A stretch of DNA of 64,000 bases from an uncultured Gemmatimonadales bacterium (GTDB lineage: Bacteria > Gemmatimonadota > Gemmatimonadetes > Longimicrobiales > RSA9), in contig CAWCRS010000008.1 of the NCBI GenBank assembly GCA_963798085.1, forward strand, positions 352,001 to 416,000, written 5' to 3'. Under the pieces are notes generated by a model. It had not been told where the DNA came from. It ran no database searches and worked only from the letters and a program-made list of their open reading frames with translations. Below are positions 1 to 64,000 of this stretch, piece after piece. The first letter of the stretch is position 1, and every line of letters starts with the position of its first letter. Both the position numbers and the translations under genes were made by a program.

Positions 1-101
1 GTCCTGTTGGCGCAGGCGGTGCGCGCATTCGCGAACCGTGAGCGGCGGCCGTATCCTGTCCGCGACGGGATTCGCCTGTGCGTGCGTGCGCGCGCAAGAC
101 C

Positions 102-1127
102 ATGCACGACGCAACGGCGAGTCGCGAGCCATGGGAGGTGGGATTGAGCCGTGCAAGCCGGTTGTGTCCCGGCGGTGTGCTGGCCGCTGCGCTGGTCGCG
201 TCGGCGGGAAGCGGGCTGGCGCAGGGCACCGGGGGCGCGCGCGAGGGCTACGTCACGACCACGGATGGCGCGCGCCTGTACTATCGCGTGATCGGGCAGC
301 GGGGCGACACGATCATCGCGCTGCACGGTGGGCCGGGTGTCGACCTCGAGAGCATCGCGGGGGATTTCGTGCCGCTGGCGCAGCGCCATGTCGTGATCTT
401 CTACGACCAGCGTGGCGCGGGGCGCTCGGAGCTGCCGGAGGACACGACGCGGCTGGCCGTGGCGCGACAGATTGCCGATCTCGATGAGGTGCGCGCGCAC
501 TTCGGCGTGCAGCGCGTCACGCTCGTCGCGCACTCGTACGGTCCGCTGCTCGCCGCGTCGTACGCACTGGCGCACCCGGATCATGTGAGCCGCATGGTGT
601 TCTTCGGCGCCGTGCCGCCCAGGCGAGGCGATTTCTGGCAGCGGTATGGGCAGAACATGAGTCCGCGCATGGACTCGACGCTGCGCGCGCGAGAGGCGGA
701 TGCGAGTCGTCGCCTGAATGATCCGCAGGCAGACACGAAGCAGGCGTGCCGCGACTACTGGGCGGTGGGTCTGCGCGTGCGTCTGGCCGAGCCCGATCGC
801 ACACTGTCGAAGATCCGCTCGGATCTCTGTGCCTCCGATCCGGCCGGCATCCGCTACGGACTCAGTACGACGAATCGTGTGGTGATGGGTTATTTCGGCG
901 ACTGGGATCTGCGTGAACGCCTGCGTTCGCTGAACGTGCCCACACTCATTGTGCATGGTGAGGCTGACGCGATTCCCATGGATCTCGTGGAGGAATGGGC
1001 GACGTCGCTGCCGAACGCTCGACTCGTACGTGTGCCGCGCGCGGGTCACTTCAGCTACGCCGAGCGACCGGATTTCGTGTGGCCGGAAGTCGAGAAGTTT
1101 CTGGACGGCGCGCGGAAGACGCCGTGA
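102..1127 (+). CDS. Alpha/beta hydrolase, proline iminopeptidase-like, probably exported
   Basis: HGGPG oxyanion motif, YDQRGAGRS, nucleophile elbow AHSYG, HGEAD acid, C-terminal GH. Start uncertain (78, 102 or later). Confidence 0.8.
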   Translation: MHDATASREPWEVGLSRASRLCPGGVLAAALVASAGSGLAQGTGGAREGYVTTTDGARLYYRVIGQRGDTIIALHGGPGVDLESIAGDFVPLAQRHVVIFYDQRGAGRSELPEDTTRLAVARQIADLDEVRAHFGVQRVTLVAHSYGPLLAASYALAHPDHVSRMVFFGAVPPRRGDFWQRYGQNMSPRMDSTLRAREADASRRLNDPQADTKQACRDYWAVGLRVRLAEPDRTLSKIRSDLCASDPAGIRYGLSTTNRVVMGYFGDWDLRERLRSLNVPTLIVHGEADAIPMDLVEEWATSLPNARLVRVPRAGHFSYAERPDFVWPEVEKFLDGARKTP

Positions 1128-1330
1128 TGGCGGAGCACGAACAGTGCTGCCTGCTGGCGGTAACATACGCGCTCTTCCACGCGGCGAGGGGTCCGGCGCG
1201 CGTAGCCCTGTAGCCCGTTGCCGCGGTGCGGTCCCGCGCCGGACCGCCGGGGACCGCAGAACGCGATACGCCGCTGCGGCCACACAGCGGCCAGGCCCCT
1301 GCTCGCTTCAGGCGTTATCTTGAGCGCATC

Positions 1331-3835
1331 GTGAAACTCCTCACCCCGATCCCTGAACTGCTCGCTCCCGCCGGGAGCCTGGACGCCGTCCGCGCCGCCA
1401 TCGCGAATGGCGCGAATGCCGTCTACCTGGGCGCGGAGCAGTTCAATGCGCGGGACGAGGGCGCGCAGTTCAGCATGGCCGATGTGGAGCAGGCCTGCCG
1501 GCTGGCGCACGCGCGGGGTGTGCGCATTTACCTCACCTGGAACATCCTCTTCAAGCCGGCCGAGCTGAAGGCTGCGCTGCTGCACCTGGGCGACTGCATC
1601 GACTGCGGCATTGACGCGGCCATCGTGCAGGACATGGGCGCGATCCGGCTGGTGCGGCAGCTCTATCCGCGGCTGGAGATCCACGGCTCGACGCAGATGA
1701 CGGTGCACGATGCGGCGGGTGCGCGCGTGCTGCACGAGCTGGGCGTGCAGCGCGTGGTGCTGGCGCGCGAGAACACGCTCGATGACATCCGTGTTATCCG
1801 CGAGGCGGTGCCGGAGCTGGGGCTCGAGGGTTTCGTGCACGGTGCGCTCTGCATCGCCTACTCGGGGCAGTGCTACATGTCGGGCATGATCTCCGAGCGC
1901 AGCGCCAACCGCGGCGCCTGTGCGCAGTCGTGTCGCAAGGACTACGTGCTGGGCGATGCCGACACGAGCGACGAGCTGGACCGCGGCTATCTCATCTCGG
2001 CGCGGGATCTGTCGGCGTGGGAGCATCTCGAAGCCATTGCGTCGGCGGGCATCCGCTGCCTCAAGATCGAGGGTCGCAAGAAGAAGCCGGAGTACGTGGC
2101 CACGGTGACGCGCACGTACCGCGACTTCCTCGATCGCGTGGCCGCGGGGGAATGGCGGCCGCCCACCGAGTCGGAAGTGCAGCCGCTGGTGCAGATCTTC
2201 TCGCGTGGCTTCACGGGCGGCATGTACGGCGGTCGCGCGGGTCGCGACTACGTGACGCGCAATCATCCGGACAATCGCGGCGCCGTGCTGGGCCACGTGC
2301 TGGGCATGGAGGGCAGAGAGCTGCTGCTCGCGCTGACCAGCCCGGTGGGTGTGGGCGATGGGCTGGGCTTCGAGCATCCGGATGGCGCGGCGCATGGTAA
2401 CACGGGGTTTGGCGTGACGCAGGTGCGCGATCTGGGGCAGCGCGATGGGCGCTATCGACAGGCGATCAATGCGGGTGCGCGCGTCCCCGAGGGCTGGGTA
2501 GTGGTGCGCTCGGCGCAGGCGTCGCTGCTGGAGCACGCGAGGGCATCGTTCGCGGGCGTCGCAGGGGTCGCGCCGAAAAGGACGCGGCTGGACGTGCGGG
2601 CCCGCGGCCACGCCGGCGAGGCGCTCGAGCTGACGTTCATGGCAGGCGACGATGCCAGTACCGTGGCCAGCACGATTCCACTGGCACTGGCGACGAAGCA
2701 TGGCCTGGACGGTGCCCGCCTGCGCGAGCAGCTGGGCCGGCTGGGCGAGACGCCGTTCGTGCTGGGGTCGCTCGATGCGAGCGGGCTCGAGACGGGCCTG
2801 TTCCTGCCCGTCAGCGTGCTGAACGATCTCCGCCAGCAGGCGGTGGCGGCCCTGATCGCGCGGCGCGCGCAGGCGGAGCGGGAGCGGCTGGGTGCGCGCG
2901 AGCAGGCCATTGATGCCGCGCTGAAACAGCGGGTTAGCGCGCACCGCCCGGCCCTGGACGACGTGCCGGGCGAGGCCGGGTTCCGACTGGTCGCGGAGGT
3001 TTGGCGCGTGGAGGACGCACAGGCCGCGGCCGATGCCGGCGCCACGGAGGTCTCGCTGGATCCGTTCCTGCGCCATCCGCCGGCGTCGGTGGCCCGGGTC
3101 CGTGCGCTGCGCGAGGCGCTGCACCCGAGAGGCATAACACTTCGTTTGCGACTGCCCACCATCGTGCGGCCGGAGGAACGTCCCACGCTGGACCGCTGGC
3201 TGGCGCTGGAAACGCCCCTCGTGGCCGGCCATGTCGGGCTGCTGGCGGAGCTGAGCAGAGCCGGACGCGACGTCGTCGCCGACTACGGTGTGAACTGCTT
3301 CAACGCACACACGGCCGCGGAGCTGTTCCGGCTGGGCGCACGCCGCATTGTGCTGTCCGTGGAGCTGACCGGCGAGGAGATGGTGCAGGTGGCACTGCCC
3401 TGGGCGGGCGCGGGCTTCGAGGTGTTCGTCTACGGCCGGCCCGAGGGCATGACCCTCGAGCATTGCGTGCTGTCCGCGGCCTTCGACCGCGAGCCCACCA
3501 CGTGTCGCGACCTGTGCGTGCAGAAGCATCCAAACGTCGTGTTGACGGATCCCGCGGGCTACGCCTTCCCCGTGGCGACGGACGCGGCCTGCCGTAATCG
3601 TCTGTTGCACTCGCGGCCGGTGGACGGGTCGGCGTATCTGCCCGGTCTCTGGCGCGACGGCTTCCGCAGTTACCGCCTGGTGTTCAACGTGCCGGGCGAT
3701 CCGGTGGCCGAGGTGACGGGCGCATATCGCATGCTGCTCGCTGCGCTGGCCGCAGGCGAGGCGGCGCCGGAGCGGGCGCTGCGGGCCGTGATCGGCCGGG
3801 AGTATACGCGCGGCCATTTCGCGCGGGCGGTCTGA
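1331..3835 (+). CDS. U32 family protein, RlhA-like rRNA hydroxylase architecture (U32 + DUF3656-like + second U32-like domain)
   Basis: PELLAPAGS, HGALCIAYSGQC, NRGACAQSCR, LKIEGR motifs, C-terminal TRGHF; GTG start at 1331. Confidence 0.85.
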   Translation: MKLLTPIPELLAPAGSLDAVRAAIANGANAVYLGAEQFNARDEGAQFSMADVEQACRLAHARGVRIYLTWNILFKPAELKAALLHLGDCIDCGIDAAIVQDMGAIRLVRQLYPRLEIHGSTQMTVHDAAGARVLHELGVQRVVLARENTLDDIRVIREAVPELGLEGFVHGALCIAYSGQCYMSGMISERSANRGACAQSCRKDYVLGDADTSDELDRGYLISARDLSAWEHLEAIASAGIRCLKIEGRKKKPEYVATVTRTYRDFLDRVAAGEWRPPTESEVQPLVQIFSRGFTGGMYGGRAGRDYVTRNHPDNRGAVLGHVLGMEGRELLLALTSPVGVGDGLGFEHPDGAAHGNTGFGVTQVRDLGQRDGRYRQAINAGARVPEGWVVVRSAQASLLEHARASFAGVAGVAPKRTRLDVRARGHAGEALELTFMAGDDASTVASTIPLALATKHGLDGARLREQLGRLGETPFVLGSLDASGLETGLFLPVSVLNDLRQQAVAALIARRAQAERERLGAREQAIDAALKQRVSAHRPALDDVPGEAGFRLVAEVWRVEDAQAAADAGATEVSLDPFLRHPPASVARVRALREALHPRGITLRLRLPTIVRPEERPTLDRWLALETPLVAGHVGLLAELSRAGRDVVADYGVNCFNAHTAAELFRLGARRIVLSVELTGEEMVQVALPWAGAGFEVFVYGRPEGMTLEHCVLSAAFDREPTTCRDLCVQKHPNVVLTDPAGYAFPVATDAACRNRLLHSRPVDGSAYLPGLWRDGFRSYRLVFNVPGDPVAEVTGAYRMLLAALAAGEAAPERALRAVIGREYTRGHFARAV

Positions 3836-3995
3836 GCTCCCGCCACCGCCGGTTGGCGGCCTCGCGCCGTGGCATTGGGGCGGGCGCTCGTCACGGACGC
3901 ATTGCGGGTGAACCCCGCACACTTGTCGCCAACCCGCCGCGCACGTCATGTGTCCAACAGCAAGCGCAGGAATCCCCCTTCCGAATGAGGCAATC

Positions 3996-6350
3996 ATGAG
4001 GTTCAGCACCGCCATTGTTGCGAGCGCGGGGCTCGTGTGCGTGCTGGTCGCCGGGCCGGCGGCCGCGCAGGGGTACGGCCAGGCCGTACTGGTATCGGGC
4101 AACGAGGTGCTGGTGGGCGAGTCGCTGTACACCACGCGGCCGGGCTACGTCTACATTTACCGCAAGTCGGGCAGCCGCTGGGTCGAGGCGACGAAGCTGC
4201 AGGCTTCGGATGCAGCGCCTAACGACCATTTCGGGCGCACGCTGACCCTTGCCGAGGGCGACCTGCTGGTGAGCGCGACCGTGGCGCGGCAGTCGGGCGT
4301 GCTGTACGTGTTCTCGCGTGATGGCGACAGCTGGCGCGAGACGGCAGCGCTGCTGCCCAGTGATGCGCACCCGCAGGGCTCGTTCGGGCGGGTGAGCGTG
4401 ACCGATGGGCACAGCGTGATGCTGTCCTCGTGGGCATCAGACTCCAGCCGGGGCGCGGTGTACGTGTTCGAGAAGCAGAACGGTGCCTGGCGCGAGACCG
4501 CGAAGCTGCGGGCCGGTGACGGCGAGCCCAACGACTGGTTCGGCTTCTCCATGGCGATCGCCGGCGACCGCCTTGCCATTGGCGCGAGCCGCCGGGAGCG
4601 CGGACGCGGAGCTGTGTACCTGTTCCGGCGCAGTGGCGGCAGCTGGCAGGAGACGGCCCGTCTCATGCCGCCCGACACGGCCGCTAACACGGGGTTCGGC
4701 TCGGCCGTCGCCTTCGCCGGGGATGCCCTGCTGATCAGCGCGCCGGGCGCGGACGGCTTCGTGGGCGCCATCTACGGCTATCGCGCGGATGCGAACGGCA
4801 CCTGGACGCAGGCCGCGCGCGTTACGCCTCCGGCCGGCACCACACCCAACAACACGTTCGGCTCCGTGCTGCAGACGGTGGGCGACGAAGTGTGGGCGGG
4901 TGCGCCGGGCATCGACACCGGGCGCATGTATCGCCTCACGAAGGCAGCGGATGGCAACTGGCAGAGTGTCGTGTACCTGGGTGCACGCGACCTGCAGCCC
5001 GGCGACGGCTTTGCGGGCGCGCTCGACGTGAACGGATCACTCGCGGTCGCCGGTGTCGTGGGAGACGACTTCGGTCTGGGCTCAGCCGTGATCTACGAGA
5101 AGAGCAACAACAACTGGTCGGAATCGGCCCGCCTGGTGACCGAGGTGAAGGGGCTGGATCCCATTGTCGGCAACAAGGTCGACTGCACGGGCGGCAAGGC
5201 CAGTCTGTACGACTGCGGCGATGTCGACATCATGTCGTTCCTGCCCGTGCAGCAGGTGGGCGGCGGGCGAGGTGTGCAGCTGAACGACCTGTGGGGCTGG
5301 ACCAATGCACGCACCGGCAAGGAGTGGGCGCTGGTGGGGCGTGTCGATGGCACGTCGTTCATCGACCTGAGCGATCCCAACCACCCGGTGTACGTGGGCG
5401 ATCTGCCACTCACGAAGGGCGCCCGGCCCAGCATCTGGCGCGACATCAAGGTCTACAGGGATCACGCCTACATCGTGTCCGATGGTTCCGGTCCACACGG
5501 CATGCAGGTCTTCGATCTCACCCGCCTGCGCAACGTGCCGCGTTCGAAGATGCCGATGACCTTCACCGAGGACGCGCACTACGACCACATCGCCAGCGCG
5601 CACAACATCGTAATCAACGAAGCGACCGGCTTTGCCTACGCGGTGGGCGCCAATTCCGGCGGCGAGACCTGCGGCGGCGGGCTGCACATGATCGACATCC
5701 GCGAACCCGCGAAACCGAAGTTTGCGGGCTGTTTCCAGGACACGCAGACGGGCATTCAGCGGACAGGCTACACGCACGATGCGCAGTGCGTCGTCTATCA
5801 CGGCCCGGACGCGAAGTTCAAGGATCACGAGATCTGCATGGGTGCCAACGAGACCATGCTGTCCATCGCCGACGTGACGGACAAGAGCAAGCCGGTCTCA
5901 CTGGCGCGCGCCGGTTATCCCAGCGTGGGCTATGCGCACCAGGGCTGGCTGGATGAGCAGCACGAGTACTTCTACATGGATGATGAAACCGACGAGATAT
6001 CGGGCAACATCCAGCACACGCGGACGCTGGTGTGGGATGTGAAGGACCTCGAGGATCCGGTGCTGGTCAAGGAGTATTTCGGACCCAGCACTTCGAGCGA
6101 CCACAACCTCTACGTGCGCGGCAACCTGGTGTACGAATCGAACTACGTCAGCGGCCTGCGCATCATCGACATCTCGAATCGCACGGATCCCAAGGAAGTC
6201 GGCTTCTTCGACACCGTGCCGGGCAATGATGCGCCGGGTTTCGACGGCTCCTGGTCGAACTACCCGTTCTTCGCGAGTGGCACGATCGTGGTCACGAGCA
6301 TGAAGGAAGGCGTGTTCTTCCTGCGCCGGCACACGCGCGCGGTGTCGTAA
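3996..6350 (+). CDS. Secreted choice-of-anchor B family protein (FG-GAP repeats + LVIVD-like propeller)
   Basis: Signal peptide; repeated FG/GAVYVF units; NDLWGW, WRDIKVY, HDAQCV, HQGW, DHNLYV, WSNYPFF. Confidence 0.8.
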   Translation: MRFSTAIVASAGLVCVLVAGPAAAQGYGQAVLVSGNEVLVGESLYTTRPGYVYIYRKSGSRWVEATKLQASDAAPNDHFGRTLTLAEGDLLVSATVARQSGVLYVFSRDGDSWRETAALLPSDAHPQGSFGRVSVTDGHSVMLSSWASDSSRGAVYVFEKQNGAWRETAKLRAGDGEPNDWFGFSMAIAGDRLAIGASRRERGRGAVYLFRRSGGSWQETARLMPPDTAANTGFGSAVAFAGDALLISAPGADGFVGAIYGYRADANGTWTQAARVTPPAGTTPNNTFGSVLQTVGDEVWAGAPGIDTGRMYRLTKAADGNWQSVVYLGARDLQPGDGFAGALDVNGSLAVAGVVGDDFGLGSAVIYEKSNNNWSESARLVTEVKGLDPIVGNKVDCTGGKASLYDCGDVDIMSFLPVQQVGGGRGVQLNDLWGWTNARTGKEWALVGRVDGTSFIDLSDPNHPVYVGDLPLTKGARPSIWRDIKVYRDHAYIVSDGSGPHGMQVFDLTRLRNVPRSKMPMTFTEDAHYDHIASAHNIVINEATGFAYAVGANSGGETCGGGLHMIDIREPAKPKFAGCFQDTQTGIQRTGYTHDAQCVVYHGPDAKFKDHEICMGANETMLSIADVTDKSKPVSLARAGYPSVGYAHQGWLDEQHEYFYMDDETDEISGNIQHTRTLVWDVKDLEDPVLVKEYFGPSTSSDHNLYVRGNLVYESNYVSGLRIIDISNRTDPKEVGFFDTVPGNDAPGFDGSWSNYPFFASGTIVVTSMKEGVFFLRRHTRAVS

Positions 6351-6368
6351 CGGGTCGCGCTCCCGGGC

Positions 6369-9300
6369 TCAGGACCCGCCTCCGCCGCGCAGCTGCACGG
6401 GCGTGAGGCGGGTCGGCACGGCCGCGGCGCGCTGCAACAGGTCCGCGAACCCGCCTGTCAGCAGCGTGTTGAGCTTGCCCACATCCTCTTCGAGCTGCGC
6501 GCCCAGGGCGTTCAGTTCGCGCTGCTGCGCCTCCGTGGGCGCGGCCAATGCCGCCTGCAATGAGCCATCCAGATCGAGGTAGCGGAACTTCGGCCCGCCG
6601 AAGCCGGGCCGGAAACGCGCGGCCAGCGAATCCAGGCGGGCCGTGACGTCGCTCATCAGCGGCGCGATCGAATCGTGCTGCGCCGCGTTGTTCTTCACGG
6701 ACTCCTGGATTGCCGCCTTCTCCTTCGACATCCCGTCCCACAGGCGGGATGCCGCCATGAAACCGCGCAGCAGCTCCTGCAGGCGCAGCTCAGCCGTGTG
6801 CCGAGCCTCGAGCGCCGGGCGGGGCGCGTTCACCCGCGGATCGGCGCGCACTTCCAGATTCTGCGACGCCGTGGCGCCCGCACCCTCGATGGTGACCGTG
6901 TAGTTGCCGGGCAGCACCCACGGCCCGCGCGGCGGCCCGAACCAGCCCTCATCCTGATCGGTCACGCCATCCACGCGCGCGTAGCGCAGGTCCCAGGAAA
7001 TGCGGTGCACGCCGCGGCTCGCGGATGACGTCAATGTGCGCACGGTCCGGCCCGCCGCATCGGCAATCGTGATGTGCATGCTGTCCGCGTTGTTCGTTGC
7101 CGTGGCGATCGTGTAGGTAATGAGCGCGCCTTCGGGCGGATTGGGTGCGGCGAAGGTACGTGCGCCCGGCATCGGCAGCATACGCTTCATGTACTGCTGC
7201 GTGGCCGCGCGGATGGGCGCGAGCGTGAGCGGCCGGCCCATGGTGGTGGGGTCGCCGTTCTCGATCAGGGTCGCATCATCCAGCACAATGAAGCCTCGCC
7301 CGTGTGTGGCGAGGATCAGGTCGTCGGTCTTCTCGTTGTAGAGCACGTCATCGATGCGCACGCGCGGCACAGTGCCGCGCACCAGCTGCCAGTTGCGGCC
7401 GCCGTTCCAGGTGACGTAGAGGCCGAACTCGGTGCCGGCGAAGAGCAGGTCGCGGTTGCGCGGATGCTCGGCCAGCGCGCGCACCACGGTGCCGGCGGGC
7501 AGGTCGCCGGCAATGGACGTGAAGGAATTGCCGCCATCGGTGCTGCGGAAGATGTACGGCATCATGTCGTCGTCGTAGTGGCCATCGAAGGTGACGTAGG
7601 CGATCTGTGTGCCGAAGCGGGAGAGCAGCACGCGGCTCACCCAGCGCGGCGCGGGCAGCCGGAAGCGGTCGCCGAAGTTACGCCAGGTCTCGCCGCCATC
7701 GGTGGTCATCTGCACGTTGCCGTCATCGGTGCCCACCAGCAGCGTGCCCGCCGCGAGCGGCGACTCGGAGATCGTCGTGATGGTGCCGTACCACTCGATG
7801 CCATCGTCGCGGGACAGGGTAGTCGAGTCGCGGGTCAGGCCCATGATGGGCAGCTTCTTCCAGTCCTGCTGGCGGGACAGGTCGGGCGAGATCACCTTCC
7901 AGGTCAGACCGGCATCGCGCGTCTCGAACAGCCTGTTACCACCGTAATAGATGATGCCCGGATCGTGCGGCGAGCGCAGCTGCGGCGTGTCCCAGTTGAA
8001 GTGGTACTGCTCTTTCGGATCGTCGGGCACGGGACGCACGCCCTGCTCCTCGCGCGTCTGCAGGTCCACGTGGTAGGCGCGGCCGTTCTGCGAGTTGGCG
8101 AACACGTAACGCGGGTTGCGCAGGTCCGCGGTGGCGTAGAAGCCATCGCCGTACGCGGTGTTGATCACGTCGTCGCCGGTGATGCCGATGAGCGCCGCGG
8201 TGCGCGAGGGCATGGCCCAGGAGCCGTTGTCCTGCGCGCCGCCGAACAGCCAGTAGGGGTCGCGCTGATCCACGTCCACGTCGTAGAACTGGCCGATGGG
8301 GATGTTGTTGATGTAGTCCCAGTGGCGCGCGCCATCGTACGTGAAGTGCAGTCCGCCATCGTTGCCCAGCATCATGTGGTCGGGATTTCCGGGGTCGATC
8401 CATAACGCGTGATTATCGACATGGATGCGTTCCGCCGTGCTGTCCGTGGTGAACGTCTTCCCGCCATCAATGGAGAGGTGCACGTTGGTGTCCAGCATCC
8501 ACAGGCGGTCCGGGTGCTGGGGATCCACGCGCAGCTGCGAGTAGTACATGGCGCGCGGATCGAGCGTGCTGGTGCGGCGCCAGGTCGCGCCCCGGTCATC
8601 GGAGCGGAACACGCCGCCGTCATGGTTCTCGATTGCCGCATACACGGTGTTGGGGCTGGAAGCGGCAATGGCGATGCCGATGCGGCCGGTGGGTCCGGCG
8701 GGCAGGCCGTTCGTGAGGCGCTCCCATGTGTCGCCGCCATCCAGCGAGCGCCACAGCCCGCTGCCCGGTCCGCCGCCCACGAAGCCGTAACCGGCGCGGC
8801 GCCGCTGGTAGCTGGCGGCGTAGACAATGCGCCCGTCAGGATCGAGGGCGACGTCGGTCACGCCCGTGTTCTCGTCGATGGTGAGGACCTTCTGCCAGGT
8901 CCGGCCGCCATCCCGCGTGCGATAGAGGCCGCGCTCCGCGTTGGGTCCGAAGAGATGCCCGAGCGCCGCGACGAACACGGTGTTCGGGTCGCGCGGATGG
9001 ATGACAATGCGGCCGATGTGCTGGCTGTCGCGCAGACCCATGAACGTCCAGGTGGTGCCACCGTCGAGCGAACGGTAGACGCCATCGCCCCAGGTCGTGC
9101 TCTGCCGGTTGTTGGGCTCGCCCGTGCCCACCCACACGATGTTGGGATCCGAGGGCGCAATCGCGATGTCGCCGATGGAGATGGAGCCGCCGTACGCGTC
9201 GAAGACGGGCGTCCAGGTCACGCCGTTGTTGAGGCTGCGCCAGACACCGCCGCCGGCGGCGCCGACGAAGATCGTCGTCGGCCGCGAGGGCACGGCCTCG

Positions 9301-9464
9301 ATGTCGTCGATGCGACCGCCGAAGATGGCGGGGCCGAGCTGGCGCCAGCGGAGCTGATCGAGCGCCGGGCGCTGCGCGTCCGGGCCCTGGGCTCGGGCCG
9401 CACCGGCAAAGCTGGCGAGCAATACAAGACAACAGGCGCGGGCGAATGCGCGTTGGGCCGACAT
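6369..9464 (-). CDS. Secreted BNR/VPS10 (sortilin-like) beta-propeller glycosyl-hydrolase-like protein
   Basis: Signal peptide, WRQLGP..GGRI, many SxDGGxTW Asp-boxes, HVDNHALWIDP, GGAQDNG. Confidence 0.85.
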   Translation of the reverse strand: MSAQRAFARACCLVLLASFAGAARAQGPDAQRPALDQLRWRQLGPAIFGGRIDDIEAVPSRPTTIFVGAAGGGVWRSLNNGVTWTPVFDAYGGSISIGDIAIAPSDPNIVWVGTGEPNNRQSTTWGDGVYRSLDGGTTWTFMGLRDSQHIGRIVIHPRDPNTVFVAALGHLFGPNAERGLYRTRDGGRTWQKVLTIDENTGVTDVALDPDGRIVYAASYQRRRAGYGFVGGGPGSGLWRSLDGGDTWERLTNGLPAGPTGRIGIAIAASSPNTVYAAIENHDGGVFRSDDRGATWRRTSTLDPRAMYYSQLRVDPQHPDRLWMLDTNVHLSIDGGKTFTTDSTAERIHVDNHALWIDPGNPDHMMLGNDGGLHFTYDGARHWDYINNIPIGQFYDVDVDQRDPYWLFGGAQDNGSWAMPSRTAALIGITGDDVINTAYGDGFYATADLRNPRYVFANSQNGRAYHVDLQTREEQGVRPVPDDPKEQYHFNWDTPQLRSPHDPGIIYYGGNRLFETRDAGLTWKVISPDLSRQQDWKKLPIMGLTRDSTTLSRDDGIEWYGTITTISESPLAAGTLLVGTDDGNVQMTTDGGETWRNFGDRFRLPAPRWVSRVLLSRFGTQIAYVTFDGHYDDDMMPYIFRSTDGGNSFTSIAGDLPAGTVVRALAEHPRNRDLLFAGTEFGLYVTWNGGRNWQLVRGTVPRVRIDDVLYNEKTDDLILATHGRGFIVLDDATLIENGDPTTMGRPLTLAPIRAATQQYMKRMLPMPGARTFAAPNPPEGALITYTIATATNNADSMHITIADAAGRTVRTLTSSASRGVHRISWDLRYARVDGVTDQDEGWFGPPRGPWVLPGNYTVTIEGAGATASQNLEVRADPRVNAPRPALEARHTAELRLQELLRGFMAASRLWDGMSKEKAAIQESVKNNAAQHDSIAPLMSDVTARLDSLAARFRPGFGGPKFRYLDLDGSLQAALAAPTEAQQRELNALGAQLEEDVGKLNTLLTGGFADLLQRAAAVPTRLTPVQLRGGGGS

Positions 9465-9646
9465 GGCAACTCCGTTCCGGTCTGAATCAGGCAGTCACGC
9501 AGGAATCTCGGCCGCGGGGCGCCCACAGGCAACGCCCGGCCGCGCGCGCCACGCTCGCGGGCGGCGCAGTCCACGCGGCGGGAAGCGGCATTACCGGCCT
9601 TCTGCGGGGCTTTCCCGGGCGGGTCCGCGCGGATTACGATAGCACG

Positions 9647-10525
9647 ATGTTCGAGTCGATTACAGCCACACAGCAGGCGCTTTCCAGCCGCCGCTATTTC
9701 GCCGATGACGCGCTCGCTACCAGCCTGTTCCTGGCGTTGCGCATGGAGAAGGCGCTCTTCCTGGAAGGCGAGCCCGGTGTGGGCAAGACGGAAGTCGCGC
9801 GCGTCGTCGCCGAGCTGCTGGGCACGCCGCTCATCCGGCTGCAATGCTACGAGGGCCTGGACCTGAGCCAGGCCGTCTACGAGTGGAACTATCCGCGCCA
9901 GCTGATCGAGATTCAGTCGCGGGCCGGTCATGTGGCAGGCGACGATGCCACGTCCGACATCTTCAGCGAGAAGTACCTGCTGCGACGGCCTCTGCTGCAG
10001 GCCATCGATCGCAGCCACGAGCGCGCACCCGTGCTGCTCATCGATGAGCTGGATCGCGCGGACGAGGAATTCGAGTCGTTCCTGCTCGAGCTGCTGGCCG
10101 ACTTCCAGATCACGATTCCCGAGCTGGGCACGCTGCACGCCGAGCACCGGCCGCTGACGTTCATCACGTCGAACCGCACGCGCGAGATCCACGACGCGCT
10201 CAAGCGCCGCTGCATTTACCACTGGATCGATTACCCATCCGCGGAGCTGGAACTCGAGATCATCCTGGCGAAGGTGCCGGAAGCGCCGGCAGCGCTGGCC
10301 CGGCAGGTGGTGGCCTTCGTGCAGCGGCTGCGCCAGGAGGAGCTGTACAAGCGGCCGGGCGTCGCGGAATCGCTGGACTGGGCGCGCGCGCTCGTGCACC
10401 TGAGCGTGACCCGCCTCGATGCCGCGTCGATCGAGCGTACCCTGGGTCTGCTGCTCAAGTACCAGGACGATGTCGTGCAGACACGCGGGGGCGTGCTGGA
10501 GCGGTTGCTGGAGGCGTCGCGTTGA
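9647..10525 (+). CDS. coxD: MoxR-type AAA+ ATPase, CoxD-like CODH maturation factor
   Basis: Walker A GEPGVGKT, RLQCYEG, Walker B LLIDELD, TSNRTRE, DALKRRC; followed by a VWA gene near coxMSL. Confidence 0.8.
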   Translation: MFESITATQQALSSRRYFADDALATSLFLALRMEKALFLEGEPGVGKTEVARVVAELLGTPLIRLQCYEGLDLSQAVYEWNYPRQLIEIQSRAGHVAGDDATSDIFSEKYLLRRPLLQAIDRSHERAPVLLIDELDRADEEFESFLLELLADFQITIPELGTLHAEHRPLTFITSNRTREIHDALKRRCIYHWIDYPSAELELEIILAKVPEAPAALARQVVAFVQRLRQEELYKRPGVAESLDWARALVHLSVTRLDAASIERTLGLLLKYQDDVVQTRGGVLERLLEASR

Positions 10526-10548
10526 ATGGCCGCTAATCAGGTGTTGGG

Positions 10549-11757
10549 ATGAGCGGGATCGAGGGTGGGAGGCTGCTGGGGAACCTGGTCTCGTTCGGAC
10601 GGGTGCTGCGGGCGGCCGGGCTGCCGGTGACCGTGCAGCAGATGGCGGACCTCGCGCGGGCGCTGGACTGGATCGACATTGGCGATGCCGCGCAATTCCG
10701 CCACGCGGCCAGGGCGCTGCTGGTGACGCGGCGGGAAGATCTCGCGCTCTTCGATCTGGTGTTCGGGCGGTTCTTCCGGGTGGCAGGCGACGACGCAGCG
10801 CATTGTCCGCAGCGCGTGCCGCCGGCGCCGCGGCACGATCCGGTGGCGCAGGGCCGCTTCACCATCGTCAACTACATGGCGTACCGCGCGCGGCAGGCCG
10901 AGCAGGAACTGAACGTGGCGGACCGCAGCGGCACGTGGACCGACATTGAGCAGCTGCGCAGCAAGCGCTTCGCCGATATGACTCCGGAGGAGCTGGACGC
11001 GGTTGCCCGCCTGCTGCGCGAGATGCGCTGGAGCGTGGCGCTGCGGCGCAGCCGCCGACAGCGGCGCGATGCGGCTGGGCGCGCGCTGGACTTCCGGCGC
11101 GTGCTGCGCCAGGCCAGCCGGCTGGGCGCGCTGCCTGCCCGCCTGCCCCATCGCCGGCGCATCGACAAGCGGCGGCCCCTTATCCTGATCGCGGACATCT
11201 CCGGCAGCATGGAGAAGTACTCGCGGCTGGTGCTGCAGTTCTTCCACTCCGCCGTGCGCGCACTGCCGAATGTCGAGGCGTTCGTGTTCGGGACTCGCCT
11301 CTCACGCATCACGCCACAACTGCGGTTGCGCAATATCGATCGCGCGCTCGATGAGGCCGCACACGAAGTGGTGGATTGGGCGGGCGGCACGCGCATTGGC
11401 GACTGCCTGCGCGCGTTCAACCGGCAGTGGAGCCGGCGCGTGCTGCGGCGAGGCGCGGTAGTGGCGATCCTGAGCGATGGCTGCGATCGCGGCGAGCCGG
11501 CGCTGCTGCGGCGCGAGTTGCGCTGGCTGCAACATCACTGCTATCGCCTGGTCTGGCTGAACCCGCACCTGCTGCACCCGGAGTACCGGCCCATCGTGAG
11601 CGGCATGGCGGCGGCGCTCGAGTTCGTCGATGACTTCCTGCCCGTGGATGACCTGTCGTCGCTGGCCGCGTTCGCGCGTGCGCTGGGCACACTGAGCGCA
11701 CGCGGCCGCCGGCCAGCGCCCCGGCTGATGCGCGCGTTAACGCGATCAGCCGCCTGA
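10549..11757 (+). CDS. coxE: VWA-domain protein, CoxE-like
   Basis: MIDAS motif DISGSM, FVFGTRL, GGTRIG, ILSDG, VWLNP. Confidence 0.8.
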   Translation: MSGIEGGRLLGNLVSFGRVLRAAGLPVTVQQMADLARALDWIDIGDAAQFRHAARALLVTRREDLALFDLVFGRFFRVAGDDAAHCPQRVPPAPRHDPVAQGRFTIVNYMAYRARQAEQELNVADRSGTWTDIEQLRSKRFADMTPEELDAVARLLREMRWSVALRRSRRQRRDAAGRALDFRRVLRQASRLGALPARLPHRRRIDKRRPLILIADISGSMEKYSRLVLQFFHSAVRALPNVEAFVFGTRLSRITPQLRLRNIDRALDEAAHEVVDWAGGTRIGDCLRAFNRQWSRRVLRRGAVVAILSDGCDRGEPALLRRELRWLQHHCYRLVWLNPHLLHPEYRPIVSGMAAALEFVDDFLPVDDLSSLAAFARALGTLSARGRRPAPRLMRALTRSAA

Positions 11758-12561
11758 GCCTGAGCCAGGCCCGCCTGCGGGCGCGCCGTGCGCCGCGGCG
11801 GAGCGGTGAACCAGGTCGCGCAACACCGTCAACTCGTGTTCGGTGATGGGCGGTGTGATGGCCAGCGGATGGCGCACGCGCAGCGGCCAGCCGGTCGCGG
11901 CGATTGCCGCATCGACCGTGACGCCCGGGTGCAGCGTGGTCAGCTCCAGCTCGCGCGTCACGGGATGCGGTTCGAGCACGCCCAGGTCCGTGATCACGCG
12001 GGAGGGTCCACCGCCGCGCAGGCCCGCGCGCGTCCGCGCGTCGCCGCCATTGAGGAAGCCGGCACTGGTGATGAAGTCGACGCGCTCGACGAGGGTGCGG
12101 GTGCTGTGTCGCACGATCACGAAAACCTCGCGGGCGTGTGCCGCGATTTCCGGCGCGCCGCCGCCGCCCGGCAGGCGGACACGCGGCGAGTCGTACGGAC
12201 CGATCACGGTCGTGTTGATGTTGGCGAAGCGGTCGAGCTGCGCCGCGCCCAGGAAGCCCACGTCAATGCGGCCGGCCTGCAGCCAGTAGGCGAAGATCTC
12301 GGGCACGGAGACGACCTCGTCGGCGGTCTCGGCCAGCTCCGCATCACCAATGGACAGCGGCAGCACGTCCGGCTTCGCCCCGATCGTGCCCGACTCGTAG
12401 ATCAGCAGCAGGTCGGGCGCGTGCAGGCGTCTGGCCAGGTTGGCGGCAATGCTGGGCAGGCCGATGCCGACGAACACCAACATGCCGTTAGTGAGCGCGC
12501 GGGCCGCCACGATGCTCATCACCTCGTCCGCCGACGGCTGGAGCCGATCGCTTTCACTCAT
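11746..12561 (-). CDS. CoA-transferase beta subunit (GctB/CatJ family)
   Basis: FVGIGLP, LIYESG catalytic Glu, GFLGAAQLDRFANINTT, RLPGGGGA; overlaps the alpha-subunit stop. Confidence 0.85.
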   Translation of the reverse strand: MSESDRLQPSADEVMSIVAARALTNGMLVFVGIGLPSIAANLARRLHAPDLLLIYESGTIGAKPDVLPLSIGDAELAETADEVVSVPEIFAYWLQAGRIDVGFLGAAQLDRFANINTTVIGPYDSPRVRLPGGGGAPEIAAHAREVFVIVRHSTRTLVERVDFITSAGFLNGGDARTRAGLRGGGPSRVITDLGVLEPHPVTRELELTTLHPGVTVDAAIAATGWPLRVRHPLAITPPITEHELTVLRDLVHRSAAAHGAPAGGPGSGSGG

Positions 12562-13399
12562 CGGCGAGGCTGGCCAGGAAGCCGGCATGGTCACGGGTGC
12601 CGTGGATGTGCCGGTCGACCCAAGCCGTGAACACGTCACGCTCGCGGGAAATGCGGTCCCACGCGTGGTAGAACGCGTCGTCGCGCCTGGTATAGTCCTG
12701 CGTGTACGAGGGCCAGGCGCCGTTGGGCACCTCGCACACTGCCGTGATCACCGCGGCCGGCAGGATCACATTGCCAGGCACGCGCGTCAGACGGTCCACG
12801 ATTTCCTCCACGGTGACCAGCACGCGGCTCGCCGCGAGCGCGGCCTCTTTCTGCAGCGCGGTGATGCCCCAGAGCTGGATGTTGCCCGGGCGGTCGGCGC
12901 GCTGCGCGTGGATCACGGCCACATCCGGCCTGTGTGCGGCCACGGCCGTGAGGCGTTCGCCCGTGAACGGGCACACGATCTCGCGGAGCTGCGCGCTATG
13001 GCGAGGCGTGTCCGTGCCGGTGGCCGCGCGCAGTGTGCCGAAAGGCAATCCCGAAGCGCCGGCCACGTAGGCTGCGGCCATGGTGGCGTGCGTGTGCTCG
13101 GACAGCTCGAGCCGCGAGGGCCAGCCGCGCTCGACGGCATCGCGGAAGCGGTAGAGAGAGCCCACGCCGGGATTGCCGCCCCAGGAGAAGACGAGACGGC
13201 GTGCCGCGCCCACGCCGATGAGCTGATCGTAGATGATGTCCGGTGTCAGCCGCAGCAGGGTCAGGTCGCGGCGTCGCTGCCGGATGATCTCGTGTCCGGC
13301 AGCGAAGGGAATCAGGTGCGTGAAGCCTTCCAGCGCCAGCGTGTCGCCGTCGTGGATCAGCTCCGCGACTGCATCCGCGAGTGAGGCAATCGTCGCCAA
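12554..13399 (-). CDS. CoA-transferase alpha subunit (GctA/CatI family)
   Basis: DGDTLALEGFTHLIPFAAGHEIIRQ, SWGGNPGVG, PDVAVIHAQRAD. Confidence 0.85.
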   Translation of the reverse strand: MATIASLADAVAELIHDGDTLALEGFTHLIPFAAGHEIIRQRRRDLTLLRLTPDIIYDQLIGVGAARRLVFSWGGNPGVGSLYRFRDAVERGWPSRLELSEHTHATMAAAYVAGASGLPFGTLRAATGTDTPRHSAQLREIVCPFTGERLTAVAAHRPDVAVIHAQRADRPGNIQLWGITALQKEAALAASRVLVTVEEIVDRLTRVPGNVILPAAVITAVCEVPNGAWPSYTQDYTRRDDAFYHAWDRISRERDVFTAWVDRHIHGTRDHAGFLASLADE

Positions 13400-13440
13400 G
13401 GTAAGGAAGTGTTTGGCCGCCGCGGGTAGCCGGCCGCCGT

Positions 13441-14064
13441 TCAGCGCCTGGACTGCGCCGCGCGGGCGGTGCCACGGCGGGCGCCGTCATCGCTGGCCGG
13501 GCGCGTCGTCGTGGTCGCCGGCACGTGCTGCAGGGTCTGCTCGTGCGCCTCGACGAACCAGAGCCACTTGTCGATGCCGCGCGAGATTTCCGTGAGAATG
13601 TCCGCGCCATCCGCATCGCCCAGGTCCTGCAGCTCATCGATGCCCAGGCGTACGCTGCGGCCGAAAGTCGACAGCGCAATTCCCAGCGCTCCGACATGAT
13701 CCTCGCCCGCGCTCAGCGTGAGCGGGTAGGGTGGCAGCGTGGTGTTCTGCGCCACCACGCCCACGGTGCCCGCGGCCACGCCGCCCAGCTGCACGATGCG
13801 CTCGGCAATCAGGTCGATGTACTCCTCGACCTCCTCGTTGATCTCGTCGAAGAGCTTGTGCAGCGCGATGAAGTTGGGGCCCTTCACATTCCAGTGCGCC
13901 TGCTTGCACTGGGTCTGCAGGTCGATGCAATCGGCCAGCCGCTGATTCAGCAGAGGCGCAACTTCGGCGCGTACGGATGCGGGCAGATCATTGCGAGTGG
14001 TAAACGGCGTCGCCGCACTGCTGGCGTTGCGCGCTGCCTGTCCCCGACGGGTTGTTTCAGCCAT
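13441..14064 (-). CDS. dps: DNA starvation/stationary-phase protection protein Dps
   Basis: KQAHWNVKGPNFIALHKLFDE, DLIAER, DKWLWFVEAH; SD-like GGAGG upstream of ATG 14064. Confidence 0.93.
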   Translation of the reverse strand: MAETTRRGQAARNASSAATPFTTRNDLPASVRAEVAPLLNQRLADCIDLQTQCKQAHWNVKGPNFIALHKLFDEINEEVEEYIDLIAERIVQLGGVAAGTVGVVAQNTTLPPYPLTLSAGEDHVGALGIALSTFGRSVRLGIDELQDLGDADGADILTEISRGIDKWLWFVEAHEQTLQHVPATTTTRPASDDGARRGTARAAQSRR

Positions 14065-14217
14065 GAGATGTTCCTCCGACAAAACGAGATTGACGGACGG
14101 GCCCGGCGACCGCCGGCGCCCGTCACCGCCACACGGCGGACGCGCGCAAGGTATGCGCCACCCGGCGCTGCGCACATCCCCAATGCTGGTAGTTTCAGTA
14201 TACCCCGGAAGGAGTAG

Positions 14218-14871
14218 TCAGGAGCGGGCCCGCACCAGCACGCCGTCCATCAGCGCCTGCGTGAAGCGCAGCTCATCGGCATTCACGGTGTGGCCCATGC
14301 CGGCGTAGATGCGCTTCGTCACGGTCGCGCCCATGCGCTCGAACACGGCCGCGCTCTCCTCCACGCGCTGTTCCGGGATGTGCGGATCGATGTCGCTGCA
14401 ACCGAGGAACACGGCCGCGCCAGCGAAATCGCCCGCCTGATTCCAGGTGGTGCCCGCCGGCCCGATCAGGCCGCCACTGTACAGGATGAGGCCGCCCAGC
14501 GGGCCCGCGTGGCGCACGGCGAACTCGCCCGACAGGCAGGCGCCCTGGGAGAAGCCGAGCAGCATGATCTGCTCGCGCAGAACGCCGGCGGCGATGACGT
14601 CGTCCAGAGTCTGCTCCAGCACACTCAGTGCGGAGGACAGGAACGGCTCGTTGCTCGCGATCTCGCTCATGAAGCCGTTCGGGTACCAGGTGTTTCCCGC
14701 AGCGGAAGGCGCGAGGTACGTGAAGGCGGGCCGGTTCAGCGCGTCGCACAGATCCAGGATGTTGCGGGCCGAGGCATTGCGGCCGTGCACCATGATCATG
14801 ACCGGGCTGCTGCCCAGCGGCGGGCCCGCACTAACAAGCGGTTGGCCGGCGTGCGGTCCGCGGGCGCTCAT
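14218..14871 (-). CDS. Phospholipase/carboxylesterase family alpha/beta hydrolase
   Basis: HGR, GFSQG nucleophile, DPHIP, GMGH; ATGA overlap with the upstream dioxygenase. Confidence 0.85.
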   Translation of the reverse strand: MSARGPHAGQPLVSAGPPLGSSPVMIMVHGRNASARNILDLCDALNRPAFTYLAPSAAGNTWYPNGFMSEIASNEPFLSSALSVLEQTLDDVIAAGVLREQIMLLGFSQGACLSGEFAVRHAGPLGGLILYSGGLIGPAGTTWNQAGDFAGAAVFLGCSDIDPHIPEQRVEESAAVFERMGATVTKRIYAGMGHTVNADELRFTQALMDGVLVRARS

Positions 14872-15812
14872 GGCTGGATGATTCCGGGCAGATGGCTCTC
14901 GATGGCCGCGCGGTGCGGCTCCTCCCACGGTGGCAGCTTCAGCTCGCGACCCAGCAGATCCAGCTCCTCGTCGATCGTGAAGCCCGGCGGCACGGTCGCG
15001 ATCTCGTAGAGTACGCCGCCCGGCTCGCGGAAATAGATGGAGCGGAAATACTGCCGGTCGCGCACTTCCGTGACGCGGTACCCGAGACGCAACAGCTCCT
15101 CGCGGTAGCGCAGCTGCTCCGCCTCACCGGTGATGGCCATCGCGACGTGGTGTACGGTGCCCAGCCCGTTGACTGCCGCAGGCGAGTCCGGTGAGGCGAC
15201 GATCTCGAGGTAGCGACCCGGCGCGTCACCGTTCACCGCCACACGCGTGCGCGCGCCCTCTTCATTCACGACAGTGAATCCGAGCACCTCGGTGAGCAGC
15301 TGCAGTGTGCGCGCCGGTTCGCGCACGAGCAGGCGCACGCCGTGCAGCCCGCGGATCGCCTCGCCTGCGCCAATGCCGGGCGCGACCCACGGCGAGCGCG
15401 TGTCGCCTGTCGTGCCCACCAGCTCGATCACGAGATCGGATGGATCACGGATCTCGAGCGTTTCCTCGCCGAAGGGACTGGCGGCCTCGCGGAACGTGAT
15501 GCCCTGACCGCGCAGCCGCGCGCGCCAGACATCCAGCGACGTCGCCGGGACAGAAAACGACGTTACCGTGATCTGACCCGCGCCTTTCGTTCCCACCGGT
15601 ACACCCCAACCCTTGTACGGGAACGTGGTCATGATCGTCGATGGAGCACCGCGCTCATCACCGTAGTAGAAGTGATAGACGTTGTGATTGTCGAAGTTGA
15701 CCGTCTTCTTCACCAGCCGCAGGCCGAGCAGGCTCCCGTAGAAGTCGAGATCCTGCTGCGCGTCGTTCACGGTGGCGGTGACGTGGTGCAGACTGCGAAT
15801 CGGATTCTCCAT
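14868..15812 (-). CDS. Ring-cleaving dioxygenase (MhqO/MhqE-like, two VOC domains)
   Basis: LHHVTA, LVKKTVNFD, GTVHHVA, DRQYFRSIYFREPGGVLYEIAT. Confidence 0.9.
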   Translation of the reverse strand: MENPIRSLHHVTATVNDAQQDLDFYGSLLGLRLVKKTVNFDNHNVYHFYYGDERGAPSTIMTTFPYKGWGVPVGTKGAGQITVTSFSVPATSLDVWRARLRGQGITFREAASPFGEETLEIRDPSDLVIELVGTTGDTRSPWVAPGIGAGEAIRGLHGVRLLVREPARTLQLLTEVLGFTVVNEEGARTRVAVNGDAPGRYLEIVASPDSPAAVNGLGTVHHVAMAITGEAEQLRYREELLRLGYRVTEVRDRQYFRSIYFREPGGVLYEIATVPPGFTIDEELDLLGRELKLPPWEEPHRAAIESHLPGIIQP

Positions 15813-16036
15813 GTATCCTCGGCGACGGGTATGCAGGCGCTACGATAGGCGGACGTCAGGACCGGCGCCATGGCGGGAGGATCCGGGTGGGGCGCCGCGA
15901 CCGCCGGAGGGAACAATCCCGTGTTCGCACGGACTGGACAGTCGGGGGTTACGCGCACGCGCACCGGATGGTACGCTCATGGCGGCGGCGCGGCCGCGTC
16001 TCCAGATTGCCCAGAGATTCCGCTGGAGTGTTTGCC

Positions 16037-16696
16037 ATGAAGATCAGCGGTGAGCACACGTTTGATGGTCCCCAGTCGCTCGTCTGGGAAATGCTGCTCG
16101 ATCCCACCGTGCTGGCCCGCGTGCTGCCCGGCGCCGAGAAGCTCGAGCGCACGGGCGAGAACGAATTCGAGGGCGCACTGCGCATGAAGGTTGGTCCCGT
16201 GCAGGGCGATTTCCAGGGCAAAGTCAAACTCGAGAACATCGACGCACCCAACGGCTACACCATGCTGGTCGACGGCCGCGGCGCGATGGGTTTCGTGAAA
16301 GCGACCGGCAACCTCAAGCTCTCACCCGATGGCGAGCGCACGCACCTCGTCTATGATGGCGATGCGCAGGTGGGCGGCCGTCTGGCCGCGGTGGGCCAGC
16401 GTCTCGTGGAAAGCTCGGCGCGCGCCATCATTGCGCAGAGCCTCGAAGGACTCAACGCGGCGGTGAAAGCGAATGTCGCGGCGCGCTCGGCGGGCGCTGC
16501 CGGCGGCAGTGCCGCGGCTGACGCGGGCAATGGCAGCGTGCACCAGTTCGAATACCAGAAGCCGACGCAGGCGCAGTTCGCCGCGGGTGTGGCGCGCCAG
16601 GTCGCAAAGGACCTGATCCCGCCGCCACTGCTGTGGTCGCTGATCGCGATCGGCGGCATCCTCTTGCTCTATTTGATCTACAAGCTGGCGACCTGA
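16037..16696 (+). CDS. coxG: CO dehydrogenase subunit G (SRPBCC fold with C-terminal membrane anchor)
   Basis: VWEMLLDP..LARVLPG, KVGPV, GGRLAAVGQRL; hydrophobic C-terminus; first gene of coxGMSL. Confidence 0.85.
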   Translation: MKISGEHTFDGPQSLVWEMLLDPTVLARVLPGAEKLERTGENEFEGALRMKVGPVQGDFQGKVKLENIDAPNGYTMLVDGRGAMGFVKATGNLKLSPDGERTHLVYDGDAQVGGRLAAVGQRLVESSARAIIAQSLEGLNAAVKANVAARSAGAAGGSAAADAGNGSVHQFEYQKPTQAQFAAGVARQVAKDLIPPPLLWSLIAIGGILLLYLIYKLAT

Positions 16697-16711
16697 ACGG
16701 GAGGGGGACAC

Positions 16712-17586
16712 GTGATACCGGGTTCATTCGATTATCATGCGCCAGGCAGCGTGGACGAAGCCATCGCGCTGCTGGCGAAGCTCGGCGATGACGCCAAGAT
16801 CCTGGCGGGCGGGCACAGTCTGGTTCCCGCCATGCGCTTCCGGCTTTCACAGCCTGCCACACTCATCGACATCAATCGCATTACAGCGCTTGCGTACGTG
16901 CGCGAGGAAGGCGGCTTCCTGCGTATCGGCGCACTCACGCGCGAGTCGGAGCTGGAACACTCGCCGCTCGTGAAGAAGTACGGCGCGCTCGCGGATGCGG
17001 GGCGCGTCATTGCCGATCCGCTGGTGCGCAATCGCGGCACCGTCGGCGGCAATCTCGCGCACGCCGATCCCGCGAACGACCATCCCGCGGTCATGCTCGC
17101 GTACGGCGCCACACTGGTGGCGCGCGGCGCGGGCGGCACACGCGAGATTCCCGTCGACGACGTTCTTCACGGGCCTGTTCGAGAATTCGCTGCAGTCCGG
17201 TGAGCTGCTCATCGAGATGCGCGTACCCACACCCGCGAAAGGGCAGGGCAGCGCGTATCAGAAGCTGGAACGGAAGGTAGGCGACTACGCGATTTCCGCT
17301 GTCGCCGTCAATCTGACTCTGGATGGCGACGCCTGCCGCGCGGCGAGGATCGCGCTCACCAACGTGAGCGCCGTGCCCATGCGCGCGAAGCAGGCGGAAG
17401 CTGCGCTCGTCGGCAGGACGCTGGATGACGCGGCGCTGGATGCGGCGGCGCAGGCGGCCGCCGCGCGAGTGCGATCCGTCGGCGGACCTGCGCGGCAGTG
17501 TCGAGTACAAGCGCGATGTGACACGCGTGCTGCTCAAGCGCGCAGCTGCGAGGGCCATCGCGAGGGCGAAGGGAGGTGCCGCATGA
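16712..17586 (+). CDS. coxM: CO dehydrogenase medium (FAD) subunit; two apparent +1 frameshifts (~17161, ~17465)
   Basis: [24 protein letters not shown]; continues as [18 protein letters not shown], then [16 protein letters not shown] in successive frames; ATGA overlap with coxS. Confidence 0.88.
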
Positions 17587-18073
17587 GCATGCACACGATC
17601 ACCGTCACCGTGAATGGCACCTTGCATACGCGCGAAGTCGATGCGCGCAAGCTGCTCGTGCACTTCCTGCGCGAGGACCTGTCGCTCACCGGCACGCACA
17701 TCGGCTGCGATACCACCAGCTGCGGCGCCTGCACCGTGCTGCTCGACGGCGTGGGCGTGAAGAGCTGCACGCTGTTCGCCGTGCAGGCCGATGGCGCCGC
17801 GGTCGAGACCATCGAGGGGCTGGCGCAGGGCGGGCAGCTGCACCCGCTGCAGGAGGGCTTCTGGGAGAAGCACGGCCTGCAGTGCGGCTACTGTACGCCC
17901 GGCATGATCATGAGCGCGAAGTACCTGCTGTCGAAGAACCCCGACCCGAGCGAAGCCGAGATCCGCTTCGGCATCTCCGGCAACCTCTGCCGCTGCACCG
18001 GCTACAACAAGATCGTCGAGGCCATCCAGTACGCCGCGGCGAAGCTGAACGAGACGGCGAAGGGAGGCGTCGC

Positions 18074-18077
<4 letters not shown>
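17583..18077 (+). CDS. coxS: CO dehydrogenase small (2Fe-2S) subunit
   Basis: [29 protein letters not shown]. Confidence 0.93.
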
Positions 18078-20511
<2,434 letters not shown>

Positions 20512-20569
20512 TCGGGGCGACACGGGTCCGTCGTCGCGCACGGCGGGCCCGCGGCCTCAGGGCAGGATC

Positions 20570-21550
20570 ATGTTCGACGAATACTTCCGCACCGCGCACG
20601 AGCTGACGCGCAGGGGCAGGCCTTTTGCCACGGCCACGGTGGTGCGCGCCGAGCGGCCCACATCGGGCAAGCCCGGCGACAGCGCCATTGTCACGGCCGA
20701 CGGCACGCTGGTCGGCTGGATCGGCGGCAGTTGCGCGCAACCTGCGGTTATCCGCGAAGCACTGGCCGCACTGGCGGAAGATCGCAGCCGCCTGATCCGC
20801 CTCTCGCCGGAACCGGGTACGCGTCCGGTTCCCGAGGGCATCACGGAAGTTCCCATGACCTGCTTCAGCGGAGGGACCCTGGACATCTTCATCGAGCCGC
20901 ACCACCCGCGGCCTCGCCTGCTGCTGGTCGGAAACCTGCCCGTGGCGCAGGCACTGGCGCATCTGGGCCGCGCCCTGAACTACCAGGTGATTGCGGTGGA
21001 TCCCACCGGCAGCAATGCCATGGCGCATGCCGACGAAGTGCTGCGCAGCGTGGACGACATCACGGCGCACATCACGCCGCTCACGTTCGTGGTGGTCGCT
21101 ACACACGGCGAATTCGATGAGCCCGCGCTCACCCGGGTGCTGGCCACCAATGCGCCCTACATCGGACTCGTCGCCAGCCGCAAGCGCGGCGCCGCCGTGC
21201 TGGACACGCTCGCCCAGAACGGCGTGACGCGTGACGCACTCGCGCGCGTCCGCTATCCCGCCGGCCTCGACATCCTCGCCCGCCGCGGCAATGAGATCGC
21301 ACTCGGCATCATGGCCGAGGTCGTGAAAGCACGCCGCTCGCTCGAGCGGCTGCCCGGCCCCCAGGCGGTCGAGGAGGAAAGCAGCGTCACGCCCGCCACC
21401 GCCATTGATCCGGTGTGCGGCATGACCGTTCAGGTTGCCGGCGCGCAGCACACGCACGAGCACGAGGGCCGCACGTACTACTTCTGCTGCGGCGGCTGTC
21501 GCCTGAGGTTCATGAAGAACCCCACGAAGTTCCTGCTCCAGGCTTCCTGA
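20570..21550 (+). CDS. XdhC/CoxF-CoxI family Moco chaperone fused to a C-terminal YHS domain
   Basis: GWIGGSCAQ, MTCFSGG, VVVATHG, YIGLVASRKR, PAGLDI; YHS DPVCGM..YYFCCGGC..F. Confidence 0.85.
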   Translation: MFDEYFRTAHELTRRGRPFATATVVRAERPTSGKPGDSAIVTADGTLVGWIGGSCAQPAVIREALAALAEDRSRLIRLSPEPGTRPVPEGITEVPMTCFSGGTLDIFIEPHHPRPRLLLVGNLPVAQALAHLGRALNYQVIAVDPTGSNAMAHADEVLRSVDDITAHITPLTFVVVATHGEFDEPALTRVLATNAPYIGLVASRKRGAAVLDTLAQNGVTRDALARVRYPAGLDILARRGNEIALGIMAEVVKARRSLERLPGPQAVEEESSVTPATAIDPVCGMTVQVAGAQHTHEHEGRTYYFCCGGCRLRFMKNPTKFLLQAS

Positions 21551-21658
21551 GGCTTCGCGGGGCTTCGCGAGGCGGGAGGGGCTGCGGGCGAACTGGGTGT
21601 CAGCGCACGCGTGCCTGGAGGCCCACGCATTTTCTGTGTGAAAATAAGCTGTTAGCCG

Positions 21659-24757
<3,099 letters not shown>

Positions 24758-25045
24758 CGTGTACTCCTTGCTGTATCGGGATGGAAGCGAGGCCGGGAAC
24801 GTGCGCCCGCCGGCCCGGAGTGTCAACCGCCCGCATCTCGCTGCGCGCGCCGTGCCTGACGCCTTGGAACTCGAAAGACCCGTTGCGCGGGAAAGCGCGC
24901 GAATCGGACACACAGTGTGTGGCCAGCCCCTGCTTCAGCCCGAGCCCCAGCCCCAGAAACGCGGTTCAAGGCGCCTCGGGACGCAGGCCGACCGATTGCG
25001 CTGGCACGCCTCCCGACGTACAACGCGTGACGCCATGAGGAGACC

Positions 25046-25684
25046 ATGAGAGTTCGCACCTGGATCCAGCTCGCGATGCTGGCGCTGCTCGCCTGCGGCT
25101 GCGCGTTCGCGTTCCTGCCGCCGCGCGGGCCGCGCGCGCTGGATCGCTTCGATCCGGACCGCACCGCAGACCTCGAAGTGGGCATGTGGCAGGCCTACTA
25201 CGATCGGCATGCGGTGCAGTTGTTCAAGCTGCTCACCATCCAAATGCGCGAGCAGTACCACTATTCCTGGGCGCGCTCCGTGCAGACGGCCTTCCATTTC
25301 GCGCGCGCCGCCGCGCGCTTCGCCGAAATGCGCGACAACTATGGCACCGTGTTGCCCGACCTGGAGCAGGGCTACGCCATTGTACAGCGATGGATGCACA
25401 CGCGCTTCGATCCCGCCGCAGTCGCGCGCGCCGAGCTGGCGTGGTGGGTGGCGCGACGAACACCCGGTCAGGAGTCGCCGGATACCGTGGGCCGCCGTAT
25501 TGCCGAAGAGTACGCGCTGATCTACAGCATGCCGGTCGAGCGCGCCGAGCGCTCCGGCCTGCTGCGCGCGCAGGCGGGCGCCTTGCGTGACACCGGTGGA
25601 AAGGACGCCGACTGGGCCACTGTCTCCCGACTGCTGCACGAGTCCTGGCGCGACCTGCACGACGCATTGCACAACTCGCCGTGA
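25046..25684 (+). CDS. Hypothetical protein with N-terminal hydrophobic segment
   Basis: GAGGAG SD, typical codon usage, WQAYY and ELAWW motifs; no function recognised. Confidence 0.65.
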   Translation: MRVRTWIQLAMLALLACGCAFAFLPPRGPRALDRFDPDRTADLEVGMWQAYYDRHAVQLFKLLTIQMREQYHYSWARSVQTAFHFARAAARFAEMRDNYGTVLPDLEQGYAIVQRWMHTRFDPAAVARAELAWWVARRTPGQESPDTVGRRIAEEYALIYSMPVERAERSGLLRAQAGALRDTGGKDADWATVSRLLHESWRDLHDALHNSP

Positions 25685-25808
25685 CGCACCGCGTGCCCAG
25701 CACCTGCTGAAGCGGCATCGTCGTTGAACAAGACTGCGGCCCCGGTCCGCCTTGTGGCGGGCCGGGGCCGTTCGTGTGCGGTTCCCGTCGACCGCACCGA
25801 TCGCCGGT

Positions 25809-26987
25809 TCAGTCGGGCATACCCGGCAGATCGATGCCGTGCCTGTAATTCCACAGGTCGGGGGCCACGCACACGAAGGTGTGCTCGACCTCGTTCTGGA
25901 ATTCGCGATGGTGCACAGTCCGCTCCACGGTGCCTCCCACCGTCACCCGGTAGGCGTCGTACGGCAGCCAGAGGTTCCTGAACAGCGGGTAGCTGTCGTA
26001 GTTGCCCGACAGGACGCTCTGCCAGGTGCTGCTGTTCATCGTCGCTACCGTCGTCTTGTGCAGCGTGTCCCAGTGTCCGTGGTCGTAGCGCAGGTAGTCG
26101 AACGTGATCGAGCCGGCATCGTAGTACCACGGCATTTCATCTGGGACGATCAGATCGAAGTTCACATCCCTGCAGACCAGCTGCAGGTTCCAGAGGAACC
26201 CGGTCCACTTGCCCTTCACGAGGTCGTCACCCACGAGGGAAGGCGCAGGCGGCGCCGGCACCTCGGGCTCGTTGCAGCGCACCGTGGCGCTGACGACGTG
26301 CGCTTCCGTGCCACCCGCATACGTGCGCACGGTGGCAGTGAACACGGCGTCATACGGAGGCGAGCCGTAGCCCGGGTAGATGCCATAGGAACCATCCATC
26401 AGGAAGCCCCATTCGGTGCGCGCGATCGGCGTCCGCATCGCCGGCATGCTGGTCATGCGCTCACCGTCGTACCAGCTGCCGAAGTTCAGAACCCGCTCAC
26501 CGCTCACGAAGTCCCAGTCCCGTCCGTCAGGCGAGTTCAACGTCAGGTGAACACGCAGGCACGAGAGCTGGTCATCGGGGGCCATCCACGATCCCGTCAT
26601 TGCCTCGGGACCAGTGAGGTACGGCGCCAGCTTCAACGAGGGCAGTGTGTCCTCGTGCGGCGGCGGTGTCGGCAGGCGCAACTGCACGGGCAGTCGCAGC
26701 ACGTACAGGTAGATCGTCGGCCTCGACGCCGGCGATGACGGCATCCACATGAAGCGGCCCTTGTTGATGTGCTCGGTCACAATCGGCATGGCCGGGCAGG
26801 GGAAATCAGGACAGCCATACTCGTAGGTCACGCCGCTGATAACCACGGTGTTAGCACCGGGCGCGAGCGACATGGCAGGCGAGGTGGGATCCTCGCCGCT
26901 CCAGGCGTCCCTGCTGCATGCAGCGGGCAGCAGCGCAAGGAGCAGAACTACAGAGGGTCCCGTGATTCTGCGAAGATTCGCGTACAT
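25809..26987 (-). CDS. Hypothetical lipoprotein
   Basis: GAGGAGG SD; hydrophobic signal ending LPAAC; 392-aa aromatic/Pro-rich sequence with no recognised domain. Confidence 0.6.
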   Translation of the reverse strand: MYANLRRITGPSVVLLLALLPAACSRDAWSGEDPTSPAMSLAPGANTVVISGVTYEYGCPDFPCPAMPIVTEHINKGRFMWMPSSPASRPTIYLYVLRLPVQLRLPTPPPHEDTLPSLKLAPYLTGPEAMTGSWMAPDDQLSCLRVHLTLNSPDGRDWDFVSGERVLNFGSWYDGERMTSMPAMRTPIARTEWGFLMDGSYGIYPGYGSPPYDAVFTATVRTYAGGTEAHVVSATVRCNEPEVPAPPAPSLVGDDLVKGKWTGFLWNLQLVCRDVNFDLIVPDEMPWYYDAGSITFDYLRYDHGHWDTLHKTTVATMNSSTWQSVLSGNYDSYPLFRNLWLPYDAYRVTVGGTVERTVHHREFQNEVEHTFVCVAPDLWNYRHGIDLPGMPD

Positions 26988-27460
26988 CGAACCCTCCTCA
27001 CAGAGACCGTGAACCCGGAGACCGCCTTCAGCTGCTGACCGCTCCGGCGGTTCAGCCCCTCCACACTGGAGGTTGCCGGCGTCACCCCGTCATCGTGCAA
27101 GGAGAACGCCGCGTGCGTGCGCCGCCCGCGTTTTCCGTGGCCGCGCCGCAACAGTGGGCGTCGCCGGACCGGAGCGAGGACGGACCGTGTCGTGTAACAT
27201 GGCCATCCGCATGCAGAAGCCACATCGGCCCGGACTGGCGCACACAACCAACACTTCGTTATCGGCGTGCACCACGCGGGCGCCGGCACCTGCGTCGAGG
27301 CCGCGCGTCATGGTCACAAGGCGACGAATCAGCGGCTGGTGGTGGGTCATTCTGCGACAGGATTTCGTCCGCCCATCTCGCCACGACCCGTAGCGCCCAC
27401 GCGGTCGGAGGCTTTAACCTCCTGCATGAGCAAGGGAAACGGGAACCGGGCGGTGGCGCG

Positions 27461-29428
27461 ATGAGCCTGGTCGCCCTGAACGGCGTCGATTTCGATTACG
27501 CGGGTGAGACCCTGCTGCGCAGCGTCAGCTTCGCCGTCGAGCGGGGCGAGCGCTGGGGCGTCGTGGGCCGCAATGGCTCGGGCAAGACTACACTGTTCCG
27601 GCTCATCGCCGGCACACTGCAGCCGACAGCCGGCTCGATCGCGCGCGCGGCGGGCACGCGCATCACGCTGCTGGACCAGCACCGTACGTTCGAGCAGGCG
27701 ACGACGGTGTGGCAGGCCGCCGCCTCGCCCTTTGCCCATCTGCTCGAGCTGGAGGCGTCGCTCGAAGCCCAGGCGCACGCGCTCGCGCACGACGCGTCGC
27801 CTGCCGCGCTCACGCGCTACGATGACGACTTGCACCGCTTCCAGAACGAGGGCGGCCATACCTTTCGCGCCACTGTGGCCGCCGTGCTGGAAGGACTGGG
27901 CTTCAATGCGGAGGGCGCACACACGCAGCGGCTGGCCGGACTCTCCGGCGGGGAGCGCGGCCGCCTCGGCCTGGTGCGGCAGCTGGCATCTCCCGGCGAC
28001 CTGCTGCTGCTGGACGAGCCCACCAACCATCTCGACCTGGAGACCACGCGCTGGCTCGAGGATTATCTGATCGGCTCGCGTAATACGCTGCTAGCCATCA
28101 GCCACGACCGCGCTTTCCTGGCGCGCATCGCGGATCACATCCTGCACCTCGAAGACCACGGCGCAGTGCCCTACGCCTCAGGCTACGAGCAGTTCGTCGC
28201 CATCCGCACCGAGCGGCGCGAGGCGCAGCGCCGCGCCTTCGAGCAGCAGCAGCGCAAGGTCAGCGCGGAAGAGGACTATATCCGCCGCAACATTGCGGGA
28301 CAGAACAGCCGTCAGGCGAAAGGGCGGCGCACGCGGCTCGCCCGCATGCCCAGACTCTCGCCGCCACCGGGCGAAGCGGGTGCCATGGCGGTGCGCCTGC
28401 CGGCGGGCGAGCGAGGCGGCGACCAGGTGCTCGTCGCGCGCGACGTACGCCTCGAAGTGGGAGCGCCGCCGCGCGTGCTGCTCGAGGACTTTTCCGCGCG
28501 CGTGACGCGTGGCGAGGTGATCGGCATCGTGGGGCCGAATGGCGCCGGCAAGTCGACGCTGCTGCACGCCATTGCAGGCGAGCGCCCGCCTGCGGCCGGC
28601 GCGCTGCTGCCGGGCGCGGGCGTTACCGCCGCGCACTACCGGCAGGACCTGGCGCAGGTGCCGGCCACCCGCTCGCTGTTCAATACCATCCACGACCTGC
28701 GTCCGCGCTGGGATCGCGGACAGGTGCAGAACCACCTGGGCCGCTTCGCATTCTCGGGCGATGAAGTGCAGCGCCTCGCAGGCTCGCTCTCCGGCGGCGA
28801 GCAGGCCAGGCTGGCGCTCGCCATGATCGTGCTCTCCGGCGCCAACCTGCTGCTCTTCGACGAGCCCACCAATCATCTCAATGTGGAATCGATCGAAGCG
28901 CTCGAGGATGCGCTCGACGACTATGACGGCACTGTCCTGCTGGTGAGCCACGATCGCGCCTTGCTGGCCGCGCTCACCACCCGCATCTGGGCGCTCTACG
29001 GCAGCCACATCGAGGACTTCGATGGCCCGTTCAGCGACTGGCTCGAGGCGAAGTCGAAGCGCGAGTCCGATGCGCAGCAGGCGGCGGCGCAGGTGGCAGG
29101 GGAAGCGCGCGCCGTGCAGCGCAGACAGGCGAAGCGCGCACACGACACGCGCCAGCAGCACGCCACGCAGCGGCGCTCCTCGAAAAGAGCCGTCGAACAG
29201 GCGGAAGCGCACGCACACACCATCGAGGCGCGTGTGTCGCAGCTCACGGCCCGGCTGCACGACGAGTCACTCTATCGCACTGCCGATGGCGCCGCCGATG
29301 CAGCCCGCCTGCAGGCCGAACTGCGCACGGCGCAGCAGGAGCTGGACGTGGCACTGAACGCCTGGGCAGCACTGGAAGAGCAGCAGCGGCGGGAAGCAGA
29401 GCCCGCGCGCCGGCCGACCGGTTCCTGA
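27461..29428 (+). CDS. ABC-F family ATP-binding protein
   Basis: Two ABC cassettes (GRNGSGKT/LSGGE/DEPTNHLD and GPNGAGKS/LSGGE/DEPTNHL), no TM segments, coiled-coil C-terminus. Confidence 0.92.
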   Translation: MSLVALNGVDFDYAGETLLRSVSFAVERGERWGVVGRNGSGKTTLFRLIAGTLQPTAGSIARAAGTRITLLDQHRTFEQATTVWQAAASPFAHLLELEASLEAQAHALAHDASPAALTRYDDDLHRFQNEGGHTFRATVAAVLEGLGFNAEGAHTQRLAGLSGGERGRLGLVRQLASPGDLLLLDEPTNHLDLETTRWLEDYLIGSRNTLLAISHDRAFLARIADHILHLEDHGAVPYASGYEQFVAIRTERREAQRRAFEQQQRKVSAEEDYIRRNIAGQNSRQAKGRRTRLARMPRLSPPPGEAGAMAVRLPAGERGGDQVLVARDVRLEVGAPPRVLLEDFSARVTRGEVIGIVGPNGAGKSTLLHAIAGERPPAAGALLPGAGVTAAHYRQDLAQVPATRSLFNTIHDLRPRWDRGQVQNHLGRFAFSGDEVQRLAGSLSGGEQARLALAMIVLSGANLLLFDEPTNHLNVESIEALEDALDDYDGTVLLVSHDRALLAALTTRIWALYGSHIEDFDGPFSDWLEAKSKRESDAQQAAAQVAGEARAVQRRQAKRAHDTRQQHATQRRSSKRAVEQAEAHAHTIEARVSQLTARLHDESLYRTADGAADAARLQAELRTAQQELDVALNAWAALEEQQRREAEPARRPTGS

Positions 29429-29501
29429 GGTCCAGGCAGCCTGACTGACAGGCTGTCAGGCGATCGCCCGGTGCGCCGGCGGGCTCACGCTGACAGCGGT
29501 G

Positions 29502-30497
29502 TCAGCGGACGATCTGGAACAGGGCGTCGACGTCCGGCGTGATCGCAGACAGACCACCGGCGGTGACGCCCCCGGCTATGGTCCGCTGCACACTGCGCAG
29601 CGCGGTGAGCACCGCGCTGCCGGCGCTGTCCGTGGCGTTGCCGAGTTTGTCGACCAGGGCATCCAGCTGCTTCGCCGCCTCGCCGTCCCGCGCGAAGTAG
29701 GCCGGCCGGTTCAGCCGCACGGCCATCGCGGCCTGCTCCGCCCAAAGTCCGATCTCGAACCAGGGCGCCGGAAACAGGCCGGGTGCGCCCGCGGCCGCTG
29801 CCTGCCATTCCCGGTGCCGACTTGCCGGTACGACGCCCGGTTGCGGCGGCACGGCTTCCGCTGCGGCGACCAGCGCGACCACGGGCGGGCTCAGTGGTGT
29901 GGCGGCGTCGAGCGTGCCGCGCAGGTCCCTGTCCGCGAGACGCATGGCCGGCGTGTCCGCCAGCTCCCACGCCACGCGCAGGTCCGTGAAGCGCACGCCC
30001 GCACGGAACCCCAGCTCCCGCGCGGGCGCCTCGGCGGCTGCACCGCTGCGCCTGGCCGGCACCCGCGTGCCGAGCCACGTCGAGTCGAACAGCGCCTGAA
30101 AGGAGCCTCGCCCGCCGGCCGACTGGATGCCGAGCGCGAACGCGCCGTTAGCCGTGTCGTGATGCCAGACCATCGGCGCCAGCCAGAACACGGCCAGCAC
30201 AGCCGCCGCCGCAGGCAGCAACACCTGCCAGCGCAGAAAGTGCGGGGGCTCCGGCATGACGGGGGATGGCGCACCCTGGCCTGCTGCAACCGGCACTGCG
30301 ATGCCCGCGGCTCGCAGCGCGGCCGCATCGGCAAACACTTCGTACAGCCCGGGTGAGCGCACGATCATCGCGGCCAGTTCCGCCCGCTTCGCTGGTGGCA
30401 GGCGATTCTCCAGGAATGCCGCCAGCAGCTCGAGATCGTCCTGCTCTTCGTCGCCATGCGCGACCGGCTCCAGATCGTCCTGTGGTTCGCTTGTCAC
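29502..30497 (-). CDS. Putative membrane-anchored anti-sigma factor (degenerate zf-HC2-like N-terminus)
   Basis: LLAAFLENRL..RAEL N-terminus, one TM helix; downstream of a sigma factor; paralogous to 39910-40852. Confidence 0.6.
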   Translation of the reverse strand: MTSEPQDDLEPVAHGDEEQDDLELLAAFLENRLPPAKRAELAAMIVRSPGLYEVFADAAALRAAGIAVPVAAGQGAPSPVMPEPPHFLRWQVLLPAAAAVLAVFWLAPMVWHHDTANGAFALGIQSAGGRGSFQALFDSTWLGTRVPARRSGAAAEAPARELGFRAGVRFTDLRVAWELADTPAMRLADRDLRGTLDAATPLSPPVVALVAAAEAVPPQPGVVPASRHREWQAAAAGAPGLFPAPWFEIGLWAEQAAMAVRLNRPAYFARDGEAAKQLDALVDKLGNATDSAGSAVLTALRSVQRTIAGGVTAGGLSAITPDVDALFQIVR

Positions 30498-30541
30498 AAC
30501 TGACTCCTCGGCTCGGTCCGGGGTCCGGGTCTCAGCTTAAG

Positions 30542-30565
30542 GACGGACATGAACCGTCGCCTTCG
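30542..30565 (-). promoter_or_regulatory. Putative ECF-type promoter (CGAA-N16-CGTC)
   Basis: Matches the motif upstream of 39910 and 44077; lies between sigma and anti-sigma genes. Confidence 0.35.
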
Positions 30566-30570
30566 CCCCA

Positions 30571-31362
30571 TCAGCGCACCCGTTCGTCATCGGACAGCAG
30601 CTCGCGCACGGTTTCCGCGTCCACACCATCCGCGCGCAGCAGCACGCGCAGCCGCTTCACAATGCGCTCCAGACGGCGGTACAACGGCTTGGCGGTGAGG
30701 TTCAACGCGCGCGCAATGTCAGGGATGTGCATGTGCTCCCACACCCTCAGACGAAGCAGTATCTGATCTTCATTCGGTAACTGTGCCATGGCCCGAGCCA
30801 GCTTCGCCTGCACGCGTTGCCACGCCTGCTGCCGCTCGTCTGACAGCACGCCGTCATCCGCATGATCCGGAGAGCACGCGTCCAGTGGCAGGGCACGATC
30901 GTGTTTGCGCGGATTCGCGTTGCGCGGCAACTGCGCGGCGAGTCGGCGCAGCTCGCCATCGGTCATGTTCACGCCGCGGCTGCGCAGCATCTCGATCGCC
31001 TGTTCCAGACCCATGCCCTCGCGCTCGAGGAGGGCCTGCAGCCGCACCGCGACGGGGCCCAGTCGCTTCGCTCCCGCCGATGGGCGCCAGCGGCCCAGCT
31101 GCTTGACGCGAAAATCGAGGTACAGGTGGGGAACGACCGTGCCCAGATAACCGAGCATTGTGGATTCGCCGCGGTGCTTGCGCAGTCTCGCGTAGTCGTT
31201 CTCGATCAGGCGTTCCTTCACGAATGACGCGAAGTCCTGCGCCTCGTCCGGATCGAGTCCGTGCCGGTGGGCGAGCGACGTCAGCAGCAGCTCGAGGCCT
31301 GGCAGTACGTCGAGGAGAACCTGAGCGGGATCGACGGGGTTCTCCGGGCTGGTGTCGGACAC
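30571..31362 (-). CDS. ECF-like sigma-70 factor with insertion between regions 2 and 4
   Basis: Region 2 (DEAQDFASFV..YLGTVV..YLDF), region 4 HTH (LPNEDQILLRL..IPDIARALNL..LYRRL); GTG start chosen at 31362. Confidence 0.8.
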   Translation of the reverse strand: MSDTSPENPVDPAQVLLDVLPGLELLLTSLAHRHGLDPDEAQDFASFVKERLIENDYARLRKHRGESTMLGYLGTVVPHLYLDFRVKQLGRWRPSAGAKRLGPVAVRLQALLEREGMGLEQAIEMLRSRGVNMTDGELRRLAAQLPRNANPRKHDRALPLDACSPDHADDGVLSDERQQAWQRVQAKLARAMAQLPNEDQILLRLRVWEHMHIPDIARALNLTAKPLYRRLERIVKRLRVLLRADGVDAETVRELLSDDERVR

Positions 31363-31731
31363 GCTCGGCGCGGCTCTCCGGTACCCGGGCCGGTTCTGCT
31401 GAAGAGCCGACCGTCCTCGCCACGCAGCGCCGCCTGACCCGGCCGCGCTGCCGGAACTGTGCCGCTCATAGTAGGCTCGCACACGCTTCGATGCGAGGGC
31501 GGGAGCCCGCCCGGCACGGACTCAGGCGAGAACGCGCTTCACCTTCCGGCGCTGCGCCGCCACCCGCGCCACCGCGCATCCGTCCCGGTCGCCAGAACGG
31601 CAATCCCGAAGTCGTTGCGTTCCGCCCCGTCAGCTTTCCATCATGAAGTCCGCGACCCGACTGGACCGTAGTGTCGAGTACGGTCTACTGGAACGGGCCG
31701 CATCTCCCAGCCTCCCGCACGGAGGAGTCCC

Positions 31732-32862
31732 GTGTCTGCGCAACTGCAACTCGCACTGCACGTCCTCACCCTCGCCGCCGGTTTCGCGCTCGTGCTGTGG
31801 GGACTCCGCATCTTCAAGGCGTACATCGCGTTCCTGGGCCTGTTCTTCGGCTGCGCGGTGGGCGGTTCCATCGCCGCCATCGCCGTCGGCTCGAGCCAGT
31901 CGATTCTGGCGGGCGCCGCCATTGGCGGGTTGCTCGGCGCTCTGCTCGCCTGGCCGTTCCAGAAGCTGCTCGTCTTCATGACTGCCGGCTTCCTGGGCGC
32001 GGCGGGCGGCGCCGCCATCGCGCTCGCCACCGCCGGCTCACAACACGTCGCGCTCGCCGCCATCATTGGCTTCATCGTGGGCGGCGTCTTCGCCGTTGCG
32101 CTGTACGACGTCGTTGTCATCACGGCGATGGCGGTGAACGGCGCACAGCTGATCTTCCAGGCCATCTATGTGCCGTTCCAGACCTGGAACGGGTCGCCGC
32201 GCACAGTCGCTACCAGGATGCTGGAGATCTACGCGGATCGCATCACGGCGCTTGCCGTGACGACCCTTCTGTTCGTGGGCTTCGCCGTGTGGTATCAGAA
32301 GAGCCTGCGCCGCCGTGCGCTGGCACAGGATCCCGCCGCCCTCGCCACACGCCGCATTGCCGTGCGCCTCGCCATGCTGATCATCGGCGCCTTCGCGCTG
32401 ACATCGGTCCTCATGGTGAACGGCACCTGGTCGCTTTCCAGCTTCGAGCTGATCGGCATGCACGCGCTCAGCTGGCCGCTCGTTTGCCTCGCCGCGGCCG
32501 CGTTCACCCGCTTTCCCCTGCCCCGGGCCACGAACATGGCAGGCGACCTGCTGCGTCCGCGTTACCGGCGCCAGCGCCGGTGGCTGGGTGTGGCCGCGTT
32601 CGGCGCTACCGTTCCACCGCTGATCACCTGCGCACTGTTCGTGCTGTACGGCAGCAGCTGGCAAACACTGCGCCTGTATTACGCAGGCTTCCTGAGTGGC
32701 TCGCCACTCGAGCTGTTGCTCAAGTGGACCTGCGCCCTGGCCATCACGCCCATGCTGCTGGCCGGTGCCGCACCTGCGTTCGTGGCGCAGCCCGCGCCGC
32801 TGGCGGCACCGCCCGCGCCACCGCCGCCCGCACCCGCGCCACTGGTTGCGGAGGCTGTGTAA
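31732..32862 (+). CDS. Polytopic membrane protein (DUF4203/TMEM198-like N-terminus)
   Basis: GGAGGAG SD; about 10 hydrophobic Gly-rich helices; Pro-rich tail. Confidence 0.6.
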   Translation: MSAQLQLALHVLTLAAGFALVLWGLRIFKAYIAFLGLFFGCAVGGSIAAIAVGSSQSILAGAAIGGLLGALLAWPFQKLLVFMTAGFLGAAGGAAIALATAGSQHVALAAIIGFIVGGVFAVALYDVVVITAMAVNGAQLIFQAIYVPFQTWNGSPRTVATRMLEIYADRITALAVTTLLFVGFAVWYQKSLRRRALAQDPAALATRRIAVRLAMLIIGAFALTSVLMVNGTWSLSSFELIGMHALSWPLVCLAAAAFTRFPLPRATNMAGDLLRPRYRRQRRWLGVAAFGATVPPLITCALFVLYGSSWQTLRLYYAGFLSGSPLELLLKWTCALAITPMLLAGAAPAFVAQPAPLAAPPAPPPPAPAPLVAEAV

Positions 32863-32866
32863 TGAA

Positions 32867-32909
32867 CTGTCAGGGGTCCGCCGGCACACGACCAGCGGAC
32901 CCCTGACAG
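32867..32909. terminator. Perfect 15-bp inverted repeat between convergent genes (probable terminator or REP-like hairpin)
   Basis: CTGTCAGGGGTCCGC ... GCGGACCCCTGACAG; no clear U tract. Confidence 0.55.
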
Positions 32910-32928
32910 GCTGCAGGACCGCGAACGC

Positions 32929-35604
32929 CTACTCGATACTCAGCGCCCGCACCGGATCGATCACCGCCGCCCGCCGCGCCGGTACCACGCAGGCCAGCGT
33001 TGCCACCAGCAGCACCAGCGCGCTCACCGCCAGATAGACGTACACGTCGATGCTGGCCACGTTGAACAGCTGCGACTTGATCACGCTGTTCGTGGCCAGT
33101 GCGCCGCCCACGCCCAGCGCTACGCCCACCAGCGCCAGCGTGCCGCCTCGCCACGCCACCTGCAGCGCCACGCGCATGGCGCGCGCGCCCAGCGCCATGC
33201 GCACGCCGATCTCGCGCGTCTGCCGCTCCACGGAATAGGCCAGCACGCCGTAGATGCCCACACAGGCGAGCAGCAGCGCCGTGCCCGCGAATACGCCAAT
33301 GAGCGTCAGCTGGAAGCGGCGGCCCGCCAGTGCGGAATCCACGATCTCGGCCATCGGCTGTACCCGCACCATGGCCACGGCCGGATCGATGTCGTGCGCC
33401 GCCCGGCGCAGCAGATCGGCCACCACGCTCACAGGCTGCGGTGAGCGCACCATCAGGTTGCCGGCGGACGCCGAGGGGAAATACATGGTGGGCCGCGGCA
33501 CCTGGTCCGGACCGAAATCGCGCACGTCATCCACGACGCCGATCACTTCGCACTCCGCGGGCCAGGTGCCCGACAGCTTCCAGCCCATGGGCGAGTCATC
33601 CCCGAAGAGCTGGTGCGCGAGTGTGCGGTTGATCACCACCTGTCTGCTGTTCGCATCCCGCGTTTCCGCCTCCGTGAAGCTGCGTCCGCTCAGCAGCTTC
33701 ATGCCCATCGTGTGGAAGTACGCAGCCGTTACGTTTCTCGCCTCCACGAAGGATGCCTTCGCGTCCCGGCCCAGCACGCCGATCTCCGTGTAGTTGTTGC
33801 CGAACTCGCGCACCGGCACCATGCTCGACATGGCGGAGGACGTGATCTGGCCGTTTGCCGAAAGCGCCGTCATGAGCTGATCCTGGAACGCCTGCACCTG
33901 CGCATTGTCGGGATAGCGGGACGCCGGGAACCAGAAGTTAGCCGCCAGCAGGTGCTCGGGATCGAAGCCCAGGTCGGAGCCCACCGCGGCCGCATAACTC
34001 TTGAGCAGCAGGCCCGCGCCCGTGACCAGCATGATGGCCAGCGCCACCTCGGCCACCACGAGTGCGCGGCCCACGCGCGAGAGACGCGCCGTGCCGCCCC
34101 GACCGCCTTCGCGCAGCACGTCGAAGTTGGGACGGCCGCGCAGCGCGGGCGCGAGGCCCACGAGCACGCCTGTCGCCAGCGAAGCGAGCAGCGTGAAGCC
34201 GAGCACCGGCGCATTGATGCCCACTGCGGAAGAGCGCGGCACCGAGTTCGCGAACGTGGCTTTCAGCACGTGCACGCCCGCCCACGCCACGGCCACGCCC
34301 GCAGCACCGCCCAGTACTGCCGTGATCACGCCTTCTGTGAGGAACTGTCGCGCCAGCTGCCAGCGGCCCGCGCCCAGCGCAGTGCGCACGCCCACCTCAC
34401 GCTGGCGGCGTTCGCTGCGCACCAGCAGCAGGTTGGTCACATTGGCGCACGCTATGAGCAGCACAAAGAGCGCCGACACCGCGAGGATCATGAGCGGCTT
34501 GCGCGTCGCCTGCGTCGAGATGTCGCGCAGCGTGCGCGCCGAGAAGCTGGTGTTCTCGTTGCCTTTCGGGAACTGATCGCGCAGCGGTATCCACGCGGAC
34601 TTCAGTTCGGCGGCTGCGGTCGTGACATCGGCACGCGGCGCCAGTCGCGCGTACATGCGGATGTAGTTCTGCCCGCGCGCCGCGCGCTGCTGTTCGGTAA
34701 AGCGCAGCGGCACCCACACGACCGAGCCGAGGAAGCTGAACTCGCGCGGCATGACACCGATCACCGTCGTCGGCTCGTCATTCAGGCGAAAGTCCCTGCC
34801 CACGGCGCTCGGGTCGCCACCCAGCTGTGTGCGCCAGAAACCGTCGCTCACGATCGCCACCGCGGGCGCACCCTGCTGCCCATCGGCCGCGCTGAAGCCA
34901 CGGCCACGCGCCGGCGCCACGCCCAGCATGTCCAGCAAACCCGTGGTTACCGCGGCGCCCGCGAAGCGCGCCGCATCACCCTGTCCGGACAGCACAAACG
35001 ACTGCGTCGCCACACCCTCGAGCGGCGACAGCGAATGCGCCCGCTCGCGCATGTCGTAGAAGTTGCCCGGCGAGAGCGGCAGCAGCGCACCCGCGATGCT
35101 GGGATGCGTGCGACCCACCATCACCACCCGATCCGCATCGCGGTAGGGGAGGGGCGCGAACAGCGCGCCGTAGAGCACGCTGAATACCGCCGTGTTCATG
35201 CCGATGCCCAGCGCCAGCGTGGCGATCACCACCACCGTGAAAGACGGGTGGCGGCGCAGGAAGCGCAGGCCGAAGCGCACATCCTCGAAGAGTCGCTGCA
35301 TGAATCCTCCGTGCCTTGTCGGGCGACCCGCCCGTTCCACGTATCCGTCGAAAACCGGCGCCGGCGCTCTGTCCATGCGCTCGCGCAGCGCCGCCACCGC
35401 CAGACTCCACGACGTGCGCAGCAGGAACAGCACTGCCGCGCCACGACCGGCCTGCCGGACTTCCACCCACCGCTCCGCGAACGTCTCCCCCATCTCGGCG
35501 CCGTAGCGCTCGCGGAAGGCGGCCGGATACAGCCCTAACATGAGTGTTATAAGGCGGCGCGCCGCCGCGGGCGGCCTGGCACCGCGCTCGCCGGCTGGCC
35601 GCAT
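32929..35604 (-). CDS. ABC transporter permease, duplicated MacB/FtsX (ADOP-type orphan permease)
   Basis: LYPAAFRERYGAEM prefix, TLALGIGMNTAVFS, LLIACANVTNLLL, REVGVRTALGA, REIGVRMALGA, IDPVRAL. Confidence 0.9.
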   Translation of the reverse strand: MRPAGERGARPPAAARRLITLMLGLYPAAFRERYGAEMGETFAERWVEVRQAGRGAAVLFLLRTSWSLAVAALRERMDRAPAPVFDGYVERAGRPTRHGGFMQRLFEDVRFGLRFLRRHPSFTVVVIATLALGIGMNTAVFSVLYGALFAPLPYRDADRVVMVGRTHPSIAGALLPLSPGNFYDMRERAHSLSPLEGVATQSFVLSGQGDAARFAGAAVTTGLLDMLGVAPARGRGFSAADGQQGAPAVAIVSDGFWRTQLGGDPSAVGRDFRLNDEPTTVIGVMPREFSFLGSVVWVPLRFTEQQRAARGQNYIRMYARLAPRADVTTAAAELKSAWIPLRDQFPKGNENTSFSARTLRDISTQATRKPLMILAVSALFVLLIACANVTNLLLVRSERRQREVGVRTALGAGRWQLARQFLTEGVITAVLGGAAGVAVAWAGVHVLKATFANSVPRSSAVGINAPVLGFTLLASLATGVLVGLAPALRGRPNFDVLREGGRGGTARLSRVGRALVVAEVALAIMLVTGAGLLLKSYAAAVGSDLGFDPEHLLAANFWFPASRYPDNAQVQAFQDQLMTALSANGQITSSAMSSMVPVREFGNNYTEIGVLGRDAKASFVEARNVTAAYFHTMGMKLLSGRSFTEAETRDANSRQVVINRTLAHQLFGDDSPMGWKLSGTWPAECEVIGVVDDVRDFGPDQVPRPTMYFPSASAGNLMVRSPQPVSVVADLLRRAAHDIDPAVAMVRVQPMAEIVDSALAGRRFQLTLIGVFAGTALLLACVGIYGVLAYSVERQTREIGVRMALGARAMRVALQVAWRGGTLALVGVALGVGGALATNSVIKSQLFNVASIDVYVYLAVSALVLLVATLACVVPARRAAVIDPVRALSIE

Positions 35605-35975
35605 CAGCGCGCCTCGCGCGGCTGCATGGGCCGCTGCCCCGCCAGCTCCAGCACCGCCCGCAGCCGCTCCAGCTCCGCCGTCACCACCGCCCGGCCCAGC
35701 GCCGTAATGCGATAGAACCGGCGGTCCCGACCCGGCGCCGGCCCGTCATCCGTCGCCCTCGCCTCCTCCATCAGCCCGTCCCGCTCCAGCCGGTGCACCA
35801 CCCGGTACAGCGAGCCCAGCTCCACACGCAGCGCACCGCCCGACTGCTCCTCCACCGCCTTCATCAGCGCGTAGCCGTGCAGCGGCGCCCGCGAAACGGC
35901 CAGCAGCAGCTGCAGGTCGGCGGGCGCCAGCGGCAGGAACGCGCGCGGGTCGGGCTGCTTTTTCCTGGCAGTCAC
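35604..35975 (-). CDS. PadR family transcriptional regulator
   Basis: HGYALMK, GSLYRVVHRLERDGL, RRFYRITALG; 1-nt overlap with the permease start. Confidence 0.9.
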   Translation of the reverse strand: MTARKKQPDPRAFLPLAPADLQLLLAVSRAPLHGYALMKAVEEQSGGALRVELGSLYRVVHRLERDGLMEEARATDDGPAPGRDRRFYRITALGRAVVTAELERLRAVLELAGQRPMQPREAR

Positions 35976-36179
35976 GGTCGTCTCTCCTTATCTGGTCGCT
36001 GCATATATGTAGCAAGATAATATAGGACCGACAACCGGGCTGGGGCGAACCGCGCGACGACGCCCGCGACTGGCGTGATTTTCCCTTCGGGCGCGTGAGT
36101 TTTCCCCCGACATGCGGAATCCGGCGAAGCCACAGATTCCTTCCGGGGAGGGCAGTTCCGGGTGCTGCAGGAGGCGCAT

Positions 36180-36866
36180 ATGAAACGCGAATGGACCGTG
36201 CTGGCTGCGGCCTTCGTGGCCGTTGCCGGGTGTCGATCGACGGGCCGCCTGGCGAACTACGAGTTCCCGGGCCGCACGCTGGCCGTGGCGTACGTCAATT
36301 CACCGGGGCCGCGCGTGCTGACCGGCCCGTACTTCCTGGACCGCGGACATGGGCATGACCCTGTGCACGCGGTACTGAAGGTGGGTGCGCGCGTGGTGAA
36401 GGAGATTCAGGCCGCGGAGGTGCGGGCGCGGCTGGACAGCGCGACGCACCAGGTGGATGTGGGCGGACGCATGGCCGATCGCACGCTGCAGCGTGCGGCG
36501 CGCTGGCTGCGCGCGCGGCCCGTGGAGCGCGAAGCCGATGCGGACTTCATCGTCGAAGTCAGGTTGCGCGACTACGGCATTGACGCCAAGGACTGGGACG
36601 CGGCGGCGCACTTCTTCGTCGACGCGGAAGTCTCGCTGATCGATGGAGGGCGCGGCACCGAGGTCTGGCACTCGCACGTGCGCGCCCGCGATCCGATTGC
36701 GCCGGCCATCTTCGGGCCCGGCACGATCGTGCGTGATGTGGTCACGGCCAGCGCACTGGGCAGTCTCGAGGTCGATGAGATTGCCTGTGCGCTCGAGCGT
36801 TTGAGCGACTTTGCGGCGGATCGCATCACGGATCGGCTGCGCGACGCACTGGCGCGCGTCCGCTAG
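36180..36866 (+). CDS. Hypothetical lipoprotein
   Basis: GGAGG SD, signal peptide with lipobox VAGC. Confidence 0.65.
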   Translation: MKREWTVLAAAFVAVAGCRSTGRLANYEFPGRTLAVAYVNSPGPRVLTGPYFLDRGHGHDPVHAVLKVGARVVKEIQAAEVRARLDSATHQVDVGGRMADRTLQRAARWLRARPVEREADADFIVEVRLRDYGIDAKDWDAAAHFFVDAEVSLIDGGRGTEVWHSHVRARDPIAPAIFGPGTIVRDVVTASALGSLEVDEIACALERLSDFAADRITDRLRDALARVR

Positions 36867-37102
36867 CAGCCGGCGCCACTGATTCTTCCCGCCGCGGCCT
36901 GCCTGTCCGGCCGCGGCGCTGGCTGCGGCCACTCCTCCGAGATGGCCGGCGGGATGCAGCTCTCGGTCTGGCGCTGTGACGCGCTGTGCAGCTACATCGC
37001 CTCAGCGGTGCGCCGCCGCGAGATCGCGGTGCCGAAAACTCTCGCGCGCGCCCGTCCAATCCCTTGTTCCATAATCCGCCACTCGAGGCCGAGAGGAATC
37101 TC

Positions 37103-38473
37103 ATGGACGCCATTCCTGTCAACTTCGTTCCCACCCCAACGAACAGTTATCGCAGTCATCGCAAGCTGATGCAGGCGACGGCCCAGCCGGGCCGGCCGAT
37201 TCTGCCCACGACGAAACCGCTGGCACCGCCCGTGCGCGGGCCACGCGCGCTCATCTGGAAGCAGGACCCGTCCGTCGCAGACATCGGCATCCGCAAGGTG
37301 TTTCTGCCCAACCTGTGCCTCGCCGGCCCGCGCGATGCGCGCATCATGAGCCAGGGGCTGCCCACCGTGAGTCCCAATGCAGACGGTGACTTCATCCAGA
37401 CGCCCGACACGGACGCTTTCAATGCAGTGCACACGTTCGCCGTGGTGCGCATGACACTGAATCTGGCGCAGCGGGCGCTGGCGGCGTTGAAGCATCCCAT
37501 GCCCTGGCAGTGGAGCACGCCGCAGGATGTTTCGCCGCTGCAGGTGTTCCCACACGGTCTGCCCGGCACCATGAACGCCTTCTATTCGCGGAATCAGCGT
37601 GCGCTCCGCTTCGGTGATTTCGACATGCCCGGCAGCAGGCCGCTGCAGCGCGTGTTCACCTGTCGCTCGTTCGACATCGTTTCGCACGAAACCGGGCACG
37701 CCATCCTGGACGGGCTCAAGCCGCAATGGCTGGACAACGGCAATCCCCCGCAGACAGGCGGCCTGCACGAGTCCTTCGGCGATCTGACTGCGATCTTCCT
37801 CACGCTCTCGCAGATGGACCAGGTGGAAGCGATCATCGCCTACACCAAGGCCGACCTCCACGCCAAGACGTTCCTGGCCGACATTGCCGAGCAGTTCGGC
37901 CTGGCGCTGGGCCGGCCCAACGGACTGCGCAACGCGGACAACGATCTGAAGCTGAGCGAAACCGGCACGGAGGTGCACGCCATCTCGCAGGTGTTCACCG
38001 GCGCTGTCTACGATGTGATGGCAGACATCTTCGATCACGAGTGCAGCATCAGCCGGGACGCCAAGGATCCGGCGCAGGTGCTCTTCGAGACCGCACGTTA
38101 TGTCTACAGCCTGCTGCTCCAGGGCATACTCGCCTCACCCGACCAGGGCGCGACCTTCGCCGACGTGGCGCGCGCCATGATCGATCACCTCACGGGCAAG
38201 GACAAGAAGCACGCGACCTATCGCGATTACATCTGGAAGCACTTCGCGGTGCGTGAGGTACTTTCCACCCAGGAGGCCAAACCGGGCATGCGCGCACCTG
38301 CTCGCCTCACCGCCGGCGTGCAGGACGCGGAAGACGCGGAACAGGATCGTCGCACATGCTGTGGCACCATGCGCCTCGGAGAATACCACGACGAGGAGAA
38401 GGCGCTGGCCGATGAAGCGAGACGATTCGCCGCCGCGCTGGGCGAGTTGCAGAGCAACGGGAACGGCCGTTAA
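37103..38473 (+). CDS. Zinc metallopeptidase, M4/M36 (thermolysin clan), no signal peptide
   Basis: NAFY, HETGH (HExxH), GGLHESFGD third ligand, EVH. Confidence 0.85.
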   Translation: MDAIPVNFVPTPTNSYRSHRKLMQATAQPGRPILPTTKPLAPPVRGPRALIWKQDPSVADIGIRKVFLPNLCLAGPRDARIMSQGLPTVSPNADGDFIQTPDTDAFNAVHTFAVVRMTLNLAQRALAALKHPMPWQWSTPQDVSPLQVFPHGLPGTMNAFYSRNQRALRFGDFDMPGSRPLQRVFTCRSFDIVSHETGHAILDGLKPQWLDNGNPPQTGGLHESFGDLTAIFLTLSQMDQVEAIIAYTKADLHAKTFLADIAEQFGLALGRPNGLRNADNDLKLSETGTEVHAISQVFTGAVYDVMADIFDHECSISRDAKDPAQVLFETARYVYSLLLQGILASPDQGATFADVARAMIDHLTGKDKKHATYRDYIWKHFAVREVLSTQEAKPGMRAPARLTAGVQDAEDAEQDRRTCCGTMRLGEYHDEEKALADEARRFAAALGELQSNGNGR

Positions 38474-38482
38474 GCTCCTGTC

Positions 38483-38779
38483 ATGAAACTGAACATTACG
38501 CAGTCGGGCGGGTTCGCCGGAATCACCGCGCCGCTGCTGGCGATCGATGGCGAGGCCCTCGACCCGGCACGCGCGCGCCAGCTGGAAGCACTCGTGCAGC
38601 AGGCGGATCTCGAGCAGCTCGCGGCGGCATCGTCGCAAACGAGGGGTGCGGACCTGTTGCACTACGCACTGGACATCGACACCCCCGAGGGCCACCGCCG
38701 CTTCCAGATCAGCGATGATGGCGGCCCGAATGCGGCCCGCTTCCACGCGTTTCTCGATCAGCTGAAGCGACTGCTCTGA
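38483..38779 (+). CDS. Emfourin-like (protealysin inhibitor) small protein
   Basis: MKLNITQSGGFAGI and GADLLHY motifs, 98 aa, directly after an M4-like protease. Confidence 0.75.
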   Translation: MKLNITQSGGFAGITAPLLAIDGEALDPARARQLEALVQQADLEQLAAASSQTRGADLLHYALDIDTPEGHRRFQISDDGGPNAARFHAFLDQLKRLL

Positions 38780-39014
38780 CTGCTAACAGCCTTACGTACA
38801 TGTGCGGACCGGTGCGCATCCGCTCGCCGGTCCGCACCTTTCGTTGTGCCCGCCCCGGCGGCCCTGTAAGTTGTGCGCGTTTCCGAGAATGACCCGACGC
38901 GGCAAACGAGGGGCTGCTACCCGGTAGCAGCAGCCCCGCACTACTGACGCGGGGGAGCTCCTGTCGAAAACCCGCTTGCGGGCGAAAAAACCGTCGTCGC
39001 TGACAGCGTTCGAG

Positions 39015-39821
39015 ATGCATCTGGAACCAGAGGCAGAAGGCATCGGACCGGACAGCTCGGAAGCAGGCGCACGACTCCTCGCCCATCTGGAGGACATCGA
39101 CAGCATCGCGGCCGCCATTGCGCGCCGTCATGCCCTCCGTCGTGAAGAGGCCGAGGAATTCACTTCCGCCGTGCATCTGAAGCTGACGCAGGATGATTGC
39201 GCCGTACTGCGCAAGTTCGAGCAGCGCGCGGCGCTGCGCACGTATCTCACCGCCGTCATCACCAACGTCTTCCGCGACTATCGCAATCAGCGCTGGGGTC
39301 GCTGGCGCAATTCCGTGGCGGCTCGCCGCAGGGGTCCGCTGGCGATGCGGCTCGAGACGCTGCTCTATCGCGACAGCTACACGCTGGCGCAGGCCGCGGA
39401 AATCCTGCGTGGAACGGAACTCAATGTGCCCGGCGATGCCGACCTCGCGCGGCTCGCTGCGATCTTGCCCGAGCGGCCCGGCACGTACGAAGTAGGCGAC
39501 AGCGCACTCGGCGGCGCCGTCGCACCGCAGGCTTCCGATGACGGTCTCTGGCTCACGGAGGCGGAGCGCGTGCAATCGGCGACCGAGCACGCGGTGGCAC
39601 GCGCTCTTGCCGCGCTGCCACATGAAGACCAGCTGATCGTGCGCATGCAGTATTTCGACAACATGACGGTAGCCGACATCGCGCGCACGCTGCACCTCGA
39701 CCAGAAGCCACTGTATCGCCGTTGTGAAGCGATCCGGCGTCAGGTACGCCGCGAGCTGGAGGCGCAGGGCCTCGGGGCGGACGTGGTGGCGAGGTATTTC
39801 GGCGACGAAGGGATGGCCTGA
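39015..39821 (+). CDS. ECF-like sigma-70 factor, paralog of 30571-31362
   Basis: EEAEEFTSAVHLKL..TYLTAVI..FRDY; shared GRWRxS..GPxAxRL insert; region 4 LPHEDQLIVRM..VADIARTLHL..LYRR. Confidence 0.82.
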   Translation: MHLEPEAEGIGPDSSEAGARLLAHLEDIDSIAAAIARRHALRREEAEEFTSAVHLKLTQDDCAVLRKFEQRAALRTYLTAVITNVFRDYRNQRWGRWRNSVAARRRGPLAMRLETLLYRDSYTLAQAAEILRGTELNVPGDADLARLAAILPERPGTYEVGDSALGGAVAPQASDDGLWLTEAERVQSATEHAVARALAALPHEDQLIVRMQYFDNMTVADIARTLHLDQKPLYRRCEAIRRQVRRELEAQGLGADVVARYFGDEGMA

Positions 39822-39822
39822 T

Positions 39823-39847
39823 GGAATTGTCACAGGCGATGGCCGTC
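39823..39847 (+). promoter_or_regulatory. Putative ECF-type promoter (GGAA-N17-CGTC)
   Basis: GGAATT..GGCCGTCC immediately after the sigma stop, upstream of the anti-sigma gene. Confidence 0.4.
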
Positions 39848-39909
39848 CAATCCCTCATGGAGTCCGCGCCGTGGGCTCCACCCGCAACCCCGGGCGCGGG
39901 AGAGGCCCT

Positions 39910-40852
39910 GTGAGCAGACCGAATAGACAGACTGTCGATCCGAATCGGCTGGCGGCTTTCCTCGACGGAACGCTGAGCGAGCTCGAACGGCAGGAGGTGA
40001 TGGCGGTCCTGGCCAGCTCGCCTGACGCCTACGAGCAGTTCGTGGAAACGGCGGCCGTGCTGAAGGACCTCGCCGCGACGCAGCCCGCGCCATCGCCTCT
40101 GCCGCGTCCGCGGCCGGTGTTCTCCAGAATGCCACGCTGGGCGCCCGTCCTGCTGGCGGCGACGCTCGCGGGCATTTTCTTCTGGGCGAGGTCGCTGCGC
40201 ACGCGGGCGGCGCCGGACACGGCCGCGCTGCTGGCGCTGGCGCCGGCACTCGGGCCCGCGAGCGGCAGTGGCAGTCTGCGTGCTCGCCTGGGCAATGACT
40301 GGGGAGCGCCGGGCTGGTCGGTGAATCGCGGTGCAGGCGACAACCTGAACCCGGATCAGCGCGCGTTCCGGCTGGGCGCGCGCGTGGCCGATCTCGAGAT
40401 CGCGGCGCGCATCGCGGATCCCGAGGCGATTCGCATTGCGGGCGCCGAGTTGCAGTCACTGGCACGCGCGGAAGTGGCCGGCTCGGTCATCGCCGAGCGC
40501 TACACAGCCATCATCGCGGGCAGCGCCTCGGCCGCTCCCGCCGCTGCGGCCGAGCGCGCCCGTGCGGCCGCGGATCTGCACAGCCTGCTGCAGAACTCAC
40601 CCTGGTTCGACCTCGGCATCTCGGATCGAGCACGCAAGGCTCGCCCTGCTCGCGGACGATCGCGTGTTCTTCGACGCGGGCGCGCCGCAGAACACGCTGC
40701 GGGCGCTGGAGAAGCAGGCGGGCAAGGCAGGTGCTAAGATAGCCCGCAATGTGCGGGCCTTCCTGGAAACGACACGCCTCGGCGGCGCCGCGGCGGAGCA
40801 CGACGCTCTGCGCGACCGCCTCGACGCCATCATCCTCGCCGCGGCGGGCTGA
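39910..40852 (+). CDS. Putative membrane-anchored anti-sigma factor; apparent +1 frameshift near 40622
   Basis: RLAAFLDGTL..ERQEV, TM helix, FRLGARVADL and WFDLGI(W)IEHA aligning with the paralog's FRAGVRFTDL and WFEIGLWAEQA. Confidence 0.6.
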
Positions 40853-43800
40853 GCGCCGCCGCACCGGCGGTTCGCTGCTGCTGCTCGCGCTGACCGCCTG
40901 TAACACAGCTGTTAGTGCGCCCACTGACGGCGCCGGCCCGCTGCTCGCGTCCGTACGGGATGCGCTCCGTGGCGACCGGCCCTTCGAGGCGATGCTCACG
41001 CCCGACTGGCTGCCCTGCGCACTCGCTCCCGATACGACACCCGGTGCTCCCGACATCCGCTGCCGCGCGCTGCCGCGGGAGCGCACGCTGACCCGTCTGA
41101 CGCACACCGCTCCGCGCATCCGCGCCGCGCTCAGCGACAGCAGTCCCGACGCACTGCGCTCGCTGGCGCTGCTCGAGAATGGCGACCGCCGGCAATGACC
41201 GGGCTACGCTGGAGCGCGCCGTCGGTCACCTCGAGGAAGCCGGCGCGGCCGGAGCAGGCCCATCGGCCGGTCTGCTGCACCAGCTCGCCATCGCGCAGGT
41301 GCTGCACGCGCACGCAGCGGAGGATGCGTTCGACCTGTTTCGCGCGCTCGACTCCATGGAGCGGGCCGCGGCCCTGGATTCAGGCGACGCAGCCATTCGC
41401 TTCGATCGCGCGCTGCTCCTGGATCATCTCGACCTCACACTCGAGGCGGCCACAGCGTGGAGCGCATACCTGACACGCGATTCGACCTCGCGCTGGGCCG
41501 CGGAAGCACGCGCCCACCGTGCGCGGCTGGACTCGCTGACATCGGCCGTGCGAGACCCCGCGCTGCAGCGCAACCCGCAGATCATCCGTGAGCAGGCAGA
41601 CTCCATGCTCGTGCGCTGGGCGCAGGCGACGCTCGCACACGACGCAGCCGGTGCCCGCGTGCTCCTGGCCGATGCGCTGGCCGCCGGCGAAAAACTGCAA
41701 GCCGCGCACGGCGACCGCAGCGTGCTGGATGCGGCGCAGGACCTGGCGGACGCGAGCGCCGCGCAGCAACGGCGCATGGCGGCCGGCCTCGCCGCATGGT
41801 CCGAGGGCCGTGCCCTCTACGGCGAGGCCAACTACGAGGCCGCCCGCCCGAACCTTGAACAGGCTGTTAGGGCGCTGGCGAACAGCAGCGCCCTTGCCGG
41901 GCCGGCCGGCCTGCTGCTGGCCGGCGTGGACTTCTACGCCGGACGCTATGCCGGCGCTGCGACCGTGCTGGACGTGCTGCGCCGCGCCCCGGATGCCACG
42001 CAGCATCTCTGGATCCGGGGCCGCGCCGAGTGGCTGGCGGGACTCATCGCGTTCAAGCAGGGCCGGCTGAACGCGGCACTCGCGCACTACGCGGCCGGCG
42101 CGGCGTTCTTCCAGCAGGCCGGCGAGACGCCCAGTCTCGCGGCCATGCTGGCGCTGCAGTCCGAGGCGAACTGGGAGTCGAGCCAGGAGCATCGCGGCAA
42201 TGCGCTGGCGGCTGCCTCCCTCGCGCAATTCCGCGCGTTTCCCATGCTTCCTGCGCGCTACAATCTGCTCGCTGTACTCAGCAACACGATGGCCGCCAGG
42301 GGATTGCCCGCCGCCGCCGTCCGCCTGAGCACGGAAGCGCTGCGCGTGGCCGCGCAGACTGGCCGACCGCAGGATGCCGTCGAAGCGCTGTCACGACTGG
42401 TGCGCGCCGAGCTGCGTGCGGGCTACGCGGACAGCGCAGCAGCGCACCTGCGCGCAGCGCGCAGCGCGCTCACCGCCGTGACTGACCGCGGCATGCACGA
42501 TCGCGTGGATGCCGAGCTGGCGCAGGCGGAGGCGGAGATGCAGCGCAACGTCGAGCCGCACCTGGCGCTGGCTGCGCTGTCGCGCGTCGTCGAACGTTTT
42601 CGCACGGAGCCGATCAGCCTGATCCCGGTGCTGCGCACGCGCGGCGAGGTGTCGCTCGGCAATGGCAATGAAGCGGGTGCGCGCGCCGATTTCGAGCGCG
42701 TGCTGGCACTGCTGCGCCAGCAGGCTGCCGATGCCCCGGACGCGGTGGATCGCGCCGCCTTGATCGAGTCCGGCAACACCGCGCTCGATGCACTGCTCGC
42801 CATCCACGTCGACCACGGCGAGGCCATGCAGGCGCTGGCGCTGCTGGAAGACACCCGTGCCGCCGCGTTCCGGCGGGACGCGGGACGCAGCATCGTCGCT
42901 TTGCATGAACCGGACCCCGCGCGTGCCGGGACCGGGTCCACGGACGCCGCGGACGCGACGCCACAGCCGCACCCGGATGAGGCCGTGCTCGAGTACGCGC
43001 TGCTGCCGGATCGGCTGCTCATCTGGGCGATCACCCGCGACAGCGTGGTGCTGCGCCAGGTGGCCCGCCCGCGCGCACTGCTGGAGGCCGCGATCCGGCG
43101 CCTGGACGTGCATCGCCGGCACGTCGAGGACTCGGCGGCGTTCACCCGGCTCGCCGCATCCCTGTACGACGCGCTCATTGCGCCCGTCGCGCCCGTGCTC
43201 GCGGGCTACCACCAGCTCGCCATCGTCGCCAATGGGGCACTGCAGCAGCTGCCCTTCGCCGCGTTGCGCAGCGCGCGCACCGGACGCTGGCTGATCGAGG
43301 ATTACGCGCTGCGCGGTGTGCCTACCGCCGGCTTCGCGCTGCAGGCGCAGTCCGATGCGAAGACAGCGCTGCGAAGCGCATTGCTGGTTGGTGATCCGGC
43401 CTTCAGCACGAGCGCCCTGCCCGATCTCGAGCCGCTGCGCGGTGCGCCGTCCGAGATCAGGCGTATCGCCAGCGACTACGCGCAAGCCGATACGCTGGTG
43501 CACGCGCAGGCCACGCGCGAGGCGCTGCTGCGCGCGCTGCCCGGCCACGACGTGCTGCACTTCGCGGGACACGCGCGCTACCGGCCGGACTCGCCCCGCC
43601 TCTCCTTCCTGGTGCTGGCGCCGTCGCCCGGCCTCTCCGATAATGGGCTGTTATACGCGCAGGACATCGGCCGCCTGGACCTGCGCGCTGTGCGGCTCGT
43701 GGTGCTCTCCGCCTGCTCCACGCTGGACGGCGGCTCGACACGCACCGCCGGCGCTGCGGCGCTGGCCCGCGCCTTCCTCGCCGCCGGCGTCCGCGGCGTC

Positions 43801-43992
43801 GTGGGCAGCCTGTGGGAGGTGCGTGATGTGCCCTCGACCGCTCTCATGATCGCGTTCCATCACTTCCTCGCGGACGGCGCGCCGCCGCCGCTCGCGCTGC
43901 AGTCTGCGCAGCGCGCAGCGCTGGCTTCGGACGATGCCGCGCTGCGTGATCCAGCCGCCTGGGCCGCGTTCCGCTTCGAGGGAGGCTGGTAA
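40848..43992 (+). CDS. TPR-CHAT (caspase-like cysteine protease) protein; N-terminal part in another frame (shift ~41178), start codon not identified
   Basis: TPR-like helices; ASLYDALIAP, LQQLPFAAL, catalytic HFAGH and VVLSAC, LARAFLAAG, SLWEV, WAAF; upstream frame has lipobox-like LLLLALTAC. Confidence 0.88.
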
Positions 43993-43995
43993 TCG

Positions 43996-44019
43996 GGAAG
44001 TTCGCGAGCCCTGGCCGTC
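43996..44019 (+). promoter_or_regulatory. Putative ECF-type promoter (GGAA-N16-CGTC)
   Basis: GGGAAG..GGCCGTCT upstream of the SD and ATG of the 44077 gene. Confidence 0.4.
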
Positions 44020-44076
44020 TATTCGGGAAACACACATTTCGCCCACACCGCGCCGCACGCGCGCAGGAGACCCTGG

Positions 44077-44925
44077 ATGGCCACCGATCTCAGCTTCTTC
44101 GGCATCTGCCTCTTCGTCTGGGAATCGAATCGCCTGCGTATCCTGTTGCCCAACGCCACCAGCCCGTCCGGCGCTACGCACCCGGACAAGACCAAACCCA
44201 ACGTGGCGAATGTGCACATGCCTCGCCTTTATCTCGAGGGTCCGAACTCCACCGTGGCCGTCAACCTGAACGGCCATCGCGTCACCATTGATGGCGGAGC
44301 GGGCAAGCCCACGCGGGGTGGCGTGGTCGAAATGATCGGCATCGGCCAGTTCGCGGAGAACATCGAGTTGCGCACCAATGCGACGGCGGGAAGGCCCTCG
44401 CTGGTGGCGGGTGAGGTCATCGTCACGGGCGGCACGCTGAGCACACGGCGCAGCGCGCCGCAGGCCACGTATCGCTTCAATCAGTCGCTGCGCAGCCACA
44501 ACTACGAGCTGACCGCGCCCTCCTGCTCGCTGCTCTGGTCACACTCGGGCACTGTCACCATCAGCGTGCACGCGGATCCGAAAGACCCCAACGGTGATCA
44601 GTACATTCTGGCGCAGGGACCCTACCGCGTGGTGATCGGCAACGTGTGCAACAACCCCATGCCAGCCACCTGGGAATGCGAGGAAGTGTCGTTTCCGCCC
44701 GGCTCCAACGTGCCGGACGAAGACTTCAAGTGGCTGTACCACATGTTCAAGCCCGCCGGCACCAGGCGCTGGAGCGATCTGCTGAAGGGGAAGGAACTGC
44801 CTGTGCCGGAAGCGATCGTGGCCCCGGCCGCCGCCGTCGCCAGCATCAGTGGCGAAGCAAGCATGGGTACGACGTCGTCGTGTTTTCCCGGTGAGTGGTG
44901 TCCGCCGAACGGACCCTGTCCGTAA
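44077..44925 (+). CDS. Hypothetical protein with Cys/Pro-rich C-terminal tail, CHAT-associated
   Basis: AGGAGA SD; 282 aa, beta-rich appearance; ends SSCFPGEWCPPNGPCP. Confidence 0.7.
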   Translation: MATDLSFFGICLFVWESNRLRILLPNATSPSGATHPDKTKPNVANVHMPRLYLEGPNSTVAVNLNGHRVTIDGGAGKPTRGGVVEMIGIGQFAENIELRTNATAGRPSLVAGEVIVTGGTLSTRRSAPQATYRFNQSLRSHNYELTAPSCSLLWSHSGTVTISVHADPKDPNGDQYILAQGPYRVVIGNVCNNPMPATWECEEVSFPPGSNVPDEDFKWLYHMFKPAGTRRWSDLLKGKELPVPEAIVAPAAAVASISGEASMGTTSSCFPGEWCPPNGPCP

Positions 44926-45011
44926 GCGGGCATTTGGCGCCGGGCCCCGCCCCGCGATCGGATTTCGCGACCGCGGAAAGCGCTGCAGCTGTGATGCCCG
45001 CCAGCCCTCAG

Positions 45012-45051
45012 CGGGAGGCAGCCCTCCCCGGGTGTTGCCTCCCGGCTTTTT
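45012..45051 (+). terminator. Intrinsic terminator closing the sigma/anti-sigma/CHAT operon
   Basis: CGGGAGGCAGC ... GTTGCCTCCCG stem followed by GCTTTTT. Confidence 0.6.
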
Positions 45052-45068
45052 CTCGACGGGCGTGCAGC

Positions 45069-46259
45069 CTACTGCGTGGGCGCGGGCTGAAACTCACCGC
45101 AGAGATTGAGCGCCACCGTCTGCAGCACGAGCTGCCTGGCGCGCTCCACGATATCATCGATCAATGGCGTGTTCGCGAACATGTTGCGCGCGCGACGACG
45201 CATCTCATCGACGCTCGGGATGTGCGGCAGCTGCATCTCCGCCAGCATGGCGGCCGCCTGTGAGCGGGCCGACACCATCCGGCTCTGCAGCTCGGGGAAG
45301 TGCGGCATGTGCGTGAGCGCTTCACGCACCTGCGAGGTGATGCGGTCGACAGGGAAGCTCTCCGCCAGCTGGTGTGCCACCTTTTCGATCGTGGCACGCC
45401 CGAGGCGATGCTCGTTGCGCACCACTTCGACCGGTGGCTCCCCGAGGTCCCACACGATGCCCAGCCAGGACAGCACCTTGAGCGTGTAGAACGTCACGTC
45501 GATTTCCCACCAGCGGAAGCCCTGCCGCGTCGAGCGCTGATACGCATGATGGTTGTTGTGCCAGCCCTCGCCCATGGTGAAGAACGCCAGCAGCCAGTTG
45601 TTGCGCGAGTCGTCGCCGGTCACGTAACGCTGCTTGCCGTAGACGTGCGCCAGCGAGTTGATCATGAAGCTGCCGTGATAGAGCAGTACCGTGCTCCAGA
45701 AGAAGCCCACGATCAGGTACGGCCAGCCACCCAGCAGGAAGATCAGCAGCGCCAGAGCGAACGGTACGACATACTGATGCCGGTCCAGCCACTGCAGCTC
45801 GGGGTACTGCGCCAGATCCTGCACCAGCGAGTAGTCCGTCTCACCGTGCCGCGGTGTGAAAATCCAGCCCACATGCGAGTACAGAAAGCCGCGATGCCGC
45901 GGCGAGTGCACATCCATTTCGGTATCAGAAAAACGATGATGATGACGGTGCTTCGCCGCCCACCACAACACGCCGCGCTGCGCCGCCGTCTGCGTCATCA
46001 CGGCGAGCACGAACTGACCGGCCCGGCTCGTCTTGAACGAGCGATGCGAGAAGTAGCGATGGAATCCCGCCGTCACCGCGATCATGCGGACGACGTAGAG
46101 CGCTACGCACAACAGCACCGCGCCCGCCGGCACGCCCGTCCAGATGGCGGCAAAGCAGGCAAGGTGCACCAGCAGGAATGGAATCGTCGCGGGGTAAATA
46201 ATGTCGTCGTGATCGTCCACTTCCGGGTCAGTGGACGGCGCGACCAGCACATCGGACAT
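45069..46259 (-). CDS. Membrane fatty acyl (delta-9-like) desaturase
   Basis: His boxes HRYFSH, HRHHH, HNNHH; INSLAH; TM segments. Confidence 0.92.
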   Translation of the reverse strand: MSDVLVAPSTDPEVDDHDDIIYPATIPFLLVHLACFAAIWTGVPAGAVLLCVALYVVRMIAVTAGFHRYFSHRSFKTSRAGQFVLAVMTQTAAQRGVLWWAAKHRHHHRFSDTEMDVHSPRHRGFLYSHVGWIFTPRHGETDYSLVQDLAQYPELQWLDRHQYVVPFALALLIFLLGGWPYLIVGFFWSTVLLYHGSFMINSLAHVYGKQRYVTGDDSRNNWLLAFFTMGEGWHNNHHAYQRSTRQGFRWWEIDVTFYTLKVLSWLGIVWDLGEPPVEVVRNEHRLGRATIEKVAHQLAESFPVDRITSQVREALTHMPHFPELQSRMVSARSQAAAMLAEMQLPHIPSVDEMRRRARNMFANTPLIDDIVERARQLVLQTVALNLCGEFQPAPTQ

Positions 46260-46573
46260 GAAGGTCCCTTTTTCGCGGGGGCGCGGTGCGCGCCAGTACA
46301 GTCGGGGGCGACGGTAACCTCGAAACCTAGCCGGCTGGCCGGCCGAACTCAAGCCGGATCGTGATTTCCGGGGCGCATTTGTCGCAAAACGCCCGGTCGG
46401 GTCGAACCACGGGCGAACAGGGTTGCGCCGCAGTCGAGCCGCGCGACGCCGGCGCACTCGCCACTGCTACCCGCCCCGCGTTATGCTGGCACCGACTCAC
46501 GCAAACGCGGAAGGGCACAGCACATGGCACTCGCACAGGCAGTCAGCGCCCGCGCTCCTGGCCGGGCAGTCTG

Positions 46574-47632
46574 ATGGCGCTGCGAACAGGCGAGTTCGGG
46601 AACCTGCCGGACGGCGCGGCCGTCACCATCTTCACACTGGACAACCGTCACGGCGTGGAAATCCGCATCATGACGCTGGGCGGCACCGTCGTTTCGCTCC
46701 GCACACCCGATCGCTACGGCCGCCTCAATGACATCGTGCTGGGCTTCGACAGCGTTGCGGAATACCTGCACGATGCCTCCTTCTTCGGCGCCATCATCGG
46801 CCGTTACGCGAACCGCATCGCGCACGGCCGCTTCACGCTCGACGGCCAGCAGTACCAGCTGGCCACCAATCACCCGCCCAATCACCTGCACGGCGGCGTG
46901 CGCGGATTCGACCGCCGGCTCTGGGACGCCGAGCCGATCCGCGACGAGCGCGGTGCTGCGGTCGTGTTCAGCCGCACCAGTCCGGACGGCGAGGAAGGAT
47001 ACCCGGGCACGCTGCACGCGCGCGTCGCGTGCACACTGACCGATCAGAACGAACTGATCTACGAATTCCAGGCGACGACGGATCGTCCGACTCCCGTCAA
47101 TCTCTCCGAGCACAGCTACTTCAACCTTGCCGGCGCCGGCAACGGCGAAATCCTCGATCACGAGCTGACCATCTTCGCCGACGCCTACACGCCCGTCAAT
47201 GCGACGCTCATACCGACAGGCATCGAGCCCATCGCCGGAACGCCCTTCGACTTCCGAACGTCTGCACGCATCGGCGCCCGCATCCACCAGGATGACGCGC
47301 AGCTGCGATTCGGACGCGGGTACGACCATAACTTCGTGTTGCGAGCCGCTCCACCGGGGCTGCGCGCCGCCGCACACGTGTATGAACCGCACTCTGGCCG
47401 TTCGCTCGACATACACACCACCGAACCCGGCCTGCAGCTCTATTCCGGCAACTTTCCGGATGCGGGCCTCGCTGGAAAGGGCGGACGCCGCTACCGGCGC
47501 CGTGCCGGCTTCTGCCTCGAGCCGCAGCACTTTCCCGACTCGCCCAACCAGCCCGCCTTCCCCTCCGCCATCCTGCGACCGGGCGCCGCATACCATTCGC
47601 GCACCGTACTGCGCTTCGGCGTCGTCACGTAG
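46574..47632 (+). CDS. galM: Aldose 1-epimerase (galactose mutarotase)
   Basis: GRYANRI, NHLHGG, GEEGYPG, HSYFNL, GYDHNF, FCLEPQHFPDSPN. Confidence 0.93.
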   Translation: MALRTGEFGNLPDGAAVTIFTLDNRHGVEIRIMTLGGTVVSLRTPDRYGRLNDIVLGFDSVAEYLHDASFFGAIIGRYANRIAHGRFTLDGQQYQLATNHPPNHLHGGVRGFDRRLWDAEPIRDERGAAVVFSRTSPDGEEGYPGTLHARVACTLTDQNELIYEFQATTDRPTPVNLSEHSYFNLAGAGNGEILDHELTIFADAYTPVNATLIPTGIEPIAGTPFDFRTSARIGARIHQDDAQLRFGRGYDHNFVLRAAPPGLRAAAHVYEPHSGRSLDIHTTEPGLQLYSGNFPDAGLAGKGGRRYRRRAGFCLEPQHFPDSPNQPAFPSAILRPGAAYHSRTVLRFGVVT

Positions 47633-47785
47633 CAGACGGGCCAGCCGCGCGCCGTCGCGGACGGCGCGCGCAGAGCGCGACTCCGGCCCGTGGCGAATGG
47701 CCGGTGCACAGCACAACCCTTGCGTCCGCGTGACGCTCCAACTATATCGTAGTACGGTATTCCCGCCAACGGTATACGAGGCGAA

Positions 47786-48127
47786 ATGAGCCCGAGAAGC
47801 GGCGTGTCCGTCACGCCACAGGTGTTCCAGATCATGCTGTCGCTGGCCGGCGGCGACCTGCACGGCTACGCGCTGATGCAGGACATCGAGCAGCGCACGG
47901 ATGGCGAGGTGACGCTGACCGCGAGTACGCTGTACGGCGCCATCCGGCGCATGCGGGATGCCGGCTGGATCGAAGAACGCAGCACGGATGACGCGGATGA
48001 GCGGCGGCGTGTGTACCGGCTGACACGCGCGGGCCGGGTCGCGGCCGGCGAAGAAGCGGTGCGGCTGGAGGCCATGGCGCGCGAGGCCAGGCGCCGTCGC
48101 CTGTTTCCTTCCCCTCGCCGGTCCTGA
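47786..48127 (+). CDS. PadR family transcriptional regulator
   Basis: HGYALMQ, STLYGAIRRM, RRRVYRLT. Confidence 0.9.
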   Translation: MSPRSGVSVTPQVFQIMLSLAGGDLHGYALMQDIEQRTDGEVTLTASTLYGAIRRMRDAGWIEERSTDDADERRRVYRLTRAGRVAAGEEAVRLEAMAREARRRRLFPSPRRS

Positions 48128-48136
48128 GGAGGCCAA

Positions 48137-50797
48137 ATGCGCAACGCGCTGCGGTGGCTGTGCGCGCTGTGGATCCGCGCGCTGGTGCGCTGCCTGCCGC
48201 CATCGTTCCGTGCGGCGTACGGCAGGGAAATCGTGGCACTGTATCGCGCGTCGCAGGGCGGGAGCGCGGGCACTGCCGCCGTGCTGCGTCGCTTTGTGCG
48301 CGAGCTGGGCAGTCTGCTGCGGCTGCTGGTTCGGGAGTGGGGCACAGCGCTGGCCGCGGTGCTGCACGGGGCGCGGCGGGCGCCATGGCTGCTCGACGCC
48401 CGCCATGTGGCGCGTACACTCGCGCGCTCGCGCGCCTACGCGATTGCAGTCGTGAGCACGCTGGCGCTGGGCATCGCCGGGCTGGCGGCGCTCAGCGTCG
48501 TGGTGCGGATCACGTTGCTGCGTCCGCTGCCCTATGCAGCGCCGGGCCAGCTGGTGCGCATCGTGGAAAACGCGCACGGTGCCTACAGCGGCGAGACGAC
48601 ATCACTGCCCAACATGGTGGCGTGGCAGGAGCGCGTGCACACGCTCGAGCACATTGCCGCGGTTTCCGCCGGTGGCGGCGTCAATGTGAGTCTGGGCGAG
48701 CGGACGGTTCGCGTCCGCTCGGCGCAGGTATCCGCGGAGACGTTCGCGCTGCTGGGTGTGCAGCCGCTGCGGGGCGGGGTTCTCGTCGGTGATGATTTCA
48801 AGCCGGGCGGTGCGCGCCGCGTCGTGCTCAGTCATGGGTTCTGGCAGCAGTTCCTGGGCGCGGACACGACGATCATCGGGCGCACGCTGCGCATCAATGG
48901 CGCGCCCGTCGAGGTGGCGGGCGTGATGCCTGCCGGCTTCTCCTTTCCCGACGGCACCACCGCGCTGCTGCTGCCCCTGCAGATAACACCGGGTTTGGGC
49001 CTGGCGTCGCCCAATGGCCGCTGGGCGAGGCTGTTCCAGGCGTACGGCCGCGTGCGCGCGGGAGGGACGCTGCAGAGCGCGGCACGCGAGCTGGCGGTGG
49101 TGTCGGCGGACCTGCAGCGCGAGTTCGGGCCGCCCAACGAAGGGATGCGTGCGCGGCCCCTGCCGCTGGCGGACACCATGATGGGCAGCTCTCGCCGGCT
49201 GATCGAGCTGCTCACGGGGGCGGCCGTCATCGTGCTGCTGGTCGCCTGCAGCAACATCGTCGCGCTGACAGCCGTGCGCGCAGCGCAGCGGCGCCGGGAA
49301 CTGGCCATCCGCATGGTTCATGGCGCGACGCGCGGCGCGGCACTGCGCCTGTTCGGCCTGGAGCTGGCTGTCCTGGGCGTGGTGGGCACGAGCGTCGGCG
49401 CCTGGCTCGCGGTGCTGCTGGGACCCGCAGCCAGCCGGCTGATCCCCAATGCGCTGCCGCACGCGCCGCTGCGCGTCCCGGAGCTGCTGGCCAGTGCCTC
49501 ACTCCTGGGCGCGCTGACGGTGATGTTCCTGCTGCTGGGTCTGCTGCGTTCGCCGGTGGCAGCCGCGGCACTTTCGCAGGCCGTGAGCGGAGGCACGCGT
49601 ACCACCATGAACCGGCACCAGCGGCGCTGGCGCAGTCTGATGGTCGCCGGACAGATCGCGGCCGCCATCACACTGCTCATCGCAGCCGCCGCGCTGGTGC
49701 GCAGCTTCCTCGGCGTGGTGCGCACACCCACCGGATTCCAGCCCCAGGGCATCGTCACCATGGCTGTGAATCCCGGATTCATGCAGCCGGCGCAACTCGA
49801 GCAGTTCTACGCAACGCTGGAAGCGCAGGTGCGAGTGCTGCCCGGTGTGCAGGGACTGGGCATGGTGGACGGCCCGCCGCTCTCGGGGGGCGGCATCGGG
49901 TGGACCTACGTGCCGGAAGGAAATGGCATTGCGGGCGGGCAGGAGCCGGCTGCCACAACGCATCTGATCGACGACGACTATCCTTCCACCATCGGCATCC
50001 CGCTGCTGGCAGGCCGGCTGCTGCAAGCCGCCGACACGTTCGCGCAGGCGCCCGGTGTGCTGGTGAGCGCGACACTCGCGCGCGCCAGCTTCGGCACGCC
50101 GGCTGCGGCCGTCGGCGGTCGCATCACGCTGGGCAGCGTGAGCTCCGGCAACGTGCCCATGACGATCGTGGGCGTCCTCGGGGATGTGCGCGACGGTTCC
50201 CTGCGTGATCCGCCCGGCTCTCTCATCTATCAACGCTACGCCGCGTCGACCCCGAGCAGCCGCATGGTGCTGGTGGTGCGCGCGGACGGCAATGCCAGTG
50301 AGCTGGCCGCCCGCGTGCAGACCATCGTCCGGGCGCTGAATCCGGACGTCCCCATATCCAGCGTGCGCGCCCTTGATGCCATTGTGGCCGACGCCGCCGC
50401 GCGCGAGCGCGTGACCGCCGCCATCGCCGGGGCGCTGGGCGCGCTCACTCTGCTCCTCGCCGCGGTGGGAATCACAGGACTGTTCGGCCAGCTCGTCATG
50501 GACCGCCAGCGCGCGCTCGCCATTCGCCTGGCCATGGGTGCCACACCGGCACGCGTCATCGGGGAAACCCTGGGCAGCGCCCTGCTCATCATCAGCGCCG
50601 GCGCTGCGCTCGGCCTGGGCGCGGCGCTGGCCCTGCGCGGCGTACTGCGCCCCTTCCTGGTGCGCGCCGCGCCCTTCGACGCCGGCGCCGCGGCCCTGAC
50701 TATCCTGCTGTTAGGCGGCATCGGCCTGCTGGCGGCGCTCATCCCCGCCCTGCGCAGCACGCGCCGTTCCCCGCTGCGCGCACTGGCCGGCGACTGA
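48137..50797 (+). CDS. ABC transporter permease, duplicated MacB/FtsX (ADOP-type, divergent)
   Basis: LPPSFRAAYGREI prefix, TLALGI, LLVACSNI, RELAIR, AIRLAMGA, SPLRAL. Confidence 0.85.
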   Translation: MRNALRWLCALWIRALVRCLPPSFRAAYGREIVALYRASQGGSAGTAAVLRRFVRELGSLLRLLVREWGTALAAVLHGARRAPWLLDARHVARTLARSRAYAIAVVSTLALGIAGLAALSVVVRITLLRPLPYAAPGQLVRIVENAHGAYSGETTSLPNMVAWQERVHTLEHIAAVSAGGGVNVSLGERTVRVRSAQVSAETFALLGVQPLRGGVLVGDDFKPGGARRVVLSHGFWQQFLGADTTIIGRTLRINGAPVEVAGVMPAGFSFPDGTTALLLPLQITPGLGLASPNGRWARLFQAYGRVRAGGTLQSAARELAVVSADLQREFGPPNEGMRARPLPLADTMMGSSRRLIELLTGAAVIVLLVACSNIVALTAVRAAQRRRELAIRMVHGATRGAALRLFGLELAVLGVVGTSVGAWLAVLLGPAASRLIPNALPHAPLRVPELLASASLLGALTVMFLLLGLLRSPVAAAALSQAVSGGTRTTMNRHQRRWRSLMVAGQIAAAITLLIAAAALVRSFLGVVRTPTGFQPQGIVTMAVNPGFMQPAQLEQFYATLEAQVRVLPGVQGLGMVDGPPLSGGGIGWTYVPEGNGIAGGQEPAATTHLIDDDYPSTIGIPLLAGRLLQAADTFAQAPGVLVSATLARASFGTPAAAVGGRITLGSVSSGNVPMTIVGVLGDVRDGSLRDPPGSLIYQRYAASTPSSRMVLVVRADGNASELAARVQTIVRALNPDVPISSVRALDAIVADAAARERVTAAIAGALGALTLLLAAVGITGLFGQLVMDRQRALAIRLAMGATPARVIGETLGSALLIISAGAALGLGAALALRGVLRPFLVRAAPFDAGAAALTILLLGGIGLLAALIPALRSTRRSPLRALAGD

Positions 50798-51068
50798 CGG
50801 CAACGAGACGGTTACGCCGGCCGGCGGCCGCGGCACCATCCTGGAGGCGGCCAATCTGCACCGTACGGTGCAGAAGCTGATCCGCGACGGTCTGGTCGAG
50901 GTGACGACGAAGCGGCCGCATCCCACCCGGGACGATCCCCGCCGCCGCGACTACGCGATCACGAAGCTGGGTCGTGCCGTGGCGGCCGCGGATGCCGTGC
51001 GCATGCGTTCGCTGGCGGAAGCGGCGGAGGCGAGGAAGCTGGTATCGCGGCCCGGTCGGGTGACATGA
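50798..51068 (+). pseudogene. 5'-truncated PadR remnant
   Basis: ANLHRTVQKLIRDGLV..DPRRRDYAITKLGR matches the PadR C-half; HGY helix and a proper start are missing. Confidence 0.6.
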
Positions 51069-51454
51069 GCGTGCCGGATCCTCGCTTCCGCTTCGTGACG
51101 CGTGCGTATCGCCTGCTGCTGCGCGCCTTTCCGCGGGCGTACGCGAGGCGCACGCGCCCGAGCTGGTCGAGTTCTTCCTCGAGCGCCACGCCGCGGAGCG
51201 CGCGCGTGGTCGTGCCGCGGGTTTGCGCTGCGCCCCACGTCGCCGTGGCGGTGGGCATGGGCCTGGCGGCAGGCCTCGCCGCGGCGATTGCGGGTGGCCG
51301 CCTGATCCGGAGGCTGCTGTTCGGCGAACGGGCCCGCGATCCCCTGACACTCGTCGCCGTGACGCTGGTCCTGGCACTGGTGGCCGCCCTCGCCTGCGTC
51401 GCCCCCGCCCCCCGCGCCGCCACCGTCCACCCTGCCGACGCCATCCGGACCTGA
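51065..51454 (+). pseudogene. Internally deleted ADOP permease remnant (N-prefix joined to last TM helices)
   Basis: YRLLLRAFPRAY prefix, then directly LLFG..DPLTLVAV..LACVAPA..VHPADAIRT. Confidence 0.65.
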
Positions 51455-51477
51455 CTCTCTCCACCGGCCTCACTCTG

Positions 51478-51713
51478 CACCGCAGCGAATGCGGAGAGCG
51501 CGGAGGAACGGCGTCAGAGGTTAACAGATTGTTATCCTTTACGGATAGGGATGTGGCTTTCGCTCAGCACGACGATCGCCGCCAATGGAATCCCGGATCG
51601 AGCAGCCGCAGCCACTATCCTCGAGCAGGAAGCTCCTGCAGGCAACGAAGCATGCTTCACCGCGGATAAGCACGCAGCGCCTCCCCCGCGTCCTCCGCGC
51701 TCTCTGCGGTGAG
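51478..51713. repeat. Inverted pair of REP-like repeats (GCAGAGAGCGCGGAGG type), one inside the cobU 3' end
   Basis: 51491-51506 versus reverse complement of 51692-51707: 15/16 match. Confidence 0.45.
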
Positions 51714-52235
51714 AGGAAGAGGCCGGCCGCTGAGGAGTAACCAGGCGTGGCGGGCCTCGGCGGCCACGCGCTGATTGGCGCGGCCGGCGGCGTCGCGGAA
51801 CCAGCGGCCCAGGCCGGTGGGCGGCACCACACCCATGCCGACTTCGTTGGTGACGACAATGAGCGTGCCGGCGCGCGCGGCGGCGGACCGGAGCAGCGCG
51901 CTGATTTCGCGGTCGACGGCGGCGTGCACGGCCTCTTCGCCTTCCGGTTCCAGCCGTAACACGGTGTTGGAGACGAGGAGTGTCAGGCAGTCGAGCAGCA
52001 GGACGGGCGTCGTCGCCTGCTCGATACACTGGCCGGCACCGGCGGTCAGCTCAATGGTGTGCCAGGCGGCGGGGCGGCTGGCGCGGTGGCGGGCAATACG
52101 TGCCTGCATCTCGGGATCGCTGGCCCGGGCCGTGGCGAGAAAGGTCACAGCGTCGCCGCCCATGCGCACGGCCAGCCGCTGCGCAAAGTCGCTCTTGCCG
52201 CTGCGTGCGCCGCCGGTCACGAACAGGATGTCCAT
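51657..52235 (-). CDS. cobU: Adenosylcobinamide kinase / cobinamide-phosphate guanylyltransferase
   Basis: GGARSGKS, EMQARIARHR, LLDCLT, VTNEVGMG, FRDAAGRANQ. Confidence 0.95.
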   Translation of the reverse strand: MDILFVTGGARSGKSDFAQRLAVRMGGDAVTFLATARASDPEMQARIARHRASRPAAWHTIELTAGAGQCIEQATTPVLLLDCLTLLVSNTVLRLEPEGEEAVHAAVDREISALLRSAAARAGTLIVVTNEVGMGVVPPTGLGRWFRDAAGRANQRVAAEARHAWLLLSGRPLPLTAESAEDAGEALRAYPR

Positions 52236-52243
52236 GATGATTC

Positions 52244-53332
52244 TCAGGCGTCGTCGGATCTGGCCGAGACGCCCGCCGACGCGAATGTGGCCATCTCGCG
52301 CAGAATCGCGGCGGCCGCTTCCAGCAACGGCAGCGCCAGCAGTGCGCCGGTGCCTTCACCCAGGCGGAGACGCAGGTCGAGCAGCGGCTCGAGGCCGAGC
52401 GCGTGCAGCTGCACGGTGTGGCCCGGCTCGACCGAGCGGTGGGCCGCGAACAGCCACTCGCGGGCAGCGGGCTGCATGCGTACGGCGGCGAGCGCGGCAG
52501 CCGTGGCGATGAAGCCATCGGTCACGACGACTCGCTTCCGCGCCGCGGCCGCCAGCGTGGCGCCCGCGAGCGCCGCGATCTCGAGGCCGCCCACCTCACA
52601 GAGCGCCTGCAGCGCACTCGGCGCACGCCCGCCATGTGCGCGCTCCACCCGCGCCAGCGCGGCCTCCACCGCGACGCGCTTGCGACAGAGGCCGGCATCG
52701 TCGAGGCCGGTGCCACGGCCCAGCACGGCCGCGACCGGTGCGCCGGTGAGCAGCACGGTAAGAGCCGCAGCCGAGGTGGTGTTGCCAATGCCCATCTCGC
52801 CCAGCGCGAAAATGTCCGTGCGTCGCGCCAGCTGGTCGACGATCGCGGCGCCCGCAGCCATGGCCGCGGCGACCTCGGCAGGCGTCAGTGCGGGCTGTTC
52901 CACGAAATCGCGCGAACCGGGACGCACCTTGCAGTGCAACACGCCGGTAGTGCCGGCCAGATCCGCGGCCACACCCACGTCGGCCAGCACCACATCGGCG
53001 CCCACGGCGCGCGCGATGGCACACACGGCGGCGCCGCCCGCGGCGATATTGCGCACCATCTGCGCGGTGACTGCGGGCGGATAGGCGGAAACCCCGTTTC
53101 GGGCGACGCCGTGATCGGCCGCGAACACCAGCACGGCACGCCGGCGCAGCGGCGGCGGCGGGTCACCCAGCAGCAGGGCCAGCCGGTACGCCAGATCCTC
53201 GAGCACCCCGAGACTGCCGGGCGGCTTGGTCAGGGCATCGAGGTGCGCGCGCACGGCAGCGTCGCTGGCGGCGGACGCGGGGACGACACTGTCGAGAGGA
53301 AGCGCCGGTGCAGCAGCGCCAGTCGCGTTCAC
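52244..53332 (-). CDS. cobT: Nicotinate-nucleotide-dimethylbenzimidazole phosphoribosyltransferase
   Basis: LTKPPGSLGVLE, FAADHGV, GEMGIGNTT, DGFI, LRLGEGTGA. Confidence 0.95.
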   Translation of the reverse strand: MNATGAAAPALPLDSVVPASAASDAAVRAHLDALTKPPGSLGVLEDLAYRLALLLGDPPPPLRRRAVLVFAADHGVARNGVSAYPPAVTAQMVRNIAAGGAAVCAIARAVGADVVLADVGVAADLAGTTGVLHCKVRPGSRDFVEQPALTPAEVAAAMAAGAAIVDQLARRTDIFALGEMGIGNTTSAAALTVLLTGAPVAAVLGRGTGLDDAGLCRKRVAVEAALARVERAHGGRAPSALQALCEVGGLEIAALAGATLAAAARKRVVVTDGFIATAAALAAVRMQPAAREWLFAAHRSVEPGHTVQLHALGLEPLLDLRLRLGEGTGALLALPLLEAAAAILREMATFASAGVSARSDDA

Positions 53333-54006
53333 GTGGCGGGCTCCTGGTCAGTTCGTTCACGGAACCGCAGCACTGCGGCAGGTGGGATTTCCATCAGCCG
53401 CGCCTGCCGGAATAACACGCCTGTCAGCAGACCGAGCAGCACACGCATCGGTCCGCCGTGCGTGAAGGCAATGACGGACCGGGCGGTTGCAATGTCGTGC
53501 AGCCAGTCCGCGCAGCGCCCGGTCAGCCGGCTCAGCGACTCGCCTTCCGGCGGCGATACCGCTTCCGGCTGACTCAGCCATGCGCCGTAGCAGTCAGCGA
53601 ATCGTTCCGCGCATTGCGCGTGCGTGAGGCCTTCGAAGCGGCCGAAATCCAGTTCACGCAGGCGAGAATCGGGCAAGCTGACGCAATCCGGCAGCGCCAG
53701 CGCCGCCGTCTGCCGCGTTCTCGCCATATCGCTCGTGAAGACAAGAGCGCCGGCAGCGGCCAGCGGTTCCAGCACGCCTTGCAGCGCCGCCGCCTGCGTC
53801 CGGCCTTCCGGGAGCAGCGCACCATCGGTTGCGCCCTGGTAGCGGCGATCGGCGTTGAGCGCGGTGGTGCCGTGGCGCACGAGTACAATGCTGCGCAGCG
53901 TCGGCCTTGCGAACTCCGGTGTCAGCAACCAGCCGCCGCCCGTTGCCGTCGGCGCCAGGCTGCCCGCCGCCGGGCGGGGCAGGGATCGCGTTCCGCGCGG
54001 CGTCAT
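53329..54006 (-). CDS. cobC: Histidine phosphatase, probable alpha-ribazole phosphatase
   Basis: LVRHG, LRELDFGRFEG, THGG; lies between cobS and cobT. Confidence 0.8.
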   Translation of the reverse strand: MTPRGTRSLPRPAAGSLAPTATGGGWLLTPEFARPTLRSIVLVRHGTTALNADRRYQGATDGALLPEGRTQAAALQGVLEPLAAAGALVFTSDMARTRQTAALALPDCVSLPDSRLRELDFGRFEGLTHAQCAERFADCYGAWLSQPEAVSPPEGESLSRLTGRCADWLHDIATARSVIAFTHGGPMRVLLGLLTGVLFRQARLMEIPPAAVLRFRERTDQEPAT

Positions 54007-54716
54007 TGGAGGCACGCGAAGACCAGGAGTACGGTGCTTTCCGCGGCCAGTCCTGCGGCGCCGTGCACATCGCCGGTGACGCCGCCGAAGCGACGCGAAA
54101 GCCACCCGGCGAGCAGCACGCCTGCCGCGCTGCCGATGGGCGCCGCAACCAGCTCGCGCGGACCGGCCAGCGGCAGCAGTCCGCCGAGGCACACGAGAGC
54201 CACGACGGTTGCGGGCAGGAGGCGCGCATCACGGGCAAAGGCCGCACCCAGTCCATCCCTGCGCGCGGGTCGCAGGCGGGCGACCGTGAGGGTCATGGTC
54301 CAGCGCCCGGCGATGGCGGCGATGGGCGCCGCGACTGGCGGCACCTGTGCGAGTGCAGAGAAGCGCACCAGCAGCAGCACTAACAGCGCGTTCACAGCGT
54401 GGGCGCCCACGTGCGGATCGCGCAGGATCGCGAGTCGCCGCTCGCGGCCGGCAACGGCGAAGGCCGCATCCGCGCAGTCCATCCAGCCATCCTCGTGCAG
54501 CCCGCCGGCCAGCAATGCCCACACGCCCACGGCCAGCGCCGCGCGTGGCAGCGCGGGAACGGGCAGCAGCAGGACGCCGGCCACGAGGCCGCCAACGCCC
54601 AGGCCCACGAGCGGGAACCACATCAATGCAGCGGCCGGCGCGAGCGCAGCCTCGTGCTCGCTCCACGCCAGGGGCAGCACCGTCAGGTGTCGGATTGCGC
54701 CGCGCAGCGCACTCAC
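54003..54716 (-). CDS. cobS: Adenosylcobinamide-GDP ribazoletransferase (cobalamin synthase)
   Basis: FPLVG, GGLHEDGWMDCAD, ILRDPHVG, GGVTGDVHGA. Confidence 0.92.
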   Translation of the reverse strand: MSALRGAIRHLTVLPLAWSEHEAALAPAAALMWFPLVGLGVGGLVAGVLLLPVPALPRAALAVGVWALLAGGLHEDGWMDCADAAFAVAGRERRLAILRDPHVGAHAVNALLVLLLVRFSALAQVPPVAAPIAAIAGRWTMTLTVARLRPARRDGLGAAFARDARLLPATVVALVCLGGLLPLAGPRELVAAPIGSAAGVLLAGWLSRRFGGVTGDVHGAAGLAAESTVLLVFACLQ

Positions 54717-55765
54717 GGCAGGTGTGTGAACGCGATGGCGATAGGACAGATGCCGGTCGTGATCTCCCGATCCACGAGCAGCGCGCTGTTCAGCCGGTAC
54801 ACCGACGCCGGCCCGTGACATTCCGGCAGCGCCGTGTACACGCGGCCCTCGGCGTCGATGGAAACGGCGGAGGACGACGGCACACCGCCGGCCGCCACCG
54901 CATTCGCAGGCGAGCGCACGAAGCTGCCCGTCAGCGCATCCCACACGGCCAGCCCGTAGCTGAACGACGCGCTGTACACGCGTCTGTCATCACCGTATGC
55001 GACGCCGCCGGGAAACTCGCCGAAGCCGGAGACGCGCTGCGTCTCGGCCAGTGTGTGGCGATCGATGATGGACAGTGAGCCATCGCCCGCACCGAAGCTG
55101 CCGGAATCGAGTACGTAGAGGCGGCCGTCGCTGCCCGCCCAGGCCGCGCCGGCATTGTTGCCGGTAAGCGGAATCGTGGCGACGACGTGCGGCGGCGCGC
55201 CGGTGATCACGCTGACCGTGGATGGCCCTGCCGGCGAAAACGTCTGGTCCAGATTCGCGTTCAGCACGAACACCGTGTCATGTGCGGACGCTGCGGCCTG
55301 CGGATACATGCCCACCGCCAGCTCGGCGCCCGCCGTGCCTCGCCGCGCGTTGATGAGGCTCACCGAGTTGCGACCGGGGTTGCCCACCACCGCGATGGAA
55401 TCGTTGAGGAACGCGACTCCCGTGGCGCCCGAGTTCGCGGGCAGCGGAACGGTGAAGAGCAGCGTGCGTTGCGCAAGGTCGACGACGGCGGCGCCGGGCA
55501 CGACGCCGAGAGGCACGACGGCCAGTGTGCCCCGTACGGCGATGCTCACCGGACTGCCATCCGGCCCCAGGCCAATGGTGGCGGCCGGGGCGGCGGCATC
55601 GACATCGAACACAGAGAGCGTGCGGTCCACGCTGTTGACGACGACGCCCACCTCGGTGCCCTGCGGCAGCGTCACCTGCATGCCATCGTCCGTGCAGGCG
55701 GCGGCTGTCAATGCGATTAACAGGCTGTACGCGAACGTGCGTCGGCGGGCATGTAGCGGTCTCAT
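54713..55765 (-). CDS. YncE/BtuG-like beta-propeller lipoprotein
   Basis: Lipobox TAAAC; repeated propeller blades (VGMYP, LYVLDSG, SLSIID); inside the B12 operon after the TonB receptor. Confidence 0.65.
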   Translation of the reverse strand: MRPLHARRRTFAYSLLIALTAAACTDDGMQVTLPQGTEVGVVVNSVDRTLSVFDVDAAAPAATIGLGPDGSPVSIAVRGTLAVVPLGVVPGAAVVDLAQRTLLFTVPLPANSGATGVAFLNDSIAVVGNPGRNSVSLINARRGTAGAELAVGMYPQAAASAHDTVFVLNANLDQTFSPAGPSTVSVITGAPPHVVATIPLTGNNAGAAWAGSDGRLYVLDSGSFGAGDGSLSIIDRHTLAETQRVSGFGEFPGGVAYGDDRRVYSASFSYGLAVWDALTGSFVRSPANAVAAGGVPSSSAVSIDAEGRVYTALPECHGPASVYRLNSALLVDREITTGICPIAIAFTHLP

Positions 55766-57924
55766 GACTGAAGCACTCCTGCGATGGAAGCGGCTGCGGC
55801 AAAATCCGGGGTCAGGCGTACGCCGAGGCGCAGCACCCGGCCCGGTTCGGGGAATCCGAAGATCAGCGAGGCCTTTTCGTCGAGCAGGCGGTCGACGCGC
55901 AGCTCGAAGCGGGCGCGCCAGGCACCCAGGGGAACCGTGTGGGCGAGCGCGCCGTCCAGCGTAAAGAAGCCGGGCAGCAGGTTCACAGGCGTGGGCGCGG
56001 TCGTACGTTCGCCGGTGTAGCGCAGGTCTGCCTGCAGCTCGCTCGCGGCCGGTCGGAAGGCGAGGCTCAGCGACCCGGTGTGCCGCGGACGGTACGCGAT
56101 CTGCACGCCGTCATCGCCTGCGCCGCGGTCATACGTGGCGCGCGCCAGCGTCCACGCGCCCGTGAAGCGCAGCCTGCGATCGCGCGAGTCCAGTGTGCCA
56201 CCCAGCTCGAGGCCGGCCCGCTTTGCATCGGCGTTGTACGGCCGCCATATGAACCGGTAGTCGGGTGCCCAGAGGATCATGCCGTGCACGTCGCTCCGCC
56301 ACGCGCTGGTACGCAGCGTCAGCAGCCAGCCGCGCGCATTCGCGATGAGCTGCGCGCCGGCCTCCACTTCGCCGGGCACGCGCTCGGCGCGCAGGTCGGG
56401 GTCCGGCTCCACCCCCACCGCATCGCGGAAGAAGCGATCCGCCATGGTGGGTGGCGTGAAGCTGCTGCGCTGCGTCACGTGCAAGGCGAGACCGCCGCGT
56501 GCGAACGCCAGTGTCAGCGCATGGCTGAAGAACCAGGCACCGCCCAGCGCAGCGCGGTCCGTGCGCAGCTGCGCCTCGAGACTGAGCCCACGCACTCCCG
56601 CCAGCGCGCTCGCGCCACGCAGGTAGAAGCCGGCATTGAGCAGGGAAGTGGGCGCGTTCTGCGCGAGTGCTGTGCTGCGCAGCGCCTCATGTCGAAGCTC
56701 GCTGCCCAGTCCCAGAGACCGGCCGTGCGGCCATTGTCGTTCACCCGTGGCACGCACCAGCAGCGCTGTCACACGGGTGGTGTCGTCGTACGGCTGGCCG
56801 AAGGGCGGCTGCGCGTCGTGGTGGCGGATGCGCTCGCGCGCGCCGCTCAGCAGCAGCGACAGGGCGAGGTCGCTGGTGGCGCGCCGCCAGGAGGCGGAGG
56901 CGCGGTCGTCCAGCACATCCTGGCGCGCCGCGGGCGACGTCGCGTAACTGCGGCCGGGCAGGCCTCGCCGCAGCACGTCGTGTCCGCCGCGCACATCCAG
57001 GGCCCCACCAAGCAGGGTGCCACGGACGCCACCGTGCGCCTGGAGTGCGCGAACATCTGCGTTAGCACGCCGGGCGGCGCCGCCGCCGGCTTGCGCCGGC
57101 AGATCGAAATCGAAGGCACCACTCTGCCGCCGCCCACCCGCGCCCAGTGTCCACGACGTGCGCGTGCCGCCGCTCCACGAAAGCGCAGCGTCCGCCGTGC
57201 CCAGTGTGCCGCCGCCCAGGCTCAACTCGCGGTCCATGCCGGCGGCGCCGCGCGATTCGATCAGCACCACGCCTCCGCTGGCGCGGCCGCCCCACGCGGC
57301 GGAGCGCGCGCCGGGCAGCACTGTGATGGAAGCAATGCTGGCGGCACTGACGCGCGTCAGATCGGCCTGGCCGGTCACGGGATCGTTGAGCGGCACGCCG
57401 TCGACGAGCACCAGAACCGAGCTTTCATTGGCGCCGCGGATGGAGAGGTACTGCGGGCCGCCCGGCCCCGTCGTGTGCAGCACCACACCGGGCAGACTCT
57501 TCAGCGCATCGGCCGCCGTGCGCGCTCCCGCCCGCTGCAGGTCGGCGCGCTCCAGTCTGTAACCGTCAGTTAGAGAAGCGGCGGCGCGGGCGACGACGCC
57601 GGGCAGCGTGACCGGCTGCGGATCGAGCCGCACGTCCACGCGGACTTCCTCGCCCGGGCGCACATCCACGCTCACTTCGCGCGCGGCGTAGCCGAAGCCC
57701 TCGACACGCAGTGGGCGCGTGCCCGGGTCCATGGCGGGCAGCCGGAAATGTCCGGCGGCATCCGTGCGCACGCCCGGCTCATCGCCCAGCCGGACACTGG
57801 CGCCGGCGACCGGAAGGTGCGTCGTCGCATCGACGACGGTTCCGGTCACCACGCCCGGCTGCTGCGCGCGCAGCGGTGCGTGCAGCAGCAGAAGCAGCAG
57901 ACCGAGCGTGCGCGCGGGTGTCAT
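55762..57924 (-). CDS. btuB: TonB-dependent receptor, probable cobalamin transporter
   Basis: N-terminal carboxypeptidase-regulatory-like domain, plug SIRGA..VLVDGVPL, SAAWG..GGVVLI, YRPRH, PGR C-terminus; riboswitch-controlled. Confidence 0.8.
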   Translation of the reverse strand: MTPARTLGLLLLLLHAPLRAQQPGVVTGTVVDATTHLPVAGASVRLGDEPGVRTDAAGHFRLPAMDPGTRPLRVEGFGYAAREVSVDVRPGEEVRVDVRLDPQPVTLPGVVARAAASLTDGYRLERADLQRAGARTAADALKSLPGVVLHTTGPGGPQYLSIRGANESSVLVLVDGVPLNDPVTGQADLTRVSAASIASITVLPGARSAAWGGRASGGVVLIESRGAAGMDRELSLGGGTLGTADAALSWSGGTRTSWTLGAGGRRQSGAFDFDLPAQAGGGAARRANADVRALQAHGGVRGTLLGGALDVRGGHDVLRRGLPGRSYATSPAARQDVLDDRASASWRRATSDLALSLLLSGARERIRHHDAQPPFGQPYDDTTRVTALLVRATGERQWPHGRSLGLGSELRHEALRSTALAQNAPTSLLNAGFYLRGASALAGVRGLSLEAQLRTDRAALGGAWFFSHALTLAFARGGLALHVTQRSSFTPPTMADRFFRDAVGVEPDPDLRAERVPGEVEAGAQLIANARGWLLTLRTSAWRSDVHGMILWAPDYRFIWRPYNADAKRAGLELGGTLDSRDRRLRFTGAWTLARATYDRGAGDDGVQIAYRPRHTGSLSLAFRPAASELQADLRYTGERTTAPTPVNLLPGFFTLDGALAHTVPLGAWRARFELRVDRLLDEKASLIFGFPEPGRVLRLGVRLTPDFAAAASIAGVLQS

Positions 57925-58892
57925 CGCGGCGTCCAGCCGGGATGCAGCGCCCCGGCCAGCAGCCGGGCCGCATCGGCCAGGCGTGGGCCGGGGCGGCTGA
58001 ACAGATCGGTGTCGACGATGATGATGCGGCCGCTGCGCAAACCGCGCAGGCCGCGCCAGCCGGGCAGCTGCGCGAGCGCCGCGGGGGAAACGACCGGCGT
58101 GCTTCCGCGGCTCGGGATGACCAGAACATCCGGATCGCGGCGCACGATTTCCTCCATGGAAACTTCCGGCCATGGCGTGTGCGCATTGGCGAACACATTG
58201 CGTCCGCCCGCGATCGTGATCAGCTCATCGACGAAGCTGCCGGCGCCGGCCGTCTGCGCCGGCGAATGCCACAGCAGGAACAGCACGGAGGGACGGGGCC
58301 TGCCGGCCACGCGGGTGCGCACGCTGTCCAGGCTGGCGCGCAGCGCAGCTGCCAGCGAGTCGGCGCGCCGCTCGACACCGAGCAGCACGCCCAGCCGGCG
58401 GACGGTGGTGAAGACATCCTCAATGCATTGCGGATCGCTGATGTACACAGCGGCGCCGCTGGCGTCTAACACGTTTGTTAGGGCAGGGGTGCGCGCTTCC
58501 GGCCCCAGCACCACCAGATCGGGCTGCAGCCGCAGCACCGCCTCGGGTGTGGGTGACAGCGCGCTGCCGAACGATGGCAGAGGGAACAGCGCCGGGTCGG
58601 GATCGAATGCGGTGCGCGCCAGGAGCCGCGAGGACGCGCCCAGGCTTGCGAACAGCTCGGTTACGGATGGCGACAGCGAAACCACGCGTCCTGCCGGCGC
58701 CGCGAGCTGCACTCGCCGCCCCGCATCGTCCGTAACCTGCAGCGGCGGCACGCCGCCGTGGGCCGCGTCCGCACACGAGACTGTCAGCGCCAGCAGCAAC
58801 CACAGCTTCCCGCCCGCAGAGAAACGGAATCCCCGTTCCTCCACGAGGGGAAGAACGGGGATTGCGCCGGCATGATTTCGCCGGTAAAGCAT
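57921..58892 (-). CDS. btuF: Cobalamin-binding protein (helical-backbone solute-binding protein); start probably later than 58892
   Basis: VTDDAGR, RVVSLSPSVTE, SFVDELITIAGGRN, SRPGPRL. Confidence 0.85.
   Translation of the reverse strand: MLYRRNHAGAIPVLPLVEERGFRFSAGGKLWLLLALTVSCADAAHGGVPPLQVTDDAGRRVQLAAPAGRVVSLSPSVTELFASLGASSRLLARTAFDPDPALFPLPSFGSALSPTPEAVLRLQPDLVVLGPEARTPALTNVLDASGAAVYISDPQCIEDVFTTVRRLGVLLGVERRADSLAAALRASLDSVRTRVAGRPRPSVLFLLWHSPAQTAGAGSFVDELITIAGGRNVFANAHTPWPEVSMEEIVRRDPDVLVIPSRGSTPVVSPAALAQLPGWRGLRGLRSGRIIIVDTDLFSRPGPRLADAARLLAGALHPGWTPR
58828..58863 (-). terminator. Riboswitch expression-platform hairpin (terminator and/or SD sequestrator)
   Basis: On the minus strand AATCCCCGTTCTTCC pairs with GGAGGAACGGGGATT, followed by CCGTTTCTCT. 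Confidence 0.5.
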
Positions 58893-58929
58893 CGCCCCCG
58901 GATCCTTCCCTCGAAGGACAGCATCGGGA

Positions 58930-59153
58930 ACGAACGGGGCAGGTCTCCTGGCTCGAGGCAGCCGCGCTCACCTTCCCGGAACCGACGTCGTTCCAGTGGT
59001 CAATCGAGCGGGCATCACGCGCGACGAACGTCGCGCGACCTCTCACAGTGGCGGGGCCGCGTCGGCTTCACACCGACTTCCCTCGGCCTCGTTCGTCTAT
59101 GTCCGCGCCGAAGGTAGACGCGTCATCGTCGGCACGCAAGGCCCTGCCTGTTC
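58930..59153 (-). ncRNA. Cobalamin (AdoCbl) riboswitch
   Basis: Minus strand: AGGGAAGTCGGTGTGAAGCCGAC..GCCCCGCCACTGT..CCACTG..GGGAAGG..GAGCCAGGAGACCTGCC (B12 box); upstream of btuF/btuB/cob genes. Confidence 0.93.
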
Positions 59154-59523
59154 AGGCGCGCTCCAGCAGCTGGCGGGCGCGCGCGTCCGCGACCAGCTCC
59201 TCCAGACGCCTGGCCTCCACCTTCGCCACACGACGACCCAGCGCACTAACACGCACATACAGGCGCCGCCCATCTTCTTCTTCTCCCCGCGGACTCGCGC
59301 TCTCTTCGATCAGTCCCTTCTCCAGCAGATCGCGTATGCGACGGTACAGATTCGCCGGATAAATGGCCGCGCCTCGTTCGCGCGCCTCGATCTGCTTCAC
59401 AATGCGATAGCCGTGGCTGGGCCCATCCAGCAGCACCAGCAGAATGCGGAATTCCAGCGGGTGCAGCGGCAGGAATTCCTCGGGCTGTGGTGTCGCGTCC
59501 GCGCCGACCTTGCGTTCCACCAT
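59152..59523 (-). CDS. PadR family transcriptional regulator
   Basis: FRILLVLLDGPSHGYRIVK, ANLYRRIRDL, RRLYVRVSALG; GGAGAG SD. Confidence 0.88.
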   Translation of the reverse strand: MVERKVGADATPQPEEFLPLHPLEFRILLVLLDGPSHGYRIVKQIEARERGAAIYPANLYRRIRDLLEKGLIEESASPRGEEEDGRRLYVRVSALGRRVAKVEARRLEELVADARARQLLERA

Positions 59524-59596
59524 GCGCTCTCCTTTGCGGTACGTCTCGATAGTATCAGGTTGACAGTACCGGCCGCAAGACCGGGTTGGCAGGGAT

Positions 59597-59799
59597 GGGC
59601 TGGGGCTCGGGCCGGGGCCGGGAACGACACTGCGCGCAGGGTTCGGCCATTTCGGTGCGGGCCTCTTCGACAACACGGATCGCGCACCGGAGAGCGGACG
59701 TCGCAGGCGTCGTGCAACGGCAAGCCTGTGGCGCGCATCGATTGGCCGGTCGTCGGCGCGGCAAGCCGCCGAACCCAGCCCCAGCCCGAGCCCCAGCCC
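59597..59799. repeat. Inverted G-tract hexamer repeats (G-quadruplex-compatible)
   Basis: GGGCTGGGGCTCGGGCCGGGGCCGGG (59597-59622) versus CCCAGCCCCAGCCCGAGCCCCAGCCC (59774-59799): 24/26 complementary. Confidence 0.55.
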
Positions 59800-59887
59800 G
59801 TCGTCAGAAACCCCGTTCGCCGCAACGGTGCGCCCGGCGTATCATTGCGGAGCGGGCGTAGGAGCAACCGGCAAAGCGGAGGGAGAC

Positions 59888-60759
59888 ATGAAGTACGCGT
59901 GGGGCGTGGTGGTGTGCGCGGCAGCGGTGGCAGCGGCGTGTGGCGAGAAGCCGGCGCCGGCAGGGCAGAATGGGGCGGCGCAGGGCGGCGCCATGCAGAT
60001 GGAGCCGCGCATTGCACTGCAGCCGACGGCGGCGGACTCGCTGCCGCCGGCGGTGCTCGGGCTGGCGGCGCCGCCGCAGGGGAAGGCGGTGCACTACTTC
60101 CCGCAGGATTCCCTGACACAGGGTTATCTGGCGCTGCCGGAGGGTGCGGGTCCGTTTCCGGCGGTGATCCTGATTCACGAGTGGAACGGTCTGGTGGATC
60201 GCGTGCGGCAGGTGGCGGATGCGCTGGCAGCGGAAGGCTACGTCGCGCTGGCCGCGGACCTCTACTCGGGGAAGACGGGCGGCAATCCCCAGGAGAATGT
60301 GGCGTTGATGAACGCCGTGTGGGCGGATTCGACGCGCATGATCGAGAATCTGAATGCGGCGGTTCAGTTCCTGCGTGCGCGTTCCGATGTCACGGGCAAG
60401 ATCGGCGCAATGGGCTGGTGCTTCGGTGGCGGCATCGCGCTTTCCTTCGGGCTGGACGGTGTGAACCACGAGGCCACGGCGATGTTCTACGGCCGGCTGG
60501 TGGATGATCCCGCGCGGCTGAAGAGGATCACGCACGAGGTGTACGGCACGTTCGCGGGCAAGGACCAGAGTTTCCGCCTGACAAGGTGCGGCAATTCGTG
60601 GCCGCGCTGCGGGCCGCGGGCATTCCCAACGACGTGCACATCTACGACGACATGCAGCACGGCTTCTGGCTGTGGGTGGACCAGGATTCGACGCGACGCG
60701 CGCCGGCGCTGGACGCGTGGCAGCGGCTCAAGACCTACCTCAAGCGGACGCTCAGTTAG
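59888..60759 (+). CDS. Dienelactone hydrolase family lipoprotein; apparent frameshift near 60570
   Basis: Lipobox AAAC, IHEWNG, nucleophile GWCFGG; continues as FPPDKVRQF..HGF..AWQRL in the next frame. Confidence 0.85.
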
Positions 60760-60837
60760 GCGCGTCTGCGGCCGTTGAGTGGTGGCCCCGGGCGGTCGAT
60801 ACTGTGGACACCCGGGGTACCACCCGACACCGCAGGA

Positions 60838-62205
60838 ATGCAGAGCAGCCTTCTCAGGCTCCCGATTGATGCGGAGCTGCACGAATATCGCCTTTCCGAG
60901 GTCATCTCCGCGCTTTCGTACGCCCTCGATCTGACGGAAGGACAGCCGCCGGGGCACACGCTTCGGGCCACGGCCATCGGCATGCGTTTCGCCGATGAGC
61001 TGGGGATGACCGATGGCGCGCGCGCCTCGCTGTTCTACGCGCTGCTGCTCAAGGATGCCGGCTGTTCCGCGAATGCGGCGGACGTCGCGGACCATTTCGG
61101 TTCGGATGATCGGGTGCTCAAGCGCGACATGAGCACGATGAACTGGTCCAGCACACCGCAGTGCGCGGTATACGCGTGGCGCAACGCGGCCCGGGGCCGT
61201 TCGCTGCTCAGCCGGCTGCGCCACTTCACACGCATCGCATCACGCGGTCACGGGCTGGTGCGCGAGCTGCTGCGCGTGCGCTGCTCGCGCGGCGCCGACA
61301 TTGCCATGCGCCTCGGTTTCCCCGAGACGACGTCGGAAGCGGTGCGCTGTCTGGATGAGCACTGGGATGGCCGGGGTGGTCCTGTGGGCATGGCAGGCGA
61401 CGAGATTCCGCTGGCCGCACGCATCGCCAACCTGGCGCAGACTCTCGAAGTCTTCCTCACCGCGAAGGGTCCGGAAACCGCGCTCGCGGTGGTGCGCGCA
61501 CGCCGCGGCGCGTGGTTCGATCCCGCGCTGGTGGATCGCTGCCTCGACTGGCGGCGCGATCAGGCGTGGTGGAACGACCTGCTGGACGAAGAGCTGGCAG
61601 CGCGTGTGCAGGCGCTGGAGCCGAGCGAGCACGCGCGCATCCTCGATGACGCGGGACTCGAGCGCGTGGCCGAGGCTTTTGCGGAAATCATTGACGCCAA
61701 GAGTCCGTTCACGTGGCACCACTCGACCAATGTGGCGCACTTCGCCGTCGGTGTGGGCGACGAACTGGGCCTCGACCCACGTTCGCTCCGCCTGCTCAAG
61801 CGTGCCGGCCTGCTGCACGACGTGGGCAAGCTGGGCATCTCGAGCCGCATCCTGGACAAGGCGGCGCCGCTGACTGCGGAAGAGCGGGCCGAAGTGGAGC
61901 AGCACCCGCGCTTCACGTGGTCGATCCTGCGACGCGTGGGCTCGTTCCGCGAATTCGCGTGGACTGCGGCGCTGCACCACGAGCGCATCGATGGCTCGGG
62001 CTATCCGTGGGGTCTGGGTGGCGAGGATCTGGACGTGGAGGCGCGCACGCTGGCCATCGCCAATGTCTGGGAGGCCCTGACCGCTCGGCGGCCCTATCGG
62101 GACGGCCTGCCTGTCGAGGACGCGCTGCGCATCATCCGCAAGGATGTAACGCTGCGCTATGATAACCGCGTGTTCGAGGCGCTCGAATCCTGGGTGGGAT
62201 ACTGA
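60838..62205 (+). CDS. Tandem HD-domain / HD-GYP phosphohydrolase
   Basis: N-terminal degenerate LLKDAGC and EHWDG; C-terminal LLHDVGK and HHERIDGSGYP, RRPYR. Confidence 0.88.
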   Translation: MQSSLLRLPIDAELHEYRLSEVISALSYALDLTEGQPPGHTLRATAIGMRFADELGMTDGARASLFYALLLKDAGCSANAADVADHFGSDDRVLKRDMSTMNWSSTPQCAVYAWRNAARGRSLLSRLRHFTRIASRGHGLVRELLRVRCSRGADIAMRLGFPETTSEAVRCLDEHWDGRGGPVGMAGDEIPLAARIANLAQTLEVFLTAKGPETALAVVRARRGAWFDPALVDRCLDWRRDQAWWNDLLDEELAARVQALEPSEHARILDDAGLERVAEAFAEIIDAKSPFTWHHSTNVAHFAVGVGDELGLDPRSLRLLKRAGLLHDVGKLGISSRILDKAAPLTAEERAEVEQHPRFTWSILRRVGSFREFAWTAALHHERIDGSGYPWGLGGEDLDVEARTLAIANVWEALTARRPYRDGLPVEDALRIIRKDVTLRYDNRVFEALESWVGY

Positions 62206-62223
62206 CGCGGCGGGGAGCGCCGT

Positions 62224-62463
62224 TCAGTGAATCGTGTCCAGCGCCGCCGCTCGCTTTTCCGCCATACCCGCCACATCCAGCGCCTTGCCGACGGCCTGCG
62301 AGCCGGGCAGGCCGCTGCGCGCCACCACACTGTCCAGCTGACGTCGTGTAGGCCCGCCGCCAGCGGGCGCCGCGGCGGTAGCGGCTGCGGCCGGCCGGTC
62401 GACCGGCTGCGCGCACCCCGCCATCAGCAGTGTCAATCCGAGCAGCAGCATGCGATGCGACAT
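62224..62463 (-). CDS. Small hypothetical lipoprotein
   Basis: GGAGG SD, lipobox MAGC, LPGSQAVGKAL motif. Confidence 0.6.
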   Translation of the reverse strand: MSHRMLLLGLTLLMAGCAQPVDRPAAAATAAAPAGGGPTRRQLDSVVARSGLPGSQAVGKALDVAGMAEKRAAALDTIH

Positions 62464-62712
62464 TGAAGCCTCCAGCGACGGGTCACGGGATCCTGCATCG
62501 AGTTTCGGTCCGGGTGCCGGGCACATTGAATGCCTGCGGCTTGCCGTTGCGCCCGCAAGAGACGAGCATCCGGTCGGGTCGGCGTAAGCGGGTCTTCCAG
62601 AACCGTTTTCTCGCGCCCGGGACGGGGCTGGGTCCGGGACTGAATTGCCCGGATGGATGTGGATATCCGTGCGCGACCAGCGCTACTCGAACACACAGAG
62701 GCTGAGCAGGGG

Positions 62713-63477
62713 ATGCTGACTGCGATCACGCGGGCGGTGAGCCGATCGCTGGCGGAATGCGAGCTGACCTGGCTCGAGCGCGTGCCCATCGACGTGGCGC
62801 TCGCCATGCGCCAGCACGACGCCTACGCGCAGGCGCTCGAGCGACAGGGACTGCGCGTACTGCGCATGCCGGCCGAGGATGGGCTGCCTGACGCCGTGTT
62901 CGTGGAGGACCCGCTGCTGGTGCTGGATGAAGTGGCGGTCGCGCTGCGCATGGGTGCAGTCAGCCGGCGCGCGGAGGTAGACTCGCTGCTGCCCGTGATC
63001 GGCGAGTACCGCGACGTCATACGCATGCAGCCGCCGGGCACGATCGATGGCGGCGACATCGTGCGCATCGGACGACAGCTGTTCGTGGGGCAGTCGAGCC
63101 GCAGTGATGCGCCGGGAACGGCGCAGCTGGCCGCCATCGTGGCGGGCTTCGGCTACACGGTGGTGCCCGTCGCCGTGCGCGGCTGCCTGCACCTCAAGTC
63201 GGGATGCACATCGCTGGGTGATCGCGTGCTGCTCAATGCCGGCTGGATCGATGCCTCGCCGTTTCAGTCATTCCACCCGCTGCACGTTCCCGCCAGCGAG
63301 CCGGCCGCCGCCGACGTGCTGACGCTGCCCCACACGCTGCTGCTGCCCGCATCCTTTCCGGCCACCGCGGAGCTGCTCCGCGCGACCGGCCATTCCGTGA
63401 CGACAGTGGATGTCTCGGAGCTGCAGAAGGCCGAGGCAGGTGTCACCTGCATGAGTGTGCTGTTCGACGCCAGCTGA
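62713..63477 (+). CDS. Dimethylarginine dimethylaminohydrolase (amidinotransferase superfamily)
   Basis: PDAVFVED, DGGD, HLKS, catalytic Cys in GVTCMS. Confidence 0.9.
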   Translation: MLTAITRAVSRSLAECELTWLERVPIDVALAMRQHDAYAQALERQGLRVLRMPAEDGLPDAVFVEDPLLVLDEVAVALRMGAVSRRAEVDSLLPVIGEYRDVIRMQPPGTIDGGDIVRIGRQLFVGQSSRSDAPGTAQLAAIVAGFGYTVVPVAVRGCLHLKSGCTSLGDRVLLNAGWIDASPFQSFHPLHVPASEPAAADVLTLPHTLLLPASFPATAELLRATGHSVTTVDVSELQKAEAGVTCMSVLFDAS

Positions 63478-63562
63478 GCGCACCACCGCGAACCGGCGAG
63501 ATCGCACGCGCCGGCTTCGCCGCGCCGGAACTAACAGTCTGTCAGGTGACGGCCCGCGCGCG

Positions 63563-64000
63563 TCAGCGTCCGGCGGTAGGTGACCGGCCCTCGAGGCGCA
63601 CGCCCAGATGGAAAGCCTGGCCGGCAGCGGGCAGCGCCGACACGTCCAGGTAGCTCGCATCCGTGAGGTTGGTGGCGTCGAGGTACAGCGTCACGCCGCG
63701 GCGCGTGTAGCCGAGTCGCGTGTCCAGCAGTGTGTAGGCGTGCTCCCCGACGCGCCGCGCGCGCCCCGCCCGCGCCCACAGCGACACGTGGCCGGGAAGC
63801 AGGAACGACGCCTCCGCGGATGCGGTTTCCGTGAGCGGCCGCAACGCGTACTTCGATGTCAGGCCGGATGTCTCGTCATCACTGAAGGAGAGTGTGGTGG
63901 CGCGCAGGGTCCAGTCGGCGCCCAGCAGCGCTGCCAGCGTGGTGCGCAGCTCGAGACCACGAAACGTCGCATTCTCGATGTTCGTCGTTTCCCATGGTGT
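63563..64000 (-). CDS. TonB-dependent receptor, C-terminal fragment (runs off the window)
   Basis: Open frame from 64000: NATFRGLE..SKYALRP..YTLLDTRL..DATNLTD..GQAFHLGVRL. Confidence 0.75.
   Translation of the reverse strand, partial: TPWETTNIENATFRGLELRTTLAALLGADWTLRATTLSFSDDETSGLTSKYALRPLTETASAEASFLLPGHVSLWARAGRARRVGEHAYTLLDTRLGYTRRGVTLYLDATNLTDASYLDVSALPAAGQAFHLGVRLEGRSPTAGR

Follow-up and report, generated by a model that had tools for sequence, protein, structure and literature searches.

The split palindrome TAAC-N5/6-GTTA is written about once every two kilobases into the genes and spacers of an uncultured soil bacterium, whose genome assembly is here called G000, by single-letter changes. 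The spacing of the copies and the base composition around them suggest a protein-read signal that favours the uptake or recombination of nearby DNA. The best explanation, to which a probability of about 0.45 is given, is that the motif, in the manner of DUS/USS or HIP1, is a signal for uptake or recombination that a dimer reads and that drive has spread. No published hyper-abundant motif in Gemmatimonadota was found in the literature searched.

An iterated motif built from rare codons

The window, the whole 64-kb stretch of DNA that was analysed, holds 22 N5 and 7 N6 sites, whereas a fifth-order Markov null (40 simulations of 64 kb) yields means of 0.9 and 0.8 with maxima of 4 and 3. When AAC-n-GTT with a flanking T or A is counted in the window, peaks are confined to n=5 and n=6, and perfect copies across the genome number 322 for TAAC-N5-GTTA and 83 for the N6 form, compared with 1-5 for other spacers. 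Coding DNA contains 214 perfect N5 and 63 perfect N6 sites, against 2.5 and 3.8 after synonymous-codon shuffling (ten within-gene shuffles, genome-wide). A sequence-only reading of the window had proposed both the enrichment and the preference for two spacers; the enrichment stands against the codon-aware and high-order Markov nulls, and the preference in the spacer counts. With at most one mismatch allowed, the genome has 2,946 sites (0.47 per kb), besides an excess of about 2,100 two-mismatch sites; one-mismatch N5 forms number 2,040 compared with 322 perfect ones. Every base of the motif can vary, and the consensus is graded, as for a binding energy.

The same reading had pointed to the use of rare codons, and the sites do contain 59% of all TTA codons in the genome. 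Among leucine codons that follow TAAC-N5-G, 132 of 337 are TTA (598 of 96,254 elsewhere), an excess that speaks for a strong per-site force. Since most TTA codons come from the motif, analyses of codon usage or of regulons would be misled by it. The counts speak against a regulon and for a motif iterated across the genome and made up of rare codons; an uptake-type or HIP1-like sequence, as first suggested, is the right class. The motif is not, however, particularly intragenic, as had been claimed: although, of the window's 38 sites with no more than one mismatch, 31 are in predicted genes (80% of the window is coding according to our own gene caller), site density is 0.43 per kb within genes and 0.61 per kb outside them. 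Genes of low GC3 are poorer in sites (0.28 vs 0.47 per kb). Density is flat along all large contigs, which are not ordered on an origin-terminus axis; with this flatness and thousands of copies, the suggested matS-like site finds no support.

All 22 N5 and all five N6 sites listed in the sequence-only reading are present, at most one base from where it placed them, and its examples of perfect arms at 51522 and 58466 match their description. Perfect N5 sites lie at 51522..51534 (intergenic) and 57560..57572 (in a TonB-dependent receptor gene); perfect N6 sites lie at 26840..26853 (close to a gene 5' end), 35536..35549 (across a predicted permease gene start), 40901..40914 (intergenic or at a gene edge) and 58467..58480 (in a periplasmic binding protein gene). 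N5 sites with one outer mismatch are found in genes for a U32 peptidase (2398..2410), an FG-GAP repeat protein (4685..4697), a Vps10/BNR protein (7926..7938), a MacB/FtsX permease (34937..34949), a CHAT-domain protein (41857..41869), an aldose epimerase (47329..47341), a second permease (48984..48996) and an HD-domain protein (62163..62175), as well as in cobU (51957..51969). Further sites of this form lie within genes at 2924..2936, 3135..3147, 12478..12490, 20738..20750, 23617..23629, 30138..30150, 37137..37149 and 54381..54393, and in intergenic DNA or at gene edges at 14832..14844 and 27249..27261. The MacB/FtsX permease gene has another N5 site at 33928..33940, which a 421-base contig of run X1 covers. 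The rare-codon example drawn from a permease gene, the site at 35536, overlaps the start codon chosen by our gene caller (35541) and is perhaps not wholly coding.

N6 sites with one outer mismatch occur directly after a stop (50801..50814), in the TonB-dependent receptor gene (57051..57064) and in the same periplasmic binding protein gene as the perfect site at 58467 (58650..58663). There is also a TGAC variant with N6 in the U32 peptidase gene (1783..1796) and a GTCA variant with N6 in a gene (53413..53426), and N5 sites within genes show TAAC..ATTA (8403..8415), TAAC..GGTA (20403..20415), TAAT (43641..43653), TATC (50701..50713) and TGAC (60114..60126) variants. A GCTA variant with N5 in the HD-domain gene (62147..62159) forms a rare close pair with the site at 62163. 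The sites at 8403, 20403, 43641, 50701, 50801, 53413, 58650 and 60114 are absent from the earlier list. Two sites between convergent genes had been described as CTGAC/GTCAG variants: the one placed at 29445 is TGAC-N5-GTCA with two mismatches (29446..29458), while the other is TAAC-N5-GTCA (63532..63544) and so departs from the motif in its GTCA arm only.

Origin of the sites

The sites arose by point substitution. Alignment gaps near sites (10 of 306, 3.3%) match the background of 3.2%, so there is no indel excess, and an insertion or scar origin is rejected on this ground and because flanks are not shared. A hairpin or single-strand site is rejected as well, because the arms do not covary (82 paired vs 87 expected, n=322).

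Systematic base-calling error, which the sequence-only reading had named as a threat to its own claim, is already largely refuted as the source of the motif, and its likelihood is very small. The assembly does contain about 2,400 strand-biased CGATG-to-CAATG changes, and position 26841, within a perfect site, reads G in one low-depth contig. Motif variants, however, are strand-symmetric, unlike the CGATG error. AAC codons at sites are aligned to Asn in 65 of 109 alignments and to Asp in 10 of 109, whereas error-class codons in forward-strand genes are aligned to Asp 136 times and to Asn 128 times. In-frame stops are avoided, with 11 of 13 site-borne stops coinciding with the end of the ortholog; TTA at sites is usually two changes away from the ortholog's codon; and a related motif is present in a second genome, G488.

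Exclusion zone and GC halo

Two features of the surrounding DNA are new observations. The sites keep clear of one another over distances up to about 600 bp: pairs at 20-60 bp occur at 0.23 of the random density, which is back to 1 by 800 bp, with a fitted decay of 334 bp. A GC halo also surrounds the sites in G000. Up to about 300 bp from a site, synonymous positions are GC-richer (odds ratio for A/T 0.82); the A/T odds are 0.79-0.86 in the nearest 200 bp, reach 0.98 at 500-600 bp and have a fitted decay of 214 bp. The halo persists after near-site masking, control for position in the gene and removal of error-prone contexts, and is absent around wrong-spacer controls, lone-half controls and orthologous G488 columns. 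C/T and G/A are affected alike, C/G is unaffected and the effect is equal across codon-bias classes, as conversion bias predicts. In the 40% of G488 covered (1.82 of 4.6 Mb), the halo is not replicated (odds ratio 0.966 vs shifted nulls of 0.93-1.06) and the exclusion is weak, with 41 pairs under 450 bp against 51 expected.

The main rival, possible but somewhat unlikely, takes the sites to be docking points of a nucleoid or chromosome-maintenance protein. A dimer would nucleate at the site and spread over, or organise, a few hundred bases; weak selection would directly favour a single site in each patch, and GC-to-AT changes would be fewer in the DNA so covered. A single patch size would account for exclusion and halo together, and the flat density across contigs suits this reading, as does the anatomy of the motif, since a split palindrome that tolerates two spacers is what a cytoplasmic dimer typically reads. 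Amino-acid identity also drops by about 6 points at sites, which may mean that some coding cost is paid. Against docking, site spacing shows neither helical phasing nor a kilobase period, and no clear long-range peak appears in three contigs (7.1 vs an expected maximum of 6.3 at most, in a test cruder than the published one). The long gaps, which reach 16.7 kb, come close to a Poisson distribution (CV 0.92), and full coverage is therefore not enforced. The CGATG-type consensus error, which is probably a trace of methylation, is not rarer near sites, and so no shielded zone is seen. Docking would moreover require an architectural protein to have been gained twice, separately.

Distribution among relatives

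The motif is restricted to two separate species. Among 619 other Gemmatimonadota genomes a clear related motif is present only in G488, and G000 and G488 each have motif-free congeners. No spacer peak is found in G020 (186 kb read) or G494 (121 kb read), and counts are weak in G508 (15 vs 5 in the control), G528 (12 vs 5) and G126 (10 vs 4). Sites in G000 coincide with G488 sites in 11 of 234 cases, compared with 2.2 expected under a crude model, which can be read as convergence or as old sites. Where the G488 sample (40% of that genome) contains an ortholog, genes have 0.42 sites per kb; the others have 0.44. Close relatives among metagenome contigs are limited to three loci, at 33-34% identity. 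Among the sequencing runs listed, no RNA run contains the organism and one DNA run contains it at low depth.

This distribution bears on a further rival: pseudo-sites of a tyrosine recombinase of the integron integrase or Xer type, with the form TAA-N7-8-TTA, would seed Holliday junctions and short conversion tracts. The geometry is like that of attC boxes, and both an intact integron integrase and an attC array are present in the genome. Six integrase-positive relatives, however, have only 1-5 copies, G488 has the related motif with no integrase over the cut-off, its half-sites lack the AAC triplet, and the flanks in G000 are unlike the genome's own attC boxes. The recombinase reading is very improbable.

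Search for the reader

The search for a reader protein covered 154 non-syntenic proteins shared with 40% of G488, 15 of them scanned in Pfam, and yielded neither a reader nor a receptor candidate; the one shared protein checked by presence also occurs in a motif-free congener. ComEA is encoded beside pilB and is found in three motif-free genomes tested as well. Together with genes that signature patterns lead us to take as DprA- and ComM-like, this makes the competence machinery present but not specific to motif carriers. Several other candidates were rejected. The type I system lies in a recent low-GC island and is frameshifted, and its HsdS domain occurs in 16 of 73 family genomes. Of a LexA-type HTH fused to a TadA-like deaminase, the HTH recurs in 65 of the 73 family genomes; nor does the halo prefer a TA context. 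A LysR T-N11-A box is unsuitable, with no HTH_1 match in G000 and only one, below the cut-off, in G488; the LexA SOS box is likewise, for the lexA and recA promoters share another direct repeat, TTCGG-N6/7-TTCGG.

No methyltransferase that tracks the motif by presence was found. Of the methyltransferase-linked palindrome suggested earlier, the iterated palindrome stands, while the methyltransferase link is weakly supported because no base is invariant and no such enzyme follows the motif. A related rival is improbable: the sites would be where modification-linked repair or nicking starts, in the manner of MutH/GATC or of Elhai's methylation-directed HIP1 model. Repair patches of a few hundred bases would fix site-creating changes and shift base composition, which suits the distance-dependent halo and the exclusion; MutS- and MutL-like genes are present; an N6 methyltransferase found family-wide, with about 1,100 residues, could vary in specificity between species; and the deviation at 26841 falls on the first A of a site. 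On the other side stand the lack of an invariant base, the occurrence of the N6 methyltransferase family in 64 of 73 family genomes, the frameshifted type I system and the strand symmetry of the variants.

A proposed signal spread by drive

The anatomy of the motif points to a two-fold symmetric reader, a protein that would bind two TAAC-like half-sites, 5 or 6 bases apart, on double-stranded DNA. If DNA bearing a site were favoured in horizontal exchange among conspecifics, through more uptake, protection or recombination, an allele that gained a site by point mutation would replace the site-free one. Sites would then build up until coding cost and mutation balanced the drive, as proposed for DUS/USS. 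The exchange unit would be short: a further site less than about 600 bp away would share the fragment and bring little gain, hence the exclusion zone. GC-biased conversion, frequent close to sites, would lift GC at synonymous positions and leave the halo.

The poverty of low-GC3 genes in sites and the presence of ComEA are consistent with the drive reading. USS evolution is described as point mutation under drive (PMC7811141), and DUS spacing in Neisseria fits the length of conversion fragments (PMC2397512). Higher GC is reported in recombining bacterial genes (PMC4450053), although the link between GC and recombination was clear in only one of ten species in one study (PMC4866539). Neisseria conversion tracts are given as 573-1,734, and the tract of 300-600 bp implied here is at or below the shortest of these figures, 573, which counts against the drive reading (PMC2397512). 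So do the missing reader, the ComEA of motif-free genomes, the unreplicated halo and weak exclusion in G488, and the fact that genes with a G488 ortholog are no richer in sites, unlike DUS in core genes. To our knowledge, known uptake signals are non-palindromic and common to a whole family, against which a split palindrome missing from a congener also counts.

It is possible, though somewhat unlikely, that a horizontally gained dimeric reader made two Longimicrobiales species sequence-selective recombiners independently. In that case its split palindrome would add a third chemistry to the uptake or recombination signals known from DUS/USS and methylated HIP1, and the exclusion zone and halo would be the fossil ruler of a 300-600 bp exchange tract and evidence, at fine scale, of bacterial GC-biased gene conversion. 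With two carriers, each of which has motif-free congeners, the reader gene can be sought in a small comparative screen.

Comparison with known systems

The G000 motif resembles matS/MatP and nucleoid-occlusion sites in being a gapped palindrome that is probably dimer-read. Those sites have tens of copies confined to chromosome domains, whereas the G000 motif, unlike matS, has thousands, spread flat across contigs. Integron attI/attC sites share AAC and GTT triplets 5-6 bases apart, but the G000 motif has no hairpin, cassette, RYYYAAC flank or link to integrase presence.

HIP1 (GCGATCGC) and the alternate HIPs are likewise hyper-abundant palindromes within and between genes, and cyanobacterial HIP1 has been tied to transformation and recombination (10.1101/2024.09.10.611283, PMC13756078). 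The HIP1 word is a contiguous octamer, exact in sequence, that has cognate methyltransferases (PMC4390886) and a period of 18-94 kb (PMC5861425); the G000 motif is instead gapped and degenerate, none of its bases is invariant, and neither a cognate methyltransferase nor a long period was found. The likeness to DUS/USS extends to about one copy per 1-2 kb, a graded consensus, species dialects, an origin by point mutation (USS), spacing tied to fragment length and perhaps scarcity in atypical DNA (PMC7811141, PMC2397512). Unlike DUS/USS, the G000 motif is a split palindrome with two spacers, is confined to single species and, judged by orthologs in the 40% sample of G488, shows no excess in core genes, and its role in uptake is presumed. 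The hyper-abundant motifs HIP1 and DUS are still partly unexplained. To their comparison the G000 motif contributes two measurable length scales around sites, and the exclusion and halo statistics, run on HIP1 and DUS, could separate recombination drive from protein architecture.

Abundance and anatomy of the motif

The split palindrome TAAC-N5/6-GTTA (N5 and N6 denote the spacer length) is a real, undescribed, species-restricted member of a broad class of hyper-abundant point-mutation motifs. The sequence-only reading had listed sites across the window and judged them to exceed chance. All of them are recovered, with coordinates off by at most one base, and the 22 N5 and 7 N6 copies compare with means of 0.9 and 0.8 (maxima 4 and 3) in 40 fifth-order Markov simulations of a 64-kb window under the same site definition. 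Allowing up to one mismatch anywhere in the motif gives 38 window sites, 31 of them within predicted genes (own hexamer scorer; 4,915 genes, 80% coding). The window genes bearing sites are mutually unrelated: a U32 peptidase, two MacB/FtsX permeases, cobU, a TonB-dependent receptor, an aldose epimerase and an HD-domain protein.

In the whole genome (G000; 6.23 Mb, 12 contigs, ∼67% GC), perfect arms occur 322 times at N5 and 83 times at N6, and each of the 29 remaining spacer lengths between 0 and 30 yields 1–5 copies. One-mismatch forms number 2,040 for N5 (157 expected) and 501 for N6 (171 expected), and two-mismatch forms add ∼2,100 further copies above expectation. The excess withstands a codon-preserving null: synonymous-codon shuffles leave 2.5 N5 and 3.8 N6 perfect coding sites, compared with 214 and 63 real ones. 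The use of rare codons, also noted in the window, is pronounced: sites hold 627 of the 1,065 TTA codons and 88 of the 350 TAA stops, and the Leu codon following TAAC-N5-G is TTA in 132 of 337 cases, against 598 of 96,254 elsewhere in the genome. Site density is flat along the genome, at ∼30 per 100 kb when sites are strictly defined, with 0.61 per kb outside genes and 0.43 inside. A direct repeat, TAAC-N7-TAAC (30 copies genome-wide, 0–7 at other spacers), is perhaps the site of a separate regulator.

No base of the motif is invariant. Half-sites form a graded series, with TAAC first, then TAAT, AAAC, TAAG, TAAA, CAAC, TGAC, TATC and GAAC; AAAC and TGAC are mostly preceded by C, and TCAC is not tolerated. 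Spacer sequences are varied, and site flanks are unique except at one duplicated locus. Positions facing each other in the two arms show no covariation (82 paired, 87 expected), which argues for recognition of double-stranded DNA by a symmetric protein rather than a folded hairpin.

Base-calling artefact

The assembly contains a systematic error of its own: CGATG is altered to CAATG at ∼2,400 positions, biased to the forward strand of contigs (CAATG 9,082 versus CATTG 6,654; CATCG 16,122 versus CGATG 13,802), which produces false Asp-to-Asn changes. In the window it falls at 23650 and 24449, and also at 20303, 25243 and 34213. It is probably a methylation-linked long-read consensus error, pointing to a CGATG/CATCG methyltransferase. 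CGATC/GATCG is ∼40% rarer in G000 than in the samples of its congener G001 and of G488, a genome with a related motif.

In forward-strand genes, 136 error-class Asn codons align to Asp and 128 to Asn. The AAC codons of sites align to Asn in 65 of 109 cases and to Asp in 10, near background, and motif variants are nearly strand-symmetric (the largest skews are for GAAC, 212 versus 163 and 89 versus 60). These figures rule out a CGATG-type origin and answer the concern that the sites are systematic basecalling errors; any systematic base-calling artefact as the source of the motif is extremely improbable. Site-borne stops agree with the end of the ortholog in 11 of 13 cases. A contig from run X1 over site 33928 differs in one letter of 421, and a second, covered to a depth of 2.4, has a G inside a perfect site, at 26841; X1 is not independent of the assembly, because it may be the source sample.

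Distribution and origin of sites

In a survey of TAAC-N5-GTTA in 619 other Gemmatimonadota genomes, only G488 stood out (46 copies, 16 for the reversed-pattern control). The negatives include the unpublished G179 and G458, and every conclusion has support beyond these two. A broader pattern counts 311 copies in G000 and 325 in G488. Neither the 71 other genomes of the family (73 in all) nor 400 genomes of the order show an excess like this; two mild outliers were sampled and proved negative. G488 has its own dialect, RTAH-N7-DTAY (493 copies versus 82–126 at other spacers in 1.82 Mb), and no clear N6 form. The G001 sample shows no residue of the motif, with 5 one-mismatch N5 sites versus 2–8 at other spacers. 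A five-taxon tree (2,057 residues) joins G488 to its motif-free congener G431 with support 100, and G000 to motif-free G001 with support 85; this is most simply read as two separate gains of the motif. Sites of G000 coincide with G488 sites in 11 of 234 cases, against 2.2 expected under a crude model, and some shared history is therefore possible. A 121-kb sample of genome G494 (L197–L203) contains strong repeats of 8-base period with AGT/ACT and GTG/CAC.

In 30 alignments to G001 (71% identity; 110 kb aligned out of 278 kb read), most site differences are third-position base substitutions, and a few sites fall in poorly aligned stretches. In alignments to G488 proteins, a gap lies within 3 codons of 10 of 306 sites, which is the background rate, and amino-acid identity drops by ∼6 points at sites relative to distant positions. 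That a tyrosine recombinase acts at the motif is very unlikely.

Spacing and the GC halo

Sites avoid each other at short range. Relative to random, pair density is 0.23 at 20–60 bp, 0.52 at 150–250 bp and 0.84 at 400–500 bp, and it is back to 1 by 800 bp, with an exponential fit of 334 bp. The distribution of long gaps is close to Poisson, and no kilobase period is seen in G000. Around sites lies a halo of higher GC: fourfold-degenerate positions within 100 bp are 1–1.5 points GC-richer (z up to 7.7; 30 shifted nulls, within genes), and A/T odds at synonymous positions, stratified by gene and codon family, are 0.79–0.86 within 200 bp and 0.98 at 500–600 bp (exponential fit 214 bp). The halo persists after masking every site with up to 3 mismatches, in gene interiors alone, and once error-prone contexts are dropped (odds ratio 0.82, standard error 0.014). 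C/T and G/A show it alike, as do both strands and all codon-bias classes; lone half-sites, wrong-spacer controls and orthologous G488 columns lack it. Counting against the halo, no such effect emerges at G488's own sites (odds ratio 0.966, within the shifted-null range), where exclusion is weak as well; this comparison covered 40% of that genome and 468 sites, of which about 75 are background.

A force this strong on single sites, acting irrespective of strand and gene and tapering off in benefit within a few hundred bases, fits a drive powered by biased exchange. Alleles without a site would be replaced by fragments bearing one, and the halo would be the expected trace of GC-biased conversion near frequently exchanged DNA. 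We give this spread by uptake or recombination drive a probability of 0.45. Both length scales, exclusion and halo, would also follow if a protein bound the chromosome and organised or shielded a patch of DNA, but helical phasing of sites is absent in G000, enforced coverage is not seen and the probable methylation trace is not reduced near sites; this explanation is the less likely of the two. A modification-linked entry point for repair is more doubtful still.

Candidates for the reader protein

A screen of shared non-syntenic proteins over 40% of G488 yields no candidate reader. The matS, LysR, attC and LexA consensus sequences served for comparison with the motif. The presence of an integron integrase, LysR, LexA, a LexA-TadA fusion, a type I system or the family-wide N6 methyltransferase does not track the motif. 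A specificity change in a family-wide protein is a possible source of motif reading.

Several other features stand out. The fusion joins a LexA-type DNA-binding domain to a TadA-like deaminase and lies next to a tRNA-Gln gene (G000:C7:1436755-1437484 and L172:9063-9758), and its HTH is present in 65 of 73 family genomes. A direct repeat, TTCGG-N6/7-TTCGG, is common to the lexA promoters of two genomes (G000:C7 near 1102900; L157) and to recA (G000:C7 near 1216900), and is a candidate SOS box of the family. An intact integron (L001 and G000:C1:447485-464000) comprises an integrase, attC sites of 91–125 bases and toxin-antitoxin-like cassettes. An integrase-like tyrosine recombinase (L069, G000:C12:7881-9030) carries an additional domain at its N terminus, and its codon usage is atypical; G488 has fragments of similar genes. 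The N6 methyltransferase (1,122 residues) lies beside a small and a helicase-like gene (G000:C1:262757-269680), with family members in 64 of 73 family genomes. An array of 22 tRNA genes occupies 3.7 kb (G000:C5:189593-193300).

Comparison with known systems

A literature search covering few subscription papers found neither this motif nor any such motif in Gemmatimonadota. Elements of the drive reading have support in print. For the DNA uptake sequences of Neisseriaceae, spacing is reported to agree with conversion-fragment size (PMC2397512), and those of Pasteurellaceae are described as arising by point mutation and drive (PMC7811141). Recombining genes are reported to be GC-richer (PMC4450053), a link judged weak in one study (PMC4866539). 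The iterated cyanobacterial palindrome HIP1 is reported to increase transformation and integration (10.1101/2024.09.10.611283). The present motif is filed under neither uptake signals nor HIP1, because it does not pass as a HIP1-type word and its uptake role is putative; it behaves most like a putative uptake or recombination signal.

Follow-up and report, generated by a model that had tools for sequence, protein, structure and literature searches.

The locus at 39015-45052 of the window, the 64,000-nucleotide stretch from an uncultured Gemmatimonadales bacterium analysed here, probably encodes the DdvS/DdvA switch in a two-protein form conserved among soil bacteria: CHAT would cut the anti-sigma, RseP would follow and the freed sigma would transcribe a set of genes. 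Its four open reading frames, all on the forward strand, encode an ECF-type sigma, an anti-sigma, a TPR-CHAT protease and a protein that we name FX from its start, F-x-G-[LI]-C. The original prediction of four co-oriented genes closed by a terminator is borne out by the positions of the reading frames and by a hairpin with a U-tract. Upstream, the unit probably reaches to a metalloprotease-emfourin pair (37103-38779), which a probable terminator divides from the sigma gene. The features are:

37031..37059, + strand: promoter-like site GAAA-N15-CCGTCCAA, 72 nt 5' of the metalloprotease start (score 17.1, the window maximum)
37103..38473, + strand: leaderless zinc metalloprotease of protealysin-type arrangement (PF02128, Peptidase_M36, E 2e-4, under the cut-off)
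38483..38779, + strand: emfourin, a metalloprotease inhibitor (PF20242, E 4.5e-14)
38802..38838, + strand: strong hairpin followed by CUUUCGUU, the probable terminator (z -3.9 over 38780-38880; 0/200 shuffles equally stable)
39015..39821, + strand: ECF-type sigma (TIGR02937, 56.3 bits, cut-off 42.9)
39821..39850, + strand: promoter-like site before the anti-sigma, and hence before the CHAT gene too (score 14.5)
39910..40852, + strand: single-pass anti-sigma, from GTG 39910 to TGA 40852, with one frameshift near 40623 (profile matches in two frames)
40315..40332, + strand: W-S-V-N-R-G motif, its Arg codon at 40327 being the candidate cleavage site (conservation, modelled loop)
40851..41178, + strand: N-terminal part of TPR-CHAT with a lipoprotein-type signal, Cys codon 40899 and a Cys pair (sequence)
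41179..43992, + strand: TPR region and CHAT domain, His 43570, Cys 43714 and Asp 43825, with a frameshift at the 5' junction (PF12770, E 2.6e-56)
43994..44022, + strand: promoter-like site 83 nt 5' of the FX gene (score 12.8)
44077..44925, + strand: FX, a leaderless beta-rich protein of 282 aa with a Cys-bearing tail after a variable linker (sequence, structure model)
45005..45052, + strand: terminator-like hairpin and U-tract (z -2.3; 2/200 shuffles equally stable)
29502..31368, - strand: paralogous sigma/anti-sigma pair without a CHAT gene (37% and 31% identity)

The closest known system appears, from profile comparison, to be DdvS/DdvA of Myxococcus xanthus rather than Craspase. DdvA (8ROT) was the best natural match of the CHAT family profile in the PDB (E 7.7e-31), while the chains named 'CHAT domain protein', which we take to be Csx29, matched at about 5e-6; two CHAT proteins used singly as PDB queries did not retrieve DdvA. 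The original prediction had taken Csx29/Csx30 as its model, and this holds in so far as a TPR-CHAT protease would act on a sigma-binding protein, as in Craspase (type III-E Csx29/Csx30/CASP-sigma), but the match to DdvA is far stronger. Csx29 is cytoplasmic and is activated by RNA-bound Cas7-11, whereas a hydrophobic N-terminal segment is present in all 34 split relatives of the protease described here. Craspase also has no membrane anti-sigma, and here no cas gene was found among the 115 neighbour ORFs scanned. With DdvS/DdvA the locus shares an ECF sigma, a single-pass anti-sigma, a periplasmic TPR-CHAT region (a predicted location here), the His/Cys dyad and a CHAT-then-RseP release that is proposed in both; the DdvS promoter, GTAA-n16-CGT (PMC6061681), resembles the motif found here, and a gene of unknown function follows ddvA. 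It differs in that anti-sigma and protease are encoded by separate genes, so that TPR-CHAT is not on the anti-sigma chain, in that the protease carries its own export signal, and in that the anti-sigma lacks the CHCC zinc ligands, which the fused Acidobacteriota forms do have in a zinc domain, and has its own periplasmic bundle. CBASS, like cas genes, was not seen among the 115 neighbour ORFs, and many myxobacterial pairs of the DdvS/DdvA type are likewise without CBASS or CRISPR neighbours (PMC11506125). The phyla differ as well: DdvA-like proteins were found only in Myxococcota and one Comamonas (PMC11506125), while the relatives named here belong to Gemmatimonadota (split) and Acidobacteriota (fused).

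The His/Cys dyad claimed to be intact is indeed there (HFAGH at 43558, LSAC at 43705), and the catalytic His, Cys and Asp are retained in 54/54 family domains. The lipoprotein-like N-terminus suspected in the upstream frame was found as well: RRRTGGSLLLLALTA-C lies in the frame upstream of the CHAT ORF, and among the 34 split relatives with a hydrophobic N-terminal segment, 21 have a lipobox by pattern. CHAT is predicted from these features to be exported and extracytoplasmic. Against PADLOC, the protease gave a single partial match, in the CHAT region (BovA).

Conservation of the gene set was assessed in the 38 loci, out of 55 fetched, that had at least 6 kb downstream. A separate anti-sigma was present in 31, CHAT in 33, FX in 26 and all four genes in 23, so that the four-gene linkage, which the original prediction had left to a neighbourhood survey, is conserved; the order of the genes differs between loci, the set is constant. 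CHAT is missing from the fetched flank in five loci, and three of the 33 CHAT matches (L086, L092 and L093) may be unrelated neighbours. FX escaped detection by profile in 7/33 CHAT loci and never occurred without CHAT (26/26 FX loci have it). In Acidobacteriota, fusion proteins comprising zf-HC2, TM, TPR and CHAT parts follow the same sigma family, usually with FX next; in Thermoanaerobaculia, likewise, the sigma is followed by a fused DdvA-type protein and then FX, with 4 to 11 sigma copies per genome of this type. A quick tree of the CHAT domains, 54 in all, unites 14 of the 15 fused rows (support 91) but does not tell whether fusion or fission came first. The source genome (G000) also holds an orphan CHAT-FX locus without a sigma (C3), as well as an RseP-family gene over the cut-off. 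Genes with a PF00656 caspase domain adjoin 11 loci (12 of the 115 neighbour ORFs), and the neighbouring proteases vary between loci. The linkage, together with the N-terminal signals, supports the proposal of a CRISPR-independent, protease-gated ECF switch with a predicted extracytoplasmic CHAT enzyme. The genome's one cas1 match lies on another contig (C7), with no clear promoter link. A metagenome scan returned three short loci, ending short of the anti-sigma/CHAT junction, and a literature search, mostly of papers outside subscription, found nothing on the split form or FX.

Where would the anti-sigma be cut? The sigma has a conserved insertion between sigma2 and sigma4 with a GRW(R)xSxAA motif (alignment of 16 relatives), and its partner has a hydrophobic stretch at about 40138-40188. 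The zf-HC2 match of the anti-sigma is weak (E 0.014, under the cut-off), and the HxxxCxxC zinc ligands are absent from it and from the split homologues. An AlphaFold model of an intact homologue (L075) consists of a zinc-less three-helix domain, a TM helix and a periplasmic helical bundle, with generic helical bundles as its only fold matches (best Z 7.5). The Arg of W-S-V-N-R-G is invariant in 36/36 split anti-sigmas, is followed by G in 29, S in six and A in one, and sits in the loop 141-155 of the model. Fused proteins have an Arg 7-8 residues past the linker Trp in 15/15 examined, by a linker pattern designed to find an Arg. In the corresponding region of the split proteases there is instead a Cys pair (33/34), an aromatic-x-Arg-small motif occurring in only 1/34. 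Because the Arg is kept in split anti-sigmas and fused linkers, with a Cys pair in its stead in the split proteases, it likely marks the cut site for CHAT; it could instead be structural. The CHAT protease HetF of Anabaena cuts PatU3 between R117 and S118 (PMC9457339), that is, after an Arg and before a small residue, as shown for HetF. HetF, however, governs cell division and heterocysts, and its substrate is not an anti-sigma.

The promoter-like motif, GRGAA[AT]-N15/16-CC[GA]TCYAA, precedes the anti-sigma, the FX gene and the metalloprotease-emfourin pair. The promoter matrix was built from 10 FX upstream regions, and with a matrix for which only other genomes served as training data, the three top-scoring sites of the window all lie 72-89 nt 5' of starts in this locus. 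In the locus of the closest relative (L125), a site stands at the same place before FX (score 22.4). Across 54 other loci, 12 sites are divergent from the sigma (0.43 expected) and eight precede the anti-sigma at the same position (0.19 expected), in zones picked after an earlier look at the results and in related loci that are not independent. A first matrix found sites in 5/20 other FX upstream regions at p<=0.05, one of them nearly identical to a training locus, and in 1/34 sigma upstream regions, so that autoregulation of the sigma gene through the motif is unsupported. We infer that the locus sigma reads the motif, although another ECF could do so; the site at 37031 is likely recognised by this sigma, which would likely make the metalloprotease, in which no signal peptide was seen, a regulon member. 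With 77 sites scoring at least 12.5 in the source genome, the motif is too common for defining a genome-wide regulon. A scan for sigma-70 promoters gave 0 sites, and the CHAT-less paralogous pair has a weak promoter-like site at 30567, 5' of its anti-sigma. A link between the motif and the cas1 region was considered and dropped: there are several middling sites, the best at an apparent IS end.

FX belongs to a family of about 2,560 clusters (E<=0.001) that matches no family in Pfam or NCBIfam. The conserved residues here are His47, Asn189, Asp216 and Cys269; His47 is found in 157/157 aligned sequences and Cys269 in 156/157, and positions 189/216 are mostly H/H (95) or N/D (38). Cys11 is 94% conserved in the near family and missing in several Acidobacteriota members, and this loss in distant members weakens it as a catalytic residue. 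Of the 140 proteins bearing G-[LMIV]-C, 130 have it within their first 20 residues, so that FX carries no signal peptide. As it also has a promoter-like site of its own, it is more probably a cytoplasmic protein induced by the sigma than an exported CHAT substrate, a role once considered for it that these features speak against. The tail fares no better as a substrate: an [RK][GSA] pair falls within the 12 residues ahead of the Cys in only 61/156 tails (background 17%), and the tail of this locus lacks one. In the structure model (pLDDT 84.8, pTM 0.87) the tail forms strands that pack against the core. When CHAT residues 225-937 were co-folded with FX, no solution emerged (score 0.00), which speaks neither for nor against binding. 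Foldseek against the PDB returned nothing at E<=0.001 and VIA-align against 48,161 chains a best Z of 2.4, neither of which establishes a novel fold; viral structures gave no match at E<=0.001, the FX profile had one match among PDB sequences (E 1.2), two FX proteins had no usable match in the ESM Atlas, and PADLOC had none for FX. Gasdermins, which share its size, Cys and protease neighbours, were considered, but none was listed among the fold matches. FX is joined behind a trypsin-like protease in P0099 and apparently in P0151.

Taken together, the findings are probably best explained by the following relay. TPR-CHAT, as a lipoprotein predicted to lie outside the inner membrane, would be held at rest by analogy to DdvA (PDB 8ROT, 8RW5), whose dyad is misaligned at rest and for which neither cleavage has been demonstrated nor a signal is known (PMC11506125). 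A protein or peptide cue might bind the TPR region, upon which CHAT would cut the anti-sigma loop between the Arg and Gly of W-S-V-N-R-G, a site suggested by conservation. RseP would then cut the TM helix, as demonstrated for truncated DdvA, and the sigma would read the GRGAA[AT]-type promoters. Additional anti-sigma and protease would reset the system, while FX and the leaderless proteases would be its output. FX is a candidate enzyme, effector or missing signal, and its step is the weakest of the scheme; tentatively, it may be a cytoplasmic His/Cys-site enzyme or a metal-site protein whose tail folds on the core, from which a protease induced together with FX could free it. By analogy, the purpose is likely a response to biological attack.

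It is rather improbable that TPR-CHAT instead shields the periplasmic domain of the anti-sigma, as RseB/MucB does, or cuts another periplasmic target, with the Arg serving docking or structure and another site-1 protease freeing the sigma. In DdvA, TPR-CHAT sterically blocks RseP and dyad mutants still repress (PMC11506125), and the source genome has a pair without an adjacent CHAT; however, the catalytic residues are intact throughout the family, the Arg goes with the anti-sigma half while a Cys pair replaces it in the split protease, and the orphan CHAT-FX locus of the same genome could serve the CHAT-less pair. A somewhat better, though still unlikely, alternative keeps the relay but makes FX the source of the cue: FX, or its Cys-bearing tail peptide, would escape by lysis or export and engage the TPR region on kin cells, giving a positive feedback comparable to an alarm signal or autoinducer. 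FX is CHAT's one constant companion, following fused and split forms and the orphan CHAT, and it stays where the neighbouring proteases change. It is also the most variable member (mean identity over 15 pairs 0.29, against 0.33 for TPR, 0.36 for the anti-sigma, 0.42 for the CHAT domain and 0.51 for the sigma), and most Acidobacteriota tails end in C-[ST]-N-[ST]-x-[YFW]-P behind a variable linker. Yet FX lacks an export signal and would not share a compartment with CHAT, the modelled tail strands (pLDDT 74-82) fit a structural or catalytic element, and many loci transcribe FX away from the sigma, with a caspase gene and not with CHAT. A full alarm loop, in which the sigma switches on FX together with cytoplasmic proteases, and FX or its tail, set free from damaged or lysing cells, activates kin TPR-CHAT so that the R-G cut spreads the response, strikes us as doubtful and marginally more so. 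If true, each sigma paralogue would form a channel of its own, and the trigger missing so far for DdvA-type anti-sigmas would be FX.

The intactness of this copy also bears on the two-protein reading. Two breaks, near 40623 and near 41179, each amount to one surplus base; at the former, positions 123-218 of the anti-sigma profile fall in one frame and 230-300 in the next. Both single-base frameshifts are probably assembly errors, since the source genome has a background of similar breaks (5 frameshift joints in 46.9 kb of conserved genes). That the family is real but the window copy decayed, with both frameshifts genuine, is a minor possibility compatible with the other alternatives: two breaks within 6 kb, neither covered by any of the read pieces listed, and a CHAT start that is not evident mean that this copy could be a pseudogene. 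The start is uncertain, with no canonical codon between the stop at 40852 and the signal, and the nearest in-frame ATG, 40749, overlapping the anti-sigma. However, the break rate of the genome predicts about 0.65 per 6 kb, in-frame stops are absent, and catalytic residues and promoter-like sites are intact. Far less probable still is a single DdvA-like fusion split merely by sequence errors, as the original prediction had allowed. Three +1 frame steps in succession speak for it, and the family does include fused forms, in Acidobacteriota, where that part of the idea stands. For this locus it is already largely refuted. The stop at 40852 is genuine, as a run contig covers 40811-40963 with 0 gaps and 1 differing letter and homologous anti-sigmas terminate at the equivalent position; therefore, anti-sigma and protease are encoded separately. 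CHAT carries a signal of its own, the junction recurs, with a TTG start, in a same-genus locus (L033), and in split forms the two genes often converge or lie at a distance from each other. Moreover, two hydrophobic segments in one chain would return CHAT to the cytoplasm.

CHAT-driven cleavage of the anti-sigma is the unproven step in DdvA, for which no trigger has been identified and in which a single chain is both enzyme and substrate (PMC11506125). The split form offers a separate enzyme and substrate, a named candidate scissile bond (R-G) and candidate promoters, and this cleavage is therefore directly testable. The fused homologues widen DdvA-type anti-sigmas to Acidobacteriota, abundant in soil and often with many copies per genome, and FX, whose family counts thousands of clusters and has no curated model, is tied to the switch in two phyla. 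ECF54 sigmas are likewise encoded near TPR-CHAT proteins and subtilases, but the accessible part of the source describes them only from Actinobacteria and without a putative anti-sigma (PMC7826278), whereas a membrane anti-sigma is present here. The pair at 37103-38779 resembles the protealysin-emfourin operon, where the gene of a leaderless metalloprotease precedes that of its inhibitor, emfourin (PMC9505478, whose accessible part mentions no sigma control); here the protease matches only M36, weakly, and is preceded by the promoter-like motif.

The four genes at 39015-45051 make up a real, conserved and apparently unpublished version of a known type of signalling system. As the original prediction held, all four open reading frames lie on the forward strand and a terminator-like hairpin ends the unit:

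39015-39821 (+), ECF-type sigma factor
39910-40852 (+), predicted membrane anti-sigma factor
up to 43992 (+), TPR-CHAT protease
44077-44925 (+), fourth protein, with a Cys-bearing tail, of an unnamed family (FX)
45069-46457, convergent toward the terminator, fatty acid desaturase (PF00487)
29502-31368 (-), paralogous sigma/anti-sigma pair without a CHAT gene

Two further gene pairs (32929-35975 and 47786-50797), each taken to join a PadR-like gene to an ABC-permease-like one, flank the region on either side. The sigma factor passes TIGR02937 (56.3 bits, cut-off 42.9) and the CHAT domain is recognised at E 2.6e-56. The anti-sigma and CHAT genes each carry one frameshift, with one excess base near 40623 and near 41179, respectively. 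Since conserved genes elsewhere in the source genome show five joints of similar kind in 46.9 kb, these two breaks in 6 kb fit a putative assembly error. The stop at 40852 falls where the anti-sigma homologues terminate, and a run contig, from what may be the source sample itself, crosses it without a gap.

Matches to the sigma factor occur in 12 of 61 related genomes (the source genome counted, two matches being weak), and scanning a single genome from each species yielded at least 55 loci, chiefly from Gemmatimonadota and some from Acidobacteriota. Linkage was counted in the 38 with at least 6 kb downstream. Among the loci listed, a separate anti-sigma gene is present in 31 of 38, a CHAT gene in 33, and FX in 21 by a first profile and 26 by a wider one, so that the predicted four-gene linkage is indeed conserved. 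Among the same listed loci, no CHAT gene was found in the flank of five, and FX never occurs without CHAT (0/38); in three short loci outside this set (L059, L066 and L067) FX is present and the contig stops before any CHAT gene could be seen. Six loci (L023, L033, L054, L057, L068 and L070) repeat the gene order of the window, while in others CHAT is convergent and FX lies downstream of CHAT or is directed away from sigma. L081, a locus from an unpublished genome (G061), contributes a single row to the counts of at least 55 loci, 38 loci, 15 fused proteins and 54 CHAT proteins; none of our conclusions rests on that row. A DDE transposase gene separates the anti-sigma gene from a convergent FX gene in L029 (4780-5823).

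In Acidobacteriota, genes of the same sigma family precede a single protein with zf-HC2, a transmembrane (TM) segment, TPR and CHAT, the architecture of DdvA, the anti-sigma factor of the Myxococcus xanthus DdvS/DdvA pair; a Pfam run on four such fused proteins found zf-HC2 in three. FX homologues also lie downstream of the fused genes. Since fused forms share both the sigma family and FX, the conserved core comprises sigma, an anti-sigma domain, TPR-CHAT and FX, with the fusion in one phylum and the split arrangement in the other. A profile built from 28 CHATs of the family matches 8ROT (E 7.7e-31), the PDB entry of DdvA (PMC11506125), and homology to DdvA is thereby shown. The window locus probably resembles DdvS/DdvA in its working, yet it is no strict member because it has neither a fused chain nor the zinc site. 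In the DdvA paper, DdvA-like proteins are reported only from Myxococcota and one Comamonas (PMC11506125), and none of the papers listed by our literature searches dealt with the split form or with FX. The locus offers a candidate cut site and a candidate promoter that can both be tested, and its partner family is large and uncharacterised. In four other genomes (G062-G065, loci L105-L124), which hold 6 to 11 matches each to the window's sigma family, many of these precede a fused DdvA-type protein and an FX gene whose product ends in C-x-N-x-x-[YFW]-P.

The candidate cut site emerges from an alignment of 36 split anti-sigmas with just two invariant columns, one of them holding the Arg in the motif W-x-x-x-R-[GSA], some 40 residues past the TM helix; it recurs in a 39-row alignment, and a structure model of a homologue (L075) predicts that it sits in an inter-helix loop. 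The matching linker position holds Arg in 15 of 15 fused proteins examined, and the corresponding region of the split proteases has a cysteine pair in 33 of 34 and a similar Arg motif in one of 34, so the Arg travels with the anti-sigma half. The split proteases are predicted to be exported: the N-terminal segment is hydrophobic in all 34, and a pattern search finds a lipobox in 21. The intact catalytic dyad originally claimed for CHAT was borne out, its His and Cys, together with the Asp of W-x-V-x-D, being retained in 54/54 domains. The anti-sigma is likely cleaved at R|G, the cut of the CHAT protease HetF being R117|S118 (PMC9457339), and an RseP step would follow: an RseP-family gene is present in the source genome, and DdvA is reported to be degraded by RseP after TPR-CHAT removal (PMC11506125). 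Against this reading, the same report treats CHAT cleavage of DdvA as unproven (PMC11506125).

Ten FX genes directed away from sigma have in common GAA-N16/17-C[GC][AT]C, about 100-125 nt upstream. A first matrix, trained on these ten regions alone, found 12 sites directed away from sigma (0.43 expected) and eight between sigma and anti-sigma (0.19 expected) in 54 other loci, although the P values are overstated since the zones were set after the hits had been seen and kin are not independent. It was significant ahead of only 5/20 other FX genes and 1/34 sigma genes. A second matrix, built from 29 sites outside the source genome, gives seven window sites scoring at least 8, and the top three (37031, 39821 and 43994) each lie 72-89 nt upstream of a start in the locus; a weaker site precedes the paralogous anti-sigma gene. 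Loci added later show the pattern again, with sites scoring 22.4 ahead of FX (L125) and 26.8 ahead of a fused gene (L123), although 7/20 Acidobacteriota loci have none scoring 10 or more. The motif is position-linked in these loci. It is probably recognised by the sigma factor of the locus; the DdvS promoter is given as GTAA-n16-CGT (PMC6061681). Among the genes downstream of such sites are those of caspase-domain proteins, that of a kumamolisin-type subtilase in L083 and, in the window, that of a metalloprotease with emfourin, a metalloprotease inhibitor. The locus may serve a defensive purpose. A very high-scoring site (24.8) in L091 (3506-4970) precedes a caspase-domain gene and a small protein, presumably TIR-like, 5 kb from the switch; the small protein has no Pfam or PADLOC match.

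The fourth protein matches no Pfam or NCBIfam family, and two FX alignments, one with 15 members and one with 24, yielded sub-threshold family matches at most. The FX profile reaches 2,560 clusters (50% identity) at E<=0.001 and 1,324 at 1e-10. Across the 157 members aligned, His47 and Trp154 never vary and 156 keep Cys269, while positions 189/216 read H/H in 95, N/D in 38 and N/H in 18. Its sequence has no predicted signal peptide. The model shows a confident beta-rich domain (pLDDT 84.8, pTM 0.87); the linker is of low confidence, and the tail with its Cys is docked. A trypsin-like protease domain is fused ahead of FX in P0099, where a trypsin domain is matched, and apparently in P0151. The His/Cys conservation, the missing leader, the docked tail and the trypsin fusion fit an enzyme or a metal site whose own tail gates it, which is our best reading of its role. 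Alternatively, FX might supply the cue for the switch, a reading kept alive by its constant pairing with CHAT and its high variability.

Elsewhere in the source genome, an orphan CHAT-FX-subtilase locus without sigma (C3:250387-255944, -) lies on a different contig from the window and could be a partner in trans of the CHAT-less pair at 29502-31368. Short elements (about 27-34 nt), often tandem and like the promoter motif, occur at C9:94639, C3:256252-256320, C3:788848, C3:789200, C3:366430 and C3:1032351, and one cluster directly precedes the orphan CHAT gene. ECF sigmas of a second class also adjoin TPR-CHAT genes (C3:32845-36866, C2:102945-107090 and C8:211970-216322); the proteases there bear a signal at the N-terminus and are hydrophobic at the C-terminus, and the anti-sigma on C3 carries a V-M-R-S motif past its TM helix. 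The sole cas1 match of this genome lies in a 613-aa frame (C7:198300-205400), adjoined by an element that we presume, from its sequence, to be of IS21 type.
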